This document shows, piece by piece, positions 1-64,000 of a stretch of 64,000 nucleotides of DNA. Both the position numbers and the translations under genes were made by a program. The stretch's first letter is position 1; every line of letters starts with the position of its first letter. The stretch covers positions 4,443-68,442 of the forward strand of contig JAGXKI010000006.1 of assembly GCA_018335295.1 (NCBI GenBank), read 5' to 3'. Under the pieces are notes generated by a model, which was not told where the DNA came from, did no database searches, and saw only the letters and a list, made by a program, of their open reading frames with translations. Source of the DNA: a bacterium (GTDB lineage: Bacteria > Acidobacteriota > Aminicenantia > Aminicenantales > Aminicenantaceae).

Positions 1-1512
1 CTCTTCGATCAGCCTATCCACTCCTGTCATCAGGTCCCAATAATCTCCTCCTCCTATATCCCCCATGTTTCCTCTCAGAAATTCATCTCCATAATGCCTG
101 CTTCCTCTCACATTGGGACAAAGGGATACATAACCTAAGCTGGCGTAAATGTGATAAGTGGGGCTGAATCGATTGGTGAACACTCCCGCAGGTCCTCCAT
201 GAATATTGAGGATCAAAGGAAGATCTTTCTTTTCAGAAACATCTGAAGGCCAATACAGCAGTCCTTCCACAGAAAGTCCGTCTTTGCTTTTCCACTGGAT
301 TTTTTCCATCTGGGCCAGCTCTCTCTGTTGGACCCAAGGATTGGCCTGGGTCAATCTTTTTTCTTTGTAGGGTTCAAACTGAACCATCCAGATATCAGGA
401 GGAGTCTGATTATCGGAATAAACACAAGCAGCCTTCTCTTGGTCTGAAGACAGGGATTCAAACCACATCACTCCCTGCTTATGGGTCAACTTCTCGATGT
501 CTCTACTTCTCACATCCAACCGGTATACATTTCCTGTCGTCTTTTTTCCCCCGTTAAAAATGATGGATTCTCCATCCGGGCTCCATCTATAATTCCGAAT
601 ATCTCCTTTAAACTTTTCTGAAACCATCTCATACTCCCGGCTCTGAACCTCCATCACCCATATCTTGGAACTGGCCAGTTTCCATTTTTTGTCATCCGGA
701 GCGGTATAGGCGATTCGATTTCCTTTCGGTCCCCATCGAGGATTTCCCTCAGGAGCTTTATTCTGAGTTAACCGGCTCACTTCTCCTGTTCCTATGTCCA
801 CAACTGCCATTTCTCTGAGGTTAGAAGCATTCCTCCGGTTTTCTTTCCTGTAAATGTAAACAATCCGGTTCCCATCTGGAGATACATCATAATCCATAAT
901 CCGAATTTTTCCTTGAGTAATTTTTTCCTCTTCTTTGGTTTTTAAAGAAAACCTCCACAAGTCAGACCAACTTCCCCGTTTGTACTGGCCGTGGGGTCCT
1001 TCGTAGACATATATCACATCTTCGCCCTTTTCAATTTTCTCCTTTTCCTTTTCACTCTTGATATCATCCGCTAGAAAAATTATCCCCTGACTGTCTGGGC
1101 CCCAATGAAAAGATTTGACTCCAGACTTATGGTTTGTATAAGGAACGGCCTCACCTCCCTGGGTTCTCATCACCCATACTTGTCTTTTATCTCCCTTTTT
1201 TCTTAGAAAAGCCAGATATTGACCATCCGGAGACCATTGAGGGGAAGAATCTCCTTCTTCCCGAGTATACTTATAGGATTCTTCCCCGTCGGATGAAACA
1301 ATCCACAGATAACTTTCTCTCTTGTTTTTCTTCCAATTCAACTGAGTCTTTGTATAAACAATCCAATCACCATCTGGAGAAACCTGAGGATTGGAAACCC
1401 TCACCATGTTGATGGCATCATCCACGGTAAAGGGCTTATCGGCATAAGCATAATTCACAAAAATCAAACACAAAACCAATAGGATATAAATTTTATTCCA
1501 GCGAATTTTCAT
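1..1512 (-). CDS. S9 family (prolyl oligopeptidase/acylaminoacyl-peptidase-like) serine peptidase with signal peptide; 3' end runs off the window
   Basis: Not in the ORF track (open at the window edge). Manual translation from ATG 1512 (SD GGAGG): MKIRWNKIYILLVLCLIFVNYAYADKPFTVDDAINMVRVSNPQVSPDG..., propeller SPDG repeats, then LPLILNIHGGPAG...PNVRGSRHYGDEF...GGGDYWDLMTGVDRLIEE. The nucleophile Ser lies beyond the edge. Confidence 0.88.
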   Translation of the reverse strand, partial: MKIRWNKIYILLVLCLIFVNYAYADKPFTVDDAINMVRVSNPQVSPDGDWIVYTKTQLNWKKNKRESYLWIVSSDGEESYKYTREEGDSSPQWSPDGQYLAFLRKKGDKRQVWVMRTQGGEAVPYTNHKSGVKSFHWGPDSQGIIFLADDIKSEKEKEKIEKGEDVIYVYEGPHGQYKRGSWSDLWRFSLKTKEEEKITQGKIRIMDYDVSPDGNRIVYIYRKENRRNASNLREMAVVDIGTGEVSRLTQNKAPEGNPRWGPKGNRIAYTAPDDKKWKLASSKIWVMEVQSREYEMVSEKFKGDIRNYRWSPDGESIIFNGGKKTTGNVYRLDVRSRDIEKLTHKQGVMWFESLSSDQEKAACVYSDNQTPPDIWMVQFEPYKEKRLTQANPWVQQRELAQMEKIQWKSKDGLSVEGLLYWPSDVSEKKDLPLILNIHGGPAGVFTNRFSPTYHIYASLGYVSLCPNVRGSRHYGDEFLRGNMGDIGGGDYWDLMTGVDRLIEE

Positions 1513-1544
1513 AATATCCTCCTTACATTAATTATCCTGGATTA

Positions 1545-3359
1545 TCAGTCTACAGTCAGCGTTTTGCTTATATTCCGGGGATGGTCTGGGTCAATCCCCT
1601 TTTCTTGGCTTACATAGTAAGCGAGTTGTTGGGCCACCACCACTCCTAATAGAGGAGTCAAATAGTGATTGGACGAAGGAAGCCCAATGAGTTGGTCGGA
1701 ATTCAAAGATAGGGAATCTTCTGGATAAGAAATGGTGCATATTTTTCCGCCCCGACAGCTGACTTCATTGATATGGGAGAGGGTCATGGACACATCTTCA
1801 GGAGTTGAAAGAAACAGTACCCAATCCCCCTTTTTGATTATGGCCAAAGGCCCATGCTTGAATTCAGATGAATACATGCCTTCGCAGGGAATATAAGTGA
1901 TTTCTTTCATCTTTAAAGCCGCTTCCAGAGACCCTCCGTAACTCATTCCGTAGCCCAGATAATAAAGATAGGGACTTTCAACCAATAGCGGAGCCATCCG
2001 CATGCATCCTGTCCGAGTCTCATCTAAAGTCCTTTTAATTAAAGACGGAAGATTTAATAAATCTTTCTCAGTTTTTTTATCCGCTCTCCCCATGGACCGG
2101 GCTAATCTTAAAGATAAGCCTAGAAAAAGAATCACTTGATTGATAAATGTCTTGGTCGCAGGGACACTGATTTCTAAATCTGAAAGAAGAGGTAAAAATT
2201 TGTCCACTCTAAGTTGAAGGGAAGACCCTAACACATTCACGACGGCAAATATTTTTTTCACCTTTCTCTCTTCCAAAACATTCAAAACGCTGATCACGTC
2301 TTTGGTCTCTCCACTTTGAGAGACTAAAATGTAAGCATCCTGTAAATGTTCCGTATGGCCCAGCAAATCTTTGAACGAACCCGCAATCACTGGAATAGCC
2401 TCCACCCGGGCAAGTTTATTTAAGCAATAGGCACCCAGAACACAGGCATTGTAAGAAGACCCGGAGCCAATGAGGTATATTTTTGGCTCTTCTTTTAGAT
2501 TCTGACAAAATTCTTGTACTTGGCTGGATTCCTCCATGTATTGGATGAGGGCCTCAGCTTTATCTGGCTGTTCATTTATCTCCTTGAGCATGAAATGAGG
2601 ATAATCCCCTTTTCGAGCCTGCTCAATGTTCAAGGAGCTTTTTTGGGGATTTCTTTCTATTTTTTCACCCGAAGAAAGCTTCCTGATGAGATAACGATCC
2701 CAAGCAAACTTAACATATTCTCCGTCATAAAGAGGAACAATCCTGTTTGTCAATGGAAGGATGGAAGGAAGATCGGAGGAACAGCATATAAAATCTTCCC
2801 CCACTCCCAAATAAAGTGAAGAATATTTTTTGACACAATGCATATTGGAGGCATTTCTCACTGTAATTACATAGGCGTAATCCCCCTTCAGTGTTTTATC
2901 TGCCTCCTGGACAGCCAGATTCAAATCATTTTTTTTATTGTATTCTTCCTCAACCACATGAACCACCACTTCCCCATCATTTTCTCCCTGGAATCCATGT
3001 CCTCGATTCTCCAGTTCTCCAATGAGTTCTCTGGTATTCACGATATTCCCGTTGTGAGCTCCTACCATAGTGTGAGAGCAGTCATAATGGGGCTGAGAAT
3101 TTTCTTTGGACGGTGGGCCAAAAGTGGCCCATCTAAGCTGAACAATCCCTTTAAAACCCCCTAACTCTTCATAATGATATTTCTGGCTCACCTCTTCAAT
3201 TTCTCCTACATCTTTCCTCAACTCCACATTTTCATCGGAAAAAACGGCCATCCCCACGGAATCATACCCTCTATAAGTAAGCCGCCTTCCTGCCTGCAGA
3301 AGAATCTTTCCCAAATCCGGTCTATGGTTTTTAAATATCACTCCAAAAATTCCGCACAT
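1545..3359 (-). CDS. glmS: Glutamine--fructose-6-phosphate aminotransferase (isomerizing), divergent
   Basis: N-terminal MCGIFG, RGYDS, RWAT, HNG, SQSGET, EFKHGP, C-terminal RNISKTLTVD; 604 aa. Confidence 0.9.
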   Translation of the reverse strand: MCGIFGVIFKNHRPDLGKILLQAGRRLTYRGYDSVGMAVFSDENVELRKDVGEIEEVSQKYHYEELGGFKGIVQLRWATFGPPSKENSQPHYDCSHTMVGAHNGNIVNTRELIGELENRGHGFQGENDGEVVVHVVEEEYNKKNDLNLAVQEADKTLKGDYAYVITVRNASNMHCVKKYSSLYLGVGEDFICCSSDLPSILPLTNRIVPLYDGEYVKFAWDRYLIRKLSSGEKIERNPQKSSLNIEQARKGDYPHFMLKEINEQPDKAEALIQYMEESSQVQEFCQNLKEEPKIYLIGSGSSYNACVLGAYCLNKLARVEAIPVIAGSFKDLLGHTEHLQDAYILVSQSGETKDVISVLNVLEERKVKKIFAVVNVLGSSLQLRVDKFLPLLSDLEISVPATKTFINQVILFLGLSLRLARSMGRADKKTEKDLLNLPSLIKRTLDETRTGCMRMAPLLVESPYLYYLGYGMSYGGSLEAALKMKEITYIPCEGMYSSEFKHGPLAIIKKGDWVLFLSTPEDVSMTLSHINEVSCRGGKICTISYPEDSLSLNSDQLIGLPSSNHYLTPLLGVVVAQQLAYYVSQEKGIDPDHPRNISKTLTVD

Positions 3360-3377
3360 GGAAGACTTTCTCTCCTC

Positions 3378-4547
3378 TCATCTATAAAATTCCTTCACTC
3401 GAGAAACAATATATTCCTGCTGTTTGGAAGACAATTCAGGATAGACAGGCAGGGCAAGAACTTCAGAGGAAGCCTTTTCCGATTCGGGAAAATCCCCTTC
3501 TCTATAACCTAAATAAGCAAAACACTCTTGGAGATGAAGGGGCCGAGGGTAATAGACCGCTGTGGAAATTCCTTTTTCTTTTAAATATTTCTTTAATTCA
3601 TCTCTTCTCTGGGCTCGAATGACATACTGATGATAAGTATGATAATGGTTTACCTTTCCATTTCTATACACAGCGGAAGGACATTGAATCAACCCTTTTT
3701 GGGGCAACCCTGATTCCCAAAATAGTTTTTTATAATGGCTCGCTTTCTCCTTTTTCATTTCCAGCCACCCATCCAGGTATTTTAATTTCACTCTGAGAAC
3801 TGCGGCCTGGAGGGAGTCCAAACGGAAATTTCCTCCCACAAACTTGTAATGATATTTATTCTCAGACCCATGAACTCTCAACAATCTGATCTGGGAAGCC
3901 AATTCTTTATCATCTGTAAGAACCATCCCTCCATCCCCATATCCTCCTAAATTTTTGGAGGGAAAAAAGGATAAAATCCCTAAATCACCTAAAGAACCTG
4001 CTTTTTTTATTTCACCCCGCATGGAATACTCAGCTCCCACAGCCTGAGCCGCATCTTCGATGATCTTCAACTGAAAGTCCTTTGCTAGAGAGGATAAAGT
4101 GTCCATCTCAGCGCATTGACCGTAAAGATGTACCGGAATAATAGCTCTGATTCGGGACTGTGAATTTTTTGATCTTTGGCTCTCAAGAAGTGACTCTAGT
4201 TTTTTAGGGTCCAAATTAAAGGTATTCCTCTGGATATCACAGAAAACAGGTTTGGCTCCTAGCCGGGCCACCGTTCCAGCAGTGGCAAAAAAAGTAAAAG
4301 GGGTAGTGATCACCTCATCATCTCTCCCCACTCCTAAGGCCATGAGAGAAACCAAAAGAGCATCAGACCCCGAAGAAACGCCCACAGCCGATCCGCTTCC
4401 ACAATAAGAAGCCATCTCTTTTTCCAAGGCTTCCACCTCAGGGCCCATTATGAAACGCTGAGTTTTCACCACATCCAAAATTTTTTTATCGATTTCTTTT
4501 TGGATGTTTTTGTATTGAGCCTTTAAATCAAGAAAAGGAATATTCAT
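3378..4547 (-). CDS. DegT/DnrJ/EryC1/StrS family PLP-dependent sugar aminotransferase
   Basis: IPFLDLKAQY, VSSGSDAL, PVHLYGQ, IEDAAQA, SFFPSKNLG(G)YGDGG, GGNFRLD. Confidence 0.93.
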   Translation of the reverse strand: MNIPFLDLKAQYKNIQKEIDKKILDVVKTQRFIMGPEVEALEKEMASYCGSGSAVGVSSGSDALLVSLMALGVGRDDEVITTPFTFFATAGTVARLGAKPVFCDIQRNTFNLDPKKLESLLESQRSKNSQSRIRAIIPVHLYGQCAEMDTLSSLAKDFQLKIIEDAAQAVGAEYSMRGEIKKAGSLGDLGILSFFPSKNLGGYGDGGMVLTDDKELASQIRLLRVHGSENKYHYKFVGGNFRLDSLQAAVLRVKLKYLDGWLEMKKEKASHYKKLFWESGLPQKGLIQCPSAVYRNGKVNHYHTYHQYVIRAQRRDELKKYLKEKGISTAVYYPRPLHLQECFAYLGYREGDFPESEKASSEVLALPVYPELSSKQQEYIVSRVKEFYR

Positions 4548-4651
4548 AAACCTTTTATCCTTTCATTATCAAAATGATTATTCAATTTTGTATGATCTTT
4601 TTCTTAAGTTCCCCATTATAAAAGGATACTAAAAAAAAGACAGGGATTATT

Positions 4652-5128
4652 TTAAGATTTTTTTAGTTTTCTCTTCTCGATTATCAATTGGCCTTGATAG
4701 GAGATATAATTGAGGAGAATCAGGACCCTTTCTTTTTCTGAAATCTCTTTTTTAAATATCCCTTTCAATCCTTTGAAGGGACCTTCCATCACTTCGATTT
4801 CATCCCCAACTTCAGGTTTCTCCCCGTACTTTTCCAGCTCCACAAATCCATTAATCTCTCTGGCTTGGATCTCCTGAATCACCTTTTCTGAAATAGGAAT
4901 GGGGCCCTGTTGATTTCCCACTACTTCTTTCACTCCTCGGGTGTATTTCACGGTGCGGTACTTTTCGGGAAAAGCAAAATGAATAAACCCATATCCAGGA
5001 AAAAATGGTCTGGCCTTTTCTTTCACTTTGTATTTAGGGATGTAAATTTGGAATCCCCCTTCTTGAAATAACTTTTCAACCTGAAATTCCTTTTTGGGTT
5101 TCGTATTCAATACAAACCAGTTTTTCAT
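4652..5128 (-). CDS. NusG-paralog transcription antiterminator (RfaH/UpxY-like)
   Basis: NGN domain (WFVLNTKPKKE...PFFPGYGF...TRGV) plus KOW motif (GDEIEVMEGPFKGLKG); 158 aa. Confidence 0.85.
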   Translation of the reverse strand: MKNWFVLNTKPKKEFQVEKLFQEGGFQIYIPKYKVKEKARPFFPGYGFIHFAFPEKYRTVKYTRGVKEVVGNQQGPIPISEKVIQEIQAREINGFVELEKYGEKPEVGDEIEVMEGPFKGLKGIFKKEISEKERVLILLNYISYQGQLIIEKRKLKKS

Positions 5129-5132
5129 TCCA

Positions 5133-5987
5133 TTATCCTTTGATCGGATGACCTGAACGATTCGACTCCAAAAGATTTAATTTCGAGTAAAACTCAGGGC
5201 GTCTATCTGGAATAAAGAATTTCTTAGCTGGAGATTCCCGATTGAGACTGAAATCACAATCTGCGAACAGGATGACATCCTTTTCCTGAGGAGCCTGGGC
5301 GAGAATCTGGCCTCGGGGGTCTACAACAAAAGATTCACCAGCGAAATGAAGGTTCTCTTCTTTCCCTACTCGATTGGCCAAAGCCACATAATAGCCATTC
5401 TGGAAGGCGGCTGTAGTGAGTTCTCCCTCAAATATTCCCGGCGGCCATTCTCCCAGAGCTCCAGCTTGAGGTACCACCACGATTTCCGCTCCCTGTATCC
5501 CCAAACTTCTCATGTATTCGGGGAAATGACGATCATAGCAAACGGCCACACCTACCCGGGCGGGTTGAGTCTTATACACCAGCTGAGAATTATTTCCGGG
5601 TTTGTAATATCCTTTTTCATGAAAACCCATTCCTTCCATGATATGGATCATCCTCACAACCCCCAGAAGAGCCCCGTCAGAATCGATTACGGGAGAAGAA
5701 TCATAAGTTTGACGGCCGTCTCTCTCGAAAAGATTTAAAACCACAGCCACTTGATACTTCCGGGCCAGTTCTCTAAATTTATCAGTGGTAGGACCCGGGA
5801 TGGGTTCTGCAAGACGTAAAGAGCGGGAATCCACCGGTTTTTGAGGAAGAAAGTGAGAAAAACCCAATTCAGCATAAGCCACTAAATCAGCCCCTTTCTC
5901 GGCAGCTTGACAAAAAGACTCTATTCCCCTCTTTAGATTATCCCGAGGATCTTTAGTGGCGTACTGCTGAATGAGTGCAATTTTCAT
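5133..5987 (-). CDS. Carbon-nitrogen hydrolase (nitrilase superfamily; N-carbamoylputrescine amidase/beta-ureidopropionase-like)
   Basis: Catalytic E-K-C: AYAELG, HEKGYY, VCYDRHFPE; ANRVG. Confidence 0.88.
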   Translation of the reverse strand: MKIALIQQYATKDPRDNLKRGIESFCQAAEKGADLVAYAELGFSHFLPQKPVDSRSLRLAEPIPGPTTDKFRELARKYQVAVVLNLFERDGRQTYDSSPVIDSDGALLGVVRMIHIMEGMGFHEKGYYKPGNNSQLVYKTQPARVGVAVCYDRHFPEYMRSLGIQGAEIVVVPQAGALGEWPPGIFEGELTTAAFQNGYYVALANRVGKEENLHFAGESFVVDPRGQILAQAPQEKDVILFADCDFSLNRESPAKKFFIPDRRPEFYSKLNLLESNRSGHPIKG

Positions 5988-6125
5988 AAATTTTTCTCTG
6001 AATAGAGTCTTTTATAATTTATAACAACGGGGAATTACAAGTCAAATTTAAAAGGAGGAAAGACTCCCCATACTTTCTTCAACCCAAGGGAATGTTTGGT
6101 AAATTAAGGAAGGTTTTTAATGAAT

Positions 6126-6503
6126 TTAGTTGTTGGATTGACTCAGAGCCTTCTCTATAGTCGAAATCAACTCTTTCTCTTCAAAGGGTTTGTGGATGAA
6201 ACCAAAATGTTTTATTTTCCGAGTTTTTTCCTTAGTAGCCTCATCTCCGTAGGCCGTGAGATAGATCACAGGGAGATTGAAGCGCTTCTTTAAATGTTGG
6301 GCGGCTTTTAATCCATCTATCTTTCCCTTTAATTTTATATCCATCAAAACCAAATCTAATTTTAGCAGGGAGGCTTTTCTTAGGGATTCTTCTCCAGATG
6401 AAACCACAGCAGAAACATCATACCCCAGCTTTTCTAATATTTGTTGGATATCCATAGCCACGATTGTTTCATCCTCTACCACCAAAATCCGATGCTTAGT
6501 CAT
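6126..6503 (-). CDS. Single-domain response regulator (receiver only)
   Basis: ILVVEDE, LVLMDI, YLTAY, FIHKPF; 125 aa with no output domain. Confidence 0.9.
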   Translation of the reverse strand: MTKHRILVVEDETIVAMDIQQILEKLGYDVSAVVSSGEESLRKASLLKLDLVLMDIKLKGKIDGLKAAQHLKKRFNLPVIYLTAYGDEATKEKTRKIKHFGFIHKPFEEKELISTIEKALSQSNN

Positions 6504-6627
6504 TATAGAGAAAATCTTTTTTATCTTAATTTTAGTCGTTTGGGGAAAATAAAAATTGAAAAAACAGAAAATTATTGACTTTAATAAGCCGTTTTAAAAG
6601 TAAAAATCAGAAAGAGATTTTGGGGAT

Positions 6628-6661
6628 AAAAAAAAGAGAGGGATTACCCCTCTCTTTTTTT
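6628..6661. terminator. Bidirectional-type intrinsic terminator hairpin
   Basis: A-tract-GAGAGGG-atta-CCCTCTC-T-tract, 16 nt downstream of the stop of 6678..7688. Confidence 0.8.
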
Positions 6662-6677
6662 ATTTTTGAGGCAGGAT

Positions 6678-7688
6678 TCAGTTTATGACAATAATTATTC
6701 TGGAAAGATGAAATTTATTTTTATCTAAGAGCTGAATATCTGCGGATTGGCCTCCGATTTCCACACGGTAATCAATTCCCTCTTCTAAATGCTTGGGCAG
6801 GAGTTTCACTTTCTTAATGGTATTTGCTTCAACATCAGAAGCACTCACGGAGATAACCTCCGTCTTACGAAGGTCCACACGATTTTGATAGTCAGCAAAG
6901 CTCACTTCTTTCACGTTAATCCCGATGATACCGAGAAAAGAACCTTTAATTTTATTCTGAGCTTTCAATTCCTCACGGGTACCCACAAAATAATAGACTG
7001 AATTCAGTTTGGACTCCAGGTTTGCTTTCTGGTTTTTGAGTTCTGAAATATCCTGTTCCAAAGAAGATATCTGATCATTTAACTCTACTTTATCCTGTTC
7101 TAAATCTTCGATTTGGCTTCTCAATTGTTCACCCTTTTTCTCCAGGTCAGCAATTCGTTTTTCCAACTTGGCTTTCTCTTCTTTGATCTTTTTCTCTTTC
7201 AATCTTTTTACAGTTCCAGGAGAGACTTTGGCATCACCTTGAGTAACAAAAGTTCCGTAGACCTGACCGTAAAAATAGTGCCACACTTTGTATCCTATGT
7301 GGATGGGATGTAAGAGATGGGATTTGGCCAGCATATTTCTGGCTTCAGCTGCAGGAACATTTTTCTCTGTGGTAAGAAAGTCAAAGGCTAATCCCCAATG
7401 ACTATCTCCTCGTTGTACCACATTGGGTTCAGGAATCTGTTCCTCAAGATCTGCTTTCTCCTTTTCTAACTGAGCGATGGTCTTTTCTTTTTGGGACAAT
7501 TCTTTCTCTAGGTCAGATATCTGGGTTTCTAGTTTCTGGATTTCCTGTTCCGGTTCAGGAGGGGCTTCTTCTTCAGCTTGTTCTCCACCGCCACAGGAAT
7601 TGAGAAAGATAACTCCAGCTATTAAAACCAAATAAAAAGGGAAAGATAACCAACGTTTGGGGGCTAATCTTTTTATGTTCATTTTCAT
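6678..7688 (-). CDS. Coiled-coil lipoprotein with LysM-like insert and a C-terminal domain resembling Cbp1-family collagen-binding adhesins
   Basis: Lipobox-like FLNSC; heptad coiled coils; NVVQRGDSHWGLA (LysM-like start); C-terminal LNSVYYFVGTREELKAQ...DLRKTEVI...KKVKLLPKH...F..S..IIIVIN pattern, recalled from Bacteroides Cbp1-type proteins. SD GAGGAGG. Confidence 0.6.
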   Translation of the reverse strand: MKMNIKRLAPKRWLSFPFYLVLIAGVIFLNSCGGGEQAEEEAPPEPEQEIQKLETQISDLEKELSQKEKTIAQLEKEKADLEEQIPEPNVVQRGDSHWGLAFDFLTTEKNVPAAEARNMLAKSHLLHPIHIGYKVWHYFYGQVYGTFVTQGDAKVSPGTVKRLKEKKIKEEKAKLEKRIADLEKKGEQLRSQIEDLEQDKVELNDQISSLEQDISELKNQKANLESKLNSVYYFVGTREELKAQNKIKGSFLGIIGINVKEVSFADYQNRVDLRKTEVISVSASDVEANTIKKVKLLPKHLEEGIDYRVEIGGQSADIQLLDKNKFHLSRIIIVIN

Positions 7689-7942
7689 TCTATCCTCCTC
7701 GTTATTTATTTATCAAATCCTCAAGCATAAGTCAAATAAAATTGTATTCCTATGTCATGTATTCTTGGGAGAAAGTAAATTTTCATCCAAAACTCACGTA
7801 AAGAAAGCCCCATGCCTTCCCTCAACCTCCATTTCTCAAATTTGAGAGTCTCTTCCCCCCCTAAACCTTGACTTTTTAACCTTAAAAGAGTTTATAATTT
7901 TATTTACATTCATTCATAAATTATGGAAAGGAAACAGAGCGA

Positions 7943-8452
7943 ATGAAAATGAACACCATTATCATGGCAGTGATTTTTGTAGCTCTTTTCATTACTGCCT
8001 GGTATTTCAAAGGATTGGGAGCTGCAGGAGAAGGAATCAAACAGGGTGGGTTGATGCTGAAAAAGACAGGGCTTTTACTTTTGATTGCTTTAGGAGTGGC
8101 CGGCTTGATACAGGTGTTGGTTCCCAAAGAACTCATTTCCCAGTACATGGGAGCGGCCTCAGGTTATAAAGGAATTCTAGTGGCTTGGCTTATCGGGGGC
8201 ATCATCCCCGGAGCTCCCTATGTGATACTCCCCTTAGGAGCCTCTCTTCTTTCCAGGGGAGCCGGGATAGCCCCAACCACCACCATGGTTCTTTCAGCTT
8301 CTCTCATAGGGGCCACCCGAATTCCTTATGAAATCGCATTCATCGGGTGGAAATTTACCATCGTCCGGATTTTAGGAGGGATGCTGCTTCCCCCTCTGGC
8401 TGGGTTTATTGTTTTAATGGTCAATCGAGTTCTTAAGCTCTACCCTTTCTAG
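7943..8452 (+). CDS. Small permease (DUF318/ArsP-like half-size membrane protein)
   Basis: Highly hydrophobic, GGIIPGAPYVILPLGASLLSRGAG, IGWKFTIVR. Confidence 0.7.
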   Translation: MKMNTIIMAVIFVALFITAWYFKGLGAAGEGIKQGGLMLKKTGLLLLIALGVAGLIQVLVPKELISQYMGAASGYKGILVAWLIGGIIPGAPYVILPLGASLLSRGAGIAPTTTMVLSASLIGATRIPYEIAFIGWKFTIVRILGGMLLPPLAGFIVLMVNRVLKLYPF

Positions 8453-9732
8453 GTGGAAAACTGCTTGAGTTTTTTCATAAAAGCTAATACCAGCAGACCC
8501 GCAAAAAACAGAGATGCCGATAAAATCAGAAAAAACAGGTGATGGGGAATTTTACTGTAGAAACTGGTGAAAATCCCGGCCGCCATGGCTCCCAAACCGG
8601 TGGCCCCAAACCACATTCCCATCATGGATCCTTGGAGACGAGGGGGAGCGACTTTGGAAGTGAACGAAAGTCCCATCGGGCTTACCAGGAGTTCGGCGAT
8701 GGTGATCACAAAGTAAGTGGAAATCAACCATCCTGGAGACATGATGTTCATGTCCTTATTTCCTCCAGATAAAGAAGCCGCCACCATTATTAAAAGAGCC
8801 ACGCTGGCCACAAACATACCCGTACATATTTTTGCGGCACTGGAGGGTTCCTTTTTCTTTTTGCGCAGGTAATTGAAAAGAGGAACGATCAGGATCAAGG
8901 TTAAGAGCACGATAAAGAAAGGATTGAAAAATTGATAAGTCTCTGCCTTCAAAAACGGATAATGGACCGTGGACCTCTGAGCAAAAAGGGTCAGAGCGGA
9001 CCCATTCTGATAAAAAGCCATCCAGAAGAAAAAGGCGATGGCAAAAAGGATGATCAGGGAAACGATTCTCATTTTCTCTTCAGTTCGACTCATCGGTTTC
9101 GACTCTTCTCCAGTGGACTGTTGGCTCTGACTCAGCATGGATCCTTTGGCGGCATATTCATAGGTTTTCTTTCCCAACCCTAATACAGCGATGGATACCA
9201 GCATCCCCACACTGGCTGCCGCAAAGCAGGCATTGAAACTATACTTGTTTCTTAAAAAGGTGGCCGCCAAAGGAGCCATCAAAGCTCCAATGTTAATGCC
9301 CATATAAAATATATTGTAGGCCGTATCTTTCAGCTTGCTTCCACTCTCGTAGAGATTCCCTACAACCACAGAAATGTTGGCTTTAAACAACCCACTTCCC
9401 AGAGCAATGGTGACCAGTCCGGCATAGAAAAAGAACAAACGGTCCAGAGAGGAGGCGGTCAAGCTGGCGTAGCCCACCGTCATGACCCCAGCCCCCATTA
9501 AAATGGTGTTTTTGGCCCCCAGCCATTTATCGGCGATATACCCTCCCAGAATGGGAAAAACATACACTGCCAATAAAAAGACCCCATAGATGACTCCTTT
9601 GATTTCGTCTCCCCAGCCAAAATCAAGGTCCATATACAAAACCAGTATGGCCATCATGGTGTAGAAGCCAAAACGCTCCCACATCTCTGTAAAAAATAAT
9701 GTTCTGAGTCCCTTTGGATGTTCTTTAAACAT
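8449..9732 (-). CDS. Proton-dependent oligopeptide transporter (POT/PTR family MFS)
   Basis: EMWERFGFYTM (ExxERFxYY motif variant), GLFKANIS, FYMGINIGA, ELLVSPMGLS. Confidence 0.92.
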   Translation of the reverse strand: MFKEHPKGLRTLFFTEMWERFGFYTMMAILVLYMDLDFGWGDEIKGVIYGVFLLAVYVFPILGGYIADKWLGAKNTILMGAGVMTVGYASLTASSLDRLFFFYAGLVTIALGSGLFKANISVVVGNLYESGSKLKDTAYNIFYMGINIGALMAPLAATFLRNKYSFNACFAAASVGMLVSIAVLGLGKKTYEYAAKGSMLSQSQQSTGEESKPMSRTEEKMRIVSLIILFAIAFFFWMAFYQNGSALTLFAQRSTVHYPFLKAETYQFFNPFFIVLLTLILIVPLFNYLRKKKKEPSSAAKICTGMFVASVALLIMVAASLSGGNKDMNIMSPGWLISTYFVITIAELLVSPMGLSFTSKVAPPRLQGSMMGMWFGATGLGAMAAGIFTSFYSKIPHHLFFLILSASLFFAGLLVLAFMKKLKQFST

Positions 9733-9933
9733 CTTTTCTCCCTTTCATTTTATGAACTCACAAGCTTGATTCACGGATATTGTTTTTTCTTTTTATCAAA
9801 GCTTGAGTTTTTGGTCAAATAAATTTTTATAATCCCTACCCTTTTTCAACAAACTAGAGGATTTTCACAAAAATTTTATTTGACAAAATTCATCCAGTTT
9901 AGTAGTCATCTATTTAAGAATAAGAAGGCGTTG

Positions 9934-10239
9934 ATGAAATTTTTGAAACCACCAAGCCTTTTCCTCATTTTGGTCTTGGTCTTTTTTAGTTGTGCTCCCG
10001 GGCCCAATGAACTCGAAAAAACACCCGATGAAGAAGGAATGGTCGCAGGATTCTGGAAAGGAATTTGGCACGGTCTGATCGCTCCCATAACCTTTGTCAT
10101 TTATGTTTTCTACAGGAATATCCATTTCTATGAAGTTCACAATAATGGCTTCTGGTACAATTTTGGTTTTATAATGGGAGCGGGGCTTTTTTTGAGCGGG
10201 GGCATTCTGGGGCATTCCGGGAAAAAACGACACAACTGA
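9934..10239 (+). CDS. Small conserved hypothetical lipoprotein/membrane protein
   Basis: Likely start ATG 9934 (the track starts at TTG 9880); lipobox-like FFSC; AGFWKGIWHGLIAP...NNGFWYNFGF. Confidence 0.7.
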   Translation: MKFLKPPSLFLILVLVFFSCAPGPNELEKTPDEEGMVAGFWKGIWHGLIAPITFVIYVFYRNIHFYEVHNNGFWYNFGFIMGAGLFLSGGILGHSGKKRHN

Positions 10240-10261
10240 ATTCATTGGAAAGGAGTTCATT

Positions 10262-12358
10262 ATGAAAAAGCTTCTTATCTTTATTTTGGCGATTTCTCTT
10301 TTCACTGTGACCTGCACCAACCAGGAAAAAAAACCTTTTTACAGTCAATGGAAAACTCCCCACGAGGTTCCTCCTTTCGACCGAATTCAAAAAAAACATT
10401 ATCTCCCTGCATTTAAAGAAGGAATCAAACAACACCAGAAGGAAATCGAAAAAATCGCTAACAACAATGAAGAACCCACATTTGAAAACACCGTTGCCGC
10501 GTTAGAAAGAAGCGGAGCTCTCCTACGTAAAGTCCGTAATGTCTTCAATGTACTGAACAGTTCCATGAGCGACGAAGAGATGCAACAAATCGATAAACAG
10601 GTCACTCCCCTTCTCTCCAACCATCAAGATGACATATTGTTCAACAAACTTCTTTTCCAGCGGATTCAGACTGTTTACAACCAGAGGAAAAATCTCAATT
10701 TAACCACTGAACAAAACACTCTTCTGGATAAATACTATAAAGATTTTATTCGGGGCGGCGCCAACTTGAGTGAAAAAAAGAAGGAGGAGCTGAGAAAAAT
10801 CAACGAAAAGCTCTCCAACCTTTCGAGGCAGTTCGGACAGCACATACTGAAAGAAAACAACCGGTACGATCTGGTGATCGATAACAAAAAAGACCTAGCC
10901 GGGCTTCCTCAATCGGTTATCGACGGAGCAGCCAAAGCAGCCGAGGATCGAGGTCATGAGGGAAAATGGGTGTTCACCCTGCACCGTTCCAGTATCACCC
11001 CTTTTCTCACCCATTCAGAAAAACGCGACCTTAGAGAAAAAATTTTCAAGGCTTATATAAACAAAGGGAACCACGGCGATGAGCTGGACAATAAGGAAAT
11101 CGTTTCCAAAATGGCCGCTCTCCGGGTCAAAAGAGCTCACCTCCTCGGGTACAAAACTCATGCCCACTACATCCTGGAAGAGAATATGGCCAAAAACCCC
11201 CAGAACGTTTACGATTTATTGCACAAAATATGGGAACCCGCCTTGGAAAAAGCCAAGAAGGAGTCGCAGGAACTCCAGTCTTTAATCAAAGAAAAAGGGA
11301 AAGATTTTAAACTACAGCCCTGGGATTGGTGGTATTATGCGGAAAAATTAAAAAAGCAAAAATTTGAACTCACTGACGAGATGCTGAAGCCCTACTTTGA
11401 ACTCAATAATGTAAGAAAGGGGGCCTTTTCCGTAGCCCATAAACTTTACGGCCTTCAGTTTGAAGAAAGAACAGACATTCCCAAATACCATCCCGATGTC
11501 CGGGTGTTTGAGGTAAAAGAATCCGACGGCTCTCATATCGGCATTTTTTATGGGGACTACTTTTCTAGAACTACCAAAAGAGGGGGAGCTTGGATGAACA
11601 GCTTCCGCAAACAGTACCGCCTGGAAGGAAAAGAAACCACCCCCATCGTGACCAATAATCTAAACCTCACCAAACCCAGCGGAGACCAACCGGTCCTTCT
11701 CACATTCAGCGAAGTCACCACTCTGTTTCACGAATTTGGCCATGCTCTCCACGGACTGCTTTCTGACTGTACTTATCCCCGATTGTCCGGCACTTCGGTC
11801 CCTAGAGATTTTGTGGAACTTCCTTCCCAGATCATGGAACACTGGGCCTCTGAACAGGAAGTTCTCAAAACCTACGCCAAGCACTATCAAACCGATGAAC
11901 CGATCCCCCAGGAATTGATCGATAAAATCAAAAAAGCAGGCCATTTCAACCAGGGATTTGCCACGGTGGAATACCTGGCAGCCGCCTTTCTGGATATGGA
12001 CTGGCATACTCTGAAAGAGCCCCCCGAACTCGAGGTGCTGGAGTTTGAAAACAAATCCATGGAAAATATAGGACTCATCCCCCAAATTGTGGTCCGCTAC
12101 CGGAGCCCTTATTTTCAGCATGTTTTTTCAGGCGGATATTCATCCGGATACTACAGCTATATCTGGTCGGAAGTTCTGGACTGCGACGCCTTCCATGCCT
12201 TCAAAGAAACGAGTTTGTTCGACCCGGAAACCGCCGCTTCATTCAGGAACAACATCTTGGAGAAAGGGGGAACCGAAAACCCCATGGTCCTCTACAAGCG
12301 CTTCCGGGGAAGAGAACCCCAAGTCAAGTATCTTTTGGAACACCGGGGACTCCAATAA
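10262..12358 (+). CDS. dcp: M3 family metallopeptidase (peptidyl-dipeptidase Dcp-like), lipoprotein signal
   Basis: FHEFGHALH zinc motif, KRGGAWM, DFVELPSQ, GYYSYIWSEVLD; SD GGAG. Confidence 0.9.
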   Translation: MKKLLIFILAISLFTVTCTNQEKKPFYSQWKTPHEVPPFDRIQKKHYLPAFKEGIKQHQKEIEKIANNNEEPTFENTVAALERSGALLRKVRNVFNVLNSSMSDEEMQQIDKQVTPLLSNHQDDILFNKLLFQRIQTVYNQRKNLNLTTEQNTLLDKYYKDFIRGGANLSEKKKEELRKINEKLSNLSRQFGQHILKENNRYDLVIDNKKDLAGLPQSVIDGAAKAAEDRGHEGKWVFTLHRSSITPFLTHSEKRDLREKIFKAYINKGNHGDELDNKEIVSKMAALRVKRAHLLGYKTHAHYILEENMAKNPQNVYDLLHKIWEPALEKAKKESQELQSLIKEKGKDFKLQPWDWWYYAEKLKKQKFELTDEMLKPYFELNNVRKGAFSVAHKLYGLQFEERTDIPKYHPDVRVFEVKESDGSHIGIFYGDYFSRTTKRGGAWMNSFRKQYRLEGKETTPIVTNNLNLTKPSGDQPVLLTFSEVTTLFHEFGHALHGLLSDCTYPRLSGTSVPRDFVELPSQIMEHWASEQEVLKTYAKHYQTDEPIPQELIDKIKKAGHFNQGFATVEYLAAAFLDMDWHTLKEPPELEVLEFENKSMENIGLIPQIVVRYRSPYFQHVFSGGYSSGYYSYIWSEVLDCDAFHAFKETSLFDPETAASFRNNILEKGGTENPMVLYKRFRGREPQVKYLLEHRGLQ

Positions 12359-12564
12359 AAAAATGAATGAATTCAAAAATCAAAAGCCAAAAATATTCAC
12401 TGTTAAATTGCTGCACTGCTAAAGAGTTTATTATGAAATTGTTAAATTGATACCTAATTCATAGTGAATTGTGATTAGAAAATGATAAACAGACAATTCC
12501 TAATGAGGTACTGAAAAACCAGATGGAGAAAATGTTTTTCCGAGAGGAAGTAAGGTTAAAGGAA

Positions 12565-12641
<77 letters not shown>

Positions 12642-12652
12642 ATCTCAAATGT

Positions 12653-12680
12653 ATTATAGCAAAATTGGAGGAGTTGTCAA
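12653..12680 (-). promoter_or_regulatory. Sigma-70 promoter for tRNA-fMet
   Basis: TTGACA-N16-TATAAT on the minus strand, ending 11 nt before the mature tRNA 5' end. Confidence 0.85.
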
Positions 12681-12698
12681 AAAACAAAATAAAAATTC

Positions 12699-12727
12699 TT
12701 GACATGCCTTAATCGCAAAAATATAAT
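12699..12727 (+). promoter_or_regulatory. Sigma-70 promoter for nuoJKLMN
   Basis: Perfect TTGACA-N17-TATAAT, 14 nt before the nuoJ ATG. Confidence 0.85.
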
Positions 12728-12741
12728 TTGAAGCTCAAAAA

Positions 12742-13239
12742 ATGGCATATACATTATTTTTCCTGCTCTCCATAGTATGCATCGGCTCTATTATCGGGAT
12801 GATTGCCACCAAGAACCAAGTCTATAATGCCTATTTGTTGGTACTCGCCTTTGCCTCGATGGGGGGATTATTTGCTCTTCTCCAAGCTCCCTTTATCGCT
12901 GCCGTGCAAATCATTATTTATGCGGGAGCTATTTTGGTTTTATTCATCTTCGTCATCATGATGATTAACCTGCGTCAAGGACTTCCTCCAGAAAAGAAAA
13001 AATGGACTTACTATTTTTCTGGGGGTATCGCTGCCGTTCTCGCTGGAGAGCTTATCCTTTCTTTAAAAGGAACCTTTTCCATAGAGCCATCTGCTCCTAT
13101 GGAAAACTTTGGAAGCCCCACCCGTATCGGCCGACTTCTGTTCACCGAATATCTTTACCCTTTTGAAATCACTTCGGTCCTCATACTGGCTGCCATTGTG
13201 GGAGCTATCGTTTTGGTGAAAAAGAGAGAAAAAAAATGA
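12742..13239 (+). CDS. nuoJ: NADH-quinone oxidoreductase subunit J
   Basis: QIIIYAGAILVLFIFVIMM, LLFTEYLYPFEITSVLILAAIVGA. Confidence 0.92.
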   Translation: MAYTLFFLLSIVCIGSIIGMIATKNQVYNAYLLVLAFASMGGLFALLQAPFIAAVQIIIYAGAILVLFIFVIMMINLRQGLPPEKKKWTYYFSGGIAAVLAGELILSLKGTFSIEPSAPMENFGSPTRIGRLLFTEYLYPFEITSVLILAAIVGAIVLVKKREKK

Positions 13240-13538
13240 TCCCGATAAGTTATTTTTTGATACTGAGTGCCGTTTTGTTTGCTTTAGGAATGGTGGCCTT
13301 CTTTGTTAAAAAGGACTTGATCACCATGTTCATGGCGATCGAAATCATGCTCAACGCCGCTAATTTGGCCTTCATCACTCTGGCCAAATCCGCTTCTTCC
13401 TTAAATGGTCAGGTGATCGTTTTTTTCGTTATCACTGTGGCCGCCGCCGAAGCCTCGGTAGGACTGGCCATCATACTTCTCATATTCAAGCAAAAAAAAT
13501 CTGTAAAAACGGAAGACATATCTTTAATGAAAGGATAA
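13236..13538 (+). CDS. nuoK: NADH-quinone oxidoreductase subunit K
   Basis: IEIMLNAANL, GQVIVFF, AAAEASVGLA. Confidence 0.93.
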   Translation: MIPISYFLILSAVLFALGMVAFFVKKDLITMFMAIEIMLNAANLAFITLAKSASSLNGQVIVFFVITVAAAEASVGLAIILLIFKQKKSVKTEDISLMKG

Positions 13539-13539
13539 A

Positions 13540-15432
13540 ATGTCCGATATTTTTTGGCTTATACCCTTTGTCCCTGCTCTGAGTGCTCTGATTCTGGCTG
13601 TTTTCGGGACCAAACTTCCCAAAAAATACATCTCCTATCAAGCCTGTGGGGCCGTTTTAATTTCTTTCGGGATATCCATTATTTCTTTCATAGGATTGCT
13701 TCAAACTCCTCAACAAAACTACCCTCTGGTCAAAAATCTTTTCACATGGATCCACGCCGGGCTTTTTAAAGCCAACCTCTCCCTTCAGTTCGATCCCCTG
13801 TCCGCCGTTATGGCCTTGGTGGTTTCTCTGGTGGGATTCCTCATCCATGTGTACTCAGTGGGGTACATGGCTGAGGATAAAGGGTATTCCCGTTATTTTA
13901 CATATTTAAACCTTTTCACCTTTTCCATGCTCCTCCTGGTTATGGCTTCCAACATTGTGCTTATGTTTGTAGGCTGGGAAGGGGTGGGGCTTTGTTCTTA
14001 CCTTCTCATCGGATTTTGGTTTGAAAAACATTCCGCAGCCACCGCCGGTAAAAAAGCCTTTTTGGTGAACCGAATCGGGGATGCGGCTTTCCTTTTAGGC
14101 ATCCTGTTTATTTTTATTCATATTGGAAGCGGAGAATTCACGGCCATCCATCAGGCTGTGGGAGGAGGAGCCGTAACTCAGGGAGTGGCAACTCTTATCG
14201 CCATTCTCCTTTTTATCGGCGCCACCGGTAAATCAGCTCAAATCCCTCTTTATGTATGGCTCCCCGATGCCATGGAAGGCCCAACTCCTGTAAGCGCTCT
14301 TATCCACGCCGCCACCATGGTAACCGCCGGGGTGTATATGGTTTCTAGATTGAACTCGCTGTATGCTTTTTCGGCCGCAGCGGCTGAAATCGTGGCCCTG
14401 GTCGGAGCTTTAACTGCCGTGTATGCAGCCACCATGGCCCTTGTTCAAAACGATATCAAAAGAGTCCTGGCCTATTCCACCATCTCTCAAATCGGATACA
14501 TGTTTATCGGATGTGGGGTGGGAGCTTATACGGCCGGAATGTTCCACCTCTACACCCATGCCTTCTTCAAAAGCCTTTTGTTTTTAGCCGCTGGAAGCGT
14601 CATGCACGCCCTCTCCGGCGAACTGGACATGAAAAAGATGGGAGGATTGAAAAAATACCTCCCCCTCACCTACCCCACCTTTTTGGTGGGAGCCATCGCC
14701 ATTGCCGGGGTTCCTTTTTTCTCTGGATTCTTTTCCAAAGATGCCATCCTGACCAGTGCTTTTGCCAAAGGAGAATATTTTATCTGGGCACTGGGAATTG
14801 CCGGAGCTGTCCTCACAGCTTTTTACATCTTCCGGCTTATATTTTTGACCTTTCATGGAAAAGAACGGATGAAACCTCAAGTCAAAGAACACATTCATGA
14901 ATCTCCCCCGGTCATGACTATTCCCTTGATCATCCTTGCTTTCTTCTCTTTTGGAGCCGGATACATCGGACTGCCCGCTGTTTTGGGTCAAAAACTTAAT
15001 GTCTTTAACCAATTCTTAAAACTAGGGGGGCATGAAGCCCATATAAGCATGGGGATCGAATGGCTGCTCATACTGATTTCCATAGCGGTGGCTTTTACCG
15101 GGATATTTCTGGCTTACATGTTCTACATCCTGAAACCCTACGTGCCTTCCATGATGGCATCCAAGTATCCCCGTCTGTATAAAGTCCTTTACAATAAATA
15201 TTATGTGGATGAATTCTATAATGCAGCCTTTGTCAACTCCACCATAAAAGGCTCGGAATTGATTTACAATCATTTCGATTTAAAAGTCATCGATGGAGCT
15301 GTCAACGGCACAGCGTCTTCCACCAACTTCTCTGGAAAAATCCTCAGTTATTTCCAGAGCGGTCTCATCAAAGACTATGCCCTGGTTTTTCTGTTGGGCG
15401 TGGTTATATTTATAGGATATTTGCTTTTCTAA
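13540..15432 (+). CDS. nuoL: NADH-quinone oxidoreductase subunit L
   Basis: GWEGVGLCSYLLIGFW, GKSAQIPLYVWLPDAMEGPTPVSALIHAATMVTAG, AYSTISQ, HAFFK. Confidence 0.95.
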   Translation: MSDIFWLIPFVPALSALILAVFGTKLPKKYISYQACGAVLISFGISIISFIGLLQTPQQNYPLVKNLFTWIHAGLFKANLSLQFDPLSAVMALVVSLVGFLIHVYSVGYMAEDKGYSRYFTYLNLFTFSMLLLVMASNIVLMFVGWEGVGLCSYLLIGFWFEKHSAATAGKKAFLVNRIGDAAFLLGILFIFIHIGSGEFTAIHQAVGGGAVTQGVATLIAILLFIGATGKSAQIPLYVWLPDAMEGPTPVSALIHAATMVTAGVYMVSRLNSLYAFSAAAAEIVALVGALTAVYAATMALVQNDIKRVLAYSTISQIGYMFIGCGVGAYTAGMFHLYTHAFFKSLLFLAAGSVMHALSGELDMKKMGGLKKYLPLTYPTFLVGAIAIAGVPFFSGFFSKDAILTSAFAKGEYFIWALGIAGAVLTAFYIFRLIFLTFHGKERMKPQVKEHIHESPPVMTIPLIILAFFSFGAGYIGLPAVLGQKLNVFNQFLKLGGHEAHISMGIEWLLILISIAVAFTGIFLAYMFYILKPYVPSMMASKYPRLYKVLYNKYYVDEFYNAAFVNSTIKGSELIYNHFDLKVIDGAVNGTASSTNFSGKILSYFQSGLIKDYALVFLLGVVIFIGYLLF

Positions 15433-15433
15433 A

Positions 15434-17026
15434 ATGACTTTTCCATTACTCAGCCTGATTACATTCCTTCCGTTGGCCGGGTCTGTCCTGCTCATCTTTA
15501 TACCCAAAGAAAAGAGAGCTTCTCTGCTCTATTTGGCGTTGATCTTTTCCCTGATAACTTTCATCGTTTCTTTGTTTCTCTTTTTCAATTTTAACGGCCA
15601 CACCGCAGACCCTCAGTTTGTGGAAAAGGCCCCATGGATCGGGTACGGGATAAACTATCATATAGGGATCGACGGGATCAGTTTATTTTTAATCCTTTTG
15701 ACCACATTCCTTTTTCCTATCGCCATCCTCTCCTCTTGGAATTACATTCAGAGTCGGGTTAAAGAATACCTGATTTTCATTTTGATGTTGGAAACAGGAA
15801 TCATAGGCGTGTTCGTTTCCCTCAATCTTTTCCTTTTCTATGTTTTCTGGGAAGCCATGCTAATCCCTATGTATTTCCTCATCGGAACCTGGGGAGGTCC
15901 CCGGCGAATCTACGCCACTCTGAAATTTGTTCTTTTCACCATGTTGGGGAGTCTTTTGATGCTGGTGGCTATTTTTTCTCTCTACTCCCTCTATTTCAAA
16001 GCCAGTGGCACTTATTCGTTCAATATCTTTGATTTCCATAACCTCATGCTCAGCTCCAATATGCAGATATGGTTGTTTCTCGCTTTTGCCCTGGCCTTCG
16101 CCATCAAAGTTCCCATGTTTCCCTTCCATACATGGCTGCCGGATGCCCACGTTCAGGCTCCCACAGCTGGTTCGGTGATTCTGGCTGCCGTCTTACTAAA
16201 AATGGGGGCTTACGGTTTCCTCCGCTTCGCTCTCCCCATCTTTCCTCAAGCGGTGGAAAAATTTCTTCCTCTTTTAGCCATATTGAGTCTTATCGGCATC
16301 ATTTACGGAGGGCTCATGGCTCTTATCCAAAAGGATGCCAAATCGCTTGTAGCTTACTCCAGTGTCAGCCATATGGGCCTCATTATGTTGGCTGTGTTTT
16401 CCCTAAACCTAGAATCCATCGAAGGAGCTATCTACCAGATGATCAACCATGGATTGAGCACAGGAGCTCTGTTCCTTTGTGTAGGGATTCTGTATGAAAG
16501 AGCTCACACCCGGCTCATCAAAGACTTCGGTGGTGTGAGCAAGCAAATGCCTGTGTTCGCCGCTTTCTTCTTGATCTGCATCCTCTCCTCAGTAGGTCTC
16601 CCCGGACTAAATGGTTTTGTAGGAGAAATCTTATGCATTTTTGGCGTATTTAAAGCCAACCAAGTTTTGGCCATCCTGGGGGTTTCCACAGTTATTCTAG
16701 CCGCAGGGTACCTGCTGTGGATGTACCAAAGAATCATGCACGGTCCTTTGGAGAAGAAAAAAATCCTTTCCTTTAAGGATATGAATATCCGAGAGATCAT
16801 CTATTTTGTGCCCATTATCATTATGATGTTCTGGTTGGGTATATATCCTCAGATGTTTTTACGAAAAATGGATGTCTCTGTCCAGCATCTTCTCAATCAA
16901 ATGGCCCAAAAAGAAAAAATCCTCACTCAAAACCCAAAGGATCCATCAATAAAAAATCAACTAATCCCAAAATCATTGGAAAAGGAACACCATAAAAACA
17001 AGAAAAAGGAAGAAAAGACCTTATGA
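15434..17026 (+). CDS. nuoM: NADH-quinone oxidoreductase subunit M
   Basis: FWEAMLIPMY, KVPMFPFHTWLPDAH, LLKMGAYG, HGLSTG, GLPGLNGFVGE. Confidence 0.95.
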   Translation: MTFPLLSLITFLPLAGSVLLIFIPKEKRASLLYLALIFSLITFIVSLFLFFNFNGHTADPQFVEKAPWIGYGINYHIGIDGISLFLILLTTFLFPIAILSSWNYIQSRVKEYLIFILMLETGIIGVFVSLNLFLFYVFWEAMLIPMYFLIGTWGGPRRIYATLKFVLFTMLGSLLMLVAIFSLYSLYFKASGTYSFNIFDFHNLMLSSNMQIWLFLAFALAFAIKVPMFPFHTWLPDAHVQAPTAGSVILAAVLLKMGAYGFLRFALPIFPQAVEKFLPLLAILSLIGIIYGGLMALIQKDAKSLVAYSSVSHMGLIMLAVFSLNLESIEGAIYQMINHGLSTGALFLCVGILYERAHTRLIKDFGGVSKQMPVFAAFFLICILSSVGLPGLNGFVGEILCIFGVFKANQVLAILGVSTVILAAGYLLWMYQRIMHGPLEKKKILSFKDMNIREIIYFVPIIIMMFWLGIYPQMFLRKMDVSVQHLLNQMAQKEKILTQNPKDPSIKNQLIPKSLEKEHHKNKKKEEKTL

Positions 17027-18459
17027 ATAGCTTTTGGGCGTTATCTCCTCTGCTGTTAGTGGTGTTGGCGGCTCTCGTGGTCCTCCTTCTCGAGGTTTTT
17101 CTCAAGAAAGAAACCAAAGATTATCTCGCTTACCTCTCATCCCTCTTTCTTGCGGGATGTGGAATCATCCTCATGATTTTTTGGGATAAGAACTATTCTT
17201 ATTTCGATGGAAATTTCCTTTTGGATAACCTCGCTTTGGTTTTTTCCCTTCTCCTCACTTTGGCCACAATTCTGGTTATCCTTATTTCCATTAAATACAT
17301 TTCCCTCCAGGGAGCCAATTACGGCGAATACTATGCCCTTCTCTTATTCGCCCTTTCGGGGATGTTGATCATGGTTTCTTCCCAGAGCCTCCTGATTATT
17401 TTTCTGGGATTGGAAATCCTTTCCATCTCCAGTTATTCCTTAGCCGGCTTGAGAAGAGAGAACCCCGAATCTTCGGAAGCTGCGATCAAATATTTTCTTT
17501 TGGGAAGCTTCGCCACAGCTTTCCTGGTATACGGATTGGCTTTGATGTATGGAAGCACCCATTCTTTAGAGATCTCTTCCATCATCCGTTTTTTGACCAC
17601 AGGAACCCATTTGAACCTCATGCTTTTGGTTGGTCTCGGTTTAATCATCATAGGATTTGCTTTCAAAATAGCCCTGGTTCCTTTCCACATGTGGACACCT
17701 GATGTTTACCAAGGTTCCCCCACTCCTGTCACAGCCTTTTTTTCCGTAGGGCCCAAAGTCGTGGGTTTTGCTGTGCTGTTAAGGATATTTCATTTTTATT
17801 GGGAAACCGCTTTTCACACTCAAACTCTGATGACAGCCTTATGGGTCATCTCTGTTCTCACCATGGTGGTGGGAAATCTAATTGCTCTCAGGCAGACCAA
17901 TGTCAAAAGAATTCTCGCTTACTCCAGCATTGCCCATGCTGGATATTTATTGATTGCCCTCATTGCTCAAGACCCTACCAGCTTGATTTTTTACCTTGCC
18001 GTATACCTTTTCATGAATATTGGAGCGTTTACCGCCGTAACCAGTTTGGGCCGGAAAGGGAAAGAATATGTGGAACTGAATGATTATTCGGGAATTGGGT
18101 TTAAATATCCATGGATTGGAGCCACCTTTGCTGTATTCCTTTTCTCTCTGGCCGGATTTCCACCTACAGGGGGGTTTTTGGCTAAATTTTTCGTTTTCGC
18201 TTCAGCAGTAAGAAAGGGCTTCACTCCCTTAGTTATCATAGCTGTGATAGCTAGTTTGATTTCAGTTTTTTATTACCTCCGGATCATCGTGACCATGTAC
18301 ATGAAAGAGCCTTCTCCGAGCATGCAAATCCTCACCCGAAACCCTGTGCTTTTTTCTGTCTTATTCCTCTGCCTTTATGGTGTGCTTCAGTTAGGGATTT
18401 ACCCGGGGAATGTCCTGGGTTTCATCCGCCAGGCTGTAGCCGCCATGCCCCTTCTTTAA
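17023..18459 (+). CDS. nuoN: NADH-quinone oxidoreductase subunit N
   Basis: EAAIKYFLLG, FKIALVPFHMWTPDVYQG, KRILAYSSIAHAGY, SLAGFPPTGGF. Confidence 0.95.
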   Translation: MNSFWALSPLLLVVLAALVVLLLEVFLKKETKDYLAYLSSLFLAGCGIILMIFWDKNYSYFDGNFLLDNLALVFSLLLTLATILVILISIKYISLQGANYGEYYALLLFALSGMLIMVSSQSLLIIFLGLEILSISSYSLAGLRRENPESSEAAIKYFLLGSFATAFLVYGLALMYGSTHSLEISSIIRFLTTGTHLNLMLLVGLGLIIIGFAFKIALVPFHMWTPDVYQGSPTPVTAFFSVGPKVVGFAVLLRIFHFYWETAFHTQTLMTALWVISVLTMVVGNLIALRQTNVKRILAYSSIAHAGYLLIALIAQDPTSLIFYLAVYLFMNIGAFTAVTSLGRKGKEYVELNDYSGIGFKYPWIGATFAVFLFSLAGFPPTGGFLAKFFVFASAVRKGFTPLVIIAVIASLISVFYYLRIIVTMYMKEPSPSMQILTRNPVLFSVLFLCLYGVLQLGIYPGNVLGFIRQAVAAMPLL

Positions 18460-18514
18460 TCCTTTTCTTTTTAGGGGGAGTTACTATCAGATTCTTAACT
18501 TTTTATGAGGATCA

Positions 18515-18898
18515 AAGGCTGGAGCAGGACGTAAGCCGAATTCTGTTCCCACCTTACAAGGCGGGGGTGGTTATTTCTCTGCCTCCATGATTGCTCAAGG
18601 AGTTTAGCGACCTACCCGCCCTCCTGAGACGGGCCATCTCTTTGAGGGACCATTGGGTCTTGCTCCGGATGGGGTTTACCCTGCCCCCGATGTCACCACC
18701 AGGGCGGTGAGCTCTTACCTCACCTTTTCACCCTTACCCTATGAAAATGATTTTTCATAAGGCGGTTTGTTTTCTGCGGCACTTTCCTCCGATTGCTCGG
18801 AGTCGCTGCTAGCGACCATCCTGCCCTGCGGAGTTCGGACTTTCCTCTCCTCCCTTCTTGGAAGAAGAAGGAGCAACCACCTCGCCTACTCCAGCCTT
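18515..18898 (-). ncRNA. rnpB: RNase P RNA, bacterial type A
   Basis: Minus strand contains GAGGAAAGTCCGAACTCC, AAGTGCCGCAGAAA, GGTAAGGGTGAAAAGGTGAGGTAAGAGCTCACCG, GGTAAACCCCATCCGGAGCAAG and ACAGAATTCGGCTTAC. P1 pairs AAGGCTGGAG (18898-18889) with CTCCAGCCTT (18524-18515). Confidence 0.96.
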
Positions 18899-20263
18899 GA
18901 TTTTGATTCCATACTGCTGTAATTTTTTGTACAAATTACTCCGTGGCGTATCCATTTCTCTGGCTGTTTGGGAAATATTCCAGTCATTCTTTTCCAATTT
19001 AGATAGTATAAATTCTTTCTCTGCCAGTTCCCTAAAATCTTTTAAATGACGAACTTTGCTTGTCTCCGGGAGATAAACATAACCCTCACCTTTGATTGGC
19101 TCAGGCAAATCTTTCCTTTTTATTATACTTGAGTTTGTCGTCACAATCAATCGTTCAACCGTATTCTTCAATTCCCGTACATTTCCCTTCCAGTGATATT
19201 TCATCATCGCTTTCACCGCTCCATCATCAAACTCTTTTTCCTTAAAATTATTCTCCTGGCAGAACATTCGGTTAAAATAATCTATAAGCAACGGAATGTC
19301 TTCTTTTTTTTCTCGTAAAGCCGGTGAATAAAGGGGAACGACGTTCAATCGATAATATAAATCCTCACGAAAATTTCTTTGTTCGATTTCCTCCTTTAAG
19401 TTCTTGTTAGTGGCGGTGAGAACTCGGACATCAACCTTGTTGATTTTACTTGACCCCACTTTTTGGACTTCCCCTTCTTCCAGAACTCTCAAAACTTTAG
19501 ATTGAGTTTTTAGACTCATATCTCCGACTTCATCTAAAAATAGAGTGGCTCCATCAGCTAATTCAAATTTTCCCACCTTATTTTCTGTCGCTCCAGTGAA
19601 AGCTCCTTTGACATGACCAAAAAGTTCACTTTCAATCAATTCATCAGGAATGGCCGCACAATTCACTTGAACAAACTTCTCTTTGAACCGATTACTGTGA
19701 CTATGAACAGCTCGAGCAATGAGTTCCTTTCCGGTCCCACTTTCTCCATAAATCAAAATTGTGGTGTTTGTGGGAGCCACTTTATAAATTTCTTCCCAAA
19801 GTCTTTTCATCAGAGGATGATTCCCGATGAGCTCATATTTTTTCTGGGCTTTTTTTCTCAGGTCTTGACATTCCTGTCGAAGCTTTTTCTGTTTCAATGC
19901 ATTGCGGATACACAATAAAACCTTATCTCTTTGAAGAGGTTTCTCCAAAAAATCATAAGCGCCCAGCTTGGTGGCTTCAACAGCCGTCTGGATGGTCCCA
20001 TGCCCGGATATCATTATGACTTCAGGAGAATAAGGTTTCTTTTTCAGCTCGGCTAAAATTTCCAAACCATCCTTTCCCGGAAGCTTAACATCGAGAAGCA
20101 CCAAATCCACACCCACCGTGTCTTCAATGACATCGAGGGCCTCTTCCCCATCCACGGCTTCGAGAAAATGATATCCCTCATACTCCAGAATCATCTTCAG
20201 GGATTTACGGATATTCTCTTCATCATCAACAACCAGCAAGCGCTCTTTTCGGTACTGATTCAT
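18809..20263 (-). CDS. Sigma-54-dependent response regulator (NtrC/NtrX-like: receiver, AAA+, Fis HTH)
   Basis: [57 protein letters not shown]; last 30 codons overlap rnpB. Confidence 0.93.
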
Positions 20264-20386
20264 GTTGGCTCCTTTCCTCCATAGAGGATTTTATTTTAGC
20301 ACAATTTCCCAGATTTAGTCACAAAACTCCCTCTTTGACCTCAAAATTGAGGATTCCTCTCCCATGGTTTCCTCCCAAAACACATC

Positions 20387-20415
20387 TTGTTTCCCCAGCG
20401 GAGATGTTGTATTAT
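20387..20415 (+). promoter_or_regulatory. Candidate sigma-70 promoter for the M16 pair
   Basis: TTGTTT-N17-TATTAT, 8 nt before ATG 20424. Confidence 0.5.
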
Positions 20416-20423
20416 TGAAAAGA

Positions 20424-21779
20424 ATGATGAAGAGAATTTTACGTGGTTTGAGGGGAATTGTTGTATTTGCTCTTATTCTGAGCTTTCCTCTTCAGGCACA
20501 GGAAAAAGCCTCTCATTTTAAACTGGAAAACGGAATGGAGGTCTTTTGTTATGAAAGACATTCCCTCCCTTTAATCCATGTCGTTGTTGGAGTCAACCTG
20601 GGTTCCAAAGATGAAACAAAGAAAACCAGCGGGATGGTCCATATCCTTGAACACTGCGCCTTGTTCCGGGGTACAGAGACACGAAGTGGAACTCAAGTAG
20701 CTCAGGATGTAAGAGAACATGGAGCCTATTTTAATGCTCATACCGGTCGGGATCTCTCCCTGTTCGAATTAGCGGTTCCTTCTGAATACGCTGATTGGGG
20801 GTTAAAAAACCAGAAAAACATCCTCTTTCAGCTCAAAATAACCCAGGAAGAACTGGAAAAGGAAAAACAAATCATTCTGGAAGAAATCAATCAAGTTGAA
20901 GACGACCCCTTGAAGTATGCTACTTCTCTTATCTATCAAAATCTTTTTCAAAGCCATCCCTATCAAAAACCCATTTATGGAAACAAAAAAAATATAGAAA
21001 ACGCAACAGGAGAGCAGTTAGAAAAATTTCATAAAAAATTTTTTGTCCCCTCCAACTGTGTTCTCTCTGTGGTCGGAGATTTTAGCTTGGAAGAAATGAA
21101 AGAAAAAATCAAATCAATATTTGAAAATATCCCCGAGGGCAACGTGTCCCCTCGTCAATACCCACAGGCACCCCCATTAGAGAAAAAAATTGAAAAGAAA
21201 AAAGAAATGGACGTGCAACAAGGTTATTTGGTCATCGGAGTACCCGCTCCTGATTACAACCATCCAGACCAGTATGCTGTGGATCTTCTGACAGAAATCA
21301 TGGGAAGAGGAGTAAAACCTCTTCTCAACACCCCTCTTCAAAAAAGAAGAGTTAATGTTCACTCTATTTCCATGAGCTACAATTCCCTCAAATACGGGGG
21401 AGTCATACAGATTAATGTACGGATTGACCCTAAGAACATCCATACAGCCCAGAGAGAGATCATCCAGTACTTAAAAAAGACCCGAAGATTAAACTATTCC
21501 AAAAATGACTATATGGGAGCTCAACGTTTCCATGCTTTGGACTATTTGAAAAGTGCTCAAAATCGAATCAAACACAGATTTCATCAATCCCAAGAAAAAG
21601 GCCGGAATCTGGCTGTATCCTTGGTTCGATTCATGCTCTTGAATAAAGACCCTGAAAGAGGAAATTATATTGACCAGATTGAAAAACTCAGTTCTACAGA
21701 TATTCGTAAAGCTGCGGGAAATTACTTGAGTACGAGTGAGTATGTGGTGGTCTCTATTTTGCCCCAGAAAAAAGAGTGA
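20424..21779 (+). CDS. M16 family zinc peptidase (pitrilysin/MPP-beta-like), active subunit, signal peptide
   Basis: HILEH (HxxEH), FNAHT, EKEKQIILEE; likely start 20424 (the track starts at 20364), giving signal-like MMKRILRGLRGIVVFALILSFPLQA. Confidence 0.88.
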   Translation: MMKRILRGLRGIVVFALILSFPLQAQEKASHFKLENGMEVFCYERHSLPLIHVVVGVNLGSKDETKKTSGMVHILEHCALFRGTETRSGTQVAQDVREHGAYFNAHTGRDLSLFELAVPSEYADWGLKNQKNILFQLKITQEELEKEKQIILEEINQVEDDPLKYATSLIYQNLFQSHPYQKPIYGNKKNIENATGEQLEKFHKKFFVPSNCVLSVVGDFSLEEMKEKIKSIFENIPEGNVSPRQYPQAPPLEKKIEKKKEMDVQQGYLVIGVPAPDYNHPDQYAVDLLTEIMGRGVKPLLNTPLQKRRVNVHSISMSYNSLKYGGVIQINVRIDPKNIHTAQREIIQYLKKTRRLNYSKNDYMGAQRFHALDYLKSAQNRIKHRFHQSQEKGRNLAVSLVRFMLLNKDPERGNYIDQIEKLSSTDIRKAAGNYLSTSEYVVVSILPQKKE

Positions 21780-21785
21780 ACTCTC

Positions 21786-23135
21786 ATGAATCATTTATTG
21801 AAAAACGGACTTCCCAGAAAAGCTTTTCTGGGGGTCTGTGTATTCTTTCTCTCCTTCTTTATGGCCTTTCCTTACCAGAAGCCTCTCTCCAAAACTTCAG
21901 CACAAAAAAAAGTTTTGGACAACGGGCTCACCCTGATCTATCAACTGGACACTTCTTCTCCCCTCACAGTTCTCCAAATTTTTATTAAAGGGGGAAAAGG
22001 GGCTGAACCCCAAGGAAAAGAAGGTTTAGCCTATTTAACCACCCGTCTCACCTTGGAAATTCCTGACCGGGGAAAAATCCAAGATTTAATGAACCAGGCC
22101 ACCCATTTATCTATGTCCTGTGAAAGGGATTATTCACTGGTCCGGATTTCTTGCTTGTCCGAGTACCTGGAAAGCACTCTGGACCTGGTAACCACGATCA
22201 TGGGGGATCCTCTTTTTTCCGGATTGAGAATCAACCGCATTAAAGAATTGATGGGTCATTACCGAGAATCTGAAAGCGATGACCCTCTCAACGTTGCTCA
22301 TAACGCCTTCACCAACTCCTTATTCCAGAATACCCCTTATGCGGGTTTATTTTACGGGAGCAAACAGTCCCTTAAAGCTATAAAAAAGAAAGATATTGTC
22401 AACTTTTATAAAAACCATTTCAATGCGGATAATATGATCATCTCTTTGTCTACCGACCGGCCCAAAAAGGAAATTGTGAAAACTATCCAGGAGTATTTCA
22501 ATGAGTTCCCCCCTGGAGAATCATCTGAAACCAAATCTTTTTCCTTCACTCCTCCTGAAAATCATTCTCAAACTATTGATAAGGATACCCAACAGTATGT
22601 CGTCTCTCTCGGTTATCCCTTACCCAAAACTACAACTAAAAACTATGTTTATGGGCTCATGCTGGAAAACCTGCTGGGAAAGGGCTTCAATTCCCGATTA
22701 TGGCCTTTAAGAGTGAAAGAAAAGCTGGCCTACCATGTGAATTCCAGAGTTACCCTTTTGAGAAAAAAAAGTATGATTGAAGCCTTTTTAGAAACAGACC
22801 GGGATAAAAAGGAATATGCGGTTCAAGCTCTAAAAAGAACACTTCACCGACTTTCTGAGAAAGGAATCACACAAAAAGAATTGAAAACAACCAAAATTTT
22901 CACCAAAGCCTCTTTTTTAAGAGAAAACGAAACCAAGAAAAACCGCACTTATACTCTGGGGTCATTTGAAGCTTTAGGCTTGGGGTTCGACTTTCTTCAA
23001 CGTATCTTTCAAGAAATTGATAAGATTGAAGTGGAAGAATTCAACTCTTTCCTCCAAAATTATCTGGACCCCCACAAAGAAATTCAAGTGATCGTGGGCC
23101 CTCAAAGGAAAAAATCCCCACCTCAAAACAAATAA
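21786..23135 (+). CDS. M16 family peptidase-like subunit lacking HxxEH (non-catalytic partner)
   Basis: VLDNGLTL, EGLAYLTTRL in place of HxxEH, SRLWPLRVKEKLAYHV. Confidence 0.82.
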   Translation: MNHLLKNGLPRKAFLGVCVFFLSFFMAFPYQKPLSKTSAQKKVLDNGLTLIYQLDTSSPLTVLQIFIKGGKGAEPQGKEGLAYLTTRLTLEIPDRGKIQDLMNQATHLSMSCERDYSLVRISCLSEYLESTLDLVTTIMGDPLFSGLRINRIKELMGHYRESESDDPLNVAHNAFTNSLFQNTPYAGLFYGSKQSLKAIKKKDIVNFYKNHFNADNMIISLSTDRPKKEIVKTIQEYFNEFPPGESSETKSFSFTPPENHSQTIDKDTQQYVVSLGYPLPKTTTKNYVYGLMLENLLGKGFNSRLWPLRVKEKLAYHVNSRVTLLRKKSMIEAFLETDRDKKEYAVQALKRTLHRLSEKGITQKELKTTKIFTKASFLRENETKKNRTYTLGSFEALGLGFDFLQRIFQEIDKIEVEEFNSFLQNYLDPHKEIQVIVGPQRKKSPPQNK

Positions 23136-23138
23136 ATT

Positions 23139-24530
23139 TCATTCCGTTGCTGTGATTTCTTCAACTTCCTCCACTTCTTTGGGAATCGGTTTTCCTAAAA
23201 CCCGAGCCCCCTCATTGGTTACTAAAACATCATCTTCAATCCGAATCCCACCGAAATCTCTGTACTTCTCTACCTTTTGATAATCGATAAACTGAGTATT
23301 CTTTTTATCTTCCTTCCATTTATCGATTAATTTAGGAATAAAATAAACCCCCGGTTCAACAGTTAACACATATCCTGATTTGAGGGGCTTAGCGAAACGG
23401 AGAGCAGCCAGGCCAAACTGCTGGCTCTTTTTTACAGTTTCATCATAACCCACATATTTTTCTCCCAAATCTTCCATATCATGCACATCCAATCCCATCG
23501 GATGCCCCAACCCGTGGGGGAAAAACAGAGCATGAGCTCCCGCTTTGACAGCATCATCCACATTCCCTTTAATGAGCCCCAGTTCTTTTAACCCCGAGGC
23601 AATGGTATGGGCCGCTTTCAAATGGACATCTTTAAACTTAATTCCAGGCTTCATCAATTCTATAGCCGTTTTTTGGGCATTCAAAACTATCTTATAAACC
23701 TCTTTTTGCGGGGAGCTGAATTTCCCATCCACCGGACAAGTCCGGGTAATATCGGCCGCATAATGCATGGAGGATTCAGCTCCTGAATCATTGACCACCA
23801 TTCTTCCCTTCTGAAGAACATTCCCATGATAATGATTGTGAAGAATTTGACCGTTGATGGTCAGTATGGTGGGAAAAGCCGTCAAACATCCAGCGGAAAA
23901 AACCAGACCCTCCATCTGCCCTACGATTTCTCTTTCATACACTCCCGCTTTGGCCATCTTCATGGCTTGGGTGTGCATTTCATAAGTTAAAGAATGAGCC
24001 TTTTCTATCTCTTCAATTTCTTCTTTAGATTTAATAAGCCTTTGAGCGACCACTGCTTTGATGAGCTCTTCGGAAGCATAATCGGGAACTAGAGAAGAAG
24101 AAATTCCCAATAATTTTTCAATTTTCAAACAATTCTCCGGTCGGTACGGAGGCAGAAAATGGATCCTCCTTCCTTTCCGGATGGCCTGTCTCAGTATTTT
24201 TTCCAGTTTATCTAGAGGATATGTTTCTTTAACCCCCACCTGGCGTGCTCTATCCTTAAGGAGAGGCTGGTCGCCCATCCATACCACTTCCTCCACATCC
24301 ACATCATTTCCATAAAGAACACTGCGGTTTTCATCCACATCAATCAATCCAGCCAACCCGGGGGAATCAAGGCCAAAAAAATACAAAAAGGAACTGTCCT
24401 GGCGAAAAGGGTAAGTATTGCCCGGATAATTCATAGAACTTTCTTGATTTCCTAAAAATAAAATCAACCCAGATTTGATTTTCTCTCTGAGCTGTTCTCT
24501 TCTTTCCGTATAAATATTAGCCTTAAACAT
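23139..24530 (-). CDS. pepP: Xaa-Pro aminopeptidase (M24B)
   Basis: FRQDSSFLY, DSGAE...YAADITRT, HGLGHPMGLDVHD, TVEPGVY, GIRIEDD. Confidence 0.92.
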   Translation of the reverse strand: MFKANIYTERREQLREKIKSGLILFLGNQESSMNYPGNTYPFRQDSSFLYFFGLDSPGLAGLIDVDENRSVLYGNDVDVEEVVWMGDQPLLKDRARQVGVKETYPLDKLEKILRQAIRKGRRIHFLPPYRPENCLKIEKLLGISSSLVPDYASEELIKAVVAQRLIKSKEEIEEIEKAHSLTYEMHTQAMKMAKAGVYEREIVGQMEGLVFSAGCLTAFPTILTINGQILHNHYHGNVLQKGRMVVNDSGAESSMHYAADITRTCPVDGKFSSPQKEVYKIVLNAQKTAIELMKPGIKFKDVHLKAAHTIASGLKELGLIKGNVDDAVKAGAHALFFPHGLGHPMGLDVHDMEDLGEKYVGYDETVKKSQQFGLAALRFAKPLKSGYVLTVEPGVYFIPKLIDKWKEDKKNTQFIDYQKVEKYRDFGGIRIEDDVLVTNEGARVLGKPIPKEVEEVEEITATE

Positions 24531-24580
24531 TATCTATCTCCTTTTAAAGGGATTTATTTTTATAATAGGGAAAGCTATAT

Positions 24581-25276
24581 TTAATGATTTTTTTCAGCAA
24601 TTTTCAAAGCTTTTTGGTAGTATCTCTTTAAAAACTTTTCCTGAACCTTATAGGACCAGTGAACATCCCGCATGAAATCAGCTGCTTCCTCTTTTTTTCC
24701 TTGCTCAACTAATTTTAATAACTTCTGATGTTCCTTAATGGATGCTTCTTCCCACTCTTTCACAAACCCTTCCTGGCGAGGAAAATCATACAATCTCTTT
24801 TTTAGATTATCCACAATCTTCACCAATTTTTTATTGGTACAAAGATCTAAAAACACATTATGGGCCTTAACATTGTACTTATAGTAAAGGTTAAAATTAT
24901 CATCTTTAATGGCTTCTTCCATTTTCTGCAAGTGTTTTCTCATTTTATCAATATCTGAGTCCTTTAACTTATCAAAAACGGAAAGGATAACCGTACTCTC
25001 CAGGGCCCCTATTATTTCATAGTAATCTTTAATTTCCTGAAGAGTGAGGTGTTTTACCTTTACCCCTCTCCGGGGTTGGATGGTGACAAAATCTTCCATT
25101 TCCAGACGAAGCAGTGCATCCCTTAAGGGAGTTTTACTGACCCCTAATTTTTGAGAAAGTTCATCCATATTAATCGAAGACCCGGGACGAATTTCACCTT
25201 TTTCCATTTGCTTTCTCAAATATTCATAAACTTGGTCTTTTAATGATTTCAGAGTGATGATGGGTTCTTTGGGCAT
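24581..25276 (-). CDS. GntR family regulator (FCD/FadR-type effector domain)
   Basis: wHTH LSQKLGVSKTPLRDALLRL...PRRG; FCD with conserved His (AHNVF, EHQK, VH). Confidence 0.9.
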   Translation of the reverse strand: MPKEPIITLKSLKDQVYEYLRKQMEKGEIRPGSSINMDELSQKLGVSKTPLRDALLRLEMEDFVTIQPRRGVKVKHLTLQEIKDYYEIIGALESTVILSVFDKLKDSDIDKMRKHLQKMEEAIKDDNFNLYYKYNVKAHNVFLDLCTNKKLVKIVDNLKKRLYDFPRQEGFVKEWEEASIKEHQKLLKLVEQGKKEEAADFMRDVHWSYKVQEKFLKRYYQKALKIAEKNH

Positions 25277-25400
25277 TTAAAAATATCTCTCCCTTATATC
25301 TTTTTGTATTTCTGTATAACATATTTTTCCCTTCTTTGTCACGAATCATTTTATACGCCTAATATTTAATGGATTATATTTAAGGAATTTTTTTTAACTT

Positions 25401-26966
25401 TTATTCTTCCTTTCCTCTTTTAAACCTGGACAAAGATTGAGCGGAAGGAGTTACAGCTATCCCTCCTCTGGATGTACATCTTAATTCTGAGGGCAGCATT
25501 TTACCTACGGAATAGACAGCGTCAATCGTCTCATCCAGAGGAATGGGATTTTTATAGCCTCCTAAGATTAAATCAGCACAGACATAAGCACTAGAGGCAG
25601 CCACAGCGTTGCGGGTATGGCAGGGAATTTCGCAGGCTCCTTGAACTAGATCACACACAGAACCCATGATATTCTGGAAAAAAATGGCGGCGGCATCCAC
25701 GGCCTGCTGTGGAGTTCCCCCAGCTATCTCCACCACTCCCGCAGCTCCCATAGCCCCTGCCGCCCCTATCTCTACCTGACACCCTGCCTCTTCAGCAGCA
25801 AAAGTGGCCCTCCGGGCCACAATTAAACCTATGGATGATGCAGCGCCTAACCCTTTTATTATTTTTTTTAGGGGGAATTTTCTATCCTCATACAAACTAA
25901 CCATCACCCCTGGGATTACCCCGGAGGCTCCTCCTGTGGGAGCCGCGCAGACCACTCCCATACTATTGTTGATATGAAGAGCAACCATGGCTCTGGCGGC
26001 AGCCTTGGTATGAATTCCTCCTGTTGAAAGTTCCCCCTTCTTTTCCCTTCTCCATATTTTTCCTCCGCTGGAAGAAAGAAGCTGCATTTTTATATTTTTT
26101 TCTTTCAATCCCTGTTTAACCGAATCCTTCATGATTTGAAAACGCCTTTCCATCTCTTGTCGAACTTCTTTCTTTTCCATTCCTAAAAGTTGAGCTTCAT
26201 AGGATAATCCTGTTTCCCCCAAAGTGAGGTTATTCTTTTCAGCTTGTTCTAACATCTCCTGAGTATTTGTAAAAAGACTCTCTCCTTTTTTCATATAAAA
26301 AACCGGCGAACTTTTCCATACATTGCTGACACTATTTAATTTTATTATTTTTTGATACACCTCTGAAGAAATGCCTGAACTGAAATTCGCCTGAAGGATT
26401 CGTTTATCCTCGTTTCCCCTCTCCGTAAGATTACCAGAAAACTGATTCAGAGAAGATAGAATATTTTTTATCTGAGATATTCCCGGTTTTTCTGTCTCCA
26501 CAGCTAATTGATAAGATTTTCCATCTATGGAAACAGGCCATTCTTCTACTTGATAAATTTCTATATTCCCACCTCCTGTGGATTTAGCCATTATCGTCAA
26601 ATTCTTTCCCCTTTTTCCTATCATCTCTATTTTGACTGTGTTGGGATGTTGGGCTTCTTTAAGAGGTAGAACTTCAAACTTGACTTTCAGCCCCTCTTTT
26701 TCAGCCCAACTATCAGCCTCAAGGAACCGTCCATCTGTGAGCGACCATTCCATAAGCCCCGCTAAAAAGGCCAAGTCTACACCCTGCTGACGGTAAATCT
26801 GAGCATACGAGCCTTTCGGGTCGAAGGTGAAGGTGACTGAATAAGGATTTTCCCCGAATAAACTTCGAGCAATCCTCCCGATGCGGTAAGAACCAGCGGT
26901 ATGAGAACTGGAAGGTCCTCTCATAACAGGACCCAAGACATCATTGAAAATGCTAATGAATTTCAT
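25401..26966 (-). CDS. sdaA: Fe-S-dependent L-serine dehydratase, fused beta+alpha subunits
   Basis: GPVMRGPSSSHTAG (beta), STGGGNI, CAAPTGGASGVIPG, AGCQVEIG, GSVCD...IPCHTRN, LRCTSRGG; 521 aa. Confidence 0.85.
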   Translation of the reverse strand: MKFISIFNDVLGPVMRGPSSSHTAGSYRIGRIARSLFGENPYSVTFTFDPKGSYAQIYRQQGVDLAFLAGLMEWSLTDGRFLEADSWAEKEGLKVKFEVLPLKEAQHPNTVKIEMIGKRGKNLTIMAKSTGGGNIEIYQVEEWPVSIDGKSYQLAVETEKPGISQIKNILSSLNQFSGNLTERGNEDKRILQANFSSGISSEVYQKIIKLNSVSNVWKSSPVFYMKKGESLFTNTQEMLEQAEKNNLTLGETGLSYEAQLLGMEKKEVRQEMERRFQIMKDSVKQGLKEKNIKMQLLSSSGGKIWRREKKGELSTGGIHTKAAARAMVALHINNSMGVVCAAPTGGASGVIPGVMVSLYEDRKFPLKKIIKGLGAASSIGLIVARRATFAAEEAGCQVEIGAAGAMGAAGVVEIAGGTPQQAVDAAAIFFQNIMGSVCDLVQGACEIPCHTRNAVAASSAYVCADLILGGYKNPIPLDETIDAVYSVGKMLPSELRCTSRGGIAVTPSAQSLSRFKRGKEE

Positions 26967-26983
26967 TTTTCTCCTTTTTAAAA

Positions 26984-29242
26984 TTATTTTGGGCCCTTCT
27001 GAAGATGATTCTTCAGATAACTGGTAAGAACTCCGAAAAGGTGCCGTCTGGTATTTTTTCCTTCAGAGATACTGTGGCTCCGGTTGGGGTAAGGAACCAA
27101 AGTGAATTTTTTATTATGTCTTATCAGTTCGTTTATAAGGACTTCTGTACTTTGATAATGGACATTATCATCGGCTGTGCCATGGACGAGAAGTAAATCC
27201 CCTTTCAGTTGGTGGGCATATGTCACCGGAGAGCCTTTTTTGTATCCTTCGTTGTTATTCTTAGGCAACCCCATATACCTTTCTTGATAAATTGTGTCAT
27301 AAAAACGCTGATTACTGACATAGGCAACGGCCATAGCTGTGTTGTAGAGGTTTGGATATCGAAAAATAGCGTTAAGGCTCATAGAACCTCCACCACTCCA
27401 GCCCCAAACACCGATTCTCTCAGAGTCTACATAATCCCTTTTTTCAGCCAATTTCCTCACTGCGGCCGCTTGATCTCGGGAAGCTAAAATCCCAATCTGG
27501 CGGTAAATGCACTTTCTCCATTCTCTACCCCGGGGAGCTGGAGTCCCTCTATTGTCGATACTCACGACTACATACCCTTGTTGGGTTAGCATCAAATGCC
27601 ACAAATAACGTTTCCCACCCCAACGATCCAGGACAGTTTGACCTGCTGGTTCTCCGTAAACATAAACCAGAAGAGGGTATTTTTTGTGTTTATCCAAATT
27701 ATAGGGCTTCATTGACCAGGCATCCAGCAAAACATTTTCTTCAACCTCAATCCGGAAAAATTCTGCGGGAGAACGCTTCAATTTCTCAACTTTTTCCTTT
27801 AATTCAGCGTTATCTACCAAATTTTTTACTAATTTATGGTCGGGCAAGCGGATAAGGTCGGTTACGGGAGGAGTATCAAAACAGGTATGGGTATGAAAGG
27901 CCCACCGCGCTTGAGAGGAAATTTTATAGTTATTTGTCCCGGAGAAATCATCAGGAGTCACTTTCTCTGGTTGACCTCTTCCATCCAGTTTCTGGCGGTA
28001 AAGATACCTTCGAGTGGGATCATGAGGAGAAGCTATAAAATAAAGCCACCCTTTTTCTTCATCCACTTTTTCTATATTTATAACATCATACTTTCCGGGG
28101 GTTATTAACTGGGCTTCCTCTATCTTTATAGAGACTAAATAGGCATGACGCCGTCCGTCTCGTTCACTCAACCAGAGAAATTTCTTCCCCTCATCCAGCC
28201 AGATAAAATCATCCATAACCTCGACCCAAGCTTTATCCTTGTCTTCAAAAATTGTGTTAACTTCTCCGGTATTAATATTTCCCACCATCACTTTATTGAC
28301 GTTCTGCAAGCGGTTGAGACTCTGGAAAATAACTTCTCTGGAATGGGGAATCCACTCCATACGGGGAACATAATGGTCACGAAGACTCCCCGGAAGGTTA
28401 AACCAGGTGGTCTCTCCTCCTCTGGAATTTATAACTCCTATTTTGCATACAGGGTTGGTGGTACCTACCTTAGGATATCTGATTGGGGTAAGCTGGGGAT
28501 AAATTGAATCTGTATAATTAACCAGATAATAAGTTCCTACTCCGTGGTCATCAATCTGCCAGTAGGCGATGTATTCTCCATCAGGGCTCCATCTGTACCC
28601 ATCTCGTAAACGAAACTCCTCCTCATAAACCCAATCAGAAGTCCCGTTAGATATAAGTTCAGAACCGTCTTGGGTTAACTGCAGGATTTTATGTTCATCT
28701 AAAGATTCCACATAAATGTTATCTTTATGGACATAGGCGACTCGGTTTCCAGAAGGAGAAAATTTGGCAAACATAAGGCTCGACGGTTCCATGTTTTTCC
28801 CTAGCTTTTCCAGATTATTCGTTTCTAAATTAAGCACCCAGTAATCTCCCCTGGAATTGACTCTCCACACTCTCTCGGTATTGGTAAAAATAAGTAATTT
28901 CTTTCTATCTTCCAACCATTTGTAGTCAGCAATCTTAAGCGGTTCAGATTTTCCTTCCGGAATAAGCATTTTAGCAGGAACCAAGACTTTCTTTTTTCCA
29001 GTTTCCGGGTTATAACGAATGATATCTTTACCTTTATGAGATGATTCTTCCAGTGTGGTATACCCCTTTCCATTCTTTAACCACTTAGCAGCTCCAAATC
29101 TCTCTGGAGAAAATTCATCAGAATCGTATATCCTATCCAGAGTTAAAAGAGAAGGATCCTCTTTTTTCTTCCCACAAAGAGAAGAAAGTCCGACTAATAA
29201 AATGAAAATAAAAATATAAACAGTTTCCCTTCTCCAGTTCAT
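26984..29242 (-). CDS. S9B dipeptidyl-peptidase IV family protein, exported
   Basis: DWVYEEE, YPKVG, GWSGGG nucleophile, GTADDNVH, NRSHS. Confidence 0.92.
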   Translation of the reverse strand: MNWRRETVYIFIFILLVGLSSLCGKKKEDPSLLTLDRIYDSDEFSPERFGAAKWLKNGKGYTTLEESSHKGKDIIRYNPETGKKKVLVPAKMLIPEGKSEPLKIADYKWLEDRKKLLIFTNTERVWRVNSRGDYWVLNLETNNLEKLGKNMEPSSLMFAKFSPSGNRVAYVHKDNIYVESLDEHKILQLTQDGSELISNGTSDWVYEEEFRLRDGYRWSPDGEYIAYWQIDDHGVGTYYLVNYTDSIYPQLTPIRYPKVGTTNPVCKIGVINSRGGETTWFNLPGSLRDHYVPRMEWIPHSREVIFQSLNRLQNVNKVMVGNINTGEVNTIFEDKDKAWVEVMDDFIWLDEGKKFLWLSERDGRRHAYLVSIKIEEAQLITPGKYDVINIEKVDEEKGWLYFIASPHDPTRRYLYRQKLDGRGQPEKVTPDDFSGTNNYKISSQARWAFHTHTCFDTPPVTDLIRLPDHKLVKNLVDNAELKEKVEKLKRSPAEFFRIEVEENVLLDAWSMKPYNLDKHKKYPLLVYVYGEPAGQTVLDRWGGKRYLWHLMLTQQGYVVVSIDNRGTPAPRGREWRKCIYRQIGILASRDQAAAVRKLAEKRDYVDSERIGVWGWSGGGSMSLNAIFRYPNLYNTAMAVAYVSNQRFYDTIYQERYMGLPKNNNEGYKKGSPVTYAHQLKGDLLLVHGTADDNVHYQSTEVLINELIRHNKKFTLVPYPNRSHSISEGKNTRRHLFGVLTSYLKNHLQKGPK

Positions 29243-29705
29243 TATTCTCTCCTTTTTTAAAAAATATTTGAATATTGAATATTAATCCCCTTTTATTTTT
29301 CTTCAGGTCTTAAATTCAACCTCTCTTTCACTCCAAACTCTCCAGAAAAACTCTTCTTATGAGTGTGTAATTACTTACCACATTAGTCCATTTTCTAAGA
29401 TGATTTTGTCCAGAAGAGAAGCTTTCATGCTTTACTCCTTTCTTCTATTTCAACATGTGATATATCAGATTATTAGTAAAATATCAAAGTTCTTTCAATC
29501 AAGTTTTTATATATCTCTAACATTATCAATCAATTAATTTATAATTTTTAGTAATTATTTTAAATTCTTCTTTGTATTTTTCTTAACTTTAATTAAAATA
29601 TTTTTATCAGGACCCTAGATGGAGTTATTTATCAATCACATTATATTCTTTCTATCATTTATTTCTTCCACTTTAAAATTAAGTTCCAAATAAAAAATCT
29701 CTCTC

Positions 29706-30842
29706 ATGAAGCTACCTCAAAAAAAGCTAAACTCTGTGTTGATTAAACCAGCCGGTCCAGACTGCAACATGCACTGTACTTACTGTTTCTATTTAGAAAA
29801 AAAAGACTTATTCAAACAAAATAAAATACACCGGATGGATGAGCAAACTCTGGAGGAGACCATAAGACAAGTTATGACCCATGGAGGGTCTCAGGTCTCC
29901 TTCGGCTGGCAGGGTGGAGAACCCACCCTTATGGGCCTCCAATTTTTTAAAAAAGCAGTTCAACTGCAAGAACGTTTCGGTTTTCAGCAATCCGTGGGAA
30001 ACGGCCTTCAAACCAACGGGCTTCTGCTGGATTATAAATGGGCCCAATTTCTAAAAAAGTATCATTTTCTGGTAGGACTTTCCTTAGACGGCCCTGAACA
30101 CATCCACAATCACTACCGCCGCTTAAAGAACGGCGATGGATCCTGGTCTCGAGTCACATATAAAGCCCAACTATTACTGGATGAAGGAGTCGCTGTGAAC
30201 GCTCTAACCGCGGTCAATAACTATTCGGTCCAATTTCCCGATGAAATTTACCAATTCCATAAGGATTTAGGATTGAATTACATGCAGTTTATTCCCTGTG
30301 TGGAAACAGATCCGGATAATCCTTCTCAGGCTGCTCCTTTTTCGGTCTCTTCGACCAAATACGGGGAATTTTTATGCCGATTGTTCGATTTATGGGTTTC
30401 TGATTTCGTTAACGGGCAACCCATGACCTCCATCCGTTTTTTCGAGTCGGTCTTTTATCATTATGTAGGTCTTCAACCTCCTGAATGCAACCTTCTTCCC
30501 CAATGTGGGATCTATTTGGTTATCGAACACAATGGGGACGTTTATTCTTGCGATTTTTTTGTCGAACCTGAGTGGAAGCTGGGAAATATAAAAAACGGAA
30601 ACTTAACAGAAATGCTGAATTCACGGAGACAAAACAAATTCGGAAAGATAAAATCAAATCTCCCTCCAAAATGTCAATCCTGCCCTTGGTTAAAATATTG
30701 TTGGGGAGGCTGCACCAAAGACAGGATTAAAGACCCTCGAGATAAAGGTCTCAATCACTTCTGTGAATCTTACCAAATGTTTTTTAACCATGCTGACTCT
30801 TTCTTTAAAAAATTAGCTCAGGAATGGAAATCACAGCAATGA
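29706..30842 (+). CDS. Anaerobic sulfatase maturase (radical SAM/SPASM, AslB/anSME family)
   Basis: IKPAGPDCNMHCTYC, WQGGEPTL, SLDG, YSCDFF, CQSCPWLKYCWGGC. Confidence 0.92.
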   Translation: MKLPQKKLNSVLIKPAGPDCNMHCTYCFYLEKKDLFKQNKIHRMDEQTLEETIRQVMTHGGSQVSFGWQGGEPTLMGLQFFKKAVQLQERFGFQQSVGNGLQTNGLLLDYKWAQFLKKYHFLVGLSLDGPEHIHNHYRRLKNGDGSWSRVTYKAQLLLDEGVAVNALTAVNNYSVQFPDEIYQFHKDLGLNYMQFIPCVETDPDNPSQAAPFSVSSTKYGEFLCRLFDLWVSDFVNGQPMTSIRFFESVFYHYVGLQPPECNLLPQCGIYLVIEHNGDVYSCDFFVEPEWKLGNIKNGNLTEMLNSRRQNKFGKIKSNLPPKCQSCPWLKYCWGGCTKDRIKDPRDKGLNHFCESYQMFFNHADSFFKKLAQEWKSQQ

Positions 30843-31000
30843 AGACAGACTGAACTTATCTCCTCCACTTTTCAGTCTTTTCTCTAAAAGTAGGATAAAA
30901 TGATCCATTTCTTTGAGTTAACGGATTCAAATATAAAACTTTTGTTGGAGCTATAATGAAACTTCTCTGGCTAAAGCCATGAGCATAAGGAGACAAAAAA

Positions 31001-32029
31001 TTATCGGAGTATGAATCCTTCATTGAGAGGGTCATCAGGGTCAAAGTAAAACTTATTCTCCCCTGTAATGTATGCGTTTCCAGATACTTCAGGAATCACA
31101 GCGGTGTATGGACCGAATCGGGTAATTTCCTTTATACATACTTCAAACTCGGTCCCGATTATACTTTCTATGACCACTGTTTCTCCTTTTTCAAGTTCTC
31201 CTCTTGAATAAAAGAGGGCTGCTCTGGCACTTACTCCGGTACCGGTGGGTGATCTGTCTACTTCTCCGTCAGCAAATATGCATACATTCCGACTGTGGTG
31301 GGAAGGATTTTCAGGGCCAGCTGTGATAATCGTGCCGTATAAAAAACCAAGCTCTTCCTCTTTAGGATGTTTTATTTCAATAGAATTTATCACAGCTCGT
31401 TTGATAGCCCGGCCCAGGTCAATCAACCGTTCATAATTTTTTGGATCCACAGACACATCCAATTCTTCAGCCCTGCAAAACGCGTAGAAAGCTCCTCCGA
31501 AGGCTATATCATAATGAACTCTGCCCAGACGGGGGACTGGAACTTGCTGGTCCTTTGTATAGACAAAAGAAGGAACATTTAAAAAAGAAACATGGGTTAC
31601 TTTCCGGTTCTTTCTGTAAGCAGAAGCTTTGACCCTGCCCGCAGGAGTATCCATTTTTATTTCGGGATTATTCTCTTCTTTTTTTATGATCCCTGTATCC
31701 AGAGTCATTTTGGCCAAAGCAATAATGGCATGACCGCACATAGTGCTGTAACCTTCATTATGCAGAAAAAACACCCCAAAGTCTCCATCTTCACTCACAG
31801 GTTCTGTCAGCACGGCTCCGTACATATCTACATGACCTCGGGGTTCCCACATCAACCCTTTACGTATGTGATCAAGATTGTCGCGGAAAAATCTTCTCTT
31901 TTCTAAAATTGTATCCCCGGGGATATCAGGCTGCCCTTTTGTTACAAGTCTTAAAGGTTCTCCTGCGGTATGCGCCTCCAACGTCTCAATCACTTTCCAG
32001 CCTGGGGGAGGTTTCCATTCAGAACTCAT
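31001..32029 (-). CDS. lhpH: Proline racemase family, Cys/Thr type: trans-3-hydroxy-L-proline dehydratase
   Basis: HTAGEP, WEPRGH.DMYG, STMCGH (Cys) and DRSPTGTG (Thr where racemases/epimerases have Cys). Confidence 0.85.
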   Translation of the reverse strand: MSSEWKPPPGWKVIETLEAHTAGEPLRLVTKGQPDIPGDTILEKRRFFRDNLDHIRKGLMWEPRGHVDMYGAVLTEPVSEDGDFGVFFLHNEGYSTMCGHAIIALAKMTLDTGIIKKEENNPEIKMDTPAGRVKASAYRKNRKVTHVSFLNVPSFVYTKDQQVPVPRLGRVHYDIAFGGAFYAFCRAEELDVSVDPKNYERLIDLGRAIKRAVINSIEIKHPKEEELGFLYGTIITAGPENPSHHSRNVCIFADGEVDRSPTGTGVSARAALFYSRGELEKGETVVIESIIGTEFEVCIKEITRFGPYTAVIPEVSGNAYITGENKFYFDPDDPLNEGFILR

Positions 32030-32043
32030 GTTTATTCCTTGTA

Positions 32044-33012
32044 TTAAAAACGGACTTCCCTTCCGATGCCTTTTTCCCTGGCATTTTTGTATATAAATTC
32101 TGAAACCACCAGGTCAAAAAGGGCCATCCCCACCGACTTAAAAACGGTGGTTTTTTCTCCTTTGAAATTTATGGCTAATTTCCTGGATATAATTTTTCCC
32201 ATTGTGATTATTTGATCCTTTCTAATCCAATCTTTTTCCACAGGAACTTTCAGGTCACCAGATTCAACAAAAGCGTGTTCTGTATCTACCACCATTCTTT
32301 TGATATTTTTAAACAATGCTTTTGGAAATTCTCTCATGTCAGGCTTATAAGACCCTATCCCCACGATATGTTTTCCCCAAAAAAGATTCTCATCATCAGA
32401 AAGCACAGGCTCTCTAGAGTTTGTAGCGGTTATAACGACATCAGATTTTGTTAACAACTCTTCAGAGCTGTTTTCTTTTTTAACTTTAATATTTTTAAGT
32501 GTATCCGTTAATTTTTCACCCAAACTCTCCGCTTTTTCAGAAAATTTATCATACACATAAATGGTCTTAAAATCTCTTTGAGTGCATGCTGAGATGGTTT
32601 GATTGAAACCCTGAACTCCAGCTCCCACAATCCCTAGGGTTTCGACCCTTTCTGAAGTCATATGACGTATGCTTACACTTCCCACAGCGGCTGTCCTCAA
32701 AGCAGTGAGCGCTGACCCATTAAGTAAAGCCAAAGGTTTCCCCGTTTCCCCGTCACTAAGGACCATAACACCAAAAAGCACAGGGATATGCTTTTTTGCA
32801 TTTTCAGGATATAAAGATACAACCTTTGTACCCATACTTTTTTCTGTGAAACAGGGCATCAACAAAAGGGTATTTCCTTTGTAATCAACATGCATACGCT
32901 CAGGCATATGAAAGCCTTTTTCTTCATATAAAAGCATGGATTTTTCCACAGAATCCACGATTTCATTCCGGGAAACAGCTCTCAGCATATCGTTTTGGCT
33001 TAATATAAGCAT
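32044..33012 (-). CDS. lhpI: Ornithine cyclodeaminase/mu-crystallin family; probable delta-1-pyrroline-2-carboxylate reductase
   Basis: LLMP, GTKVVS, LTALRTAAVG, GAGVQG, TVFKSVGMALFD; directly upstream of the Cys/Thr dehydratase. Confidence 0.78.
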   Translation of the reverse strand: MLILSQNDMLRAVSRNEIVDSVEKSMLLYEEKGFHMPERMHVDYKGNTLLLMPCFTEKSMGTKVVSLYPENAKKHIPVLFGVMVLSDGETGKPLALLNGSALTALRTAAVGSVSIRHMTSERVETLGIVGAGVQGFNQTISACTQRDFKTIYVYDKFSEKAESLGEKLTDTLKNIKVKKENSSEELLTKSDVVITATNSREPVLSDDENLFWGKHIVGIGSYKPDMREFPKALFKNIKRMVVDTEHAFVESGDLKVPVEKDWIRKDQIITMGKIISRKLAINFKGEKTTVFKSVGMALFDLVVSEFIYKNAREKGIGREVRF

Positions 33013-33090
33013 ATTACACGGACCCCTTCATAAAATAGGAATTGTCTTTCATCAGAATTGAGCCGCTTGGTGTATCGCTGAACTCCCATG

Positions 33091-34647
33091 TCAGGGAGTG
33101 AGTTCATCTGAACTCCCATATTGTTTCTGTAATTTTTCCAGTTCAGATTTAAGTTGAACCACTAAATCCTTATATTCAGGAAGAGGATAAAGGTTGAGAA
33201 GCTCTAAAGGGTCATTCTTTAAATCATAAAGTTCCCAGGCATCGATATCATAGTAATAGTGGATCAACTTATAACGGTGGGTTCGGATTCCATAGTGTCT
33301 TTTGACGCTGTGAACAGCTGGATATTCATAGTAGTGGTAGTATATAGAAGTACGCCAATCCGGAACCCTCTTTCCTTTGGACAAGGGACGAAGGCTTCTT
33401 CCCTGAATGTCTTCAGGTAAAGAAATACCGGCATAATCCAGGAATGTCGGAGCAAAATCAATGTTGAGAACCATATTCTTATTCACCGAACCCGGCTTTA
33501 TCTCTCGGGGGTATCTCATCAGAAGAGGCAATCTTAAAGATTCTTCATACATCCATCTTTTATCAAACCAACCGTGATCGCCCAGAAAAAAACCCTGATC
33601 GGAAGAATAGATGACTACTGTATTTTCCCTCAATCCGCTGGAGTCCAGATAATCCATTATTTTTCCCACACTCTCATCCACCGAAGCCACACATCGAAGA
33701 TAATCTTTGATGTATCTCTGGTATTTCCATCTTATCCGTTCTTCTCCTTTCAAGGAGGCTTCTCTAAAAGCCCTGTTTTTAGGTTCATAGGCGGCATCCC
33801 ATGCTCGCCTCTGTTCCTCACTCATCCTCCTATACTCTCTATTCCAGTTAGGACTTGCCCCTGGAGGCTTAAGCTTTAAATCCCATTTATCTCGGAGATG
33901 GCGGGCTATGGTCATTTCCTGCTCCCGGGCGGCCGGAGACCGGGTGGCATAACTATCAAACAGTGTTTCCGGCTCAGGGATGGCTTGGCCCTCATACTTA
34001 TGGAGATGTTTAGGTCCGGGCATCCAGTTTCGGTGGGGAGCCTTATGGTGACACATTAAACAAAAAGGCTTTTTTTTATCCCGATTTTTCAACCAATCCA
34101 GGGTTAAATCCGTGATAATTTCGGTAACATAACCGGAGTGTCGTCTCTTTTTTCCCATCTCTACAAAATCTGGATTATAGTAAGCCCCTTGTCCAGGAAG
34201 AATGTTCCAGTAATCAAACCCGGTAGGAGTGCTTTTTAAGTGCCATTTCCCCACCAGAGCTGTCTGATAGCCATTTTTCCGAAGAGTTTTGGGAAATGTT
34301 CTCTGACTTCCATCAAAGGTGTCTTTATTATCCACCACCCCGTTTAAATGACCGTACTTTCCCGTAAGAACTCCGGCCCGACTCGGAGCACAAATAGAAT
34401 TGGTACAAAAACAATTATCAAAACGGACCCCTTCTCGGGCAACCCGGTCAAGATGAGGGGTTCGGTTTATTTTACTCCCATAACAACTTAAAGCATGAGC
34501 GGCATGGTCATCGGTAAAAATAAACAGAAAGTTGGGCCTTTTTCCCTCTCCGGCACAGGATTTTATCCCCCATGAAGCCGTCAAGGCTACGGTTCCAAAA
34601 CCTATATTCTTTAGAAAATCCCTCCTGTTGTAATGATTCTCCTTCAT
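33091..34647 (-). CDS. Cys-type formylglycine sulfatase, Tat-exported (N-acetylglucosamine-6-sulfatase-like)
   Basis: NRRDFLK twin-arginine signal; FTDDH; [12 protein letters not shown] (CxPxR); GKWHL; HKAPH; [16 protein letters not shown]. Confidence 0.9.
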
Positions 34648-34776
34648 TTTCTTTTCCCTTTATTTCCCATTATAGGTTTTTGGATTTCAATCACATCCCA
34701 AAGAGAAATCCCCAAACAACTGCTGTTCCCGGATTTCTCCTTAGACCCTCGGTATTAATTTTTATTCACATTCTTT

Positions 34777-36237
34777 TCACTTTTTTTCTTTAAAGGTCTT
34801 TCTGTTTATGAATTTGTTAAGAAGAATAAACACGATCAAAGCTGTAATCCATTGAAAGAGAACCGTTCCCAGCGAGGAGGGAGATATTATTTTATACCAA
34901 TGATGAGGGTCTTGAGAGTAGCTGTTCCAGAACCACCATCCCAGCATGGCTATAATTTGAACAGGAAGCAGGTATTTAACCAAAATATCAAAGGCTTTCC
35001 CCAACCGGTATTTACCATAGGAGGCAAATATTTTCTGCCGGAAAACTTCCGGCCTTATTTTAATCAACAGGACTATAAAAAAGGACCCGCTGACCATTAA
35101 ACCTAATCCCCAAACCCAGTCCTGGTTATTGAAAAATCCCATGCTCAGGGCCGAAGGAAGGCCTAAAACAAAGCAAGTCACTCCTACAATTTTCACCGCT
35201 TTCTTTCTCAAAAAGCCCGCATCCATAAACACTCGGGTTATGAGTTCCAGTTGGGAAAGAAGGGAGGAAAAGGCAGCAAAACAGAGCCCCAGAAAAAAGA
35301 GAGCCAAGAAAAAAGTCCCCGATGGAATTTTGGAAAAAAGTTCAGGTATCCAGATAAAAGTCAGTCCCACATTATCTGTCTCCATAACCTTCAAAGATTT
35401 CTCCAGAGAACCCGGTTGACTGGAAAAAAAAGCAAAAACAGTGGGGATCACAGTAACTGCAGCCAGAAGAGAAGCTAAATAATCCCCAAAACCCAAAGTG
35501 GTCGCCGTTAAAACGGAGTTTTCTTTTTTATGGGCATACACAGCATAGGTTAGCATCAATCCCCACCCTGCTCCAGTGGACCAAGCACACTGGCTGAGCG
35601 CATTCATCCACACCTCGGGATCTGCCAGCATGTGAAATTTAGGTGAAAAGATATAATCAAGCCCTTTCAAAGCCCCGGGTAAAGTCAGAGCCCGGATGCA
35701 AGCTACGACTAAAATTATAAAAAGAGTGGGAATAAATATTCTATTCGCTCTCTCTATTCCTTTGGTCACTCCAAAATAAATAATAAAGCACCCTATCCCT
35801 ATAGCAAACAGCTGGAATAAAACAGGCTGCCAAGAGGAGGAGAAATGGCGCCAGAATTGAAGGGGGTGTTTATGGGTCAAACCTTGAAAGACCGTAGCAA
35901 AAAAATATTTCAAGCACCAGCCTACAACCACAGTATAATAAAAAGTAATCGCAGCCGTAACAAAGGCAACAAACGTCCCCATCCAACTGTACTTTTGACC
36001 CATCAATTTCCCAAAAGAACCTATAACTCCCTTTCGAGAGTTTTTACCGATTGAAAGCTCAATGACAAGAAGGGGGATAGCCCAGATAAAGAGAAAAAGG
36101 AGCCAAGCAATTAAAAACGCTCCTCCCCCATATTGGGCCACTATTCGGGGAAAACGCCATAAGTTTCCTGTCCCTACAGCCATTCCCAAACCAGCCAGGA
36201 TTATTCCCCAACGAGAAAAGGTTTCTTTCTTCTCCAT
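34777..36237 (-). CDS. Sodium-dependent transporter, NSS/SNF family (amino acid/imino acid candidate)
   Basis: FSRWG...GMAVGTGNLWRFP, GGGAFL, WSTGAGWG; multiple TM helices. Confidence 0.9.
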   Translation of the reverse strand: MEKKETFSRWGIILAGLGMAVGTGNLWRFPRIVAQYGGGAFLIAWLLFLFIWAIPLLVIELSIGKNSRKGVIGSFGKLMGQKYSWMGTFVAFVTAAITFYYTVVVGWCLKYFFATVFQGLTHKHPLQFWRHFSSSWQPVLFQLFAIGIGCFIIYFGVTKGIERANRIFIPTLFIILVVACIRALTLPGALKGLDYIFSPKFHMLADPEVWMNALSQCAWSTGAGWGLMLTYAVYAHKKENSVLTATTLGFGDYLASLLAAVTVIPTVFAFFSSQPGSLEKSLKVMETDNVGLTFIWIPELFSKIPSGTFFLALFFLGLCFAAFSSLLSQLELITRVFMDAGFLRKKAVKIVGVTCFVLGLPSALSMGFFNNQDWVWGLGLMVSGSFFIVLLIKIRPEVFRQKIFASYGKYRLGKAFDILVKYLLPVQIIAMLGWWFWNSYSQDPHHWYKIISPSSLGTVLFQWITALIVFILLNKFINRKTFKEKK

Positions 36238-36564
36238 TTTTTATTCCTTTACTTAGAAATTATTGAATTCTTGACCTTTCTTTTTCCTTTGCCTAAAGAC
36301 CATTCAGCATCTCCTGCTAAATACTTACTAATTTTACCTCCTATTCTCTTCTGAGTTTTTAATATTTTCTGTTCTTATATATGAATTTATAAAACATTAA
36401 ATATCAAATTATTTTCGAGTTCAAGAAATTTTTTTGTTTATTTCTATATTTATAGGTTGATACTTGTCATTTTTTTTCTTTTGATATATTTTATTTCAGA
36501 CTGGATAATCTAAAACCAGACTTGAAATTCCAGTGAGAAAATTCCTCCGTATAAGGAGGGGAGC

Positions 36565-37728
36565 ATGAAAAAATTGAGGGCGTATTTCACACTTCTTTTG
36601 ATAACCCTTCTAATTGGAGTCTTTATGTTTTGTAAAAAAGATTCCAAATCCAAACAAGACTTAACTCAAAGGAATAGAAAAACCCAAATGGATATTCAAA
36701 AACAGACTTTTGGAAAACTTCCGGACGGAAGAGAAATTATTCTCTACACTCTGGTCAACGGGGAGGGAATGGAAGCTCAAATCATGACTTATGGAGCGAC
36801 CCTGGTTTCATTAAAAGTCCCGGATTCCCAAGGAAACCTGGAAGATATAACCTTAGGCCACTATTCTCTGCAAGGGTACCTTGAAGCCTCTCCCTATTTT
36901 GGTGCGACCGTAGGACGCTACGCCAACCGGATTGCCCATGGAAAATTCACCTTGGATGGTGTGAAATATCAGCTTCCCACCAACGAAAGGGAGCATCACT
37001 TACACGGAGGGACTAAAGGATTTGACAAAAGAGTCTGGCAGGCTAAGGCTGTCCACAAACAAAAGGCAGTGGGAGTTGAATTTCAATACTTGAGTCCAGA
37101 CGGGGAACAAGGATATCCGGGAAATCTTTCCTGCACCGTAACCTATTTTCTGACTAAGGACAATCAAATAAAAATAAAATACCAGGCTGAAACAGACAAA
37201 TCCACCCCCCTAAACTTAACCCATCACAGTTATTTTAACCTGGATGGACAAGGAAAAGGAGATATCCTGGACCACATTTTGATGATAAACGCTCATAAAT
37301 ACACGCCCGTCAATGAAGACCTGATTCCCACTGGGGAAATACGTTCTGTGAAAGAGACTCCTTTGGATTTCACATCTCCTCGTAAAATAGGTTCCCGCAT
37401 TGATAAAGTGGAAGGCGGATATGACCATAATTATGTCCTGGATAAAAGCGAGAATAATTTGGTTTTAGCTGCCAGAGTGGAAGGACCTGATAGCGGCCGA
37501 GTTATGGAACTCTACACCACAGAACCTGGAATCCAGTTTTACTCTGGAAATTTTCTGGAAGGGACTATAGAAGGAAAAAATAGTGAAATTTATCACCAGC
37601 ATTATGGCTTCTGCTTGGAACCCCAGCATTTCCCGGATTCTCCCCACCATCCTGACTTTCCTTCAACCATTTTAAGACCAGGTGAAAAATACCACAGCTT
37701 TAGTGTGTATAAATTTTATACTCAATAA
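36565..37728 (+). CDS. galM: Aldose 1-epimerase (galactose mutarotase) with N-terminal export/lipoprotein-like signal
   Basis: GATVGRYANRIA, HHLHGG, NLTHHSYFNL, GYDHNY, GFCLEPQHFPDSP; SD AAGGAGG. Confidence 0.92.
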   Translation: MKKLRAYFTLLLITLLIGVFMFCKKDSKSKQDLTQRNRKTQMDIQKQTFGKLPDGREIILYTLVNGEGMEAQIMTYGATLVSLKVPDSQGNLEDITLGHYSLQGYLEASPYFGATVGRYANRIAHGKFTLDGVKYQLPTNEREHHLHGGTKGFDKRVWQAKAVHKQKAVGVEFQYLSPDGEQGYPGNLSCTVTYFLTKDNQIKIKYQAETDKSTPLNLTHHSYFNLDGQGKGDILDHILMINAHKYTPVNEDLIPTGEIRSVKETPLDFTSPRKIGSRIDKVEGGYDHNYVLDKSENNLVLAARVEGPDSGRVMELYTTEPGIQFYSGNFLEGTIEGKNSEIYHQHYGFCLEPQHFPDSPHHPDFPSTILRPGEKYHSFSVYKFYTQ

Positions 37729-37787
37729 ATAGAATTCTAATACCTGAATTATTCTTTAAATCCAAAACCTTCTTAGGTGATAAAAAA

Positions 37788-40151
37788 TCAAAAAGCTTCG
37801 TGCTCGGTCCTTTTTATAATCTCATTCTGGAGCTTTTCACTGAGGTCCACAAAATAATCACTGTACCCGGCGACCCGGACAATTAAATCTCTGTACTTTT
37901 GAGGATATTTTTGAGCTTCTCTCAACATATCTGCACTGACTACATTCAGCTGAATATGATGTCCATCCATTGCAAAATAGGATCTGATTAAATGAGCCAT
38001 CTTTTCTATTCCTTCCTCATCCTGTAAGAGACTGGGAGTAAATTTCTGATTTAAAAGAGTCCCTCCCGTGCGTAAATGATCCATCTTGGCTACGGATTTT
38101 AAAACAGCGGTAGGACCGTTCCTGTCGGCTCCCTGAACAGGAGATATTCCTTCAGAGAGAGGTTCTCCGGCTAACCTTCCGTCCGGAGTGGCCCCCACGA
38201 CTTTACCAAAATAAATATGGACTGTAGTGGGTAAAAGATTTATCCGATAACATCCCCCTTTGGTATTAGGGCGGCCGTTTATAGTGTGGTAATAAGTGTT
38301 GAAGAGTTTCTTCATCAGGTTATCCGCATAATCATCGTCATTTCCGTACTTAGGAGTCTTATTGAGCAGTCTCTGTTGAAGTGCCTGTTTCCCTCCAAAA
38401 TTTACCTTTAAGGCCTGCAGAAGCTCTTTCATATTCACTTGTTTTTTCTCATAGACATTGTATTTCAAAGAAACCAAAATGTCGGTCATGGTTCCTGTTC
38501 CTACTCCCATTATGTAGGAAGTATTGTACCGAGCTCCTCCATCATGATAATCCTTTCCTTTAGCGATACAATCATTTATAAGAAGTGAAAGATAAGGTGC
38601 AGGGAGATAGTGAGCATAAAGACGTTCGATGATGTTATTCCCTTTTATTTTTATATCTATAAAATGATTGAGCTGCTTTTTAAAGGCGTTATACAATTGG
38701 TCAAAAGAAGAAAACTCTTGAGGATCTCCTGTAGATAAACCAATTTTTTTCCCTGTTCGAGGGTCTATCCCTTTATTCAGGGTGATTTCCATAACCTTGG
38801 TCAAATTGAAGTAACCGGTTAAATTATAATTTTCTTTCCCGAAAGCCCCTGTCTCCACACAGCCGCTGCATCCTCCATTCCGAGCGTCCTCGATGGATTT
38901 TCCCTGTTTTATCAATTCCTGGACGATCGAGTCTGTGTTGAAAATGGAAGGCTGTCCAAATCCCGTTTTTATAATTTTGAGGGCTCTTTTAAGGAAACTC
39001 AGGGGGGTTTTTTTACTTATTTGCACCATAGAAGAAGGTTGAACTATCCTCATTTCCTCAACAACATCCAAAATAAGATAAGAGAGCTCGTTCACTCCAT
39101 CGGCACCATCTTCTTTAACGCCTCCTGTATTGATCAAAGCAAAATCTGTGTAAGTGGCGCTTTCCTCTGCAGTCACTCCGACTTTGGGTGGTGCCGGTTG
39201 GTTGTTAAATTTCACCCAAAAAGCCTGTAAAAATTCTCTGGCTTTCTCTTTGGTAAGGGTTTTTTCTTCGAGTCCTTTTTTATAAAAAGGGAAAAGGTGC
39301 TGGTCCAGCCTTCCTGGATTGAAAGAATCCCACGTATTATATTCAATCACCACACCCAAATGGACGAACCAGTAGGACTGGAGAGCTTCCCAGAAATCCC
39401 TGGGTGGATGGGCGGGTACCCGGGAACAAATTTGAGCCATTTTTTGAAGCTCTTTTTTCCTTTTTGGAGATTCCTCTTTCTCTGCAAGTTCTTTGAGTTT
39501 CATGCTGTGGCGTTGGGCATACATGATGAGGGCATCCGCACAGATCTCCATGGCTTTCAGCTCTTCTTTTTTATGGTAAGCTTCCGGATCGTTGTAGAAA
39601 TCAAGGTTATTCATACTTTCTTTTATTTCTCTTTTGAAATTCCGAAACCCTTTTTTATAAATTTTATCATCCAAAACAGTATGTCCCGGGGCTCTCTGTT
39701 CCTGAAATTCAGTGAACACCCCCGCTTCAAAAGTGTCTTTCCATTCAGGGGAAATAACCTTGAAAATTCTGTTTCTAATGGACCTATTTTTCCAGTAAGG
39801 AATTATTTCTTCTCTGTATAGCTTTTTGACTTCTTCACTTACTGCAAAGGGAATTTTTTCTCTGTTGTTTAATATCTCCAAATCTTTCAAACCATGAGTA
39901 CATATCTCGGGATAAGTGGGGGTAGCTTTGGGAGCTGGCCCCCTTTCCCCTACAATGAGTTCTCCCTCATTGATGCATATTTCTTTATTTTCTAGTAAAT
40001 ATTTAAAAGCTAAAGCCCTCCTCACTGGTGCTGATACTGTATCCGCCTCTTTACTTTTATAAAATTGGGTTATCAGTTTGGCTCTTTCTGGTGTAATATA
40101 AGGTTTTGCCTCTAAACTCTGTTTTCTTAACTTTTTAATTCTTTCTTTCAC
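37788..40151 (-). CDS. hypD: Glycyl radical enzyme, trans-4-hydroxy-L-proline dehydratase
   Basis: TEFQEQRAPGH, WDSFNPGRLDQ, FNNQPAPPKVG..EESATYTDFA, SGCVETG (Cys-x-Glu), LTGY, LPTT, RVAGYS (Gly loop); 787 aa; matches the recalled C. difficile HypD motifs. Confidence 0.88.
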   Translation of the reverse strand: MKERIKKLRKQSLEAKPYITPERAKLITQFYKSKEADTVSAPVRRALAFKYLLENKEICINEGELIVGERGPAPKATPTYPEICTHGLKDLEILNNREKIPFAVSEEVKKLYREEIIPYWKNRSIRNRIFKVISPEWKDTFEAGVFTEFQEQRAPGHTVLDDKIYKKGFRNFKREIKESMNNLDFYNDPEAYHKKEELKAMEICADALIMYAQRHSMKLKELAEKEESPKRKKELQKMAQICSRVPAHPPRDFWEALQSYWFVHLGVVIEYNTWDSFNPGRLDQHLFPFYKKGLEEKTLTKEKAREFLQAFWVKFNNQPAPPKVGVTAEESATYTDFALINTGGVKEDGADGVNELSYLILDVVEEMRIVQPSSMVQISKKTPLSFLKRALKIIKTGFGQPSIFNTDSIVQELIKQGKSIEDARNGGCSGCVETGAFGKENYNLTGYFNLTKVMEITLNKGIDPRTGKKIGLSTGDPQEFSSFDQLYNAFKKQLNHFIDIKIKGNNIIERLYAHYLPAPYLSLLINDCIAKGKDYHDGGARYNTSYIMGVGTGTMTDILVSLKYNVYEKKQVNMKELLQALKVNFGGKQALQQRLLNKTPKYGNDDDYADNLMKKLFNTYYHTINGRPNTKGGCYRINLLPTTVHIYFGKVVGATPDGRLAGEPLSEGISPVQGADRNGPTAVLKSVAKMDHLRTGGTLLNQKFTPSLLQDEEGIEKMAHLIRSYFAMDGHHIQLNVVSADMLREAQKYPQKYRDLIVRVAGYSDYFVDLSEKLQNEIIKRTEHEAF

Positions 40152-40153
40152 TC

Positions 40154-41107
40154 TTATCCTCCTATTTTTACAGAAAAACCGTGATCTTCCAGAGTTTTTT
40201 TTATCTCTTCAGATTTCTTCTCGGAAGGAGGATGAAAATCACCCTGGGGGGTTTTCTTTTTCAACCTTTTGTATTTTTCAACCCACCCTCTATGGTAGGG
40301 TAGCAGATCTATCTGATTAAGGTTTAATGACCAAAGAAATTGAGCTAAATCTACAATATTTTTCTCATTATCATTAACACCCGAAATAATAGGCATTCTC
40401 ACTACCACAGGCCTTTCTTTTTTGGAGAGAGTTTTGAGGTTATCCAGTATTTGACTATTATCCACTCCGGTGTATTGTTTATGTTTTTTCTTATCCATCA
40501 CTTTAATATCATAAAGGAAAAGATCTATTTTGGTATATAATTTTTCTAAGATTTCCGGAGAGACAAAGCCAGAGGTATCCACGGCTGTATGAATTTTTCT
40601 TTCATTAAGGGCATCCAGAAGGGCTTCGAGAAATTCAGGCTGCATAAAGGGTTCCCCACCCGAAATAGTGGCTCCTCCTCCCGATTGATCGTAAAACACC
40701 TTATCTTTTTCTATTTCCTTTATCACTTCCTCTACGGTTGTCCCCTTTCCTATAATTTCCAAGGCTTCATAAACGCATACATCCACACATTTTCCGCATA
40801 AATCGCATCGGCTCCAGTCAATTTTTATCTTTTTACCCTCTTGGGAAATAGCCTGGAGAGGACATACCGGAATACAGGCCCAACATGTCTTTCCACATCT
40901 TTCGGCTCTGTACATAATTTGAGGTTCCTTCTCCATTCCTTCTGGATTCTGGCACCAAGAACAACCTAAAGGACATCCTTTGAAAAACACAGTAGTGCGG
41001 ATGCCTGGACCATCATGAACAGCGTAACGTTTTATATCGAATATACGGCCCTTCCCTTGATTCCCGGTTTCATTTAAACTTTTTTGGATAGAAAACCTTT
41101 TACTCAT
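40154..41107 (-). CDS. Glycyl-radical enzyme activating enzyme (radical SAM with ferredoxin insertion), cognate to HypD
   Basis: HDGPGIRTTVFFKGCPLGCSWCQNPE; CxxxCxxCxxxCP and CxxCxxCxxxC insert; SGGEP; 2 nt upstream of hypD. Confidence 0.92.
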   Translation of the reverse strand: MSKRFSIQKSLNETGNQGKGRIFDIKRYAVHDGPGIRTTVFFKGCPLGCSWCQNPEGMEKEPQIMYRAERCGKTCWACIPVCPLQAISQEGKKIKIDWSRCDLCGKCVDVCVYEALEIIGKGTTVEEVIKEIEKDKVFYDQSGGGATISGGEPFMQPEFLEALLDALNERKIHTAVDTSGFVSPEILEKLYTKIDLFLYDIKVMDKKKHKQYTGVDNSQILDNLKTLSKKERPVVVRMPIISGVNDNEKNIVDLAQFLWSLNLNQIDLLPYHRGWVEKYKRLKKKTPQGDFHPPSEKKSEEIKKTLEDHGFSVKIGG

Positions 41108-41124
41108 CCAAATCTATCCTTTTC

Positions 41125-41141
41125 TGATATATAATATATCA
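41125..41141. promoter_or_regulatory. Perfect 17-bp palindrome, candidate repressor operator
   Basis: TGATATAT-A-ATATATCA, covering the predicted -10 of the activase-hypD operon. Confidence 0.6.
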
Positions 41142-41161
41142 CAGAATAATAGAGCTATCAA
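41133..41161 (-). promoter_or_regulatory. Candidate sigma-70 promoter of the activase-hypD operon
   Basis: TTGATA-N17-TATATT on the minus strand, 25 nt before ATG 41107. Confidence 0.6.
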
Positions 41162-41367
41162 ATTTTATATTTTTTGGGTAAAAGAATAAATATTTTTTAA
41201 TATAATTATTTGAGTTTCAATGAAATATTTCAAAATAACTTTTTTAGGTAAAAATTTTCTTTTATAAACTTTAAAAATTTGATATTTAACATATTAATGA
41301 TCATATCTTTTAGCTTTTTTCCTATTTATTTACATCTTCCATCCAAATTCTGTAAACAGGAGTTAAA

Positions 41368-43656
41368 ATGAACCTCCAAAAAAATTGTTTATTCCTCCTC
41401 ATTCCCCTGATTCTCTGGGGATCCTGTAAAGCCCCACAAAAAAGAGAAATAACCAAAAAAGATTATAAAAGGGCCGAAAGTTTTCTCCCCCGCAACCTGG
41501 AGAAAAAAGCGTACAACCTGAAAGTATCCCCTCACTGGATAATGGAAAGCTCTTCTTTTTGGTATAAAGTCAATACCAAAGAAGGAAAAAAATTCTGGAA
41601 AGTTGACCCTGAAGAAAAAGTAAAAAAACCCGCTTTCGATCACAAGAAATTAGCCAAAGCTCTATCCAGAAAAACCGGAGAAACTTATACTTATAAAGAC
41701 CTGCCTTTTGACACGATTGAGTTTGTAGAAAAATATAAGATTAAATTCAAAGTCGATGACCAAACTTGGATTGCTGATTTGAAAGATTATACCCTGAAAC
41801 AAAAAGAAAAGAAGAAAGAAAAAGAGGAAAAGCTCTCTCCTGATGGGAAATGGGTAGCCTTTTCCAAAGATTACAACCTTTTTATCCGCTCTAAAAAAAC
41901 AGGACAAGAAATTCAATTAACCACCAAAGGTCAAAAACTCTACGAGTACGCCAGCTCTTTGAAATGGGGAGATTTGATTGAAGGAGAAAATGGCAAAATT
42001 CCCTCCCGTTTCATGATTAAATGGTCTCCTGACTCCAAAAAAATTTATACTCATATACTGGATTTAAGAGAAGCTAAGAAGCTTTATTTACTCAAATCTG
42101 CAGATAAAGAAGGTTATAGGGCTAAACTTTTCTCCTACTATCGTGCTCTTCCTGGAGAAAAAAATTCAGGTCGTCTCATTCCGGTGATTATTAATGTGGA
42201 AACTCAAAAAGAGGTAAAAATTGACCTGGAACCTATCCCCCGCTTCTTGGGTTTAGATATCCATTGGTTTAAAAACAGCCGGAAGCTTCATGCTCGAAAA
42301 TATGACCGAGGTTACAAAGCTGTAAACTTACTAGAAATAAATGCTCAAACCGGAGAAGTAAAAAACGCAATAAAAGACGAAAACAAGACCTATGTAGAAA
42401 ACTCTCTCTGTGAGTACAAATTTTTAGAGGAGTCAGGAAAAACTTTCCTCACTTCAGAACGGGATGGATGGAATCATATCTATTTGTATGACTGGAATAA
42501 AGGTGAACTCATTCGTCAAATTACCGAAGGGAAATTTGTGGTTCTAGATATTGTTTACGCAGACAAAGAAAAAGAGAATATTTTCTTTACAGCGGTAGGA
42601 AGGGAAAAAAATCGTGATCCCTATTTAGTCCATCTTTACAGGGTAGGTTTTGATGGATCCGACCTAAAACTACTCACTCCTGAACATGCTTACCATGAGA
42701 TGAACTCCTCTCCAAATCATAAATATTTTGTGGATAACTATTCCCGTGTAGACTCTCCTCCTCAATCTGTACTCCGAAAACTGGAAGATGGCTCCATTCA
42801 TATGAAGTTAGAAGAAGCTGATGTCAAGGATGTAATGGCCCTAGGTTGGGACTCTCCCGAACCGTTTAAAGTCAAAGCCGCTGATGGCAAGACTGATATT
42901 TATGGGCTGATATGGAAGCCTTCTAACTTTGACCCTACGAAAAAATACCCAGTTATTGATCAAACCTATACCGGACCTCAAGCCGTAAATACTCCTAAAA
43001 CTTTTACTCGAGCTTTATTTCACTCCAATACCTCTTTAGTAGAGTTGGGGTTTATCGCTATAACTGTAGATGGCCGAGGCACGGCCCACCGCTCCAAAGA
43101 ATTCCATAATTTTTCTTACCACAACCTGGGAGGAGGATGCACAGACCATATTACCGCCATTAAAAAATTATCAAAGGAACATGATTACATGGATACAGAG
43201 AGGGTAGGAATTTACGGCCACTCTGCAGGCGGGTATGATGCAGCTCATGCTCTCCTTAAGTGGCCAGATTTTTATAAAGTGGGAGTTTCTTCCTCTGGAA
43301 ATCACCATCACAGGATGGCCAAAGCCTGGTGGCCTGAGATGTACATGGGATATCCTGTAGAAAAATACTACAAAGAACAGTCTAACATTAATATGGCAAA
43401 AAACCTTAAAGGAAATCTGCTGTTAGTCCATGGTGATATGGATGAAAATGTGAATCCAGCTTCTACCATAAGACTGGCTCATGCTCTGATCAAGAATAAG
43501 AAAGACTTTGACCTTTTAATCCTTCCCAACAATCATCACGGCTATAAAGGAGTGTTTAAAGATTATTTTATAAGAAAAAGATGGGACTATTTTGTAGAAC
43601 ATCTCCACTCCATTCAACCCCCTTCTTACACTTTAACTACTCCTAAAAAGGAATAG
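41368..43656 (+). CDS. S9B dipeptidyl-peptidase IV family lipoprotein
   Basis: Lipobox-like WGSC; WSPDS; YTGPQ; GHSAGG nucleophile; GDMDENV; NNHHG. Confidence 0.9.
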   Translation: MNLQKNCLFLLIPLILWGSCKAPQKREITKKDYKRAESFLPRNLEKKAYNLKVSPHWIMESSSFWYKVNTKEGKKFWKVDPEEKVKKPAFDHKKLAKALSRKTGETYTYKDLPFDTIEFVEKYKIKFKVDDQTWIADLKDYTLKQKEKKKEKEEKLSPDGKWVAFSKDYNLFIRSKKTGQEIQLTTKGQKLYEYASSLKWGDLIEGENGKIPSRFMIKWSPDSKKIYTHILDLREAKKLYLLKSADKEGYRAKLFSYYRALPGEKNSGRLIPVIINVETQKEVKIDLEPIPRFLGLDIHWFKNSRKLHARKYDRGYKAVNLLEINAQTGEVKNAIKDENKTYVENSLCEYKFLEESGKTFLTSERDGWNHIYLYDWNKGELIRQITEGKFVVLDIVYADKEKENIFFTAVGREKNRDPYLVHLYRVGFDGSDLKLLTPEHAYHEMNSSPNHKYFVDNYSRVDSPPQSVLRKLEDGSIHMKLEEADVKDVMALGWDSPEPFKVKAADGKTDIYGLIWKPSNFDPTKKYPVIDQTYTGPQAVNTPKTFTRALFHSNTSLVELGFIAITVDGRGTAHRSKEFHNFSYHNLGGGCTDHITAIKKLSKEHDYMDTERVGIYGHSAGGYDAAHALLKWPDFYKVGVSSSGNHHHRMAKAWWPEMYMGYPVEKYYKEQSNINMAKNLKGNLLLVHGDMDENVNPASTIRLAHALIKNKKDFDLLILPNNHHGYKGVFKDYFIRKRWDYFVEHLHSIQPPSYTLTTPKKE

Positions 43657-43787
43657 GTTTAATACAAACAAAACCTCAACTAAAGGAGGGTTCACTGAAA
43701 AAGTCAAATAGACTCAATATAATTCTTCCTCCTATTTTGGGATAATACAGGTTAATTTTATCTTCTTCAGGAGAAGAGTTCGGAGAT

Positions 43788-44990
43788 TCAATACTCACTG
43801 GTCATGATAAAGAGTGGCTTTTGGGAAAAGCTTTTATAAAAAGGACGAAGCCTTTCTTTATTGTAATATTTTTCAACATCCACCTTTTTTTTCACTTTTG
43901 TGACCGCTTCAATAGGCGCATCTCCGTATTTGCCGTTTCTTAGAGAAACCATCTTCCCCGAGACTCCGCTTAAAGCCAGATCCAAGGCCAAATTCCCAAA
44001 GGCCATGGGCACCACAGAGTCTACAGCATCCGGGTCTCCACACCGGACCATGTAACTCAACCTCTGGTTGATCACATTGATCCGTCTTCCTTTATTGAAT
44101 TTGGGGGAAAGCTTTTTTATTTGACTGGAAACCACATCTCCAACTCCTCCCAGCTTTTTATGTCCGAACATATCCTTTTCCTTGCTTTTATAGATCATCT
44201 CATGGCCTTCCATCCGAGCTCCTTCGGAAACCAGAACCACTGAATAATTACTGGGATTGGTGAGCCGGTCTTGAACCAGAAGTTCACATAAATGTTCCAT
44301 ATTAAACTGATATTCCGGTATCACACACCGGTTGGCGGCTCCAGCCATGGTAGGAATGAGAGCTGTAAACCCGGCATATCTTCCAAAAACCTCGATGACT
44401 AAAACTCTCTCATGAGAACCCGCAGTGGTCCGCAGGGCATGGGTCAGAGCAATGGTCCGGGTCACACAAGTGCTGAACCCGATGCAGTAATCTGTGCCCG
44501 GCACATCATTGTCCATAGTCTTGGGGATCCCGATAACCTTCACCCCCTCCTCATGCAGTCGATTGGCGTATTTGAGCGTATCGTCCCCTCCCACAGGAAT
44601 CAGATAATCTATGCCCAAATATTCCAGATTTTTTAAAACTTCCGGGGTTAAATCATTCGTCTCCTGGTCATATTTTTCCTTCAGGTGGCCGGGGACATTT
44701 ATTTGAGGGACCCGGCTCGGGCGAGTCCGTGAAGTATGTAAAAAGGTGCCCCCTGTACGTCCCACTTTATTGACAATTTCTTCGCTCAGATACTGGCAGT
44801 TGGAGGAATTATCCGTCCTTTTGTCCCGAATCATATCCACCAATCCAGCCCAGCCTCTTCGAATCCCGATAACATTGTATCCCTCACGAAGAGCGCGGAG
44901 TGTAATGGCCCTGATGGCTGGGTTCAATCCAGGAACATCACCGCCCCCCGTGAGTATTCCAATAGTTCCTTTCTTCCTCTTTGTATTCAC
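43788..44990 (-). CDS. pfkA: Phosphofructokinase, probably PPi-dependent
   Basis: LTGGGDVPGLN, GGTFLHTSR, GGDDT (Asp) and PKTMDND (Lys) specificity signature, EVFGRYAG; GTG start with SD AAGGAG. Confidence 0.88.
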   Translation of the reverse strand: MNTKRKKGTIGILTGGGDVPGLNPAIRAITLRALREGYNVIGIRRGWAGLVDMIRDKRTDNSSNCQYLSEEIVNKVGRTGGTFLHTSRTRPSRVPQINVPGHLKEKYDQETNDLTPEVLKNLEYLGIDYLIPVGGDDTLKYANRLHEEGVKVIGIPKTMDNDVPGTDYCIGFSTCVTRTIALTHALRTTAGSHERVLVIEVFGRYAGFTALIPTMAGAANRCVIPEYQFNMEHLCELLVQDRLTNPSNYSVVLVSEGARMEGHEMIYKSKEKDMFGHKKLGGVGDVVSSQIKKLSPKFNKGRRINVINQRLSYMVRCGDPDAVDSVVPMAFGNLALDLALSGVSGKMVSLRNGKYGDAPIEAVTKVKKKVDVEKYYNKERLRPFYKSFSQKPLFIMTSEY

Positions 44991-45263
44991 GACAATCCAC
45001 TCCTTTTTAAAAGCTTTCTTTTAAGTATAATTGAAAATTAAGAGGGAAGTAAATGCCTCCATATTGGGGATAAAAATACCCGACTCCTATGAAACCCTTC
45101 TCTATCCAGGAAGATTCAAAATATTTTTTTTGAACCTTTCCCTTCCGTTTAAAAAAGACGGGATATCGATTTTCTCCGGACAAAGAGGTAGAGAAAGCTG
45201 TGCCCTTTCAAATTTCAGAAAAAAAGAGGTTTTCTTTCCCGCACAGGGATTGTTTAGGATATC

Positions 45264-45298
45264 AACCAGAGGTAAAGGGGTTTCCTCTACCTCTGGTT
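45264..45298. terminator. Strong stem-loop after porB (terminator or 3' stabiliser)
   Basis: AACCAGAGGTA...TACCTCTGGTT 11-bp stem plus a 3-bp inner extension; lacks a U-tract on the porB strand. Confidence 0.5.
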
Positions 45299-45306
45299 TT
45301 AAATTT

Positions 45307-46245
45307 TTATTTCTGTTGTGAAAATCCAGCCAGCCTGTTCAATTCTTCCCATTCTTCATCAATTTCCTTCTGAATCCGCTGTATAACGGAAGCATTCTCT
45401 TCCTTGAATAAATGACGAAATCTTCCTTGAGGTTTGAGCCATTCAGTGATGGGTTTTTTCTTTCGGGGTTTGTAATTGATTTTATATTTTCCGTTTTCGA
45501 CTTCATAAAGAGGCCAAACACAGGTGTCCACGGCATCTTGAGCAAGCTGAAGCCCCTTAGCTTCGTCATATTTCCATTCAGTCGGGCACAAACAGAGGAC
45601 ATTCAGAAAGGCTGGTCCTTCTACTTCAAACGCCTTTTTGGCTTTATTATACAGATCCTTCCATCTTCCAGGACTGGCTTGGGCGGCATACGGAATCCCG
45701 TGGGCCGCCATCACTTTGGTTAAATCCTTACGGCGCTGCAGTTTGCCTGGACTTTGTGTTCCTGAAGGAGAGGTGGTAGCTGAAGCTCCCACCGGAGTGG
45801 CCGAAGACCTCTGGCCCCCTGTATTAGCGTAAGCGTTATTATCATAACACAGGTAGACTATATCATGACCTCTTTCCATGGCTCCAGAGAGAGCCTGGAG
45901 TCCAATGTCATAGGTTCCTCCGTCTCCTCCAATTCCCAGGAATTTAACCTTCTTGTCTTGGGGGATTCTTCCTTTTTTCTTCAGGGCCTGGTACATGGAT
46001 TCCACACCCGCGATAGTGGAGGCTGCATTTTCGAAAGCACTGTGAACCCAAGAAATGTTCCAAGAAGTTCGGGGGAATATAGTTGTACACACCTCGAGAC
46101 ATCCAGTCGCATTGGCCACGATCAAAGGATCTTCAGTTGCTCTCAAAACAATTTTCATTATGAGAGGAATGCCGCATCCCAGACACATACCGTGTCCGGC
46201 CACCAATCTATCTTCCATCTGAGCCAAATCTTTCAATTTTGCCAT
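45307..46245 (-). CDS. porB: Pyruvate/2-oxoacid:ferredoxin oxidoreductase beta subunit
   Basis: GHGMCLGCG, NATGCLEV, GGDGGTYDIG (TPP binding), YDNNAYANTGGQ. Confidence 0.93.
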   Translation of the reverse strand: MAKLKDLAQMEDRLVAGHGMCLGCGIPLIMKIVLRATEDPLIVANATGCLEVCTTIFPRTSWNISWVHSAFENAASTIAGVESMYQALKKKGRIPQDKKVKFLGIGGDGGTYDIGLQALSGAMERGHDIVYLCYDNNAYANTGGQRSSATPVGASATTSPSGTQSPGKLQRRKDLTKVMAAHGIPYAAQASPGRWKDLYNKAKKAFEVEGPAFLNVLCLCPTEWKYDEAKGLQLAQDAVDTCVWPLYEVENGKYKINYKPRKKKPITEWLKPQGRFRHLFKEENASVIQRIQKEIDEEWEELNRLAGFSQQK

Positions 46246-46258
46246 TATTATCTCCTTT

Positions 46259-47440
46259 CTACTCCCTTAAATTGATGTAACCATAGATTTCTTCTACTTT
46301 TCCTGTTTTCGCTATCCTTTCCAGCTTGGAAGCCACTTCTTTAAAGTGTTCCCCTTTTATATCTCTTCCGCCTAATCCATAGACATAATTGACGATCTTG
46401 GGTCTTTCGGGATAATCATAGAGAGCAGACCTGATTTCAGTAAACAGAGGTGCTCCAAAGGCTCCCGGGCTGGATGAGCGATCCAGGACAGCCACGGCCT
46501 TCATCCTTTTCAGGACTTCAGCTATCTTACGGTGAGGAAAGGGTCTGAAAACTCGAGGTTTAAGAAGACCGACCTTCTTCCCTTGGTTTCGAAGTTCATC
46601 TACGGCATCTTTGCAGGTCCCGGCTGCGGAACTCATCACCACGATACAAACTTCAGCATCATCTGTCCGGTATTCTTCGAAAAACCCGTATTCGCGTCCG
46701 AATTCTTTTCCAAACTCCTTCCCCACTTCTTCAATAACCTTGGGGGCATTCTCAATACCTTCGATTTGATTCCGCTTGTGCTCAAAGTAGTAATCTGTAA
46801 AATCTATGGGCCCCACTGTTTTTTTCTGGTCTGTATCCAACATAGGATAAACCGGCTTATACTCACCGGCAAATTTTTTTATCTTTTCATCATCTTCCAC
46901 CTGAATACCTTCCAGAGAATGACTGATGATGAATCCATCTAAACCCACTAAAGCAGGAGTCCTCACATCTAGATGCTCCGCAATCCGGAAGGCTTGAATG
47001 AAATTATCATAAGCTTCCTGACAGTTCTCTGAATAGATCTGGATCCATCCGGAGTCCCTGGCTCCCATAGTATCGCTGTGGTCTCCGTGGATGTTGATGG
47101 GGGCACTCAAAGAGCGGTTCACAATTCCCGCCACGATGGGAAGCCTCAAACCTGCGGCAATGTAAAGCATTTCCCACATCAGGGCTAATCCTTGAGAACC
47201 CGTAGCGGTCATCACTCTACCTCCACCGGATGCTGCTCCGATACAAAGGCTCATGGCGCTGTGTTCACTTTCAGGACATACAAATTCTCCAGTGATCAAC
47301 CCATCAGCCTTGAACTTTGCTATGGTTTCCACAATAGAGGTGGATGGAGTGATGGGATAAGCGGCCACCACATCCGGGTCAATCTGTCTGGCTGCTTCAG
47401 CTACGGACTGATTTCCATTAAGGGTCTTGAGTGTGCTCAT
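46259..47440 (-). CDS. porA: Pyruvate/2-oxoacid:ferredoxin oxidoreductase alpha subunit
   Basis: AAYPITPST, ESEHSAMS, TATGSQGL, NRSLSAP, FRPFP, YGLGGRD. Confidence 0.93.
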   Translation of the reverse strand: MSTLKTLNGNQSVAEAARQIDPDVVAAYPITPSTSIVETIAKFKADGLITGEFVCPESEHSAMSLCIGAASGGGRVMTATGSQGLALMWEMLYIAAGLRLPIVAGIVNRSLSAPINIHGDHSDTMGARDSGWIQIYSENCQEAYDNFIQAFRIAEHLDVRTPALVGLDGFIISHSLEGIQVEDDEKIKKFAGEYKPVYPMLDTDQKKTVGPIDFTDYYFEHKRNQIEGIENAPKVIEEVGKEFGKEFGREYGFFEEYRTDDAEVCIVVMSSAAGTCKDAVDELRNQGKKVGLLKPRVFRPFPHRKIAEVLKRMKAVAVLDRSSSPGAFGAPLFTEIRSALYDYPERPKIVNYVYGLGGRDIKGEHFKEVASKLERIAKTGKVEEIYGYINLRE

Positions 47441-47751
47441 TTGGAACTCCTTTCAGCAAGCTTTATTTCCTCTTTAACCATGACAATAGCCTTTTCTTTC
47501 GGGGGGCATACTTCTGAACACATTCCACATCCCGTGCAGTAATCATATTTGATTCCTTTTACCTCCTCACCTTGGACTTCGATGGCGTGATGAGGACAAT
47601 AAAGCCAGCAAAAAAAACATTGAATGCACTTATCTTCAATAAACTGGGGTTTTTTCCCGGATCTCCATGTTCCAGTTAAATTCTGGACTGAATTCCCGGC
47701 ATTTAAATTGATAGTCCCCAGGGTTAATTCTTTCCATGTTTCCTTCTTCAT
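47437..47751 (-). CDS. porD: 2-oxoacid:ferredoxin oxidoreductase delta subunit (2x[4Fe-4S])
   Basis: TGTWRS, CIQCFFCWLYCP, YDYCTGCGMCSEVCP. Confidence 0.92.
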   Translation of the reverse strand: MKKETWKELTLGTINLNAGNSVQNLTGTWRSGKKPQFIEDKCIQCFFCWLYCPHHAIEVQGEEVKGIKYDYCTGCGMCSEVCPPKEKAIVMVKEEIKLAERSSK

Positions 47752-48326
47752 CCTTCTTTCACCTCCTTAAAAGCTCTGTCAATGGTTTTTAAATTCATTT
47801 CCACAACCTCGGGGCGCAGCTTCTTTCCCAGCGACTCTTTCATTCTCTCTTTAAATTTATCCAAATCATTCATAATTCCCGTCACCTTCACCAAAGCTGT
47901 AACCATAGGCACATTGGGTATCGCTCTTCCTATCTCATCTGAAGCAATGGTGTAAGCATCCAAAGCATAAATCTTCCGGTTGCCTAAAGGAAGCTTATCT
48001 CTTACCAGTGAGAGATCAAAGGTAGTATTTAAGAGAAAAACGGCGTCATCCCTTGCTCCGCTGCTGATATCCACTCTTCCCAATAGAGATGGATCCGTGA
48101 CCACCACGATATCCGGATAGTAAACTTGACTATGAGCCCGGACAGGTTTCCGGCTTATGCGGTTGAAAGCTAAGATAGGAGCCCCTCTTTTTTCAGCCCC
48201 AAATTCAGGTAAAGCTTGGACATACAAATCTTTTTCTTTGGAAAGCACATCGGCTAAGGTGACAGCTGCGGTAACAACACCTTGACCTCCACGGCCATGC
48301 CAACGAATCTCTGTGGTCTCTTTCAT
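47748..48326 (-). CDS. porC: 2-oxoacid:ferredoxin oxidoreductase gamma subunit
   Basis: EIRWHGRGGQGVVTAA, PEFGAEKRGAP, PNVPMV. Confidence 0.92.
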   Translation of the reverse strand: MKETTEIRWHGRGGQGVVTAAVTLADVLSKEKDLYVQALPEFGAEKRGAPILAFNRISRKPVRAHSQVYYPDIVVVTDPSLLGRVDISSGARDDAVFLLNTTFDLSLVRDKLPLGNRKIYALDAYTIASDEIGRAIPNVPMVTALVKVTGIMNDLDKFKERMKESLGKKLRPEVVEMNLKTIDRAFKEVKEG

Positions 48327-48397
48327 TTATCCTCCTCTTATGAATTTTATGTGTATTTAAACTCTGACTTAAATTTTAAATCCCTTTTCTCTTGGAA

Positions 48398-49012
48398 TCA
48401 ACTAGGATATCTGAATTCAGTCCTTCCTTCCAAAGCCTTCTTTATAGTCACCTGGTCTGCATAATCCAAATCCGATCCCACAGGGAGCCCCAGGGCTAAC
48501 CGGGTCAATCTAACGGGATAATCCTTTAACAGTTTAGCCAGGTAGGAAGCCGTGGTTTCTCCCTCAGCCGTAGGACTGGTAGCAATGATAATCTCTTTAA
48601 ACTTTCCTTGTTTAATCCTATTGAACAACTGATCAATCTTCAGCTCATCAGGTCCTCTTCCTTTTAAAGGAGAAAGATTCCCTAAGAGAACATGGTAGCG
48701 CCCCTGATACATCCCCGTTTTTTCAATAGAAGAAATATTGAAAGGTTGTTCTACAATGCATAAAGATTCATCGTCTCGCTCGCTGTCGCTGCAATAATAA
48801 CAGGGATCCACATCAGTCAGGTTGTTGCACACCGAACAATAAAAAGTATTGCGTTTGGCTTCTTTGATCGCTTCGGCCAGACGGTCTCCTTCTTCCTGAG
48901 AAAGTCCTATAAGATAAAAGGCGATCCTTTGGGCTGTTTTGGCTCCGATACTGGGAATTTTCTTTAACTCTTCAACCAAGCGGTTTAAAGGATCCTTCTG
49001 CTCATCCATCAA
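48398..49012 (-). CDS. recR: Recombination mediator RecR
   Basis: PSIGAKTAQRIAF, C4 zinc finger CSVC...CYYC, TOPRIM EGETTA, GSDLDYAD. Confidence 0.95.
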   Translation of the reverse strand: MMDEQKDPLNRLVEELKKIPSIGAKTAQRIAFYLIGLSQEEGDRLAEAIKEAKRNTFYCSVCNNLTDVDPCYYCSDSERDDESLCIVEQPFNISSIEKTGMYQGRYHVLLGNLSPLKGRGPDELKIDQLFNRIKQGKFKEIIIATSPTAEGETTASYLAKLLKDYPVRLTRLALGLPVGSDLDYADQVTIKKALEGRTEFRYPS

Positions 49013-49314
49013 AACAACCCTGGAATGTTCATGCCTGAACCTAAAGAGCCTAGTTTTTGAGATAATTGTTCATCCACTTTACTCCCGGCATCATTAAAGG
49101 CCGCTGTGATTAAATCTTGAAGCATATCTACCTCTTCCTTATTCACCACTTCAGGGTCTATTTTGAGAGAAATCAAATTCTTTGAACCATCCAGTGTCAC
49201 GGTAACCATTCCTCCACCGCTGGAGCCTTCAATCCTCATCTCAGCCATTTCTTTTTTGAGTTTTTCCTGCATTTCTTTGGCTGATTTGATCATTTTTTGG
49301 AAATTGCCTTTCAT
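49009..49314 (-). CDS. ybaB: YbaB/EbfC nucleoid-associated protein
   Basis: GSSGGGMVTV, DMLQDLITAAFN; lies between dnaX and recR. Confidence 0.93.
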   Translation of the reverse strand: MKGNFQKMIKSAKEMQEKLKKEMAEMRIEGSSGGGMVTVTLDGSKNLISLKIDPEVVNKEEVDMLQDLITAAFNDAGSKVDEQLSQKLGSLGSGMNIPGLF

Positions 49315-49495
49315 TTCACTCTCCTTATAAACCTGAACTATTCATAAAAAAGGCCGATACGTATAAATAACACAAATAGTATGAACGAGTTCCGAGAATT
49401 TCTCAAGGCGTCCGTAAAGAAACACAGTTTCATGGATTCTATCCTTTTATTTTATAGAAAAATCGGCCTTTTTTCCCTTTCAGGCAAGTTAAAAC

Positions 49496-50923
49496 CTATG
49501 AATCCTTTCTTTTATTGGTTTCTTTAACCGAAATGATTTGGGCTTTGAATGTATCCATAAAAGATTTGACTGTGGGGTCCTTCAAAACCTCATCCATTTC
49601 TTTATTCCTGTGGCTGGATTGGGGTTTTGTTTTCTTTATATCTTGAAACCTCTCTGCCGAATCTTTATTTGGGTCCTGATTCCTTTTCTCCTGAGAAACA
49701 GACCTTTTATCCCTCCGATCTTCCTCTTCTGTGGAGGAATGGGCCTGAGGAGAAAACTTTCCCTGAGGAGAAGAACCCTTCATCTCTTTTTTCAGAGAGT
49801 CCAACTCTTTTATGATTTTTTTTAACGGCACAATTTTTTTATAATGGCACAATTTGACCAGTAAGGTTTCTAGATAGATTCGGGGATGGGAAGAAAATTT
49901 CAATCCCTGCTCCCTATCTTGAAGGGCAGACAAATAGCGAAGAAGATCATCTGAAGAAGCAAGTTCAGCTTCTTTCTTTAAATTCTTTATATCTTCTTCC
50001 TCCCAAAATAATAATTCTTGAGGGTTTTGCACCGATTTCACTAAAAGAAGATTCCGGAAATATTGAATGAGCTCTTTAAAGAAATACCGAAGGTCATAAC
50101 CATTTTGAATCACTTTCTCTGTCAACTGAAATATAAGATGGGAATTTCCCTCCATGATGGCTCCAGCGAATTGAGAGAAAATTTCCCTGCTGATCGTGCC
50201 CAATATTTCCTTTAAATCCTCATCCCCTATGTTTTCTCCGGAAAAGGCCACAGCCTGATCCAGGATCCGTTGGGCATCTCTCACACTTCCCTCGGCAGCA
50301 TGGGCAATCAGATTGAGTCCTCTTTGGGAAATGCGGATATTCTCTTTTTCGGTTATAAAGGAAAGATGATTGATGATTTCCTTAACCGATATTTTTTTGA
50401 ATTCAAAATGCTGACATCGGGAGGCTATCGTATTGGGAACCTTATGAAATTCTGTAGTGGCAAAAATAAACACCGTATGGGAAGGTGGTTCTTCCAGAGT
50501 TTTTAATAATGCATTGAAAGCCTCTCTGGTCAACATATGAACCTCATCAATAATGATGACTTTATACCGGCCCCGGATAGGCCGGTACTTCACCCCTTCT
50601 CTCAAGGATCTCACTTCATCGATCCCTCGGTTGGAAGCGCCGTCGATTTCCAAAACATCTACACAATGGTCTTCATTGATTTCCCTGCAAAAATCACATT
50701 GGTTGCACGGTTGGGGAGTAGGGCCCTGTTGACAGTTCAAAGCTTTGGCCAATAACCGAGCCGCTGTGGTCTTTCCTATCCCTCTCATACCAGAGAAAAT
50801 GTAAGCTTGAGCCACACGATCGTTCCTTACGGCATTTTGGAGAGTTTGAACCACATGCTTTTGGCCTATCATCTCCTCAAAACTCATAGGCCTGTATTTA
50901 CGGGCGTAGATTAAATATTTCAT
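49496..50923 (-). CDS. dnaX: DNA polymerase III subunit gamma/tau
   Basis: ARKYRP, GMRGIGKTT, PCNQCDFC, EIDGASNRG, IIDEVHML, LKTLEEPP, SRCQ. Confidence 0.96.
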   Translation of the reverse strand: MKYLIYARKYRPMSFEEMIGQKHVVQTLQNAVRNDRVAQAYIFSGMRGIGKTTAARLLAKALNCQQGPTPQPCNQCDFCREINEDHCVDVLEIDGASNRGIDEVRSLREGVKYRPIRGRYKVIIIDEVHMLTREAFNALLKTLEEPPSHTVFIFATTEFHKVPNTIASRCQHFEFKKISVKEIINHLSFITEKENIRISQRGLNLIAHAAEGSVRDAQRILDQAVAFSGENIGDEDLKEILGTISREIFSQFAGAIMEGNSHLIFQLTEKVIQNGYDLRYFFKELIQYFRNLLLVKSVQNPQELLFWEEEDIKNLKKEAELASSDDLLRYLSALQDREQGLKFSSHPRIYLETLLVKLCHYKKIVPLKKIIKELDSLKKEMKGSSPQGKFSPQAHSSTEEEDRRDKRSVSQEKRNQDPNKDSAERFQDIKKTKPQSSHRNKEMDEVLKDPTVKSFMDTFKAQIISVKETNKRKDS

Positions 50924-51050
50924 TGGCTGATTATTGAATATTGTCTTTTCTTCGGGGCTTTCTTCTTAAATATTATATTAACACAAATTTCTATGAATCC
51001 AAAAACATTTTTGTTTTCTCTTATTTAAAAATATTATATATTTTAAGGAT

Positions 51051-51929
51051 ATGAGTACAAAATCAAATCTCACCGAAATTCATACAGCGGTTCTGTTATT
51101 CGGATTTGCAGGGCTTTTTGGTAAATGGCTCATGTTATCCCCCTTTATCATTGTCCTCGGCCGAGTCCTTTTTGCCAGTTTGGCTCTGTGGATTTTTATC
51201 CAGTTTTCTTCTTGGAACCTCAAAGTCACACCCCCTAAAAATTACTTATATTTTTTACTCCTGGGGCTAATCCTTTCGGTTCATTGGGCCTCCTTCTTTC
51301 ACTCCATTCAAATTTCCACAGTGGCGGTAGGGCTTCTCTCTTATTCCAGTTTTCCCTTGTTCACCACTTTTCTCGAACCAGTACTGCTTAAAGAAAATTT
51401 AGAACTCCCCCGCATTTTTTATGCTCTTTTGTGTATATTTGGAGTTTTTTTGATCATCCCCCGTTTTGAACTGAGCAGTGCCACTTACAGAGGGGTGCTT
51501 TGGGGACTCTTCTCCGGGCTTTCTTTCTCTCTACTCACCATACTGAATCGTAAGCTGACCCAAAAATTTTCTTATTTATTGATTGCTTTTTACCAAGACC
51601 TTTTTGCTGTATTTTTTCTCCTCCCCTTTTTGTTTCTCCTCAAGCCTTCTTTTCAGCTTCAAGAGATCTTACTTTTGGTTGTACTGGGGGTGATCTGCAC
51701 AGCAGGTTCTCATACTTTATTCATCAAAGGAATAAAGGGAGTGCCCGCTCAAACGGCGGCCATCATCAGCTCTCTTGAGCCTGTTTATGGAATCATACTT
51801 GCTTATCTTTTTCTGCATGAAATTCCAGCCCTCCGAACCATAGGGGGAGGTCTTATCATTTTGGGAGCTGTCTTCCTGATCAGTCTCCAAGAGAGTCGAT
51901 CAACTCCCCACCTTCCCCCGGCTCAATAA
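51051..51929 (+). CDS. EamA/DMT family transporter
   Basis: Ten-TM pattern with two EamA repeats; LEPVYG. Confidence 0.85.
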   Translation: MSTKSNLTEIHTAVLLFGFAGLFGKWLMLSPFIIVLGRVLFASLALWIFIQFSSWNLKVTPPKNYLYFLLLGLILSVHWASFFHSIQISTVAVGLLSYSSFPLFTTFLEPVLLKENLELPRIFYALLCIFGVFLIIPRFELSSATYRGVLWGLFSGLSFSLLTILNRKLTQKFSYLLIAFYQDLFAVFFLLPFLFLLKPSFQLQEILLLVVLGVICTAGSHTLFIKGIKGVPAQTAAIISSLEPVYGIILAYLFLHEIPALRTIGGGLIILGAVFLISLQESRSTPHLPPAQ

Positions 51930-51960
51930 TCCAGAGGCTGTTTAAAACTTTAGAAAAAAT

Positions 51961-53130
51961 TCAATCTTTCTTTTTTACCTTTTTCTTCTCCAATTTCTTC
52001 TCTTCCTTCTGGAGTCTCTCTTTCAGCTTTTCTTTTTCATTTTGATGGAGTTTTTTCAACTTTTCCAGTTCCTTCTTATATTTTTTCCCAATCTCCTTCT
52101 TTTCCTCCCCTTTCAACTCTTCCTTTTTCTCCTGCCACTCCTTTTTGAGGCGTTCCAGTTCCTTCTCTTGGCTCCTCTCCAGAAGTTTCATCTGGCGCTT
52201 ATGGATCTCTCCCAAGATCTTCTCTTCTTTTTCTGAAGGAGCTCTCTTCTCTAAGCGACCCACAGGACTTTGGGGAATTTCTTTCTCCACTTCTTTTTTT
52301 CTTATAACATTTTTGGGGGCAGCCGTTTCATTTTCTTTGACCTTGGGTTTAAATAGTTCCACTTTATCCACTTTAACCTTGGTCCCACCAGGATCGGAAG
52401 TTTTCTGGAGTTTATGTTTAGTGATCTTTCTCTGGGTAATCCTTTCCAGAACATTCACATCAATCCCTTTATTTATGACCCGGTTGCCCTGGCGGATGAT
52501 ATCTGTTTTTCTCACCGTGAATTTGACGAGGTTCTGATTTCGTTCAACGGGAAGAATATAGCGGTTTAAACGGGGCTCAAAGAAATAAGAGCCTTCCACA
52601 AATATCCAATAAGAATGATCCAGCGAGTATGGTAAAGACTGAATTCTGACACTCCATCCCCGGACCGCTCCAGGAGGAATCGGGGCCCACCCCACATAAA
52701 GATTGCTTTTTCTCCAGGTCACCCAAGCAGGTCCCCACCGGTTCTCCGGAACCCAGAACCAACCGAGACTTTGAGTCCATCCCCAACGGCCATAATGAAA
52801 AGGAGCCCAACCCCATTCAAAATGAGAGGCCCAGGTCCATCCATAATCCGTCCACGTCCATCGGCCGTATGTATAAGGGCGCCATTTGTACAGATGAACT
52901 CGAGGTGTCCACACATACCCATAAGAAGGATGAGAAAACCATCTCCCATGGGAAGATAGGTATTCATAAAAAAAGGAGGTGTCATACCGGGAGATGGGTT
53001 CGGGCGGGGGTTCTTTATAGGTTTCTTCCTGGGAAGGAGGTGGTTCCTCGACAGGATAAGGGACATAAATCACACAGCTGGCCGCAAACAATAGAAAAAA
53101 AAACAAAGGGATCATACTTTTTTCTTTCAT
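51961..53130 (-). CDS. DUF6600-like Trp/Gly-rich lipoprotein with highly charged C-terminal coiled coil
   Basis: Likely start 53130 (MKEKSMIPLFFFLLFAASC lipobox); FYEYLSSHGRW...YGYVW.P...W.PY.YGRW.W...GW.W...WGWAPFHYGRWG...WGPAWV.W; Lys/Glu-rich tail. Confidence 0.7.
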   Translation of the reverse strand: MKEKSMIPLFFFLLFAASCVIYVPYPVEEPPPSQEETYKEPPPEPISRYDTSFFYEYLSSHGRWFSHPSYGYVWTPRVHLYKWRPYTYGRWTWTDYGWTWASHFEWGWAPFHYGRWGWTQSLGWFWVPENRWGPAWVTWRKSNLYVGWAPIPPGAVRGWSVRIQSLPYSLDHSYWIFVEGSYFFEPRLNRYILPVERNQNLVKFTVRKTDIIRQGNRVINKGIDVNVLERITQRKITKHKLQKTSDPGGTKVKVDKVELFKPKVKENETAAPKNVIRKKEVEKEIPQSPVGRLEKRAPSEKEEKILGEIHKRQMKLLERSQEKELERLKKEWQEKKEELKGEEKKEIGKKYKKELEKLKKLHQNEKEKLKERLQKEEKKLEKKKVKKKD

Positions 53131-53312
53131 TCTCTTAACCCCTTTTATCCGATTCTTTGATTTCACACAATCCTCAAAGAAAAGTCAATCCCTTTTTGGG
53201 TTTATTTTCCCATCGGAAAAGAGGTTCGGAAATAAATATGCGTCTCAAACTCCTGGTCCTCTTCTTCCACAAACGATATGAAGTTATACGGGGCTCCTCA
53301 CAAAGAGCTTTC

Positions 53313-54518
53313 TCACTCAAACTTCTTGAATACTTTTCTAATTTTTTTCAAAGCCCAACTGAGGTCTTTCTGTTTCACCACTAAGGGAGGGGCAAACCGA
53401 ATGACATTTTCATGAGTCTCTTTACACAGGAGTCCTTCCTCTTTCAGGGCTTCACAAAAGGGTCGGGCTCCTCCTGCTTCTGGCTTCAACTCTATTCCAA
53501 TGAGCAAACCTTTTCCCCGGGTTTCTTTAATGTGTCGACTTTGAATTTTTTTGAGCTCATGGAGGAAATACTCTCCTTGTTCCGCGCAATTATCCACTAA
53601 ATTTTCTTCCTGGATCACCCGAATGGATTCCCGGGCCACCGCACAGGCTAAGGGGTTTCCTCCGAAAGTGGAACCATGACTTCCAGGGGTAAACAGTCCC
53701 AGGACTTCTCTCATCGAAAGGACCGCCGAAACCGGATAGCATCCTCCCCCTAGAGACTTACCCAGTATCTGAACATCGGGTTTGACATTTTCATAATCAC
53801 AGGCCATCAGTTTTCCGGTTCTTCCCAGGCCTGTCTGAATCTCATCAGCCATGAAGAGGATGTTCTTTTTTTCACATATCTCTTTGGCTCTCTTCAAATA
53901 ACCCTCCGGAGGCACAATGATACCTGCTTCAGCCTGGATTGGTTCAAAAAGAAAAGCGGCGGTATTCGGGTTGATGGCATTTTCCAAAGCCCCTAGATCC
54001 CCGTACGGAATCACTGTAAACCCAGGTGTATGAGGTCCAAAATCTTTTTTATAGGAGGGGTCCGTGGAAAAACTGATAATGGTGACGGTTCGTCCATGAA
54101 AATTATTCGAACACACAATAATTTCAGCCTTATCCAAGGGGATTTCCTTTTTTTTATATCCCCACATCCGGGCGGCTTTCAACGCGGTTTCCACGGCTTC
54201 AGCCCCCGAATTCATGGGAAGGACCATCTCATATCCGGTCAAATCACACAGTTCTTTAGCCAGCCGCGGCCATTGATCGTTTCGGAATGCTCGAGAGGTC
54301 AGTGTCAATTGTTTCGCCTGACTGATTATAGTTTTCACAATGCGGGGATGGGAATGGCCTTGATTCACAGCGGAATAAGAACTTAAAAAATCAAGGTATT
54401 TATTTCCTTCCACATCCCAAACCCAAATTCCCTTTCCTTTGGTGAGAACCACATCTAAAGGATGATAATTCCGAGCTCCGTATAAGTCTTCTAGGTCCAC
54501 AAAAAATTTTGTATCCAT
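53313..54518 (-). CDS. rocD: Ornithine--oxo-acid aminotransferase
   Basis: True start ATG 54518 (SD AAGGAG): YGARNYHPL, SSYSAVNQGH, PMNSGAEAVETA, FHGRT, EPIQAEAG, DEIQTGLGRTG, LGKSLGGG, HGSTFGGNP. Confidence 0.93.
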   Translation of the reverse strand: MDTKFFVDLEDLYGARNYHPLDVVLTKGKGIWVWDVEGNKYLDFLSSYSAVNQGHSHPRIVKTIISQAKQLTLTSRAFRNDQWPRLAKELCDLTGYEMVLPMNSGAEAVETALKAARMWGYKKKEIPLDKAEIIVCSNNFHGRTVTIISFSTDPSYKKDFGPHTPGFTVIPYGDLGALENAINPNTAAFLFEPIQAEAGIIVPPEGYLKRAKEICEKKNILFMADEIQTGLGRTGKLMACDYENVKPDVQILGKSLGGGCYPVSAVLSMREVLGLFTPGSHGSTFGGNPLACAVARESIRVIQEENLVDNCAEQGEYFLHELKKIQSRHIKETRGKGLLIGIELKPEAGGARPFCEALKEEGLLCKETHENVIRFAPPLVVKQKDLSWALKKIRKVFKKFE

Positions 54519-54545
54519 ATTTATCTCCTTTTTCTGACTTTCTGA

Positions 54546-54638
54546 TGGCGGAGAGGGAGGGATTTGAACCCTCGGTGCAGCATCTAGCTGCACACACGCT
54601 TTCCAAGCGTGCTCCTTAATCCACTCGGACACCTCTCC
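54546..54638 (-). tRNA. tRNA-Ser (GGA), long variable arm
   Basis: Reverse complement GGAGAGGTGTCCGAGTGGATTAAGGAGCACGCTTGGAAAGCGTGTGTGCAGCTAGATGCTGCACCGAGGGTTCAAATCCCTCCCTCTCCGCCA. Confidence 0.96.
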
Positions 54639-54668
54639 GTTTAATCTCTCACAAATGAAGGAAAATTT

Positions 54669-54697
54669 AATTTAACAGAAATTTCTGGGAAGGTCAA
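54669..54697 (-). promoter_or_regulatory. Candidate sigma-70 promoter for tRNA-Ser (and rocD)
   Basis: TTGACC-N17-TAAATT. Confidence 0.6.
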
Positions 54698-54736
54698 TCT
54701 GAGAATCATCGATTCAAATGATGGATTATCAACAAG

Positions 54737-55660
54737 TTAATCAGTTTTGGAAAAGAGTTGATCTAAGAAATCTTTCAGATCGGAAGGAATCGGAGAAACA
54801 AAGGTCATTTTTTCATTCGTGGCCGGATGTCTGATAGTCAATTCTTGAGCATGGAGGAATAATCGGGGCGGTTTGATCTTTGTTTTTTTGGGTCCGTAAC
54901 GCTTATCTCCAACCACAGGATGCCCTGAAACAGAAAGGTGAACTCGAATCTGATGGGTTCGGCCTGTCAGAGGTTTTACCTTCACCAGGGTGAACCCGCT
55001 GAATTCCTCCAACACAGAATAAAATGTGATGGCCACTCGAGGCTTTTTGGTCTGTACAGACATACGCTTCCTATCTTTCACATGACGTCCGATGGGGTGA
55101 CTGATCTCTCCTTCCTTCTGGGGCATCCTTCCCCAAACCAGAGTAATGTAGGTTTTGGTGACTTCTCTGGACTTGAACTGTCCCTTGAGATCGGTGTAAG
55201 AGTACAAATTTTTGGCCACCACCAGGACTCCCGATGTTTCTTTATCCAAGCGGTGGACAATTCCAGGTCTTTTTTCGCTTCCGATTCCTTTGATTTGAGG
55301 GAACCGGAAAAGAAGAGCGTTTACGAGAGTGTTTTTCTTATTTCCTGCCCCGGGATGAACAATGATTCCCGAAGGTTTATCCACCACAGCCAGATACTCA
55401 TCATCATAGAGCAAATGAAGCGGTAAATCCTGAGGAATTAATTTTTGAGGTTGAGGGATTGCATACTGAACCCAAATCTTATCCCCCTTTTTAAGCTTCC
55501 AACTGGACTTTTTGACCTCTCCGTTTACGGCCACCTGGCCCCTGTCGATCAGACTCTGTATCTGGGCCCGGCTCAAACTTTGGATCCGCCGCGCCAGATA
55601 AACATCCAGCCTTAAAGATGATTTGGGTAGAGATGTCACCCGGAATTCTTTTTCAGGCAC
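54737..55660 (-). CDS. rluD: RluA/RluD family 23S rRNA pseudouridine synthase with S4 domain
   Basis: RLDVYL, VDKPSG, HRLDKETSG (catalytic Asp), TGRTHQIRVH, LHA. Confidence 0.92.
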   Translation of the reverse strand: MPEKEFRVTSLPKSSLRLDVYLARRIQSLSRAQIQSLIDRGQVAVNGEVKKSSWKLKKGDKIWVQYAIPQPQKLIPQDLPLHLLYDDEYLAVVDKPSGIIVHPGAGNKKNTLVNALLFRFPQIKGIGSEKRPGIVHRLDKETSGVLVVAKNLYSYTDLKGQFKSREVTKTYITLVWGRMPQKEGEISHPIGRHVKDRKRMSVQTKKPRVAITFYSVLEEFSGFTLVKVKPLTGRTHQIRVHLSVSGHPVVGDKRYGPKKTKIKPPRLFLHAQELTIRHPATNEKMTFVSPIPSDLKDFLDQLFSKTD

Positions 55661-56450
55661 TTTTTTTTCTCTTTAAAAAGAAAAATAAAAGCACTCCAAA
55701 AATCAACCCGATTATGCAAAATAGTTGAGGCATGGAAAGACTGAGATAAGGAGAGGGATTGGAAATCACATAGCTTTTCTCGGGATGATCTCCTCTGTAG
55801 AATTCCACAAAATAACGAATAAGGGAATAATTGATGATGTAAAAAGATAAAACCTGACCATCAAATTTTTTTTTCTTCAAAAGGATAAAAAGCACTGAAA
55901 AATTCAAAAAGTTTAAGATGGATTCATAGAGCTGGGTGGGATGGATAGGAGTGTTCAAGGGGATCCCGGTTAGGTTATGAGCGTATTCATTCCCAAAAAC
56001 CACCCCCCAAGGGACAGAACATACTCTTCCGTAACAACACCCCGCACTGAAACAGCCAATCCGCCCCACTCCATGTCCCAGAGCAATAGCAGGAGCAAAT
56101 ATATCCGCGGTTTTCCAAGTAGGAATCTTGTGTTTGTGTAAATACCAAAGAGCAAAAACCAACCCGAAAAAAAGACCTCCCTGAAAAACACCTCCGGAAC
56201 GGGCTAAACTAAAAAATTCGGAAGGATTTTCAAAATAATAGGAGAGATTTCCCCCCAACAGGATCAATTTGGCCCCCAACAGAGATATGATGATGGTGTA
56301 GAAAGCCATATCCAATATTTTTCCTGGATTCAATCCTCCTTTCTTGGCCTGAACATAAACAAACCACAATCCCAAGGCAATCCCCAAAGCCATCAGAAAC
56401 CCATAGGTATGAACAGTGAGGGGACCAATCTTTATGAGGATAGGATGCAT
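55653..56450 (-). CDS. lgt: Prolipoprotein diacylglyceryl transferase
   Basis: MHPIL, GGVFQGG, GRIGCF..GCCYG, HPTQLYE, RYFVEF.RGD. Confidence 0.93.
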   Translation of the reverse strand: MHPILIKIGPLTVHTYGFLMALGIALGLWFVYVQAKKGGLNPGKILDMAFYTIIISLLGAKLILLGGNLSYYFENPSEFFSLARSGGVFQGGLFFGLVFALWYLHKHKIPTWKTADIFAPAIALGHGVGRIGCFSAGCCYGRVCSVPWGVVFGNEYAHNLTGIPLNTPIHPTQLYESILNFLNFSVLFILLKKKKFDGQVLSFYIINYSLIRYFVEFYRGDHPEKSYVISNPSPYLSLSMPQLFCIIGLIFGVLLFFFLKRKKSA

Positions 56451-56926
56451 TTTTCCTCTCTCCTAAAAAAGACTAAATAAACCATCAACACAGCTCCAAC
56501 CGTGACACAGGAATCGGCCACGTTGAAAGAAGGCCAGTGCCATCTTCCCACATAAAAATCCAGGAAATCAATCACATAACCCCTGAATACTCGGTCAAAA
56601 AAATTCCCTAACGCACCAGCCATAATCAGGGACAAAGAAATCTTAAAGAATTTTAGGGACGGAGGAACTTTGATAAAATAATAAACTACCAAAATCAATG
56701 CTCCCAAGGAAGCCAGTGTGAGGAGTCCTCTTAGCCACAGACTGGGAGATTGGGAAAAAATTCCAAAAATAGCGCCCTTATTCTGAATATGAGTCAGGTT
56801 GAAGAAACCCGGAATAAGAGGGATGGTTGTGGAACGAATGATTTGATGGGCCACAATCATTTTGGTGATCTGGTCCAAGAGAAAGAGAAACCCAATAAGT
56901 ATCAAATAAGAGGCATCTCGTTTCAT
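56432..56926 (-). CDS. lspA: Lipoprotein signal peptidase II
   Basis: DQITK, NKGAIFG, GALGNFFDR, VIDFL, FNVAD. Confidence 0.95.
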   Translation of the reverse strand: MKRDASYLILIGFLFLLDQITKMIVAHQIIRSTTIPLIPGFFNLTHIQNKGAIFGIFSQSPSLWLRGLLTLASLGALILVVYYFIKVPPSLKFFKISLSLIMAGALGNFFDRVFRGYVIDFLDFYVGRWHWPSFNVADSCVTVGAVLMVYLVFFRREEKCILSS

Positions 56927-59703
56927 AAACCTTCACTCCGAACCACTTCTTCACACCGCCTGCAGAAATGCGGGTATTCAGAACTTTTACCCACATAAGA
57001 AGAGAAATTCCAGCATCTCTGACATTTTTCTCCGGGGGCTCTCTCAATCTTTACTTCCAGTTCTTGGCCGGAATGGGGTTGGAGGGTGACCTTGGAAACG
57101 ATGAATAAAGAAGGAAGTTTTTGCTGGTATTTTTCCAGCAATTTTTGCTGATGGGGAGGGACCGAGAGGACCACCTGAGCCTCCAACGAATTCCGGATGA
57201 GTTTATTCTCTCTGGCTTCTTCCAGCTTCTTCAACACTTTCTCCCTCACTCCTGCTAAATTCTCCCATTCCTGGTACAAAGATTCCTCCATCCAGGAGTG
57301 ATCATAAGAAGGAAATTTTTTTAAATGAACCGATTCTTCCTTTTCTTCAAACTGGGGGGCCGCTTCCCAAGCCTCTTCGGTGGTGAAAGGCAAAACAGGA
57401 GCCATAAGCCCCAGAGTTTCCTGGAGAATATGGAAAAGAGCTGTTTGAGCGGACCTCCGACTCCTCCAACCTCTTCCTGAACAGTAGAGCCGGTCTTTGA
57501 CCACGTCCAGGTAAAAGGAACTCAAATTCACAGTGAAAAAATTGTATATGGAATGAAAGACCCCATGGTATTCGAATTTCTGGTAGGCTTTTGTAACCTT
57601 TTTTCCCATGTGCATTTCTCTCTGGAGAATCCATTTATCAAAGGGCTCCATTTCTTCAGGGGAAAGGAGATGATCATCGGGAGAAAAATCATTCAGGTTT
57701 CCCAATATGAACCGCCAAGTGTTTCTTAATTTTCTGTATGCTTCAATCAACCGCTTCACAATTTCTTTCCCAAACCGGGCATCTTCCTTGAAATTGAGCA
57801 TGGACACCCACAATCTGAGGATTTCGGCTCCATTTTGGGAAATAATTTCTTGAGGATCCACAACATTTCCCAAAGATTTAGACATACCTCTTCCTTTTTC
57901 ATCCAGGACAAACCCATGAGTGATCACACTTTTATAAGGAGAAGCTTCTCGGGTGGCCACTCCGATAAAGAGAGAACTGTTGAACCAACCTCGATACTGG
58001 TCATGACCTTCGATGTAGATATCTGAAGGCCAGGGAAGATCTTTTCTCTTTCCCAATATGTTATGACTGGCTCCTGATTCAAACCAAACATCCAGAATGT
58101 TGTTTTCCTTTTGAAATTGAGTGGACCCGCATTGAGGGCATTGGGTCCCGGGAGGAAGAAGTTCCCAGGGTTCCTTCTCAAACCAGGCATTGGAGCCCTG
58201 TTGAGAGAAAATTTCAGCCACATTTAAAGTGATTTGTTCATCGGCAAGGACGTTCCCACACTGCTGACAATAAAAAGCGGGAATGGGAACACCCCAAGTC
58301 CGCTGTCTGGAAATGCACCAATCGGGACGGACTTTCATCATGTTAGTGATTCTTTCTTCTCCCCAACGGGGAATCCACTGCACTCTCTTTATCTCCTGGA
58401 GAGCTTTCTCCCTGAGATGGTTCTTATCCATGGAAATGAACCACTGGGCCGTAGCCCGGAATACCACTGGATTTTTGCACCTCCAACAATGAGGATAAGA
58501 ATGAACCATGTCTGTTTCTTTCAATAGGGTTCCTTCTGCGGCCATATCTCTCGTGATGGCCTTGTTGGCATCAAAAATATTTTTTCCTCCGTATTTTTCC
58601 ACATGAGACTTGAATTTCCCCTCATCATCCACCGGGTTGTAAATATCCAATCCATATTTCAATCCCGTGAGATAATCTTCGTAGCCGTGGCCGGGAGCGG
58701 TATGCACACAACCGGTTCCCTGGTCCAGTGTCACATAAGAACCCAATACCAAGAGGGATTCTCTATTTATAAACGGATGCCGGGCTCTGGTGCCCTCCAG
58801 ATCCTTTCCTAAGAAAGTGACCAAATTTTGGGTCTTTTCCAACCCCAATTCTTCGGCTATCACAGGAATCAGCCTTTTGGCAGTAATATAAACTTCTTCG
58901 TTTTGAGTTTGGAAAGCCGTGTATTCGGCATCTGGATGAACCGCTATGGCCAAGTTAGCCGGAAGAGTCCAGGGAGTGGTCGTCCAGATAAGAAAATAAA
59001 TATCCTTTCCTTCCAATTCAGGAAATTTAGAGGAAAGGTCTGAGGCCACCGGGAATCTGACGTAAATGGAAGGAGATTTTCGGTCTTTGTACTCAATCTC
59101 CGCTTCAGCCAAAGCGGTTCCACAATGGGGACACCAGTGCACTGGTTTTTTCCCCTTGTACACATTTCCTCCAGCAAAAAAGGCGGCCAAAGAGCGAAGC
59201 ACATCCCCTTCATACTGAGGATTCATGGTCAAATAGGGATTTTCCCATTCACCTAGGATCCCCAATCTTTTAAATTGGGCCTTCTGCACGTCGATGTACT
59301 TGAGAGCATATTTTTTGCACTCTTCTCGAACCTGGGTCACAGACATATCTTTTTTCTTTTCGCCTAGAATCCGATCCACATTGATTTCTATGGGAAGACC
59401 GTGACAATCCCACCCGGGAAGATAAGGAGCTTTGAATCCCTGCATGAGTTTGGTCCGGATTATGAAATCCTTGAGTATTTTATTCATGGCTGTGCCCAAA
59501 TGAATCCCCCCATTGGCATAAGGAGGGCCATCGTGGAGGACAAAAGAAGCCCCCTGTCTTTGTTCCTGAATTTTTTGATACAGATTCATCTCTTCCCATT
59601 TTTTTATATACTGAGGCTCCTTTTGGGCCAATTTTGCTTTCATGGAAAAAGAGGTCCGGGGTAAGTTTAAAGTTTCCTTTATGTTGTTTTTTCCTGCCAT
59701 CAT
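56923..59703 (-). CDS. ileS: Isoleucine--tRNA ligase (bacterial type 1)
   Basis: HDGPPYANG.IHLG, GWDCHGLP, WTTTPWT, DWCISRQR, EGHDQYRGWF, MSKS, C-terminal CQRC...CRRC. Confidence 0.97.
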   Translation of the reverse strand: MMAGKNNIKETLNLPRTSFSMKAKLAQKEPQYIKKWEEMNLYQKIQEQRQGASFVLHDGPPYANGGIHLGTAMNKILKDFIIRTKLMQGFKAPYLPGWDCHGLPIEINVDRILGEKKKDMSVTQVREECKKYALKYIDVQKAQFKRLGILGEWENPYLTMNPQYEGDVLRSLAAFFAGGNVYKGKKPVHWCPHCGTALAEAEIEYKDRKSPSIYVRFPVASDLSSKFPELEGKDIYFLIWTTTPWTLPANLAIAVHPDAEYTAFQTQNEEVYITAKRLIPVIAEELGLEKTQNLVTFLGKDLEGTRARHPFINRESLLVLGSYVTLDQGTGCVHTAPGHGYEDYLTGLKYGLDIYNPVDDEGKFKSHVEKYGGKNIFDANKAITRDMAAEGTLLKETDMVHSYPHCWRCKNPVVFRATAQWFISMDKNHLREKALQEIKRVQWIPRWGEERITNMMKVRPDWCISRQRTWGVPIPAFYCQQCGNVLADEQITLNVAEIFSQQGSNAWFEKEPWELLPPGTQCPQCGSTQFQKENNILDVWFESGASHNILGKRKDLPWPSDIYIEGHDQYRGWFNSSLFIGVATREASPYKSVITHGFVLDEKGRGMSKSLGNVVDPQEIISQNGAEILRLWVSMLNFKEDARFGKEIVKRLIEAYRKLRNTWRFILGNLNDFSPDDHLLSPEEMEPFDKWILQREMHMGKKVTKAYQKFEYHGVFHSIYNFFTVNLSSFYLDVVKDRLYCSGRGWRSRRSAQTALFHILQETLGLMAPVLPFTTEEAWEAAPQFEEKEESVHLKKFPSYDHSWMEESLYQEWENLAGVREKVLKKLEEARENKLIRNSLEAQVVLSVPPHQQKLLEKYQQKLPSLFIVSKVTLQPHSGQELEVKIERAPGEKCQRCWNFSSYVGKSSEYPHFCRRCEEVVRSEGL

Positions 59704-59791
59704 TTCTCTCCAGCTTCCTTGAATTCTTAATGTTCCATTATAAAATAAGTTGTTTTAATCCTGAAGGGGAAAAAGTCAATCCTCACCTACT

Positions 59792-59863
59792 CTCGGCTTT
59801 CTCGTCTATTCCGTTTATCTGGTTTTTCTAGTTTCTCTCGTCTTTTTCGTTGGTCTGGTTTAT
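59792..59863. repeat. Degenerate 9-bp tandem array (8 units), non-coding
   Basis: Plus-strand units: ctcggcttt, ctcgtctat, tccgtttat, ctggttttt, ctagtttct, ctcgtcttt, ttcgttggt, ctggtttat. Confidence 0.7.
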
Positions 59864-59936
59864 CTCAATAATTCTGCTTATCTTTTTATAAATGATATCA
59901 GAATATCTTCTCTTCATCCTTAATCTTAACAATTTT

Positions 59937-61511
59937 TCAGTCTTTCCTGTAATGAGCCCCTCGGCTGACTGTATTGTTGAGGGCAGCGTTGGTGATGAGG
60001 ATAGCCACTTGAATCCCGTGCTTGAGACTCACAATTTTCTTATCCATCTTGGCCCCTTTATAAAATTTCTCTATCCGATGATACAAATAATCCAGATCGG
60101 CCTTGGCTCTCTCCAGACGCTTTTTCCGGCGTATTATCCCGGTATAATTCCACATGGTAGACCGTATGGATAACCAGTCTTGATTGATCAAAGCCGGGTC
60201 GATTTCCTCTTCTTTCTCTGGATAATACCATTCATGAATCTCAGAAGGTTTATAGGGTTTTTCAGGGTTAAAATGAGAGACAATGTTTCGAGCCGCCCTT
60301 TTTCCCCAAACCAGTCCCTCCAACAAGGAGGTGGATGCCAACCTGTTGGCTCCATGTAGCCCCGTACAAGAGACCTCCCCTACAGCATAGAGTCCTTTCA
60401 AGGAACTTCGGCCGTGAGTATTCACCAACACTCCTCCACAAGAGTAATGAGCGGCAGGAACCACAGGGATGGGTTCTTTGGTGATGTCCACATCGTATTT
60501 CAAACAGGTTTTATAGATGTTGGGGAATCTCTTCTTTACGTCCACTTGAGCGTAGGAAGCCAAGTCCAGATAAACATAATTGGAATTGCTGTGGGTCATT
60601 TCTTCATAAATGGCCCGGGCCACCTCATCGCGGGGAGCCAACTCTTTTTTTTCATTATAATTCTCCATAAAAGTCCGCCCGTCTTTGGTCTTCAGGCGCC
60701 CCCCTTCCCCTCGAACCGTTTCAGATATCAAAAATCCTTCCGCATCCCTATGAAAAAGAGAGGTGGGATGAAACTGAATGTATTCCATGTTTACGATCTT
60801 GGCTCCAGCCCGGTAGGCCATCGCATAGCCATCTCCGATGGTTTCCCTGGGGTTGGATGTATAGAGAAACACACGTCCGCAGCCCCCGGAAGCCAACACA
60901 GTATAAGGAGCAAAAATCGTTTTGACTTTTTTGCTCCGGTTATTCAATACATAGGCTCCAATGCACTGGGTATCTCTGTAATATGCAATGGGGTTCTTGG
61001 AATGGTGAGGAATGGTCAGCAGGTCCACAGCGGTATGGTCATTCAAAAGGGTGACGTTGGAATAGGATTGCAAAGCTCTGATAAATCTTTCTTCAATGGT
61101 CTTCCCTGTGGTATCTTTGACATGAAGAATCCGCCGTCGGGAATGCCCCGCTTCCTGAGCGTAATCTAGAGAATCCGGAGAACTTCGAGTGAAAGGAATA
61201 TTCAGCTTCTTCATCAACACTTCCTCCACAACCTTCTTTCCTTCTCTGGTCAAAACATCTACAGCCTCCGGATTGTTAATCCCGTCTCCGGTGCTGATAA
61301 TATCATCCTTTAAAAGCTCAGGACGGTCATCAAAACCCAAAGAAACGATGCCTCCTTGAGCGTAGTAAGTATTGGATTCTTCCAAAGGCACATTTTTGGT
61401 AATCACAATGACCTTCAATCCACTGTTGGCGGCTTCCAGGGCAGCACTGGCTCCTCCAATTCCACATCCAATCACCAATACATCTGTGTTCAAACTCAAT
61501 TTCTCATCCAT
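59937..61511 (-). CDS. nadB: L-aspartate oxidase
   Basis: GCGIGG, YAQGGI, EAGHSRRRILH, MEYIQFHPT, SETVRGEG, LAPRD, AHYSCGG, HGANRLASTSLLEG, SRGAH. Confidence 0.94.
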   Translation of the reverse strand: MDEKLSLNTDVLVIGCGIGGASAALEAANSGLKVIVITKNVPLEESNTYYAQGGIVSLGFDDRPELLKDDIISTGDGINNPEAVDVLTREGKKVVEEVLMKKLNIPFTRSSPDSLDYAQEAGHSRRRILHVKDTTGKTIEERFIRALQSYSNVTLLNDHTAVDLLTIPHHSKNPIAYYRDTQCIGAYVLNNRSKKVKTIFAPYTVLASGGCGRVFLYTSNPRETIGDGYAMAYRAGAKIVNMEYIQFHPTSLFHRDAEGFLISETVRGEGGRLKTKDGRTFMENYNEKKELAPRDEVARAIYEEMTHSNSNYVYLDLASYAQVDVKKRFPNIYKTCLKYDVDITKEPIPVVPAAHYSCGGVLVNTHGRSSLKGLYAVGEVSCTGLHGANRLASTSLLEGLVWGKRAARNIVSHFNPEKPYKPSEIHEWYYPEKEEEIDPALINQDWLSIRSTMWNYTGIIRRKKRLERAKADLDYLYHRIEKFYKGAKMDKKIVSLKHGIQVAILITNAALNNTVSRGAHYRKD

Positions 61512-61512
61512 T

Positions 61513-62346
61513 TCAACCCAAAAACTCCATGCTGATATCCATTGAATTATAGGAATGAGTAAGGCTTCCCACCGAAATATAATCCACTCCTAAAGAAGCG
61601 ATGGACCTCACCTGGGATAATTCCACATTCCCGGAAACTTCAAAAAGGACTTTTCCTCTCCCCCATTTCAAAACCTTCTCCATTTCCTCGAAAGACATAT
61701 TATCCAACATAACCATGTGGGCTCCACTTTGGACCGCTTCTTTCACTTCTTCGAGGCTGGAGGTTTCCACTTCTATCTTGATTCCCGATTGACCTCTTTT
61801 TTTGGCCCTTTGGACAGCTTCCCGGATACTCCCCACCACTTTAAGATGATTATCCTTGATGAGAACCATTTCCGAAAGATTAAACCGGTGATTCTTCCCC
61901 CCTCCTGTCTTGACCGCATATTTCTCCAGGATTCTTAATCCTGGAGTGGTCTTCCGGGTATCCAAAATCTGGGTGGAAGTTCCTTGAACTTCCTTATAAA
62001 ACTGGTGGGTGCGGGTGGCAATGCCGGACAACCTCTGCAGAAAATTAAGGGCCGTTCTTTCTCCTTTCAGAAGAGAAATAGAACTCCCTTCCAGCTGAAC
62101 CATCTGGTCCCCTTTTTCGAACTCCTTTCCATCTTCCCATAATCTTTTAAAATCAAGGGAGGGATCGATAAAGCGAAACACTCTTTCGGCCACTTCCAGG
62201 CCGGCAAGGACTCCCTTTTCCCTGGCTTCGATAAACGCTTTTGAGCGGTGATGAAGAGGAATGAGGCTCTCGGAAGTGATATCCCCTTCAGGCAAATCTT
62301 CCTTTACGGCGGCCTCCACCACCGAATCAATCCTATCCTTATCCAT
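61513..62346 (-). CDS. nadC: Nicotinate-nucleotide diphosphorylase (carboxylating)
   Basis: EDLPEGDIT, ERTALN, DTRKTTPG, HRFNL, IKDNH, EVE, MLDN, EVSGN; likely start ATG 62346 (the track uses TTG 62382, which is the -35 box). Confidence 0.94.
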   Translation of the reverse strand: MDKDRIDSVVEAAVKEDLPEGDITSESLIPLHHRSKAFIEAREKGVLAGLEVAERVFRFIDPSLDFKRLWEDGKEFEKGDQMVQLEGSSISLLKGERTALNFLQRLSGIATRTHQFYKEVQGTSTQILDTRKTTPGLRILEKYAVKTGGGKNHRFNLSEMVLIKDNHLKVVGSIREAVQRAKKRGQSGIKIEVETSSLEEVKEAVQSGAHMVMLDNMSFEEMEKVLKWGRGKVLFEVSGNVELSQVRSIASLGVDYISVGSLTHSYNSMDISMEFLG

Positions 62347-62353
62347 GAATAAA

Positions 62354-62382
62354 ATTATAGTTTTTTCTCTTTCCCCAGTCAA
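62354..62382 (-). promoter_or_regulatory. Sigma-70 promoter of nadC-nadB
   Basis: TTGACT-N17-TATAAT, 7 nt before the ATG, no SD. Confidence 0.75.
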
Positions 62383-62447
62383 CTTAGAAAAGAAGGTCCT
62401 CAGAACCGCAGGGGGTCTGATCTCTTCTTTTTAAATTTCTTTTCCCG

Positions 62448-62476
62448 TTGACATTCATAAAGAAAATTTTTTTAAT
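62448..62476 (+). promoter_or_regulatory. Sigma-70 promoter of the UPF0104-like gene
   Basis: TTGACA-N17-TTTAAT, 10 nt before ATG 62487. Confidence 0.7.
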
Positions 62477-62486
62477 AAACACAGGG

Positions 62487-63521
62487 ATGTTCAAAAAAAG
62501 ATTTTTTTATTTCCTTTTATCCATAGCCGTTTCTATCTTACTCCTCTGGTTCCTTTTATCTCAAATCGAGATTCAAGATTTGAAACAAACATTCTCCCAG
62601 ATTTATATGCCCGCCTTGTACGCTTTCATGGCTGTCTCTTTCATTTCCAGCCTCCTTCGGGCTTGGCGGTATCAAATCCTGCTTCCTCCCCGTTCCATCC
62701 ACTTTGGAAACATCTTTTTGGTCACTCTGATCCGGAATCTGTTTGTAGACCTTCTTCCAGCTCGAACCGGCTCTCTTTCTTATATCTATATCCTCAATAA
62801 AAGATTAAATTTTCCCTTTGAAGAAGCCACTTCCACCTTCATTCTCTCTGTAGTTTTTGACTTTTTGACCTTGAGTCCTTTCCTGGTCCTCTCTGTATTT
62901 GCGGTAGGCTTTGGTTCCACCGCTCTATCGGGAGTCCCGATACTCGGCTTATCCCTCCTGTTCTTCCTCCTCATCTTCATAATTTTTTGGAAAATAAGGA
63001 GTTTTTCTTCCTTTTTTCTCCGTTTTACTCATAAACTTTTAAAAATCTTGAGGTGGGAAGAAAAAAATTGGGCCCAAGTGGTTCTCCAGAAAATTCAAGG
63101 GGTCATCAATGACTTCCATCATATTCAAAAAAGAAGGATACATTGGAAAGTTTTTTCCGTATCCCTGTTTATTCGTCTGGCAAAATATGGCTCTCTTTAC
63201 CTCCTTCTCTTCTCACTTTTGAGGAACCAGGGTTTTTCCCTTGAAGAATTGAGTTTTTGGGCCACCATTCTGGGCATTACGGGAGCCGAATTATCCAGCG
63301 CCCTACCTATCAAAGGAATTGGGGGGTTTGGAACATGGGAATCAGCCTGGGCTTTAACTCTTCTCCTCCTCGGTTTTGAATCCCAAACCGCCATAATCTC
63401 CAGTGGAATCCACCTCATCAGCAACCTTTTTGAGTACTCTCTAGGAATAATCAGTATTTTAATCCTGGCCTTCCCTTTCATTTTCTTCCGGAAAAAATCC
63501 TCTCCCCAAAAAAATTCCTAA
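62487..63521 (+). CDS. Lysylphosphatidylglycerol synthase TM-like / UPF0104 (flippase-like) membrane protein
   Basis: RAWRYQILL, NLFVDLLPARTG, ERxxD-like SVVFD, LPIKGIGGFGTWE; likely start 62487. Confidence 0.8.
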   Translation: MFKKRFFYFLLSIAVSILLLWFLLSQIEIQDLKQTFSQIYMPALYAFMAVSFISSLLRAWRYQILLPPRSIHFGNIFLVTLIRNLFVDLLPARTGSLSYIYILNKRLNFPFEEATSTFILSVVFDFLTLSPFLVLSVFAVGFGSTALSGVPILGLSLLFFLLIFIIFWKIRSFSSFFLRFTHKLLKILRWEEKNWAQVVLQKIQGVINDFHHIQKRRIHWKVFSVSLFIRLAKYGSLYLLLFSLLRNQGFSLEELSFWATILGITGAELSSALPIKGIGGFGTWESAWALTLLLLGFESQTAIISSGIHLISNLFEYSLGIISILILAFPFIFFRKKSSPQKNS

Positions 63522-63628
63522 CCTGGATTACAACCCTAAATTTTTCATAAAAAGCCGAGAACCTTAACTTAATAAAATGAAAACTCAACAAACCCCTTGC
63601 AGGATGACTTCTTTTTTGCTTTTTCCTG

Positions 63629-63657
63629 TTGGGACGTCCCTAAAAATCTGCTATATT
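63629..63657 (+). promoter_or_regulatory. Candidate sigma-70 promoter of the tldD-like gene
   Basis: TTGGGA-N17-TATATT, 6 nt before ATG 63664, no SD. Confidence 0.55.
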
Positions 63658-63663
63658 ATTTTT

Positions 63664-64000
63664 ATGGAGAAAATCACTACAAATACACTTAACTTTGAAG
63701 ACCATTTCCAGCTGCCTTCCTCCAAACTGTATGGAATCCTGAAGAAAGGACTTTCCAAAGGGGGAGATTTTTCCGAGATATTCCTCGAATACAGGATCAA
63801 TCATTCCATCAACATGGAAGAAAACATCATCAAAGACACAGGTGAAAGCATCGCTCAAGGTTTGGGAATCAGGGTGATATGCGGAGAAAAAACAGGGTAT
63901 GGTTTCACCAATGATCTTTCCTTCAAAAAAATAAAGGATACCGCTATAACCGCCGGGTCCCTCGCAGCGGGATCCCCTCCAAAAAATATCCCGGTTCCGC
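63664..64000 (+). CDS. tldD: TldD/PmbA family metalloprotease, 3' end runs off the window
   Basis: Not in the track (open at the edge). Manual translation: MEKITTNTLNFEDHF...LSKGGDFSEIFLEYR...MEENIIK...GLGIRVICGEKTGYGFTND. Confidence 0.85.
   Translation, partial: MEKITTNTLNFEDHFQLPSSKLYGILKKGLSKGGDFSEIFLEYRINHSINMEENIIKDTGESIAQGLGIRVICGEKTGYGFTNDLSFKKIKDTAITAGSLAAGSPPKNIPVP

Follow-up and report, generated by a model that had tools for sequence, protein, structure and literature searches.

In the clostridial locus, HypD is paired with proC, feeding Stickland proline reduction. HypR of Sinorhizobium meliloti is a GntR-family hydroxyproline (Hyp) regulator, and the DPP-IV and prolyl tripeptidyl peptidase types of Porphyromonas gingivalis are linked with the trimming of collagen-derived peptides. 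Within the proline-racemase family, enzymes of the dehydratase type have been defined in the literature by a Cys-Thr pair; such a dehydratase stands beside an OCD-family reductase in the T3LHypD-Pyr2C reductase cluster of T. litoralis and in bacterial t3HypD/OCD neighbourhoods (PMC4141209, PMC4364671, PMC4113996). Peptidases and transporters have already been reported as neighbours of this pair (Zhao et al., 2014, PMC4113996). The t3HypD/OCD clusters described so far are tied either to proline dehydrogenases or to the epimerase route of aerobic 4-Hyp catabolism; in the literature searched, none was found described with a glycyl-radical HypD and, as the original prediction for this locus had supposed, no paper linked radical HypD with the 3-Hyp pathway.

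Both pathways occur in the stretch of 64,000 nt analysed here (the window). We consider it likely that ~23.1-43.7 kb of the window form a regulated module for the catabolism of peptides that contain proline and hydroxyproline in an obligately anaerobic Aminicenantes-like host. This ~20-kb cluster apparently unites proline-specific peptidases with 4- and 3-hydroxyproline disposal enzymes and one common promoter/operator motif (Table 1). It is a variant arrangement of already known pathways, and several uncultured phyla show the same combination. The original prediction had drawn a dual-Hyp module across positions 1 to 54,518. Its core (HypD with activase, trans-3-Hyp dehydratase with Pyr2C reductase, Pro exopeptidases, transporter, GntR) is upheld because the parts recur in unrelated gene orders in other phyla and two units have a common motif, but the 54-kb extent is not.

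Table 1. Genes and promoter/operator elements of the window. Cut-offs are given in brackets after the bit scores.
Feature	Position	Strand	Characteristics
S9 propeller peptidase	1-1512	-	C-terminus truncated by window edge; outside core
Coiled-coil lipoprotein	6678-7688		NF052320 44 bits (90), match in coiled-coil region
POT transporter	8449-9732	-	Outside core
M3 peptidase, Dcp-like	10262-12358	+	HEFGH motif; outside core
M16a, exported	20364-21779	+	Pfam; HILEH
M16b, exported	21786-23135	+	Pfam; no zinc motif
M24B Xaa-Pro peptidase ('PepP')	23139-24530	-	Pfam; AMP_N + M24
GntR/FCD transcription regulator	24581-25276	-	Pfam
SDH, fused beta/alpha Fe-S L-serine-dehydratase family	25401-26966	-	Pfam SDH_alpha; 17 nt 3' of DPP4a
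DPP4a, DPP-IV (S9B)	26984-29242	-	Pfam; GWSGGG at residue 614; heads DPP4a-SDH-GntR-PepP unit
Second promoter/operator copy	29451-29474	-	CTGATATATCACAT core, -35 TTGATA; PWM 15.4; overlaps predicted minus-strand promoter 29498-29469
Anaerobic sulfatase-maturating radical-SAM/SPASM enzyme	29706-30842	+	TIGR03942 427 bits (349); CNMHCTYC at residue 20
Proline-racemase family, Cys98/Thr262 (trans-3-Hyp dehydratase, well supported)	31001-32029	-	Pfam
OCD/mu-crystallin-family reductase	32044-33012	-	Pfam; 14 nt upstream of dehydratase
Cys-type S1 sulfatase, GlcNAc-6-sulfatase-like	33091-34647	-	Pfam; CAPSR at residue 86
NSS-family Na+-coupled amino-acid transporter	34777-36237	-	Pfam; best PDB match 4us3, 169 bits
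Weak operator-like site (tentative)	36482-36498	+	TGATATATTTTATTTCA; NSS/mutarotase divergent region; one mismatch to TGATAT-N5-ATATCA; overlaps predicted plus-strand mutarotase promoter 36481-36509
Galactose-1-epimerase (aldose mutarotase), exported	36565-37728	+	Pfam; NF008277 371 bits (240)
HypD, glycyl-radical trans-4-hydroxy-L-proline dehydratase	37788-40151	-	NF043068 1337 bits (1100)
HypDAE, HypD-activating radical-SAM enzyme	40154-41107	-	CPLGCSWC at residue 45; 2 nt upstream of HypD
Main promoter/operator element	41125-41148	-	Perfect palindrome TGATATATAATATATCA, 0 mismatches; 18 nt 5' of activase start codon; PWM 22.3; overlaps predicted extended -10 promoter 41161-41133
Weaker operator-like site	41280-41303	+	One mismatch; PWM 11.5; 65 nt 5' of divergent S9B
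Second S9B peptidase	41368-43656	+	Pfam; GHSAGG at residue 617; divergent from HypDAE
rocD	53313-54518	-	Passes TIGR01885; outside core
TldD, N-terminus	63568-end		Outside core

Hydroxyproline enzymes

Gene identities were derived from Pfam, NCBIfam and PDB searches of the window, which confirmed nearly all of the first gene list, the exception being a sub-threshold Cbp1 match. Judged by its sequence, the glycyl-radical enzyme is a bona fide HypD, scoring above the equivalog cut-off, matching the C. difficile HypD (6vxc) with 1097 bits and retaining all ten residues whose importance mutagenesis or structure established (H160, D278, S334, D339, F340, C434, E436, Y450, T645, G765). The best NCBIfam match of its activase is NF043069 (394 bits, cut-off 425), and TIGR02494 is passed. 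As in the C. difficile HypD/HypD-AE system (6vxc; PMC7077986), the activase is adjacent and conversion of trans-4-Hyp to P5C is expected. Unlike that system, the locus has no adjacent P5C reductase gene, and no P5C-consuming enzyme (ProC, P5C dehydrogenase) was found in the window; the context consists of GntR, M24B and S9B peptidases and the 3-Hyp pathway, and lies in uncultured non-Firmicute phyla.

The distance from HypD to the Cys/Thr gene, predicted as ~5 kb, is 5.8 kb. The solved structures nearest to the Cys/Thr and OCD-family proteins are both from T. litoralis, namely the T3LHyp dehydratase 6r76 (472 bits) and the Pyr2C reductase 6t3e (171 bits), and the Cys/Thr pair is present in 83 of 83 homologues examined. 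Both proteins stay under their NCBIfam equivalog cut-offs (401 < 540 and 243 < 417, respectively). These scores would be in keeping with a role outside 3-Hyp, either proline/ornithine interconversion (with rocD) or the turnover of a cis-3-Hyp or pipecolate-derivative imino acid, as would the diversity of the OCD family (alanine dehydrogenase, ketimine reductase, cyclodeaminases) and the OCD homologues found near HypD without a dehydratase in three loci (L032, L033, L049). We regard such a role as highly improbable, however, given the Cys-Thr dehydratase signature, the 472 bits to a characterised T3LHyp dehydratase, a best OCD structure that is the partner reductase of the same archaeon, and the dehydratase-OCD pairing itself, which is a known and experimentally validated neighbourhood (PMC4113996). 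Across 70 loci, an OCD gene also stands directly beside the dehydratase more often than any other gene. The identity of the trans-3-Hyp dehydratase is well supported by these comparisons, and the OCD-family protein is a probable delta1-pyrroline-2-carboxylate reductase. In contrast to the known t3HypD/OCD clusters, the operon of this pair also contains genes for an NSS transporter and for an exported sulfatase.

Peptidases and transporter

The M24B peptidase matches human prolidase best in the PDB (216 bits versus 172 for E. coli aminopeptidase P), and its NCBIfam matches are ambiguous and under the cut-offs; its sequence does not distinguish an aminopeptidase P from a prolidase. It is cytoplasmic, without a signal or lipoprotein N-terminus. 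DPP4a, with a signal peptide and lipobox, is a probable lipoprotein; in the PDB it comes closest to 5olj (Dipeptidyl peptidase IV, 402 bits), which we take to be the P. gingivalis enzyme. The second S9B peptidase, probably also a lipoprotein and DPP-IV/prolyl-tripeptidyl-peptidase-like, matches 2d5l (presumably the P. gingivalis prolyl tripeptidyl peptidase) with 185 bits versus 176 for 5olj, which separates the tripeptidyl from the dipeptidyl type weakly. Like their P. gingivalis counterparts, both are predicted to act as exported X-Pro/X-X-Pro exopeptidases. The M16 pair, of which only the first member carries HxxEH, is convergent to PepP in the window and in three relatives (L003, L004, L013); a PWM scan of the window found no operator motif upstream of it. 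The pair is peripheral and possibly part of the module.

The NSS protein, whose best match 4us3 is presumably MhsT, is a candidate Pro/Hyp importer. A related run, DPP4-amidohydrolase-HypDAE-HypD-M24-NSS in L007, ends in a 51%-identical orthologue and has a GntR at its other side. The SDH protein (sda_alpha 220 bits, cut-off 243; sda_beta 124 bits, cut-off 161; 4rqo only 99 bits) appears to be a divergent member of the L-serine-dehydratase family.

Linkage in related loci

We compared 160 related loci; HypD served as the anchor for 80 genome loci and the dehydratase for 80 metagenomic loci. HypD and the dehydratase are found no more than 10 kb apart, in about eight gene orders. HypD or its activase occurs within 10 kb of the dehydratase in 9/80 loci (L084, L088, L101, L102, L108, L110, L111, L151, L159), and the dehydratase directly follows HypD in 3/80 (L034, Calditrichota; L068, Zixibacteria; L078, Caldisericaceae). 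Chance alone would give 0.2-0.4 co-occurrences in 789 kb of flanks (P(>=9) <1e-9; P(>=5) <6e-5 with lineages collapsed). Motif and synteny instances are not independent, much coming from one clade (Aminicenantes). The MAGs that combine HypD, dehydratase, M24B and GntR carry the labels of at least four phyla, and some of the arrangements are single-strand operons. Frequent companions in loci with HypD and dehydratase are an M24B Xaa-Pro peptidase, a dedicated GntR and other Pro-specific peptidases; S37/S28 and C69 peptidases and EamA, NSS or SSF transporters are found inside such operons. M24B orthologues occur in 16/80 HypD and 11/80 dehydratase loci (27 in all), and in four loci (L112, L118, L132, L145) the gene adjoins the dehydratase with gaps of 1-6 nt.

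Synteny across relatives had been named as a check of the prediction: the HypD-dehydratase linkage recurs in relatives, but it is not stable in the window's own lineage. Four loci with the same backbone (L002, L003, L004, L013) contain only HypDAE-HypD-PepP, the ~13-kb block with the 3-Hyp genes being absent, and among the closely syntenic loci GntR was detected in L004 and L008. The HypD/3-Hyp pairing is facultative because several closely syntenic loci do not have the 3-Hyp block.

A common promoter/operator motif

A conserved element, TTGACA-N17-TGATATATT within TGATAT-N5-ATATCA, lies 5' of HypDAE or GntR in ~40 loci. In the window, one copy precedes HypD-activase and another precedes DPP-IV-SDH-GntR-PepP. 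The former is the top PWM match of the window and aligns with the elements of the ~40 relatives; the latter is the second-best independent match and aligns with relatives' HypD/GntR promoters. The top three independent matches all fall in the cluster's two regions of divergent promoters, and the 17-mer with at most one mismatch occurs three times in the window versus 0.17 expected, a count reached in 0/100 shuffles. Across 2.1 Mb of related loci, a PWM score of at least 15 was found at ~40 HypDAE/GntR promoters and at only two other sites, one directly 5' of an SSF-transporter-GntR operon (L021) and one in an apparently similar arrangement (L030). The site between the NSS and mutarotase genes is tentative because its PWM score is below 8. 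Co-regulation of the NSS-sulfatase-OCD-dehydratase unit is not established because the motif match there is weak.

The GntR was found only in HypD loci: 16/16 loci with a protein of its cluster also have HypD, usually in the order GntR-HypDAE-HypD. From this co-occurrence we infer that it binds the palindrome, and we consider it a candidate Hyp-responsive regulator of the cluster. GntR-family Hyp regulators such as HypR offer a parallel, with a GntR/FCD protein in a Hyp cluster and a palindrome at catabolic promoters, orthology not being implied; here, by contrast, the predicted operator lies over an extended -10 box, and the targets would be a radical HypD and peptidases, with Hyp as the presumed ligand.

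The motif, holding a canonical -35 and an extended -10 box, could be no repressor site but simply a strong promoter that has been conserved. This would suit an organism without any dedicated system, a peptidase-rich protein fermenter in which a HypD operon happens to lie next to housekeeping peptidases and to a 3-Hyp/sulfatase operon that was acquired separately. The relatives without the 3-Hyp block, the unrelated sulfatase, maturase, mutarotase and SDH-like protein within it, promoter and terminator scan counts in the window no different from shuffles, and the reported richness of Aminicenantes MAGs in peptidases (PMC6258724) all fit such a scenario. It is nevertheless decidedly unlikely, since HypD, dehydratase, M24B and GntR are combined in about eight orders and at least four phyla, the half-sites around the -10 box are conserved, and the motif is essentially limited to HypD/GntR promoters.

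Extent of the module and the collagen hypothesis

In its widest form, the original prediction saw the whole of 1-54.5 kb as a dedicated collagen/gelatin system, with Cbp1-like binding, eight peptidases, POT/NSS transport, dual Hyp salvage and rocD. 3-Hyp is chiefly a collagen residue, all of the named genes exist, and a GlcNAc-6-sulfatase with its maturase would suit an animal extracellular-matrix substrate. Peptidases are over-represented (8 of ~51 genes; binomial P ~1e-4 to 1e-2, for an assumed, not measured, genomic fraction of 3-6%). The outlying genes argue against such a system. S9 (1-1512), Cbp1-like, POT, M3, rocD and TldD carry no motif and are not linked to HypD or the dehydratase in the 160 loci, the exceptions being one weak S9-like match (L092, ~5 kb from the dehydratase) and, in three loci, rocD-like aminotransferases at a distance; rocD lies 13 kb away, and TldD, which had been counted within 1-54,518, starts beyond that range. 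The 'Cbp1-like lipoprotein' is a coiled-coil lipoprotein with less than half of the required score. Housekeeping genes are interspersed, as had been noted (rnpB, two tRNA genes, nuoJ-N, 2-oxoacid:ferredoxin oxidoreductase, recR and dnaX, which cut the outlying genes off from the core, and ybaB), and other Aminicenantes-like loci reshuffle these blocks. A Pfam search detected no M9 or U32 collagenase in the window, again in agreement with the prediction. We therefore delimit the real unit, from linkage and motif, to ~23.1-43.7 kb, and a collagen system of the full extent is very unlikely.

Proposed pathway and substrate

For the ~20-kb module, we propose that the exported S9B lipoproteins (DPP-IV- and tripeptidyl-type), perhaps with the M16 pair, would cut X-Pro/X-Hyp di- and tripeptides off oligopeptides. 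Peptides and free imino acids would be imported, the NSS protein being a candidate for free Pro/Hyp, and the cytoplasmic M24B peptidase would liberate Pro, 4-Hyp and 3-Hyp. HypD, activated by its radical-SAM partner, would convert trans-4-Hyp to P5C, whereas the Cys/Thr dehydratase would convert trans-3-Hyp to pyrroline-2-carboxylate and the OCD-family reductase would turn the latter into L-proline; these activities are predicted from the enzyme identities, well supported for the 3-Hyp pair. GntR/FCD probably binds TGATAT-N5-ATATCA over the extended -10 box of the HypDAE-HypD and DPP4a-SDH-GntR-PepP promoters; if it binds both, at least these two units would form one regulon. Localisation fits the model: signal or lipoprotein N-termini are present on the peptidases other than M24B, on the sulfatase and on the mutarotase, and are missing from the Hyp enzymes and M24B.

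Animal collagen or other Hyp proteins are candidate sources of the peptides, with Hyp-rich plant or algal glycoproteins as an alternative source of 4-Hyp. A real module with non-collagen substrates (plant/algal Hyp-rich glycoproteins, or free Hyp and Hyp-peptides of mixed necromass, the mutarotase pointing to glycosylated Hyp) would agree with the origin of relatives in peat, lake and marine sediment, groundwater and digesters, with the mutarotase orthologues in 16/80 HypD loci (mostly Aminicenantes, near sugar-utilisation genes), with the weak motif over the mutarotase promoter, and with other Aminicenantes in which HypD abuts an MFS sugar transporter, FGGY kinase, fucose-isomerase-like gene and Zn-ADH. 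These sugar genes, however, lie on other strands and may simply reflect synteny within the clade; neither in the window nor in the annotated neighbours was a glycoside hydrolase for Hyp-arabinosides or Hyp-galactosides detected, the sulfatase is closest to GlcNAc-6-sulfatases active on animal glycans, and we know of no role of the 3-Hyp dehydratase/reductase pair for plant-type 4-Hyp. We consider this non-collagen reading unlikely.

Three genes of the cluster were missing from the first gene list, namely the GlcNAc-6-sulfatase, the anaerobic sulfatase maturase and the exported galactose mutarotase. We take them to be co-located passengers whose link to the Hyp genes is unexplained. The sulfatase resembles the Bacteroides thetaiotaomicron GlcNAc-6-sulfatase (5g2v, 629 bits) in its Cys-type CAPSR motif, its predicted export (N-terminus RRDFLK...SC, Tat signal and lipobox) and a bona fide anSME nearby. 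It differs in lying in an imino-acid operon and not in a polysaccharide utilisation locus, without glycoside hydrolases or lyases; this arrangement is conserved in no related locus, and no sulfatase adjoins HypD or the dehydratase in the 160 loci. An orthologue of the maturase adjoins HypDAE in four of them (L010, L027, L053, L074).

Organization of the hydroxyproline module

By sequence, the module at about 23.1-43.7 kb comprises HypD with its activase, a dehydratase of the Cys-Thr type next to an OCD-family reductase, three peptidases (two exported S9B enzymes and one cytoplasmic M24B enzyme), a transporter of the NSS family, a regulator of the GntR/FCD type and a shared promoter element. 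We consider it probable that the module as a whole serves the regulated catabolism of Pro/Hyp-containing peptides. Each enzyme is from a known family and the chemistry is not new; what is apparently new is that, in uncultured anaerobes, two known Hyp routes recurrently occur fused with Pro-specific peptidases and are apparently co-regulated. The glycyl-radical enzyme, the anaerobic sulfatase maturase (anSME) and the ferredoxin oxidoreductase fit an anaerobic host.

The gene map was built from six-frame open reading frames (ORFs), a Pfam search of about 50 proteins, tRNA and Rfam scans, and NCBIfam and PDB searches. No riboswitch was found in the cluster, the Rfam scan giving only rnpB and two tRNAs. 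For comparison, all window proteins were searched by tblastn against 160 related loci (given by L numbers), namely 80 HypD-anchored genome loci and 80 dehydratase-anchored metagenome loci among the matches listed, and all ORFs of these loci were clustered.

Features of the window (positions in nt)
Feature	Position	Strand	Remark
S9 propeller peptidase	1-1512	-	cut by window edge
glmS, DegT aminotransferase, NusG-like gene, CN-hydrolase, response regulator	between 1512 and 6678	-	
Coiled-coil lipoprotein	6678-7688	-	
ArsP-type permease ORF	7943-8452	+	
POT transporter	8449-9732	-	
119-aa ORF	9880-10239	+	lipoprotein-like N-terminus
M3 peptidase	10262-12358	+	Dcp-like
tRNA-Met	between M3 and nuoJ		
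nuoJKLMN	12742-18459	+	
RNase P RNA	18517-18892	-	class A, 296 bits
Sigma-54 response regulator	18809-20263	-	
M16 pair	20364-23135	+	
M24B 'PepP'	23139-24530	-	
GntR/FCD regulator	24581-25276	-	
Fused L-Ser-dehydratase-like protein	25401-26966	-	SDH-like
DPP-IV	26984-29242	-	S9B, DPP4a
Anaerobic sulfatase maturase (anSME)	29706-30842	+	
Proline-racemase-family gene	31001-32029	-	'dehydratase' in the text
OCD-family gene	32044-33012	-	
Sulfatase	33091-34647	-	
NSS transporter	34777-36237	-	
Galactose mutarotase	36565-37728	+	
HypD	37788-40151	-	
HypD activase (HypDAE)	40154-41107	-	
Second S9B peptidase	41368-43656	+	
PFK, four-subunit 2-oxoacid:ferredoxin oxidoreductase, recR, ybaB, dnaX	after 43656	-	
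EamA	51051-51929	+	
DUF6600 protein	51961-53166	-	
rocD	53313-54518	-	
tRNA-Ser, rluD, lgt, lspA, ileS, nadB, nadC	after rocD	-	
LPG-synthase-like gene	before TldD	+	
TldD N-terminus	from 63568	+	

HypD and its activase

The HypD protein scores 1337 bits against the curated equivalog NF043068 (cut-off 1100) and lies far under the cut-offs of the other specific glycyl-radical enzyme models (sulfopropanediol dehydratase, CutC, PFL). A full-length alignment was obtained with C. difficile HypD (6vxc, 1097 bits), for which structure and mutagenesis have defined the functional residues His160, Asp278, Ser334, Asp339, Phe340, Cys434, Glu436, Tyr450, Thr645 and Gly765 (Backman et al., PMC7077986). All ten are common to both enzymes, with residue numbers lower by three in the window protein, including the Cys loop C431-V-E433 (Cys434-x-Glu436) and the glycyl-radical residue G762 in RVAGYS (Gly765). 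The activase gene is located 2 nt upstream; its product passes the TIGR02494 threshold and carries CX3CX2C at residue 45, and its top specific model, T4HPD activase, gives 394 bits, below the cut-off of 425. We assign the two genes as a HypD/activase pair with a predicted activity on trans-4-Hyp, which the HypD family converts to P5C (PMC7077986).

In three HypD-like enzymes of related loci (L077:9717-12089, L151:4738-7104 and L159:6207-8570), C-V-T replaces the C-V-E motif of the Cys loop (GPSGCVTISAFG). They are 65-67% identical to the window HypD and retain the other nine residues. Since the E436Q substitution abolishes the activity of C. difficile HypD, the mechanism or the substrate of this subclade may be different. 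The variants of L151 and L159 sit in single operons of GntR, activase, glycyl-radical enzyme, PepP and dehydratase genes.

Orthologues of 787 aa, with 69-71% identity and all ten functional residues, are encoded in ten loci (L019, L048, L050, L058-L060, L066, L067, L073, L080) from MAGs labelled Asgard (Heimdall-/Promethearchaeota), Bathyarchaeia and Nanoarchaeota. PFL-family glycyl-radical enzymes have been considered possible hydrocarbon-activating enzymes in some sediment surveys (10.1101/536078, PMC6258724); the present analysis offers a sequence-based means of annotating the ~787-aa enzymes in sediment MAGs as HypD.

The trans-3-Hyp branch

The dehydratase contains Cys98 in TMCGH and Thr262 in DRSPTGTG. 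Such a Cys-Thr pair marks trans-3-Hyp dehydratases, whereas racemases and epimerases have Cys-Cys (PMC4364671); all of the 83 homologues examined carry Cys/Thr. The best solved relative is the trans-3-Hyp dehydratase of T. litoralis (6r76, 472 bits; PMC9309405), with human L3HYPDH (7qpo, 298 bits) and the top proline racemase entry (7pb3, 297 bits) ranking lower. The top NCBIfam match is still NF045511, yet the protein stays under both curated equivalog cut-offs (NF045511, 401 vs 540; NF047722, 221 vs 550), for which reason we grade it as a probable trans-3-Hyp dehydratase and not as a certified member. This exact protein is on record only in run SRR14023877, on one 16.5-kb contig.

T. litoralis also provides the best structure for the product of the OCD gene, which lies 14 nt upstream, namely its Pyr2C reductase (6t3e). 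The protein falls under the curated cut-offs of PRK06141 (188 vs 322), PRK07340 (169 vs 266) and LhpI (133 vs 400); judged from gene context and the best PDB match alone, it is probably a delta1-pyrroline-2-carboxylate (Pyr2C) reductase. Enzymes of the dehydratase family convert trans-3-Hyp to Pyr2C, which Pyr2C reductases then turn into L-proline (PMC4364671, PMC4141209, PMC4113996).

Neighbourhoods of dehydratase, OCD, peptidase and transporter genes have already been described (Zhao et al. 2014, PMC4113996). The original prediction regarded the pairing of a radical HypD with the 3-Hyp route as undescribed, and we likewise found no link between glycyl-radical HypD and 3-Hyp or Pyr2C genes, nor any account of Hyp metabolism in Aminicenantes, in the searchable literature, which covers few subscription journals.

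Peptidases, regulator and sulfatase

Both S9B genes encode a DPPIV_N propeller and an S9 catalytic domain with a GxSxGG nucleophile motif (GWSGGG at 614, GHSAGG at 617). Among PDB entries, the M24B protein matches human prolidase (216 bits) better than E. coli aminopeptidase P (172), and in NCBIfam aminopeptidase P (204) ranks above prolidase (185), both below cut-off. We classify it on its sequence as a cytoplasmic M24B Xaa-Pro peptidase, either a prolidase or an aminopeptidase P. The regulator combines a GntR wHTH domain (PF00392) with an FCD effector domain (PF07729). Between its gene and DPP-IV lies the SDH-like gene, whose 521-aa product, a beta/alpha fusion belonging to the Fe-S L-serine-dehydratase family, remains under both NCBIfam subunit cut-offs and gives 99 bits to 4rqo; its substrate is conceivably another hydroxy-amino acid.

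The sulfatase gene is located within the NSS-OCD-dehydratase operon, with anSME and an exported galactose mutarotase nearby. It encodes a Cys-type enzyme (CAPSR at residue 86, CxPxR motif) with a Tat signal and a lipobox, and its nearest relative is a Bacteroides GlcNAc-6-sulfatase (629 bits). The radical-SAM/SPASM gene is classified as a bona fide anSME (TIGR03942, 427 bits, above 349). A role of the sulfatase in the 3-Hyp pathway, e.g., on a sulfated imino acid, was rejected because the protein is exported and GlcNAc-6-sulfatase-like and because none of the 160 loci has a sulfatase in the company of HypD or the dehydratase. In four other Aminicenantes loci (L010, L027, L053, L074), orthologues of anSME and the mutarotase flank HypDAE, with no sulfatase within 10 kb.

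A conserved promoter element

A perfect palindrome, TGATATATAATATATCA, is present upstream of HypDAE (41125-41141). The 17-mer TGATAT-N5-ATATCA precedes GntR or HypDAE in many relatives, its full form being TGATAT[C/G]TGATATATTA[C/G]ATATCA. Alignment (A1) revealed a whole promoter, consisting of TTGACA, 17 nt and an extended -10 box TGATATATT, with the half-site TGATAT upstream and ATATCA downstream of the -10 box. Such an element could be nothing more than a conserved promoter.

A PWM built from 24 distinct sites was run over 2.1 Mb of related loci. With a score of at least 15, it found 34 matches no more than 400 bp away from the start of HypDAE or GntR and six more at HypDAE promoters overlooked by the ORF clustering, about 40 related promoters in total. 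Two matches lie elsewhere (L021:7497 and L030:7427). Next to the HypD operon of L021 there is an operon of an SSF (Na+/solute symporter) gene and GntR, and the match is located 38 nt upstream of it, an indication that the regulon includes a transporter. The arrangement in L030 appears to be the same.

The three best independent PWM matches of the window are 41125-41148 (score 22.3), 29451-29474 (15.4), in the divergent region of DPP-IV and anSME, and 41280-41303 (11.5), which is closer to the second S9B gene. Allowing at most one mismatch, the 17-mer occurs three times in the window against 0.17 expected, a count reached in none of 100 shuffles; the third of these sites (36482-36498, NSS/mutarotase region) overlaps the predicted mutarotase promoter and has a poor PWM score. 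Each of the two strong sites overlaps with a predicted minus-strand promoter, that of HypDAE in one case and that of DPP-IV in the other; the predictions come from a generic promoter/terminator scan whose counts equal those of shuffles and which was used solely for this coincidence.

We infer that the element is a repressor-type operator, for which the co-inherited GntR/FCD regulator is the most plausible binding protein. This operator would tie HypDAE-HypD and DPP4a-SDH-GntR-PepP into one regulon, perhaps together with the second S9B gene and the mutarotase. It provides a concrete, testable candidate regulator-operator pair for uncultured anaerobes.

Linkage in related loci

Among the matches listed from GTDB species genomes, the closest relatives of HypD (at most 77% identity) come from MAGs labelled Candidatus Aminicenantes. 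Several Aminicenantes MAGs share the backbone of the window, with dnaX-ybaB-recR-oxidoreductase on one side and M16, a sigma-54 regulator and nuoN on the other, so that an Aminicenantes-type bacterium is the most probable source of the window. The closest syntenic loci (L002, L003, L004, L013) carry HypDAE-HypD-PepP in this housekeeping backbone, followed by the M16 pair in L003, L004 and L013; L008 and L012 show the same core on shorter contigs. A GntR gene upstream of the core was detected only in L004 and L008 of these six.

The synteny check proposed with the original prediction had a divided outcome. A ~13-kb block with the 3-Hyp genes (mutarotase, NSS, sulfatase, OCD, dehydratase, anSME, DPP-IV, SDH-like), which stands between HypD and GntR-PepP in the window, is present in none of the six loci, but the linkage of HypD and dehydratase recurs in unrelated gene orders. 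By chance, 0.2-0.4 such co-occurrences are expected (789 kb of flanks), giving P(≥9) < 1e-9, or P(≥5) < 6e-5 with related loci collapsed.

Gene orders in related loci
Locus	Arrangement
L088, L102 (Aminicenantes-like backbone)	PepP<HypD<HypDAE<GntR, divergent from dehydratase
L151, L159	GntR-HypDAE-GRE-PepP-dehydratase(-OCD-EamA), one strand
L101, L110, L111	HypDAE-HypD-EamA-dehydratase-S37/S28 peptidase
L108	HypDAE-HypD-dehydratase-C69 dipeptidase
L084, L034 (Calditrichota), L068 (Zixibacteria)	HypD and dehydratase neighbours
L078 (Caldisericaceae)	HypD-x-dehydratase-OCD-PepP-S37
L007 (candidate division B38)	GntR / DPP4-amidohydrolase-HypDAE-HypD-M24(Creatinase_N type)-NSS

Only the activase accompanies HypD more often than the M24B orthologue does (16 of 80 HypD loci). 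The M24B orthologue is also found in 11 of the 80 dehydratase loci, abutting the dehydratase in L112, L118, L132 and L145. The GntR subfamily occurs in HypD loci only, among the 160. Orthology of the window's EamA with that of the HypD-EamA-dehydratase operons was not supported (about 30% identity over at most 87 residues).

The original prediction had extended a collagen/gelatin utilisation system over positions 1-54518. The genes it listed are all in the window, with TldD outside this interval, and the list omitted three genes from the middle of the cluster (sulfatase, anSME and mutarotase). The extent itself did not hold up. POT, M3, the Cbp1-like gene and TldD, as well as the sulfatase, occur in none of the 160 loci; rocD finds just aminotransferase paralogues of 31-33% identity in three loci, and the S9 gene a single 31%-identical match (L092). 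As POT, M3, S9, rocD and TldD have neither the motif nor meaningful linkage, they were rejected as module members.

Proposed pathway and substrate

The exported S9B enzymes, perhaps together with the M16 pair, would trim X-Pro(Hyp) units, which would then be imported. The cytoplasmic M24B peptidase would free the imino acid, the two dehydratases would direct both isomers of Hyp to P5C and proline, and GntR would sense a pathway metabolite. No proC or P5C dehydrogenase gene was found in the window.

The structural proteins of animals and plants contain hydroxyproline as a major component with a distinctive chemistry, and 4-Hyp has sources in plants and algae. The oxygen-free mineralisation of hydroxyproline outside the gut is poorly known. 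Judging from this locus and its relatives, both Hyp isomers seem to be handled in abundant, uncultured phyla of sediments by a compact and regulated module, which also holds the peptidases needed for freeing Hyp from Pro-rich peptides; this is a testable addition to anaerobic hydroxyproline metabolism.

In agreement with the original prediction, the Pfam search of about 50 window proteins revealed no M9/U32 collagenase or gelatinase. The 'Cbp1-like' label of the coiled-coil lipoprotein rests on 44 bits against a cut-off of 90 for family NF052320, over the coiled-coil segment only, a score for family membership and not for collagen binding. The label 'collagen utilisation system' is not earned, given the lack of a collagenase in the window, an adhesin match below threshold, outlying genes without linkage, and the plant and algal sources of 4-Hyp. 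The 3-Hyp route and the GlcNAc-6-sulfatase are compatible with an animal-matrix substrate and are no proof of it. Hyp-glycosides (extensin) are left as a rival substrate, which we did not adopt: the recurrent HypD neighbours in other Aminicenantes include a fucose-isomerase-like gene, an FGGY kinase, an MFS sugar transporter, a Zn-ADH and a BNR/sortilin protein, but these genes lie on other strands than HypD and no Hyp-arabinoside hydrolases were found among the annotated recurrent neighbours.

A joint reading, which is tentative and on balance doubtful, goes beyond the Pro/Hyp-peptide module. A Hyp-responsive GntR regulon, shared by several anaerobic phyla that are uncultured (labels of the loci: Aminicenantes, Calditrichota, Zixibacteria, Caldisericaceae and candidate division B38), would unite an oxygen-sensitive radical 4-Hyp dehydratase, a cofactor-free 3-Hyp dehydratase/Pyr2C reductase and Pro/Hyp-specific exopeptidases into one complete anaerobic 'hydroxyproline-peptide' pathway. 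Here it would have recruited a GlcNAc-6-sulfatase and its maturase, the host being specialised on animal extracellular matrix (collagen and sulfated glycans) in anoxic sediment. It would follow that the PFL-family enzymes of ~787 aa in sediment MAGs, those of Asgard archaea included, are HypD and not hydrocarbon-activating.

Other features of the window

The last ~84 nt of the sigma-54 response regulator ORF are overlapped by the RNase P RNA on the same strand. The genes nuoJ-K-L-M-N stand isolated after tRNA-Met, with nuoA-I absent from the window; a nuoJ-N block is likewise located downstream of the Hyp cluster in L088. The 529-nt intergenic region between POT and M3 is filled by the 119-aa ORF. 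The ArsP-type permease ORF is possibly truncated, since it is 169 aa long and covers positions 15-134 of a 294-position profile. The DUF6600 protein, a lipoprotein, has a core rich in Trp and Tyr and a long tail rich in Lys and Glu, and is conserved beside EamA and dnaX in L002 and L003 (46-47% identity).

Follow-up and report, generated by a model that had tools for sequence, protein, structure and literature searches.

A predicted membrane-anchored rod protein of Aminicenantes distantly related to the Bacteroides fragilis lipoprotein Cbp1

The gene at 6678..7688 (-) raises the question of whether an Aminicenantes bacterium carries a collagen adhesin. The initial annotation of the 64-kb window, by which we mean the whole stretch of DNA analysed, had read its product as a Cbp1-like collagen-adhesin lipoprotein whose coiled coil is interrupted by an extra LysM-like insert, and as the surface-binding part of a local collagen system. 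Cbp1 of B. fragilis (BF0586) bound collagen I in Far-Western blotting and affinity chromatography, with both bands missing in the mutant (PMC3949742). Below, we examine which parts of the protein are common to Cbp1, how far the middle of the protein resembles LysM, and where in the cell envelope the protein family is likely to reside.

Gene and predicted architecture

The ORF fills exactly the span given above with 336 codons, and all peptide strings quoted in the initial annotation are present in it. It occurs once within the window. It has a strong Shine-Dalgarno sequence and its own terminator (Table 1), so it is a self-contained and probably monocistronic unit. No promoter was assigned, the best match of sigma-70 type being one that overlaps the start codon.

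An AlphaFold2 (AF2) model of the 336-aa protein, built on 51 homologs, had a mean pLDDT of 85.6. The annotated lipoprotein with coiled coils is borne out by the lipobox at residue 32 and by the AF2 helices, and the signal peptide shows the putative lipid anchor. Cys32 is at least 90% conserved in alignments of the close family, and the Asn at lipobox position -2 is non-canonical. Residues 46-84, the first helix, gave generic coiled-coil matches only in Pfam. The helical rod of the model is broken by a globular segment containing VVQRGDSHWGLA; this middle domain, when modelled alone, reached a pLDDT of 92.5 and a pTM of 0.81, and its conserved residues are G94, D95, H97, G132, W136, Q150, and G151. 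The second helix aligns to the coiled coil of Cbp1, at positions 124-188 of the NCBIfam profile NF052320, and is followed by a C-terminal domain for which no Pfam model gave coverage in any of the 28 family members scanned.

Table 1. Positions of the gene signals and of the predicted parts of the encoded protein
Feature	Position	Strand	Basis and remarks
Shine-Dalgarno sequence GAGGAGGA	7693..7700	(-)	4-5 nt upstream of ATG; direct sequence reading
Lipoprotein signal peptide, residues 1-32	7593..7688	(-)	Basic n-region, hydrophobic core, lipobox L-N-S-C32; read from sequence
Linker, residues 33-45, acidic, Pro-rich, disordered (GGGEQAEEEAPPE)	7554..7592	(-)	AF2 pLDDT <50 at residues 31-45
First long helix/coiled coil, residues 46-84	7437..7553	(-)	AF2 helix; 39 residues, ~5.8 nm
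Globular middle domain, residues 86-157, 72 aa	7218..7433	(-)	Conserved in family alignments; beta-alpha-alpha-beta-beta (AF2)
Second long helix/coiled coil, residues 158-228	7005..7217	(-)	AF2 helix at 157-228, pLDDT >93; ~72 residues, ~10.8 nm
C-terminal alpha/beta domain, residues 229-336, 108 aa	6681..7004	(-)	Remote homolog of the Cbp1 C-terminal domain
Intrinsic terminator	6629..6661	(-)	14-bp hairpin, A and T runs on flanks, bidirectional; 17 nt past stop codon

Searches of Pfam, NCBIfam, and PDB sequences with the whole protein returned almost entirely coiled-coil noise (APG6, SMC, Rad50, GCN4), and the domains were therefore analysed one by one. The best PDB sequence match, 8qox, is a repetitive coiled coil and was discounted as noise of the same kind. 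A Foldseek comparison of the full model with PDB and BFVD gave no structural match, with nothing below E ~0.08. As modelled, both globular domains are without a detectable solved relative.

The family and its relation to Cbp1

About 50 homologs were found by a word-indexed search, and they fall into one group of ~335 aa that is 42-81% identical to the protein and a second of ~381 aa that is 28-36% identical. Source names are attached to a few homologs only, and these name Candidatus Aminicenantes and Acidobacteriota MAGs. At a threshold of E<=0.001, a profile built from just the C-terminal domain recovered 183 clusters at 50% identity from 1.84 billion representative proteins; among the matches listed, the domain is C-terminal in nearly all, a 5477-aa repeat match being the exception. 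Local HMM searches placed the middle domain in 138 of 143 full-length proteins that carry the C-terminal domain, which makes it constitutive in this family. The globular segment does split the coiled coil, as the initial annotation had it, but it is not an extra insert. Residues of surface type are strongly conserved at ~30% identity (G94-D95-x-H97, W136, Q150-G151, N229-S230, D272-L-R274, P298, and D306). On this profile evidence, we assign the protein to a separate, uncharacterised Aminicenantes/Acidobacteriota family with a fixed two-domain rod architecture.

Names already attached to relatives are varied. "DUF3839", the NCBI name on one homolog, was not adopted, since the C-terminal domains of the 28 members are without a match to any Pfam family. 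Some relatives have been auto-named "murein-binding lipoprotein Lpp" by JGI pipelines.

NF052320 (Cbp1_fam_LP) was the top NCBIfam match of the whole protein, with 44.4 bits and E=1.4e-11 over profile positions 124-254 of 286, reached partly via the coiled coil and short of the curated cut-off of 90 bits. The C-terminal domain alone matched the same profile at positions 188-276 of 286 with E=3.3e-5 (a second value given for this comparison is 1.1e-5). Sixteen of the 28 family C-terminal domains individually match NF052320, and no other family recurs among them. None of ten members that are distant or lack the middle domain, among them P0161 (255 aa) and P0169 (293 aa), matched NF052320 at E<=1e-6, and a word-based search restricted to the C-terminal domain returned its own family only, Cbp1 not being reached.

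For direct comparison, a reference Cbp1 (P0203, 285 aa) was retrieved from genome sequences with the BF0586 forward primer of PMC3949742, trimmed to its native part. P0203 is authentic Cbp1, as it scores 349 bits over positions 1-286 of NF052320 and carries the S16/C17 lipobox site and the D32-S33-L34 motif described for that protein (PMC3949742). BLASTP aligned the two proteins with E=8e-6 and 25% identity over 150 residues that begin in the second coiled coil and extend into the C-terminal domain. An HMM of the family C-terminal domain matched each of the 121 Cbp1 proteins retrieved, at residues 188-244 and right after the coiled coil, with ~17 bits and E ~3e-7 (single comparison). An hhalign comparison limited to the C-terminal domains gave E=5.3e-5 over 85 columns with a probability of just 66.8%, because the Cbp1 alignment is shallow (Neff 1.1), all Cbp1 sequences compared being >91% identical. 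The three routes (NF052320, family HMM, and hhalign) agree in register. Among the 22 positions that are at least 80% conserved in the family, nine are identical in Cbp1 (N229, S230, L241, D272, R274, I279, P298, D306, and F326), and the remaining 13 are mostly conservative changes.

Both proteins begin with a lipoprotein signal, and in both a long coiled coil runs straight into a C-terminal alpha/beta domain of ~100 aa. This domain starts with (L/I)NSxx(F/Y)xxGT..ELK, continues with D(L/I)R and a conserved Pro, and closes with a hydrophobic beta-strand, IIIVIN here and YLVIQVK in Cbp1. Taken together, and with statistical support in both directions of comparison, the C-terminal domain, the helix that precedes it, and the lipoprotein organisation are genuinely but remotely homologous to those of Cbp1.

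The differences are nevertheless considerable. Identity in the common domain is ~23%, and the 72-aa LysM-like domain and the N-terminal coiled coil of the present protein are both missing from Cbp1, on which the middle-domain HMM scores <=0 bits. The Cbp1 family plan is ~285 aa long and purely helical from the lipobox to the C-terminal domain, whereas here the 72-aa domain splits the rod. A regular-expression search for the Bacteroides O-glycosylation motif D(S/T)(A/I/L/M/T/V) found none in the 336 aa, and the phyla differ, Aminicenantes/Acidobacteriota here against Bacteroidota for Cbp1. That motif is also the basis of the "glycoprotein" label of Cbp1. The protein falls short of the Cbp1 family cut-off, departs from the family plan, and lacks the glycosylation motif; it is therefore best placed as a distant sister of that family, not a member. 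Of the initial assignment, the remote homology of the C-terminal ~110 aa stands, and membership (44 bits against 90) does not.

The middle domain and LysM

The middle domain had been called LysM-like, and the profile evidence agrees with this in part. Against Pfam LysM (PF01476), the protein scores 12 bits with E ~0.2 over model positions 2-21 of 43, below the gathering threshold of 20.9 bits. Weak Pfam LysM matches occur in 13 of 26 family middle domains (best E=7.9e-4), with no other family recurring. When a profile of the domain was compared with PDB, the LysM repeats of LytE were matched at a summed E=1.9e-4, and SafA and a Thermus LysM protein were also listed; these matches span the first ~26 positions only.

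For hhalign, nine classic LysM domains, each confirmed at 45-73 bits on PF01476, served as the reference set. The middle domain aligned to them with a probability of 91.5% and E=8.4e-7, over only 26 columns and with a 5-residue insertion; the C-terminal domain, used as negative control, reached 1.4%. The 26 columns correspond to beta1, alpha1, and the start of alpha2. A Foldseek search with the middle-domain model against PDB had no LysM structure among its best 50 matches (best E=1.1), and the structural comparisons thus supply neither a LysM relative for the middle domain nor a PDB match for the C-terminal one.

The likeness to LysM lies in the beta1-alpha1-alpha2 start with its V-x-x-G-D-(S/T)-x-W-x-(I/L)-A motif and in a predicted secondary structure that opens beta-alpha-alpha-beta. 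Departures from LysM are the five residues inserted between the helices, the absence of the conserved Asn, a beta2 region that does not align with GQxL, and an extra beta-strand and short helix that bring the domain to 72 aa against ~44. We therefore regard the first half (VVQRGDSHWGLAFDF...) as LysM-type by profile similarity, while the alpha2-beta2 loop and beta2, which make up the second half, have diverged or been replaced by a beta-hairpin. Glycan binding by this domain is plausible, and it stays uncertain given the 26-column similarity, the sub-threshold Pfam score, the missing LysM Asn, and the lack of a LysM structure in Foldseek.

Location, alternatives, and a proposed role in the envelope

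The N-termini of 138 full-length relatives comprise 83 lipoboxes, 47 signal anchors, and eight that are apparently truncated. The 47 signal-anchored proteins, about a third, have a basic cytoplasmic stretch and one transmembrane helix without Cys (N-in/C-out), and this predicted topology necessarily puts them in the inner membrane, on its periplasmic side. The finding argues for a periplasmic location of the conserved family ectodomain and against the surface-binding role first assigned to the protein.

Gene context adds little. The neighbours in the window are a stand-alone receiver domain, a CN-hydrolase, a NusG paralog, a half-size ArsP-type permease, a POT transporter, and an M3 peptidase. 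Across seven loci, the window included, there are no conserved operon partners, and a conserved collagen system around the gene, of which it was to be a part, is likewise missing. Two close homologs have baeRF and PRC-barrel neighbours in common, and a small LapA-domain protein is encoded upstream of two homologs, none of these being found in the window. Diderm envelope genes (Omp85/POTRA and LptF/G) lie near homologs, and a class-A PBP (Transgly + Transpeptidase) precedes one distant homolog by 40 bp, this homolog also adjoining LptF/G; neighbours otherwise differ in every locus.

A surface adhesin would, on the initial proposal, hold collagen or another extracellular polymer through its Cbp1-like part and peptidoglycan or chitin through its LysM module, and so serve local utilisation of collagen or proline peptides. 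The window does encode exported peptidases in addition to the M3 peptidase and the POT transporter, and the protein is remotely homologous to Cbp1, itself a collagen I binder (PMC3949742). Against this, the region specifically common to the two proteins is C-terminal only, accompanied by a generic coiled coil, whereas truncated Cbp1 fragments that still had the C-terminus failed to bind collagen, and the binding site was suggested to be N-terminal (PMC3949742). Collagen binding is therefore not transferable by homology; for this protein it is unsupported and, judged from the shared region, unlikely to transfer. Moreover, cbp1-mutant whole cells adhered to collagen as the wild type does (p=0.464; PMC3949742). 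The 44-bit score against the cut-off of 90, the 47 of 138 relatives whose inner-membrane anchors cannot leave them surface-exposed, the homolog loci without common peptidase or transporter neighbours, and the lack of a Bacteroides O-glycosylation motif all speak against an adhesin. The lineage of the host comes from environmental metagenomes and is not known from animal tissue, which counts against an adhesin as well, and we regard this explanation as very improbable.

NlpD is a lipoprotein with LysM and a degenerate LytM domain, and EnvC is a coiled coil with a degenerate LytM domain. The combination of lipoprotein, LysM-like module, and coiled coil resembles these two, and the protein might thus regulate peptidoglycan synthesis or hydrolysis, or act as a scaffold for it, like NlpD, EnvC, or DipM, with a C-terminal domain that would recruit or activate a wall enzyme such as an amidase or PBP. 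All are envelope proteins with a lipoprotein or other membrane tether, a LysM-type module, and a coiled coil. The class-A PBP upstream of the distant homolog fits such a role, but this adjacency is seen in only one of the seven loci, and a LytM/M23 domain, by sequence or fold, is what the present protein lacks in comparison with NlpD, EnvC, and DipM; its C-terminal domain has no LytM/M23 or enzyme-activator likeness in Pfam, PDB sequence, or Foldseek searches. Such a regulator is unlikely. It is quite unlikely, too, that the protein is a generic structural component of the envelope, a coiled coil with globular domains for oligomerisation or packing only, with the LysM-like motif a ligand-free remnant of a fold and without specific binding of a glycan or partner. 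That Foldseek detects no ligand-binding fold in either globular domain, that the LysM likeness is partial, and that gene context is uninformative would all be expected of it; the strong conservation of surface-type residues, however, is typical of functional sites rather than packing, and the two domains occur together in 138 of 143 proteins.

We consider it probable, with some reserve, that the protein is a membrane-anchored rod which acts as an envelope tether or spacer and not as a collagen adhesin. It would lie in the periplasm, lipid-tethered to a membrane, with its helices oligomerised into a stiff and probably parallel rod. The linker and first helix (~6-10 nm) would bring the LysM-like domain roughly level with the peptidoglycan layer, where it may bind glycan strands, and the second helix (~11 nm) would carry the Cbp1-type domain farther, toward a partner near the opposite membrane. 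Such a protein would serve as a tether or spacer of the envelope, or it would be a scaffold connecting peptidoglycan with a partner.

A tether of this kind invites comparison with Lpp, which likewise combines a lipid anchor with a long alpha-helical rod of defined length. The putative peptidoglycan-contacting element extends this likeness, as a functional analogy only. There is no sequence homology past coiled-coil bias, and the protein differs from Lpp in being much longer and in having two globular domains. Covalent attachment to peptidoglycan as in Lpp was rejected on account of a variable last residue: it is Asn in this protein, and among 142 relatives it is N in 47, E in 34, K in 19, and of various kinds in the others, so that a conserved C-terminal Lys for L,D-transpeptidase linkage is lacking.

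More speculatively, the Cbp1-type domain could mark an ancient superfamily of periplasm-spanning "rulers" in Bacteroidota and Acidobacteriota/Aminicenantes, anchored in one membrane, touching peptidoglycan midway via a degenerate LysM that was lost in Bacteroidota, and placing the C-terminal domain at the other membrane. Its members would be Lpp analogues that set the spacing of the envelope, and the collagen binding of Cbp1 would be incidental in vitro. We hold this wider scheme to be unlikely.

For annotation, the name "collagen-binding adhesin" should not spread to these proteins. They form a family of ~183 clusters at 50% identity that is without a Pfam or NCBIfam model, with named members in MAGs of Aminicenantes and Acidobacteriota, whose envelopes are essentially unstudied. 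The module that defines Cbp1 also occurs in environmental lineages, and transmembrane-anchored relatives point to the periplasm; these observations make it less convincing that collagen adhesion is what the module evolved for, and they suggest that the physiological role of Cbp1 merits re-examination. If the ruler scheme were true, the collagen binding of B. fragilis Cbp1 would be in-vitro stickiness and not its physiological role.

Neighbors of the gene and of its homologs

At one homolog locus (L004 3807-7173), a class-A penicillin-binding protein is encoded 40 bp upstream of the gene for the distant homolog P0046, a signal-anchored protein of 390 aa, and the P0046 gene is flanked by genes for LptF/LptG. 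A small membrane protein with a LapA domain (PF06305) is encoded directly upstream of the homolog in two of seven loci, the window counted, and at the loci of two close homologs (L001 and L002) the upstream neighbors include, in both cases, a baeRF-family gene, and the downstream ones a faint PRC-barrel protein. LapA-domain, baeRF-family, and PRC-barrel neighbors are all absent from the window.

In the window, a perfect hairpin separates the gene under study from a stand-alone response-regulator receiver gene. Because A and T runs are found on both of its sides, the hairpin could terminate transcription in either direction. Elsewhere in the window, a 119-aa ORF is located between the POT transporter and M3 peptidase genes, and a Pfam search with this ORF gave no match.

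Coordinates and characteristics of the features at the homolog loci and in the window
Feature	Location	Strand	Characteristics
LapA-domain (PF06305) small membrane protein	L001 4185-4556		Upstream of homolog
LapA-domain (PF06305) small membrane protein	L006 4710-4931		Upstream of homolog
Bacteroides Cbp1	L005 1054-1911		C-terminal end ...VIQVK
Receiver gene	Window 6126-6503	-	Own -10-like TATAAT
Perfect 14-bp hairpin	Window 6629-6661		AAAAAAAGAGAGGG-ATTAC-CCCTCTCTTTTTTT; A and T runs flank both sides
119-aa ORF	Window 9880-10239	+	Lipobox-like FFSC motif; C-terminal half hydrophobic, Gly-rich

C-terminal residue and profile matches

Cbp1 ends in Lys, as do 19 of the 142 relatives compared, a feature reminiscent of Lpp with its C-terminal Lys. 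The residue is not conserved family-wide: 47 of the 142 relatives end in N and 34 in E.

P0095, a protein of 5477 aa, matches the profile of the C-terminal domain in 11 short stretches, which cover profile positions 70-95 only. It is probably not a homolog and instead carries a repeat mimicking the KKVxLLP..DYRVEI strand pair; P0095 was not among the hits of a local HMM search that applied a domain threshold.

The Cbp1-type C-terminal domain in other protein contexts

In P0176 (367 aa), residues 1-245 are an ATPase head of the SbcC/Rad50 type (E=6e-52), joined to a Cbp1-type C-terminal domain at residues 263-364; the protein may represent either a chimera produced during assembly or gene calling via coiled-coil sequence or a real fusion. 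The profile search placed the domain at residues 692-800 of P0083, a metagenomic protein of 800 aa without the LysM-like domain, in which residues 290-479 weakly match a subtilisin/mycosin-like protease. This combination suggests that the Cbp1-type C-terminal domain is a portable module for targeting or binding.

Follow-up and report, generated by a model that had tools for sequence, protein, structure and literature searches.

A Sigma-54-Dependent Response Regulator Gene That Ends Within the 5' Part of rnpB in Candidatus Aminicenantes

Introduction

How can an essential RNA be made, and from which promoter, when the first nucleotides of its gene are also the last codons of the protein gene before it? 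This question is raised by a stretch of 64,000 nucleotides of Aminicenantaceae DNA (positions 4,443 to 68,442 of contig JAGXKI010000006.1; hereafter the window), in which the ORF of a sigma-54-dependent response regulator has no stop codon after its helix-turn-helix (HTH) domain and continues into rnpB, the gene for RNase P RNA, on the same strand. We found no description in the open literature of a same-strand overlap of rnpB with an ORF, of their co-transcription, or of an intragenic rnpB promoter, which, given the incomplete coverage, is no proof of novelty. If confirmed, the arrangement would be a clear natural case in which an essential and universal ribozyme and a protein are encoded in part by the same DNA throughout a candidate phylum. 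Constraint could then be measured in either direction: a DNA-binding helix would have to accommodate promoter hexamers and rare codons, and the length of an RNA helix would obey a triplet rule. The locus would provide a test bed for the coexistence of ribosomes, RNA folding and RNA processing on one sequence.

Results

Overlap of the Regulator ORF and rnpB

The regulator ORF (18809..20263, minus strand) encodes a protein of 484 amino acids, in which Pfam matches reveal a Response_reg domain (PF00072, residues 10-116, 1.1e-28), followed by Sigma54_activat (PF00158, residues 145-311, 8.9e-72), AAA_lid_14 (PF25601, residues 317-392, 9.5e-24) and HTH_8 (PF02954, residues 411-451, 1.3e-08). The translation also contains the GAFTGA sigma-54 contact loop, a signature of NtrC-family sigma-54 activators. 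With a receiver, an AAA+ sigma-54-interaction domain and a Fis-type C-terminal HTH, the predicted protein has the make-up of an NtrC-family bacterial enhancer-binding protein. The name putative NtrX derives solely from the automatic label that JGI gives to its homologues, and no histidine kinase adjoins the regulator in the synteny seen. A candidate promoter of the regulator gene, identified as a consensus match only (GTGACT-18-TAAAAT with an upstream TG; 20293..20322, minus strand), lies 30 nt before the ATG.

Rfam analysis of the window places RNaseP_bact_a (RF00010) at 18517..18892 on the minus strand, with a score of 295.7 bits against a gathering score of 100 (E 1e-95). The match is full-length (model positions 1-367 of 367) and without truncation, and the rnpB genes of relatives score 262-320 bits. 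The codon after Ile455 covaries with the 3' end of the RNA in approximately 35 relatives (AAG:CUU, ACG:CGU, GCG:CGC, AUG:CAU and AAA:UUU); codon 456 is thus paired, which sets the 5' end of P1 at 18898 and the end of its 3' strand at 18515. From first to last P1 pair, rnpB therefore measures 384 nt (18515..18898, minus strand), and it begins at the P1 5' strand without any spacer, just as the original prediction had it. With the conserved P4 motif GAGGAAAGUCC and a long-range P1 helix backed by covariation, the window RNA is, as judged from its sequence, a bacterial class-A RNase P RNA.

The stretch common to both genes measures 90 nt (18809..18898, minus strand) and comprises codons 456-484 and the stop on the protein side, and P1 through P4 to the next hairpin loop on the RNA side. 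The claim that the 5' end of rnpB encodes the last 30 codons of the regulator is borne out by this geometry and by its recurrence in relatives (see below). The HTH_8 match ends at residue 451 (codons 411-451; 18911..19033, minus strand), and only residues 452-455 (G-I-K-I) separate it from P1; codons 449-455, which directly precede P1, read CAG CAG TAT GGA ATC AAA ATC in the window (18899..18919, minus strand). On the same strand, the ORF then passes through the P1/P2 5' strand (18872..18898; codons 456-464, K A G V G E V V A), the 24-nt P3 hairpin (18848..18871; codons 465-472, P S S S K K G G) and the conserved P4 5' strand GAGGAAAGUCC (18837..18847), which is read as G-E-E-S-P. A further 25 nt of ORF separate P4 from the UAG stop codon (18809..18811). 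The hairpin whose loop contains this stop is the first one beyond P4/P5/P7 (Rfam model positions ~76-88) and is presumably P8 in the usual numbering.

On the other side of rnpB, nuoM (15434-17026, plus strand) and nuoN (17023-18459, plus strand), which encode NADH dehydrogenase subunits and overlap by 4 nt (ATGA), converge on the RNA gene, with 55 nt between the nuoN stop and the rnpB 3' end. A U-rich tract follows the P1 3' strand in the window (18500-18514) and also in GC-rich relatives (e.g., GGCCGUUCUUUU); together, the long-range P1 helix and this tract may act as the rnpB terminator. Two mechanical ORFs within rnpB, one of 45 amino acids in another frame (18739-18876, minus strand) and one of 51 amino acids (18767-18922, plus strand), are almost certainly spurious and could be mis-called as genes. 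Rfam also identified two tRNA genes in the window, at 12568-12641 and 54549-54638 (both minus strand), the second of which, at 90 nt, is probably of the long-variable-arm type.

Conservation of the Junction in Candidatus Aminicenantes

A profile of regulator residues 1-455 only, and therefore blind to the tail, was run against metagenome contigs. Among the 41 usable loci that it returned (67-80% identity), 38 continue directly from YGIKI into P1, free of indels and stop codons, while rnpB is displaced in the remaining three. A search with the tail-less protein gave the same picture, the junction being common to approximately 115 of 120 relatives. When the full-length protein was used as a query, 120 relatives (74-79% identity) were recovered, all with an in-frame tail of the form AGVGE[VA]VAPSS, 2-6 variable residues and GEESPNSxGQDGR, or ending at GEESPNS; this search is biased, since its score includes the tail, and as it held no variants with a stop in P3 (6 of 41 loci in the tail-blind DNA sample and ~16 of 120 in the tail-less protein search) it was left out of the reading-frame argument below. 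In every complete locus tested, Rfam finds a full rnpB that begins 7 nt after codon 455. The same junction is present in more than 150 independent assemblies (JGI, ENA, NCBI and Logan), and its recurrence therefore reflects neither chance nor assembly error. Furthermore, the GC content at third codon positions (GC3) of the regulator spans 0.18 to 0.97 over the clade, implying that the junction has survived very deep divergence.

The clade that carries the overlap is Candidatus Aminicenantes, a candidate phylum in the NCBI taxonomy, and its conserved synteny comprises two M16 peptidases, the regulator and rnpB, then nuoN and nuoM on the opposite strand. At the most basal overlapping loci (L090 and L091, 3273-3346), a tRNA gene that follows rnpB at a distance of 46 nt, in the same orientation, replaces nuoN, and the rnpB of these loci may be co-transcribed with its own tRNA substrate. 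At locus L093 (~2864), the match ends one base out of register on a very long tree branch, probably owing to a frameshift sequencing error. A genome-contig scan with the tail-less protein, which used 8-mers peculiar to the window, yielded only relatives of ~50% identity, and these were used as outgroups. The outgroup regulators (40-56% identity; Terriglobia, Balneolaceae and others) with few exceptions end 0-8 residues past the HTH, and rnpB is downstream of none of them.

On a quick neighbour-joining (NJ) tree of the regulator, the loci with a displaced rnpB are nested inside overlapping clades. On this topology, the same-strand overlap is ancestral, ancient and conserved in the clade. The original prediction had left room for a recent neutral loss of a stop codon, in which case relatives would have an upstream stop and a separate promoter; a comparison of relatives for an overlap as opposed to a stop after the HTH, which it had proposed, instead gives an overlap that is kept in 38 of 41 loci, and the recent-loss reading falls with it.

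Position of the Stop Codon and Nature of the Tail

Stop positions were counted over 41 overlapping loci with complete P1-P4, made up of the window, three look-ups and 37 loci from the scan. In 34 of these, the ORF ends with UAA or UAG in the hairpin loop, at a distance of 36 nt from the start of P4. One locus has its stop 18 nt after P4 (after P5), at a variable triplet that is unpaired; UAA or UAG is found at the hairpin-loop position in 34 of 35 loci. The remaining six stop before P4, in a bulge of the P3 3' strand, a state that arose at least four times on the tree. The 120 hits of the tail-less protein search comprise 88 loop stops, 12-13 stops at the variable triplet (J) and approximately 16 P3 stops. 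Depending on the class of stop, the tail measures 15-16, 24 or ~27-31 residues.

Since stops occur at three places, some of them before P4, everything after P3 is dispensable for the protein. The residue changes seen within the tail are first- and second-position substitutions that track RNA pairing (V/A/T, G/D and E/K). It follows that the RNA dictates the sequence of the tail, and the tail sequence itself is probably dispensable.

Length of P3 and the Reading Frame

P3 is a true helix in all loci, of 8-13 bp and with compensatory changes, and RNA structure gives no reason for its length to change in 3-nt steps. P3 measures 18, 21, 24 or 27 nt, all multiples of 3, in 39 of 41 loci. A length of 26 nt is confined to L061 and L064, and both have a UAG upstream of the shift, inside P3. 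On the regulator tree, P3 has changed in length at least nine times, with eight of the changes being multiples of 3 (P ~0.001 if one in three indels were a multiple of 3 by chance, a value that depends on the rough tree and that, like the hypergeometric P value given below, is optimistic because the loci are not phylogenetically independent). The minimal count from the distinct P3 lengths, three in-frame changes and one that is not, is not significant alone.

The frame in use leaves the RNA 36 nt after the start of P4, while the other two would remain open for a median of 121 and 134 nt, and for up to 379 nt. No long out-of-frame tail was found among the ~160 relatives of the tail-blind DNA and tail-less protein samples. 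The combination of P3 lengths in multiples of 3 and the absence of long out-of-frame tails leads us to infer that ribosomes translate into rnpB. These data suggest that the tail is really translated, with ribosomes entering rnpB on some transcripts, and that long read-through into rnpB is probably selected against. The prediction that ribosomes cross P1-P4 on read-through transcripts gains indirect support from the 3-nt periodicity of P3 length.

Promoter-Like Sites Upstream of rnpB

Hexamers were scored against the sigma-70 consensus, the rules of which were assumed to be valid for Aminicenantes. An unbiased scan of the last 300 nt before rnpB revealed a site whose -10 hexamer ends 28 nt before P1 (the -28 site). 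Of 41 loci, 35 match it at 9/12 or better, and in 32 it ranks first. In overlapping genes, this clade-wide candidate rnpB promoter has the form T[TC]GA[CT]A-17-TA[TC]AA[AG], matching 8-11 of 12 positions, and is located in codons 437-446. The window version (TGGATA-17-TACAAA; 18926..18954, minus strand) reaches 8/12 and was not flagged by the consensus scanner. Upstream of rnpB, the window's best match to a promoter is instead a site that ends 224 nt before P1 (the -224 site; TTGATT-17-TATAAT, 10/12; codons ~372-381; 19122..19150, minus strand). Sixteen loci reach 9/12 or better at this site, and all six that are weak at -28, the window among them, belong to this group (hypergeometric P ~0.002, without phylogenetic correction). 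The genomes that have the -224 site are mostly AT-rich, and it could simply reflect their codon usage. Every overlapping locus has at least one site scoring 9/12 or better.

In each hexamer of the -28 site, four of six positions are set by conserved amino acids (I-D-T and Y-K), so that part of its conservation comes free from the protein. Synonymous positions of its -35 hexamer show no enrichment; TAT445, in the -10 hexamer, is kept in 12 of 16 GC-rich loci against a background of 0.42. The statement that no convincing promoter lies directly before P1 holds for the window when considered by itself, with its 8/12 at -28, but gives a misleading picture of the clade, in which the hexamer pair is present in 35 of 41 loci; the window has in addition its 10/12 match at -224. 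No terminator was found between the regulator and rnpB in the window.

Codons 449-455 show a bias of their own. GC-rich relatives (L053-L095, GC3 0.75-0.97) carry CAA..GGT ATA AAR ATA before P1, often as TGGTATAAA. In 16 GC-rich loci, where the background frequency of A or T at third positions is 0.139, CAA450 is found in 11 of 16 (Gln background 0.14), GGT452 in 10 of 16 (0.023), ATA453 in 12 of 16 and ATA455 in 12 of 14 (both 0.023), and the synonymous sites neighbouring these codons vary freely. Where rnpB is displaced, codons 450-455 relax to CAG, GGC and ATC. The A/T-rich stretch could be an extended -10 promoter, an endonuclease or processing site, or a partner of the U-rich 3' trailer. 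The promoter reading, in which TGGTATAAA would be a second promoter starting exactly at P1, is plausible in 17 of 45 loci and absent in the window, L073 and L083; free-standing rnpB copies do not keep the element, and it was not adopted as the main promoter. Pairing of codons 450-455 with the trailer to extend P1 is possible, but shows no covariation. As an isolated anomaly, residue 417 (~19013-19015) has A or T at its third position in 12 of the 16 GC-rich loci, against the background of 0.139, with Asp GAT in 10 of 16.

Loci with a Displaced rnpB

The gene for RNase P RNA has moved away from the regulator by 94 nt in L079 and by 1-1.4 kb in L087 and L088, and the tree resolves these as two independent duplication events. 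A third locus without rnpB downstream of the regulator is represented by L134/L135, L134 not being on the tree. In L087 (1508-2293) and L088 (3094-3831), a secreted-looking protein of 245-261 amino acids with YNGPGxGDD-type repeats is inserted between the regulator and rnpB, an insertion that was accompanied by duplication of the regulator-rnpB junction.

In L079, L087 and L088, a decayed duplicate of the last ~100 nt of the regulator lies in front of the free rnpB. At the positions homologous to codons 437-439 and 445-446, these duplicates read TTGACA-17-TATAA[AG], while the spacer and the 24-29-nt leader have diverged by 25-50%, with indels. In the L079 duplicate, three of four hexamer mismatches have moved to the consensus and none away from it. 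The regulators of L079, L087/L088 and L134 keep a relic tail of 15-21 amino acids derived from P1-P3, and the first six relic codons of L079 and L087/L088 (T-A-G-V-G-E) differ only synonymously from real P1 (e.g., GGA to GGC and GCT to GCC). The relic tails hint weakly at a role at the protein level; GC pressure and a short elapsed time would give the same result.

Discussion

The reading that we consider likely is that intragenic promoters make rnpB, while the regulator mRNA reads into rnpB and is translated there, so that the length of P3 is held to 3-nt steps. The regulator gene has no stop codon of its own; rnpB begins at the codon after YGIKI, and the ORF ends at the first in-frame stop that the RNA happens to offer, be it the P3 bulge, the post-P5 triplet or the UAA/UAG of the hairpin loop. 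Most RNase P RNA would come from sigma-70-type promoters within regulator codons, the main one with a -35 hexamer from I437-D-T (T[TC]GA[CT]A), a -10 hexamer from Y445-K (TA[TC]AAR) and a start ~20 nt before P1. The second site, 224 nt upstream and the stronger one in the window, would perhaps give a leader of ~217 nt there. Such leaders of regulator codons would be trimmed or tolerated, and the U-rich tract after the P1 3' strand may aid termination. The regulator mRNA would start at its own upstream promoter (the candidate at 20293-20322), would be much rarer, and would read on into rnpB, with ribosomes translating through P1-P3 and usually P4. Because translation into rnpB would really happen on such transcripts, P3 could change in length only by 3 nt unless a stop lies upstream, a rule that would confine ribosomes to the frame with the earliest exit from the RNA.

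The original prediction had posed excision from the mRNA and an intragenic promoter as alternatives, and the comparative evidence favours the latter without proving it. If rnpB had no promoter and an endonuclease cut the regulator mRNA just before P1, the upstream fragment would be stop-less and would go to trans-translation. The missing spacer, the weak -28 site of the window and the lack of a terminator between the genes all agree with such a scheme, and in GC-rich relatives an endonuclease that cleaves single strands could act on the strongly constrained A/U-rich stretch (AUAAAGAUA) that directly precedes P1. We nevertheless regard excision as the sole source of RNase P RNA as unlikely. A pair of hexamers at fixed positions is conserved, no overlapping locus is without a site at 9/12 or better, and rnpB copies that were duplicated away carried the promoter segment with them, which became a consensus promoter, while the A/U-rich stretch was not kept. 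Furthermore, genes of sigma-54 activators are weakly expressed, and RNase P RNA is abundant. Transcripts from embedded promoters would still need 5' trimming, and processing may thus coexist with intragenic promoters rather than replace them. An artefact of assembly, sequencing or gene calling in the window is vanishingly improbable, given a junction found in more than 150 independent assemblies and a reading frame that is a mechanical fact.

Two further alternatives concern the tail and P3. The overlap could be a frozen accident, with the 3-nt pattern of P3 and the codon biases arising by chance or phylogenetic inertia, and several observations sit well with a neutral by-product: tail changes follow RNA covariation and not protein conservation, stops fall at three places with at least four gains of the P3 stop, and the unbiased DNA set holds only 4-5 distinct P3 lengths. 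This reading is rather doubtful, as it has to accommodate eight of nine length changes in multiples of 3, with the one exception behind a stop, the absence of long alternative-frame tails in ~160 sequences, where the frame in use exits earliest, and ATA and GGT codons that persist at a GC3 of 0.9 and relax to ATC and GGC once rnpB has moved. Conversely, the overlap could be kept for the protein, as a C-terminal extension that modulates, for instance, DNA binding or stability. Neither P1 nor the freely varying codon 456 contains a stop in more than 150 sequences, and the loci that lack rnpB downstream have retained relic tails, the first six codons of which have changed only synonymously in L079 and L087/L088; yet these loci are few, and such changes at third positions are expected from GC pressure alone. 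In addition, tail ends vary (15-16, 24 or ~27-31 residues), the tail is of low complexity and varies as RNA covariation predicts, and outgroup regulators work without it. A functional tail is therefore very unlikely in our estimation. Translation into an rnpB made from intragenic promoters remains our preferred reading.

A further, quite speculative possibility is that the two genes are not just compacted but coupled in their regulation, in that firing of the embedded rnpB promoter or promoters would occlude completion of the regulator mRNA, and maturation of the rnpB 5' end on read-through transcripts would leave stop-less, tmRNA-tagged regulator mRNAs. If this were true, the amount of the sigma-54 activator would be inverse to RNase P RNA synthesis, i.e., to growth rate, and the signal for processing or initiation in this switch would reside in the strongly constrained A/U-rich codons 449-455.

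The overlap also has consequences for annotation. Pipelines that forbid the overlap of a CDS and an ncRNA will truncate the regulator or call it partial or a pseudogene, while pipelines that are blind to ncRNA will report a 30-residue 'conserved C-terminal motif' (...GEESPNSxGQDGR) that is RNase P RNA read as protein. The regulator on a 4.43 Mb Aminicenantes chromosome (CP070825.1; L133, 2898-2996) is labelled 'partial' by NCBI because of a run of N inside rnpB, which rules out that the label of this protein (P0125) reflects a deliberate truncation at rnpB by the annotators. The run of N may mark a structured or repeated region that was hard to assemble, or one that was masked.

Comparison with Known Systems

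The rnpB gene of E. coli is free-standing and has its own intergenic promoter, with a primary transcript that starts at the mature 5' end. The gene described here likewise specifies a class-A RNA with all core helices and a U-rich tract after it; however, it has no intergenic promoter region, its transcripts would carry a leader of ~20 or ~217 nt of coding sequence, and its first 90 nt double as codons. Structured RNA and codons also occupy the same nucleotides in SgrS/SgrT and RNAIII/hld, where a regulatory RNA contains a small ORF and a single transcript fulfils both functions. In contrast, two genes overlap end to start here, and different transcripts probably serve the two roles. Consecutive genes that share bases, as a form of genome compaction, are familiar from ATGA-type overlaps such as that of nuoM and nuoN in the window, but those involve 1-4 nt between protein genes, whereas 90 nt are shared here and the secondary structure of the RNA partner constrains the codons.

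The closest parallel in expression is provided by MicL, an ncRNA of E. coli that is transcribed from within cutC and overlaps the 3' end of that ORF (PMC4102768). In both cases, the promoter is located (for rnpB, by prediction from sequence) inside a same-strand coding sequence, the end of an ORF and the RNA gene have DNA in common, and the mature RNA probably arises by trimming of a longer primary transcript. MicL is a stress-induced base-pairing sRNA, whereas the RNA here is an essential housekeeping ribozyme; the cutC stop codon lies upstream of mature MicL, whereas the regulator stops inside the structured core, past P4. Unlike the MicL arrangement, the overlap described here is conserved across a candidate phylum and is associated with reciprocal constraints. 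Hence, rnpB of Candidatus Aminicenantes resembles MicL and the type I 3'-end-derived RNAs in its probable mode of expression and stands outside their class, the RNA being RNase P RNA and not a base-pairing regulator.

Follow-up and report, generated by a model that had tools for sequence, protein, structure and literature searches.

A predicted HypD dehydratase-activase operon with a conserved candidate operator in an uncultured salt-lake bacterium of the Aminicenantes type

[quoted passage not shown] 2020, PMC7077986; PMC6219649). In the clostridial Hyp-to-Pro Stickland cluster hypD and the activase gene are accompanied by proC and prd genes, whereas hypD loci that have no neighbouring proC are the majority class, and in these loci it is for unlinked enzymes to process Delta1-pyrroline-5-carboxylate (P5C; Huang et al. 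2018, PMC6219649). Control of Hyp use has been documented for aerobic catabolism in S. meliloti and Proteobacteria (PMC5343134) and in Streptomyces coelicolor (PMC6608401), where GntR-type HypR repressors govern regulons that include PepP-type Xaa-Pro peptidases, peptide permeases, and OCD-family genes. For trans-3-hydroxy-L-proline (3-Hyp), the Thermococcus litoralis dehydratase (6R76/6R77), with its Cys/Thr catalytic pair, and the Delta1-pyrroline-2-carboxylate (Pyr2C) reductase (6T3E) provide the reference structures.

We analyzed a 64-kb stretch of DNA (the window) from an uncultured Aminicenantes-type bacterium represented in salt and hypersaline lake metagenomes. A literature search combining Aminicenantes with hydroxyproline returned nothing specific, and one genome of the group, Aminicenantes-PK28, has been reported to carry a P5C reductase gene (PMC4897734). 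The window was compared with 80 related hypD loci, mostly from Ca. Aminicenantes. HypD is common in the group: at least 80 loci, some of them in Asgard archaeal MAGs, encode it at 67-77% identity, and the nearest relatives are approximately 77% identical to the window protein. Two closed Aminicenantes chromosomes, OY970261.1 and OY969586.1, also have a hypD gene. The hypD locus and its borders comprise the following features:

36565..37728, plus strand: aldose-1-epimerase, convergent with hypD and forming the 3' limit of the operon (NF008277, 371 bits against a cutoff of 240; Pfam Aldose_epim)
37788..40151, minus strand: hypD, predicted trans-4-hydroxy-L-proline dehydratase (glycyl radical enzyme), 787 aa, GTG start
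40154..41107, minus strand: predicted HypD-activating enzyme, a radical-SAM GRE activase, first gene of the operon, 317 aa
41108..41367, no strand: AT-rich divergent promoter region of 260 nt, read from the sequence, common to the operon and the S9/DPP-IV gene
41122..41144, no strand: operator-like palindrome TGATATAT-A-ATATATCA, a perfect 8-1-8 inverted repeat
41368..43656, plus strand: S9/DPP-IV-type prolyl peptidase, divergent from the operon (PF00930 DPPIV_N, PF00326 Peptidase_S9)

The assignment of the dehydratase was assessed by profile searches and by alignment with the C. difficile enzyme (CdHypD). The protein scored 1337 bits against the equivalog model NF043068 for trans-4-hydroxy-L-proline dehydratase (cutoff 1100) and fell far below the respective cutoffs of all other equivalogs, while Pfam placed it in PF02901 (769 bits) and PF01228 (131 bits), the PFL-like barrel and the C-terminal glycyl-radical domain. 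Its top PDB match was CdHypD (6vxc/6vxe, 1097 bits), followed by glycerol dehydratase (572 bits), HpyG (493 bits), HpzG (481 bits), and HplG (446 bits). The alignment with CdHypD covers 782 positions at 58% identity with a single one-residue gap, and the numbering is that of CdHypD minus 3. The eleven determinants that the initial annotation had listed all align in register, namely F149, H157, D275, S331, D336, F337, C431, E433, Y447, T642, and G762, and three further residues named for CdHypD in PMC7077986 (W277, R156, and K326) have counterparts in W274, R153, and K323. The glycine loop reads RVAGYS, with G762 corresponding to the RVxG glycine G765 of CdHypD, and the cysteine loop reads GCVETG, in which C431 and E433 form the CXE motif of GRE eliminases (C434-V-E436 in CdHypD) as defined in PMC7077986. 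The HypD-specific set D275, D336, H157, S331, F337, Y447, T642, and F149 (D278, D339, H160, S334, F340, Y450, T645, and F152 in CdHypD) is likewise in place; the roles of these residues were established by mutagenesis, and D278 and D339 are strictly conserved in HypD only (PMC7077986). Thus, the two enzymes share both loops, every Hyp-binding and catalytic residue, and the predicted chemistry.

The gene upstream of hypD encodes a protein with Pfam Radical_SAM and Fer4 domains that scored 368 bits against the GRE activase model TIGR02494 (cutoff 174); its best-scoring model was the HypD-activase equivalog NF043069, at 394 bits against a cutoff of 425. It carries the radical-SAM motif CPLGCSWC (CX3CX2C) and two Cys-rich ferredoxin-like motifs, CGKTCWACIPVC and CDLCGKCVDVC. 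Only 2 nt separate the activase from hypD, and an AGGAGG sequence lies 7 nt ahead of the hypD GTG start, within the last codons of the activase. Because it is adjacent and translationally coupled to hypD, we consider the activase probably cognate to this HypD, and from the sequence comparisons we concluded that 37788-40151 and 40154-41107 very probably encode a genuine anaerobic HypD with its activating enzyme. A radical-SAM activase is also next to hypD in C. difficile; the gene order here is activase then hypD, no proC lies alongside, no prd genes occur in the window, and the host is a salt-lake bacterium rather than a gut Clostridium.

The activase and hypD genes form one translationally coupled transcription unit between a divergent and a convergent gene. 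No intrinsic terminator was found after hypD in the 59-nt gap that precedes the convergent aldose-1-epimerase, a GalM homologue of which lies close to hypD in 18 related loci. Upstream of the activase, the divergent region contains a sigma-70-like promoter on the minus strand (TTGATA-17-TATATT with an extended TG, 41161-41133). The initial annotation had described the pair as a bare two-gene operon: the two open reading frames lie exactly where it placed them and the operon does consist of two genes only, but "bare" does not hold, given that the operon carries a conserved candidate operator and has a candidate regulator and Pro/Hyp-peptide genes nearby.

The palindrome at 41122-41144 overlaps the -10 box and lies 18 nt 5' of the activase ATG. 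It scored 25.1 bits with a position weight matrix derived solely from sites in 18 other loci, the window's own site being left out. Operator-like sites of this TGATAT-repeat type were found at the 5' end of activase-hypD or GntR-activase-hypD operons in 32 of 81 loci, and 39 sites were counted in 1.31 Mb against 1.0 expected from composition-preserving shuffles. Among the 34 sites with a measurable distance to hypD, 27 lie just 5' of the activase, or of the GntR gene where this leads the operon; the motif stands 10-50 nt 5' of an operon-leading GntR gene in 7 loci and 5' of the activase in approximately 20. For FadR-subfamily GntR proteins a TKGT/ACMA core has been reported, from which the TGATAT motif differs. 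The window also contains three weaker operator-like sites (29448, 36479, and 41277; 12-14 bits), each within the promoter region of a relevant operon; the resulting total of 4 sites against 0.9 expected, however, falls within the range of local-composition shuffles (maximum 4), so that these three sites are a hint only and no proof of a regulon.

A candidate regulator is encoded 16 kb from the hypD operon and adjoins a peptidase gene:

24581..25276, minus strand: GntR/FCD-family regulator, candidate repressor of the hypD operon, HypR-like in role (PF00392 GntR, PF07729 FCD)
23139..24530, minus strand: PepP, Xaa-Pro aminopeptidase, immediately downstream of the GntR gene (Pfam AMP_N, Peptidase_M24)

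The window GntR protein appears orthologous, at 52-67% identity, to the products of GntR genes that directly precede activase-hypD in 11 related loci. Orthologues of PepP (54-68% identity) also occur near hypD in 11 related loci, in most of them directly downstream of hypD. On the basis of this co-location and comparative genomics, the hypD operon is probably repressed by the 24581-25276 regulator acting through the TGATAT palindrome over the -10 box. In the published HypR regulons, too, an autoregulated GntR/FCD regulator is found at the Hyp-utilization locus together with Xaa-Pro peptidases, peptide permeases, and OCD-family genes; in contrast to those regulons, the target here would be an anaerobic radical dehydratase rather than an epimerase/oxidase/deaminase route, and the operator sequence differs. 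The window and 32 of 81 related loci are set apart from the majority-class hypD loci by a definable conserved TGATAT candidate operator and linked GntR/FCD regulator, neither of which was found described in the literature examined.

The operon would be one module of a wider neighbourhood for utilization of Pro/Hyp peptides. This neighbourhood includes two DPP-IV-type peptidases, PepP, an M16 pair, an M3 dipeptidase, POT and SNF transporters, and, 5 kb from the hypD operon, a gene pair predicted to convert 3-Hyp to L-proline:

31001..32029, minus strand: trans-3-hydroxy-L-proline dehydratase, proline-racemase superfamily, Cys/Thr type (PDB matches and motifs)
32044..33012, minus strand: Delta1-pyrroline-2-carboxylate reductase, OCD/mu-crystallin family, product L-proline (Pfam OCD_Mu_crystall)

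The dehydratase carries the motifs MCGH and DRSPTGTG; its best NCBIfam model, NF045511, scored 401 bits, below the cutoff of 540, and its best PDB match was 6r76 (472 bits), with the t3Hyp dehydratase 7qpo at 298 bits. For the reductase the best PDB match was 6t3e (171 bits). Both members of the pair are therefore closest to the T. litoralis enzymes, and the dehydratase shares the Cys/Thr catalytic pair; here, in contrast, the genes are bacterial and share an operon with those for an SNF transporter and a sulfatase, close to hypD.

The initial annotation had pointed to the absence of a P5C reductase gene. A tblastn search of the window with E. coli ProC as the query gave no match even at E<=50, although the same query recovered the human, plant, and Neisseria P5C reductases at 1e-34 to 1e-49. 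Since ProC is highly conserved, we take the null results here and in the 80 related loci as true absence. Two PutA domains used as tblastn queries found no PutA or aldehyde-dehydrogenase-type (P5C dehydrogenase) homologue in the window, and family annotation found no Prd-like (proline reductase) open reading frame. In all 80 related loci, tblastn detected neither ProC nor PutA within 10 kb of hypD, a range in which P5C dehydrogenase and proline reductase genes are also missing, and the adjacent proC of the clostridial Stickland cluster is therefore missing in the window and throughout this set. The observation is real but ordinary, as the lack of a P5C reductase gene beside hypD is the published norm (PMC6219649), and the significance at first attached to it is not borne out.

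By analogy with C. difficile, the activase would place a glycyl radical on G762, and the radical would move to C431, which would take a hydrogen from C5 of trans-4-hydroxy-L-proline; the 4-OH would then be lost as water, aided by D275, H157, and E433, to give P5C. The operon holds no dedicated P5C-consuming enzyme, and the product would join the general P5C/glutamate-semialdehyde pool to be handled by unlinked enzymes. The likeliest fate, to which we give about even odds, would be reduction by a housekeeping ProC to L-proline, in which the 3-Hyp module also ends and which would be useful as an osmolyte under salt-lake conditions; oxidation by a P5C dehydrogenase to glutamate would come second, at appreciably lower odds. 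Taken as a whole, the data are best explained by a C. difficile-type HypD system encoded in one operon, probably subject to GntR/TGATAT repression, set in a Pro/Hyp-peptide neighbourhood, and passing P5C to unlinked enzymes; we put the probability of this reading at roughly 0.78.

The alternative that survives best gives the glutamate route the leading part: an unlinked P5C dehydrogenase would oxidize P5C to glutamate for fermentation, and P5C rather than proline would be the hub for 4-Hyp, for ornithine via RocD, and for proline derived from 3-Hyp via proline dehydrogenase. Such a route has been proposed for HypD genomes that lack proC, and a dehydrogenase gene lies near hypD in Oscillibacter (Huang et al. 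2018, PMC6219649). In the window, peptide-catabolic genes dominate, and a four-subunit 2-oxoacid:ferredoxin oxidoreductase (OFOR, 45307-48326) is encoded 4 kb from hypD, a position next to hypD that is kept in the closest relatives. However, no aldehyde-dehydrogenase or PutA-type homologue was seen in the window or the 80 loci, and the 3-Hyp module ends in proline, so the scheme needs a proline dehydrogenase, which was not seen either; we regard it as possible but rather unlikely.

More doubtful still is a broader proposal that Aminicenantes and neighbouring uncultured anaerobes possess an undescribed "anaerobic HypR" regulon, in which a GntR/FCD repressor on TGATAT operators would coordinate HypD with the 3-Hyp module and with peptidases specific for Pro/Hyp, joined in many relatives by a divergent sugar porter and by L-arabinose genes, with P5C handled without ProC via glutamate or a RocD-linked route. 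If true, such a pattern would implicate hydroxyproline-rich glycoproteins, and not collagen alone, as the substrate.

The first reading of the locus had also suggested that, without ProC, RocD could transaminate the HypD-derived P5C/glutamate semialdehyde to ornithine; Hyp carbon would then leave as ornithine or arginine and not as proline. The gene concerned is unlinked to the operon:

53313..54518, minus strand: rocD, ornithine aminotransferase, in its 401-aa form with the likely true start; the full open reading frame is 53313-54632, 439 aa (TIGR01885, 559 bits against a cutoff of 378)

The shorter form is consistent with the TIGR01885 match, which begins at residue 41-44 of the 439-aa frame, and with a Logan contig on which rocD is called as 401 aa. 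The gene is thus a genuine ornithine aminotransferase gene, as had been claimed, and its presence in the same window, the reversible chemistry of the reaction, and the lack of ProC and P5C dehydrogenase genes in the window are all compatible with the proposal. However, rocD lies 12 kb from hypD in a separate transcription unit, where its neighbours are rluD and a DUF6600 gene, with no operator-like site found upstream, and a rocD homologue occurs within 10 kb of hypD in none of the 80 related loci. The equilibrium of ornithine aminotransferase favours P5C formation, and RocD would therefore more plausibly feed than drain the P5C pool. We consider the ornithine route very unlikely.

The OCD/mu-crystallin-family enzyme was also considered as a stand-in for ProC, either by direct reduction of P5C or as an ornithine cyclodeaminase after RocD (P5C to ornithine to proline). 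In 7 related loci OCD-family genes occur no more than 10 kb from hypD, and four Ca. Saccharicenans-type loci with such a gene have no proline-racemase-family gene nearby; these genes do not form one orthologous group with that of the window, as their products are only 22-33% identical to the window protein. The family acts at C2 imines. The window protein matches a Pyr2C reductase of solved structure best (171 bits), whereas a true ornithine cyclodeaminase (1x7d) scores only 56 bits, and its gene adjoins that of the Cys/Thr 3-Hyp dehydratase, the classical partner of Pyr2C reductase, which makes either substitute role highly improbable. Equally remote is the idea that the dehydratase is one of the newer Hyp-related GREs, the C-N lyase HplG or the N-methyl-Hyp dehydratases HpyG/HpzG (reviewed in PMC13450708), which are homologous to HypD and appear among its PDB matches, at 446-493 bits against 1097 bits for HypD, whereas the protein exceeds the NF043068 cutoff and keeps every HypD-specific substrate-binding residue.

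The preferred reading, a C. difficile-type HypD system under candidate GntR control, places an enzyme well characterized from the gut microbiome in a salt-lake bacterium whose group is uncultured and poorly known. The missing proC, being already the published norm, answers no open question by itself. The conserved candidate operator and the linked GntR regulator offer a simple and testable handle on the control of anaerobic Hyp use, and also on which further genes belong to the Hyp pathway.

The protein at the centre of the locus was assigned from family models, solved structures and active-site residues. The genes concerned, including that of the HypD-activating enzyme (AE, a radical-SAM activase), are as follows:

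41368-43656, divergent from activase-hypD: S9/DPP-IV peptidase
41107-40154, minus strand: HypD activase (AE), 317 aa
40151-37788, minus strand: HypD, trans-4-hydroxy-L-proline dehydratase, 787 aa, GTG start
36565-37728, convergent with hypD across a 59-nt gap: aldose-1-epimerase

The 787-aa protein is a glycyl radical enzyme (GRE) with PFL-like and Gly_radical domains. It passed the trans-4-hydroxy-L-proline dehydratase equivalog NF043068 (1337 bits vs a cutoff of 1100) and fell far under the respective cutoffs of the other GRE equivalogs (choline lyase, sulfopropanediol dehydratase, PFL and others). Among solved structures, Clostridioides difficile HypD (CdHypD; 6vxc/6vxe) was the top match (1097 bits), followed by glycerol dehydratase (572 bits); the newer hydroxyproline-related GREs HpyG (8id1), HpzG (8iof) and HplG (7vua) (named in PMC13450708) gave 493, 481 and 446 bits. 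The alignment with CdHypD was co-linear over 782 positions with 58% identity and one single-residue gap (query numbering = Cd - 3). All 11 HypD determinants listed in the initial annotation were found, as F149, H157, D275, S331, D336, F337, C431, E433, Y447, T642 and G762, and W274, R153 and K323 were read at the positions of Cd W277, R156 and K326, which are substrate contacts or charge partners (Backman et al., 2020; PMC7077986). The residue comparison is meaningful because mutagenesis demonstrated that H160, D278, D339, E436, S334 and F340 are essential in CdHypD, of which D278 and D339 are HypD-specific (PMC7077986). The family model, the identity to CdHypD and the retention of all named residues uphold the assignment as HypD.

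The upstream gene encodes a GRE activase (TIGR02494, 368 bits vs a cutoff of 174) with a CX3CX2C radical-SAM motif and two ferredoxin-like Cys motifs; among specific models NF043069 (HypD activase) fitted best, although its 394 bits fall a little short of the cutoff of 425. The two ORFs are tightly packed on the minus strand: just 2 nt separate the stop of the activase from the GTG of hypD, and the hypD Shine-Dalgarno sequence AGGAGG lies within the final activase codons. A 260-nt AT-rich region 5' of the activase is shared with the divergent S9/DPP-IV peptidase gene. Given this spacing, the embedded Shine-Dalgarno sequence and the directions of the flanking genes, the description as a two-gene operon is accurate.

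We compared the window with 80 related hypD loci (67-77% protein identity, ~10-kb flanks; numbered L003 and so on), found by scanning GTDB species representatives. The majority carry the label Ca. Aminicenantes; the rest are from Calditrichota, Phycisphaerae, Anaerolineae, Synergistetes and several archaeal MAGs, Asgard among them. In nearly all loci the activase gene precedes hypD. HypD is 69-71% identical in MAGs labelled Heimdallarchaeota/Promethearchaeota, Nanoarchaeota or Bathyarchaeia (L020, L049, L051, L059, L060, L061, L067, L068, L074 and L081), which suggests either that the AE-hypD pair has spread widely between sediment anaerobes by horizontal transfer or that these MAGs are mis-binned. 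The window sequence itself exactly matches a Logan contig of run SRR14023877 and is present in metagenomes from salt lakes, hypersaline lakes and brine.

A perfect 8-1-8 palindrome, TGATATAT-A-ATATATCA, lies at 41125-41141, 18 nt ahead of the activase ATG, and overlaps the -10 box of the best sigma-70-like promoter. Its half-site forms TGATAT-N1-3-TGATAT or TGATAT-N3-5-ATATCA occurred 39 times in 32 loci (81 sequences), compared with 1.0 expected from shuffles preserving local composition, and 27 of the 34 sites with a measurable distance to hypD lie just 5' of the activase, or of GntR where GntR leads the operon. The window's own site scored 25.1 bits with a matrix built without it. Three weaker matches were found, a number within chance: one at 29448, in the promoter region of the DPP-IV/GntR/PepP unit, one at 36479, in that of the SNF/sulfatase/3-Hyp unit, and one at 41277, within the AE/S9 region itself.

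The GntR/FCD gene of the window (24581-25276) is 52-67% identical to the operon-leading GntR genes of related loci. In the closest relatives (L003, L004, L005, L014) the order is GntR > AE > HypD > PepP > M16 < M16 <, whereas in the window the PepP, GntR and M16 genes lie 13-17 kb from hypD. This synteny break (23139-37728 compared) holds a block of ~13 kb with galM, the SNF transporter, the sulfatase, the 3-Hyp pair, anSME, DPP-IV and the serine-dehydratase-like gene. A rearrangement or insertion appears to have split the predicted regulator from its candidate operator. The candidate regulatory logic is familiar, since GntR-family HypR repressors are on record that regulate their own genes as well as those of aerobic Hyp catabolism, Xaa-Pro peptidases and the OCD family (PMC5343134, PMC6608401); however, the operator sequence in the window and its relatives differs. 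The operon is therefore "bare" in having two genes only, but not in its setting, with a conserved putative operator and with a related GntR/FCD gene and Pro/Hyp genes in the window.

Some other genes of the neighbourhood recur near hypD elsewhere. Sugar genes adjoin hypD in many Aminicenantes loci (L011, L016, L029, L036, L037, L047, L056, L057, L062 and others): aldose-1-epimerase in 18 loci, a Zn-dehydrogenase in 13, a FucI-like isomerase in 10 and an XylE-like MFS sugar porter in 7, along with ribulokinase (NF003154, 628 bits vs a cutoff of 428). Several loci carry a putative TGATAT operator between divergent sugar porter and activase genes; the window's own sugar gene near hypD is the aldose-1-epimerase gene. 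The sugar genes hint at joint use of Hyp and arabinose from hydroxyproline-rich glycoproteins. An anaerobic-sulfatase-maturase-type radical SAM/SPASM gene (29706-30842; TIGR03942, 427 bits vs a cutoff of 349) recurs immediately next to the hypD activase gene in four related loci (L011 7717-8841; L028 7807-8916; L054 1837-2955; L075 421-1533), with 60-64% identity, and tblastn detected no homologue of the window's sulfatase within 10 kb of hypD in any related locus. Between the DPP-IV gene and the GntR-PepP pair lies a gene for a fused beta-alpha "L-serine dehydratase-like" Fe-S protein (25401-26966, minus strand, 521 aa); it scored under the cutoffs of both serine dehydratase subunit models (220 vs 243 and 124 vs 161).

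The absence of proC from the window was borne out. A tblastn search with E. coli ProC was empty even at E<=50, and the search is sensitive, since with this query the P5C (Delta1-pyrroline-5-carboxylate) reductases of human, plants, Coxiella, Streptococcus and Neisseria come up at 1e-34 to 1e-49. Neither the proline dehydrogenase domain nor the P5C dehydrogenase domain of PutA had a match in the window, and none of the sizeable ORFs in the 64 kb, all annotated by family, is a ProC, P5CDH, PutA or Prd protein. The arrangement had been taken as unusual, but neither ProC nor PutA homologues were found in any of the 80 loci (1.3 Mb of flanks). In agreement with Huang et al. (2018; PMC6219649), hypD without adjacent proC is not unusual.

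Two further genes belong to a 3-Hyp module, and the best matches of both are solved T. litoralis-type structures:

31001-32029: Cys/Thr proline-racemase-family protein (trans-3-Hyp dehydratase), MCGH and DRSPTGTG motifs, best structure match 6r76 (472 bits)
32044-33012: OCD-family Pyr2C (Delta1-pyrroline-2-carboxylate) reductase, best structure match 6t3e (171 bits, vs only 56 bits for true ornithine cyclodeaminase)

Their genes appear to share one operon with those of a sodium symporter of the SNF family and an SGSH_C-domain sulfatase (33091-36237, minus strand), which is an unusual combination of imino-acid with sulfated-glycan functions. Ca. Saccharicenans-type loci (L034, L042, L050, L080) have the conserved order AE > HypD > MscS-type mechanosensitive channel > OCD-family gene > S46 dipeptidyl peptidase; they have no proline-racemase-family gene within 10 kb, and the OCD-family proteins of these loci share just 22-29% identity with that of the window.

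We prefer the reading that P5C would enter a general pool, from which an unlinked housekeeping ProC would reduce it; proline, the predicted end product of the 3-Hyp module, would then be the point where both Hyp isomers converge. A P5C reductase gene is reported in one Aminicenantes genome (PMC4897734). Alternatively, an unlinked P5C dehydrogenase may oxidise P5C; Huang et al. proposed that P5C may instead go to glutamate and other amino acids (PMC6219649). The proposed conversion to ornithine by RocD fares worse. The rocD gene is indeed present (53313-54632, minus strand; TIGR01885, 559 bits vs a cutoff of 378), with a start probably that of the 401-aa form called on the public contig: the longest ORF (GTG start, 439 aa) seems over-extended, family models matching from residue 41-44. 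However, rocD stands in a separate unit 12 kb away, no operator-like site was found upstream of it, and its homologues occur in none of the 80 related neighbourhoods. The ornithine aminotransferase equilibrium, moreover, lies toward P5C formation. The 3-Hyp module, which would end in L-proline, makes the OCD-family protein an unlikely ProC substitute or cyclodeaminase of a RocD/OCD bypass.

The observation of HypD with its activase and no local proC is thus confirmed; its interpretation is supported in part, as regards which enzyme is encoded and the lack of proC nearby, whereas the unusualness and the rocD route are not supported. Both the enzyme family and the type of genomic arrangement are already known. 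The new, modest detail is a conserved candidate operator together with a displaced GntR gene, the predicted regulator.
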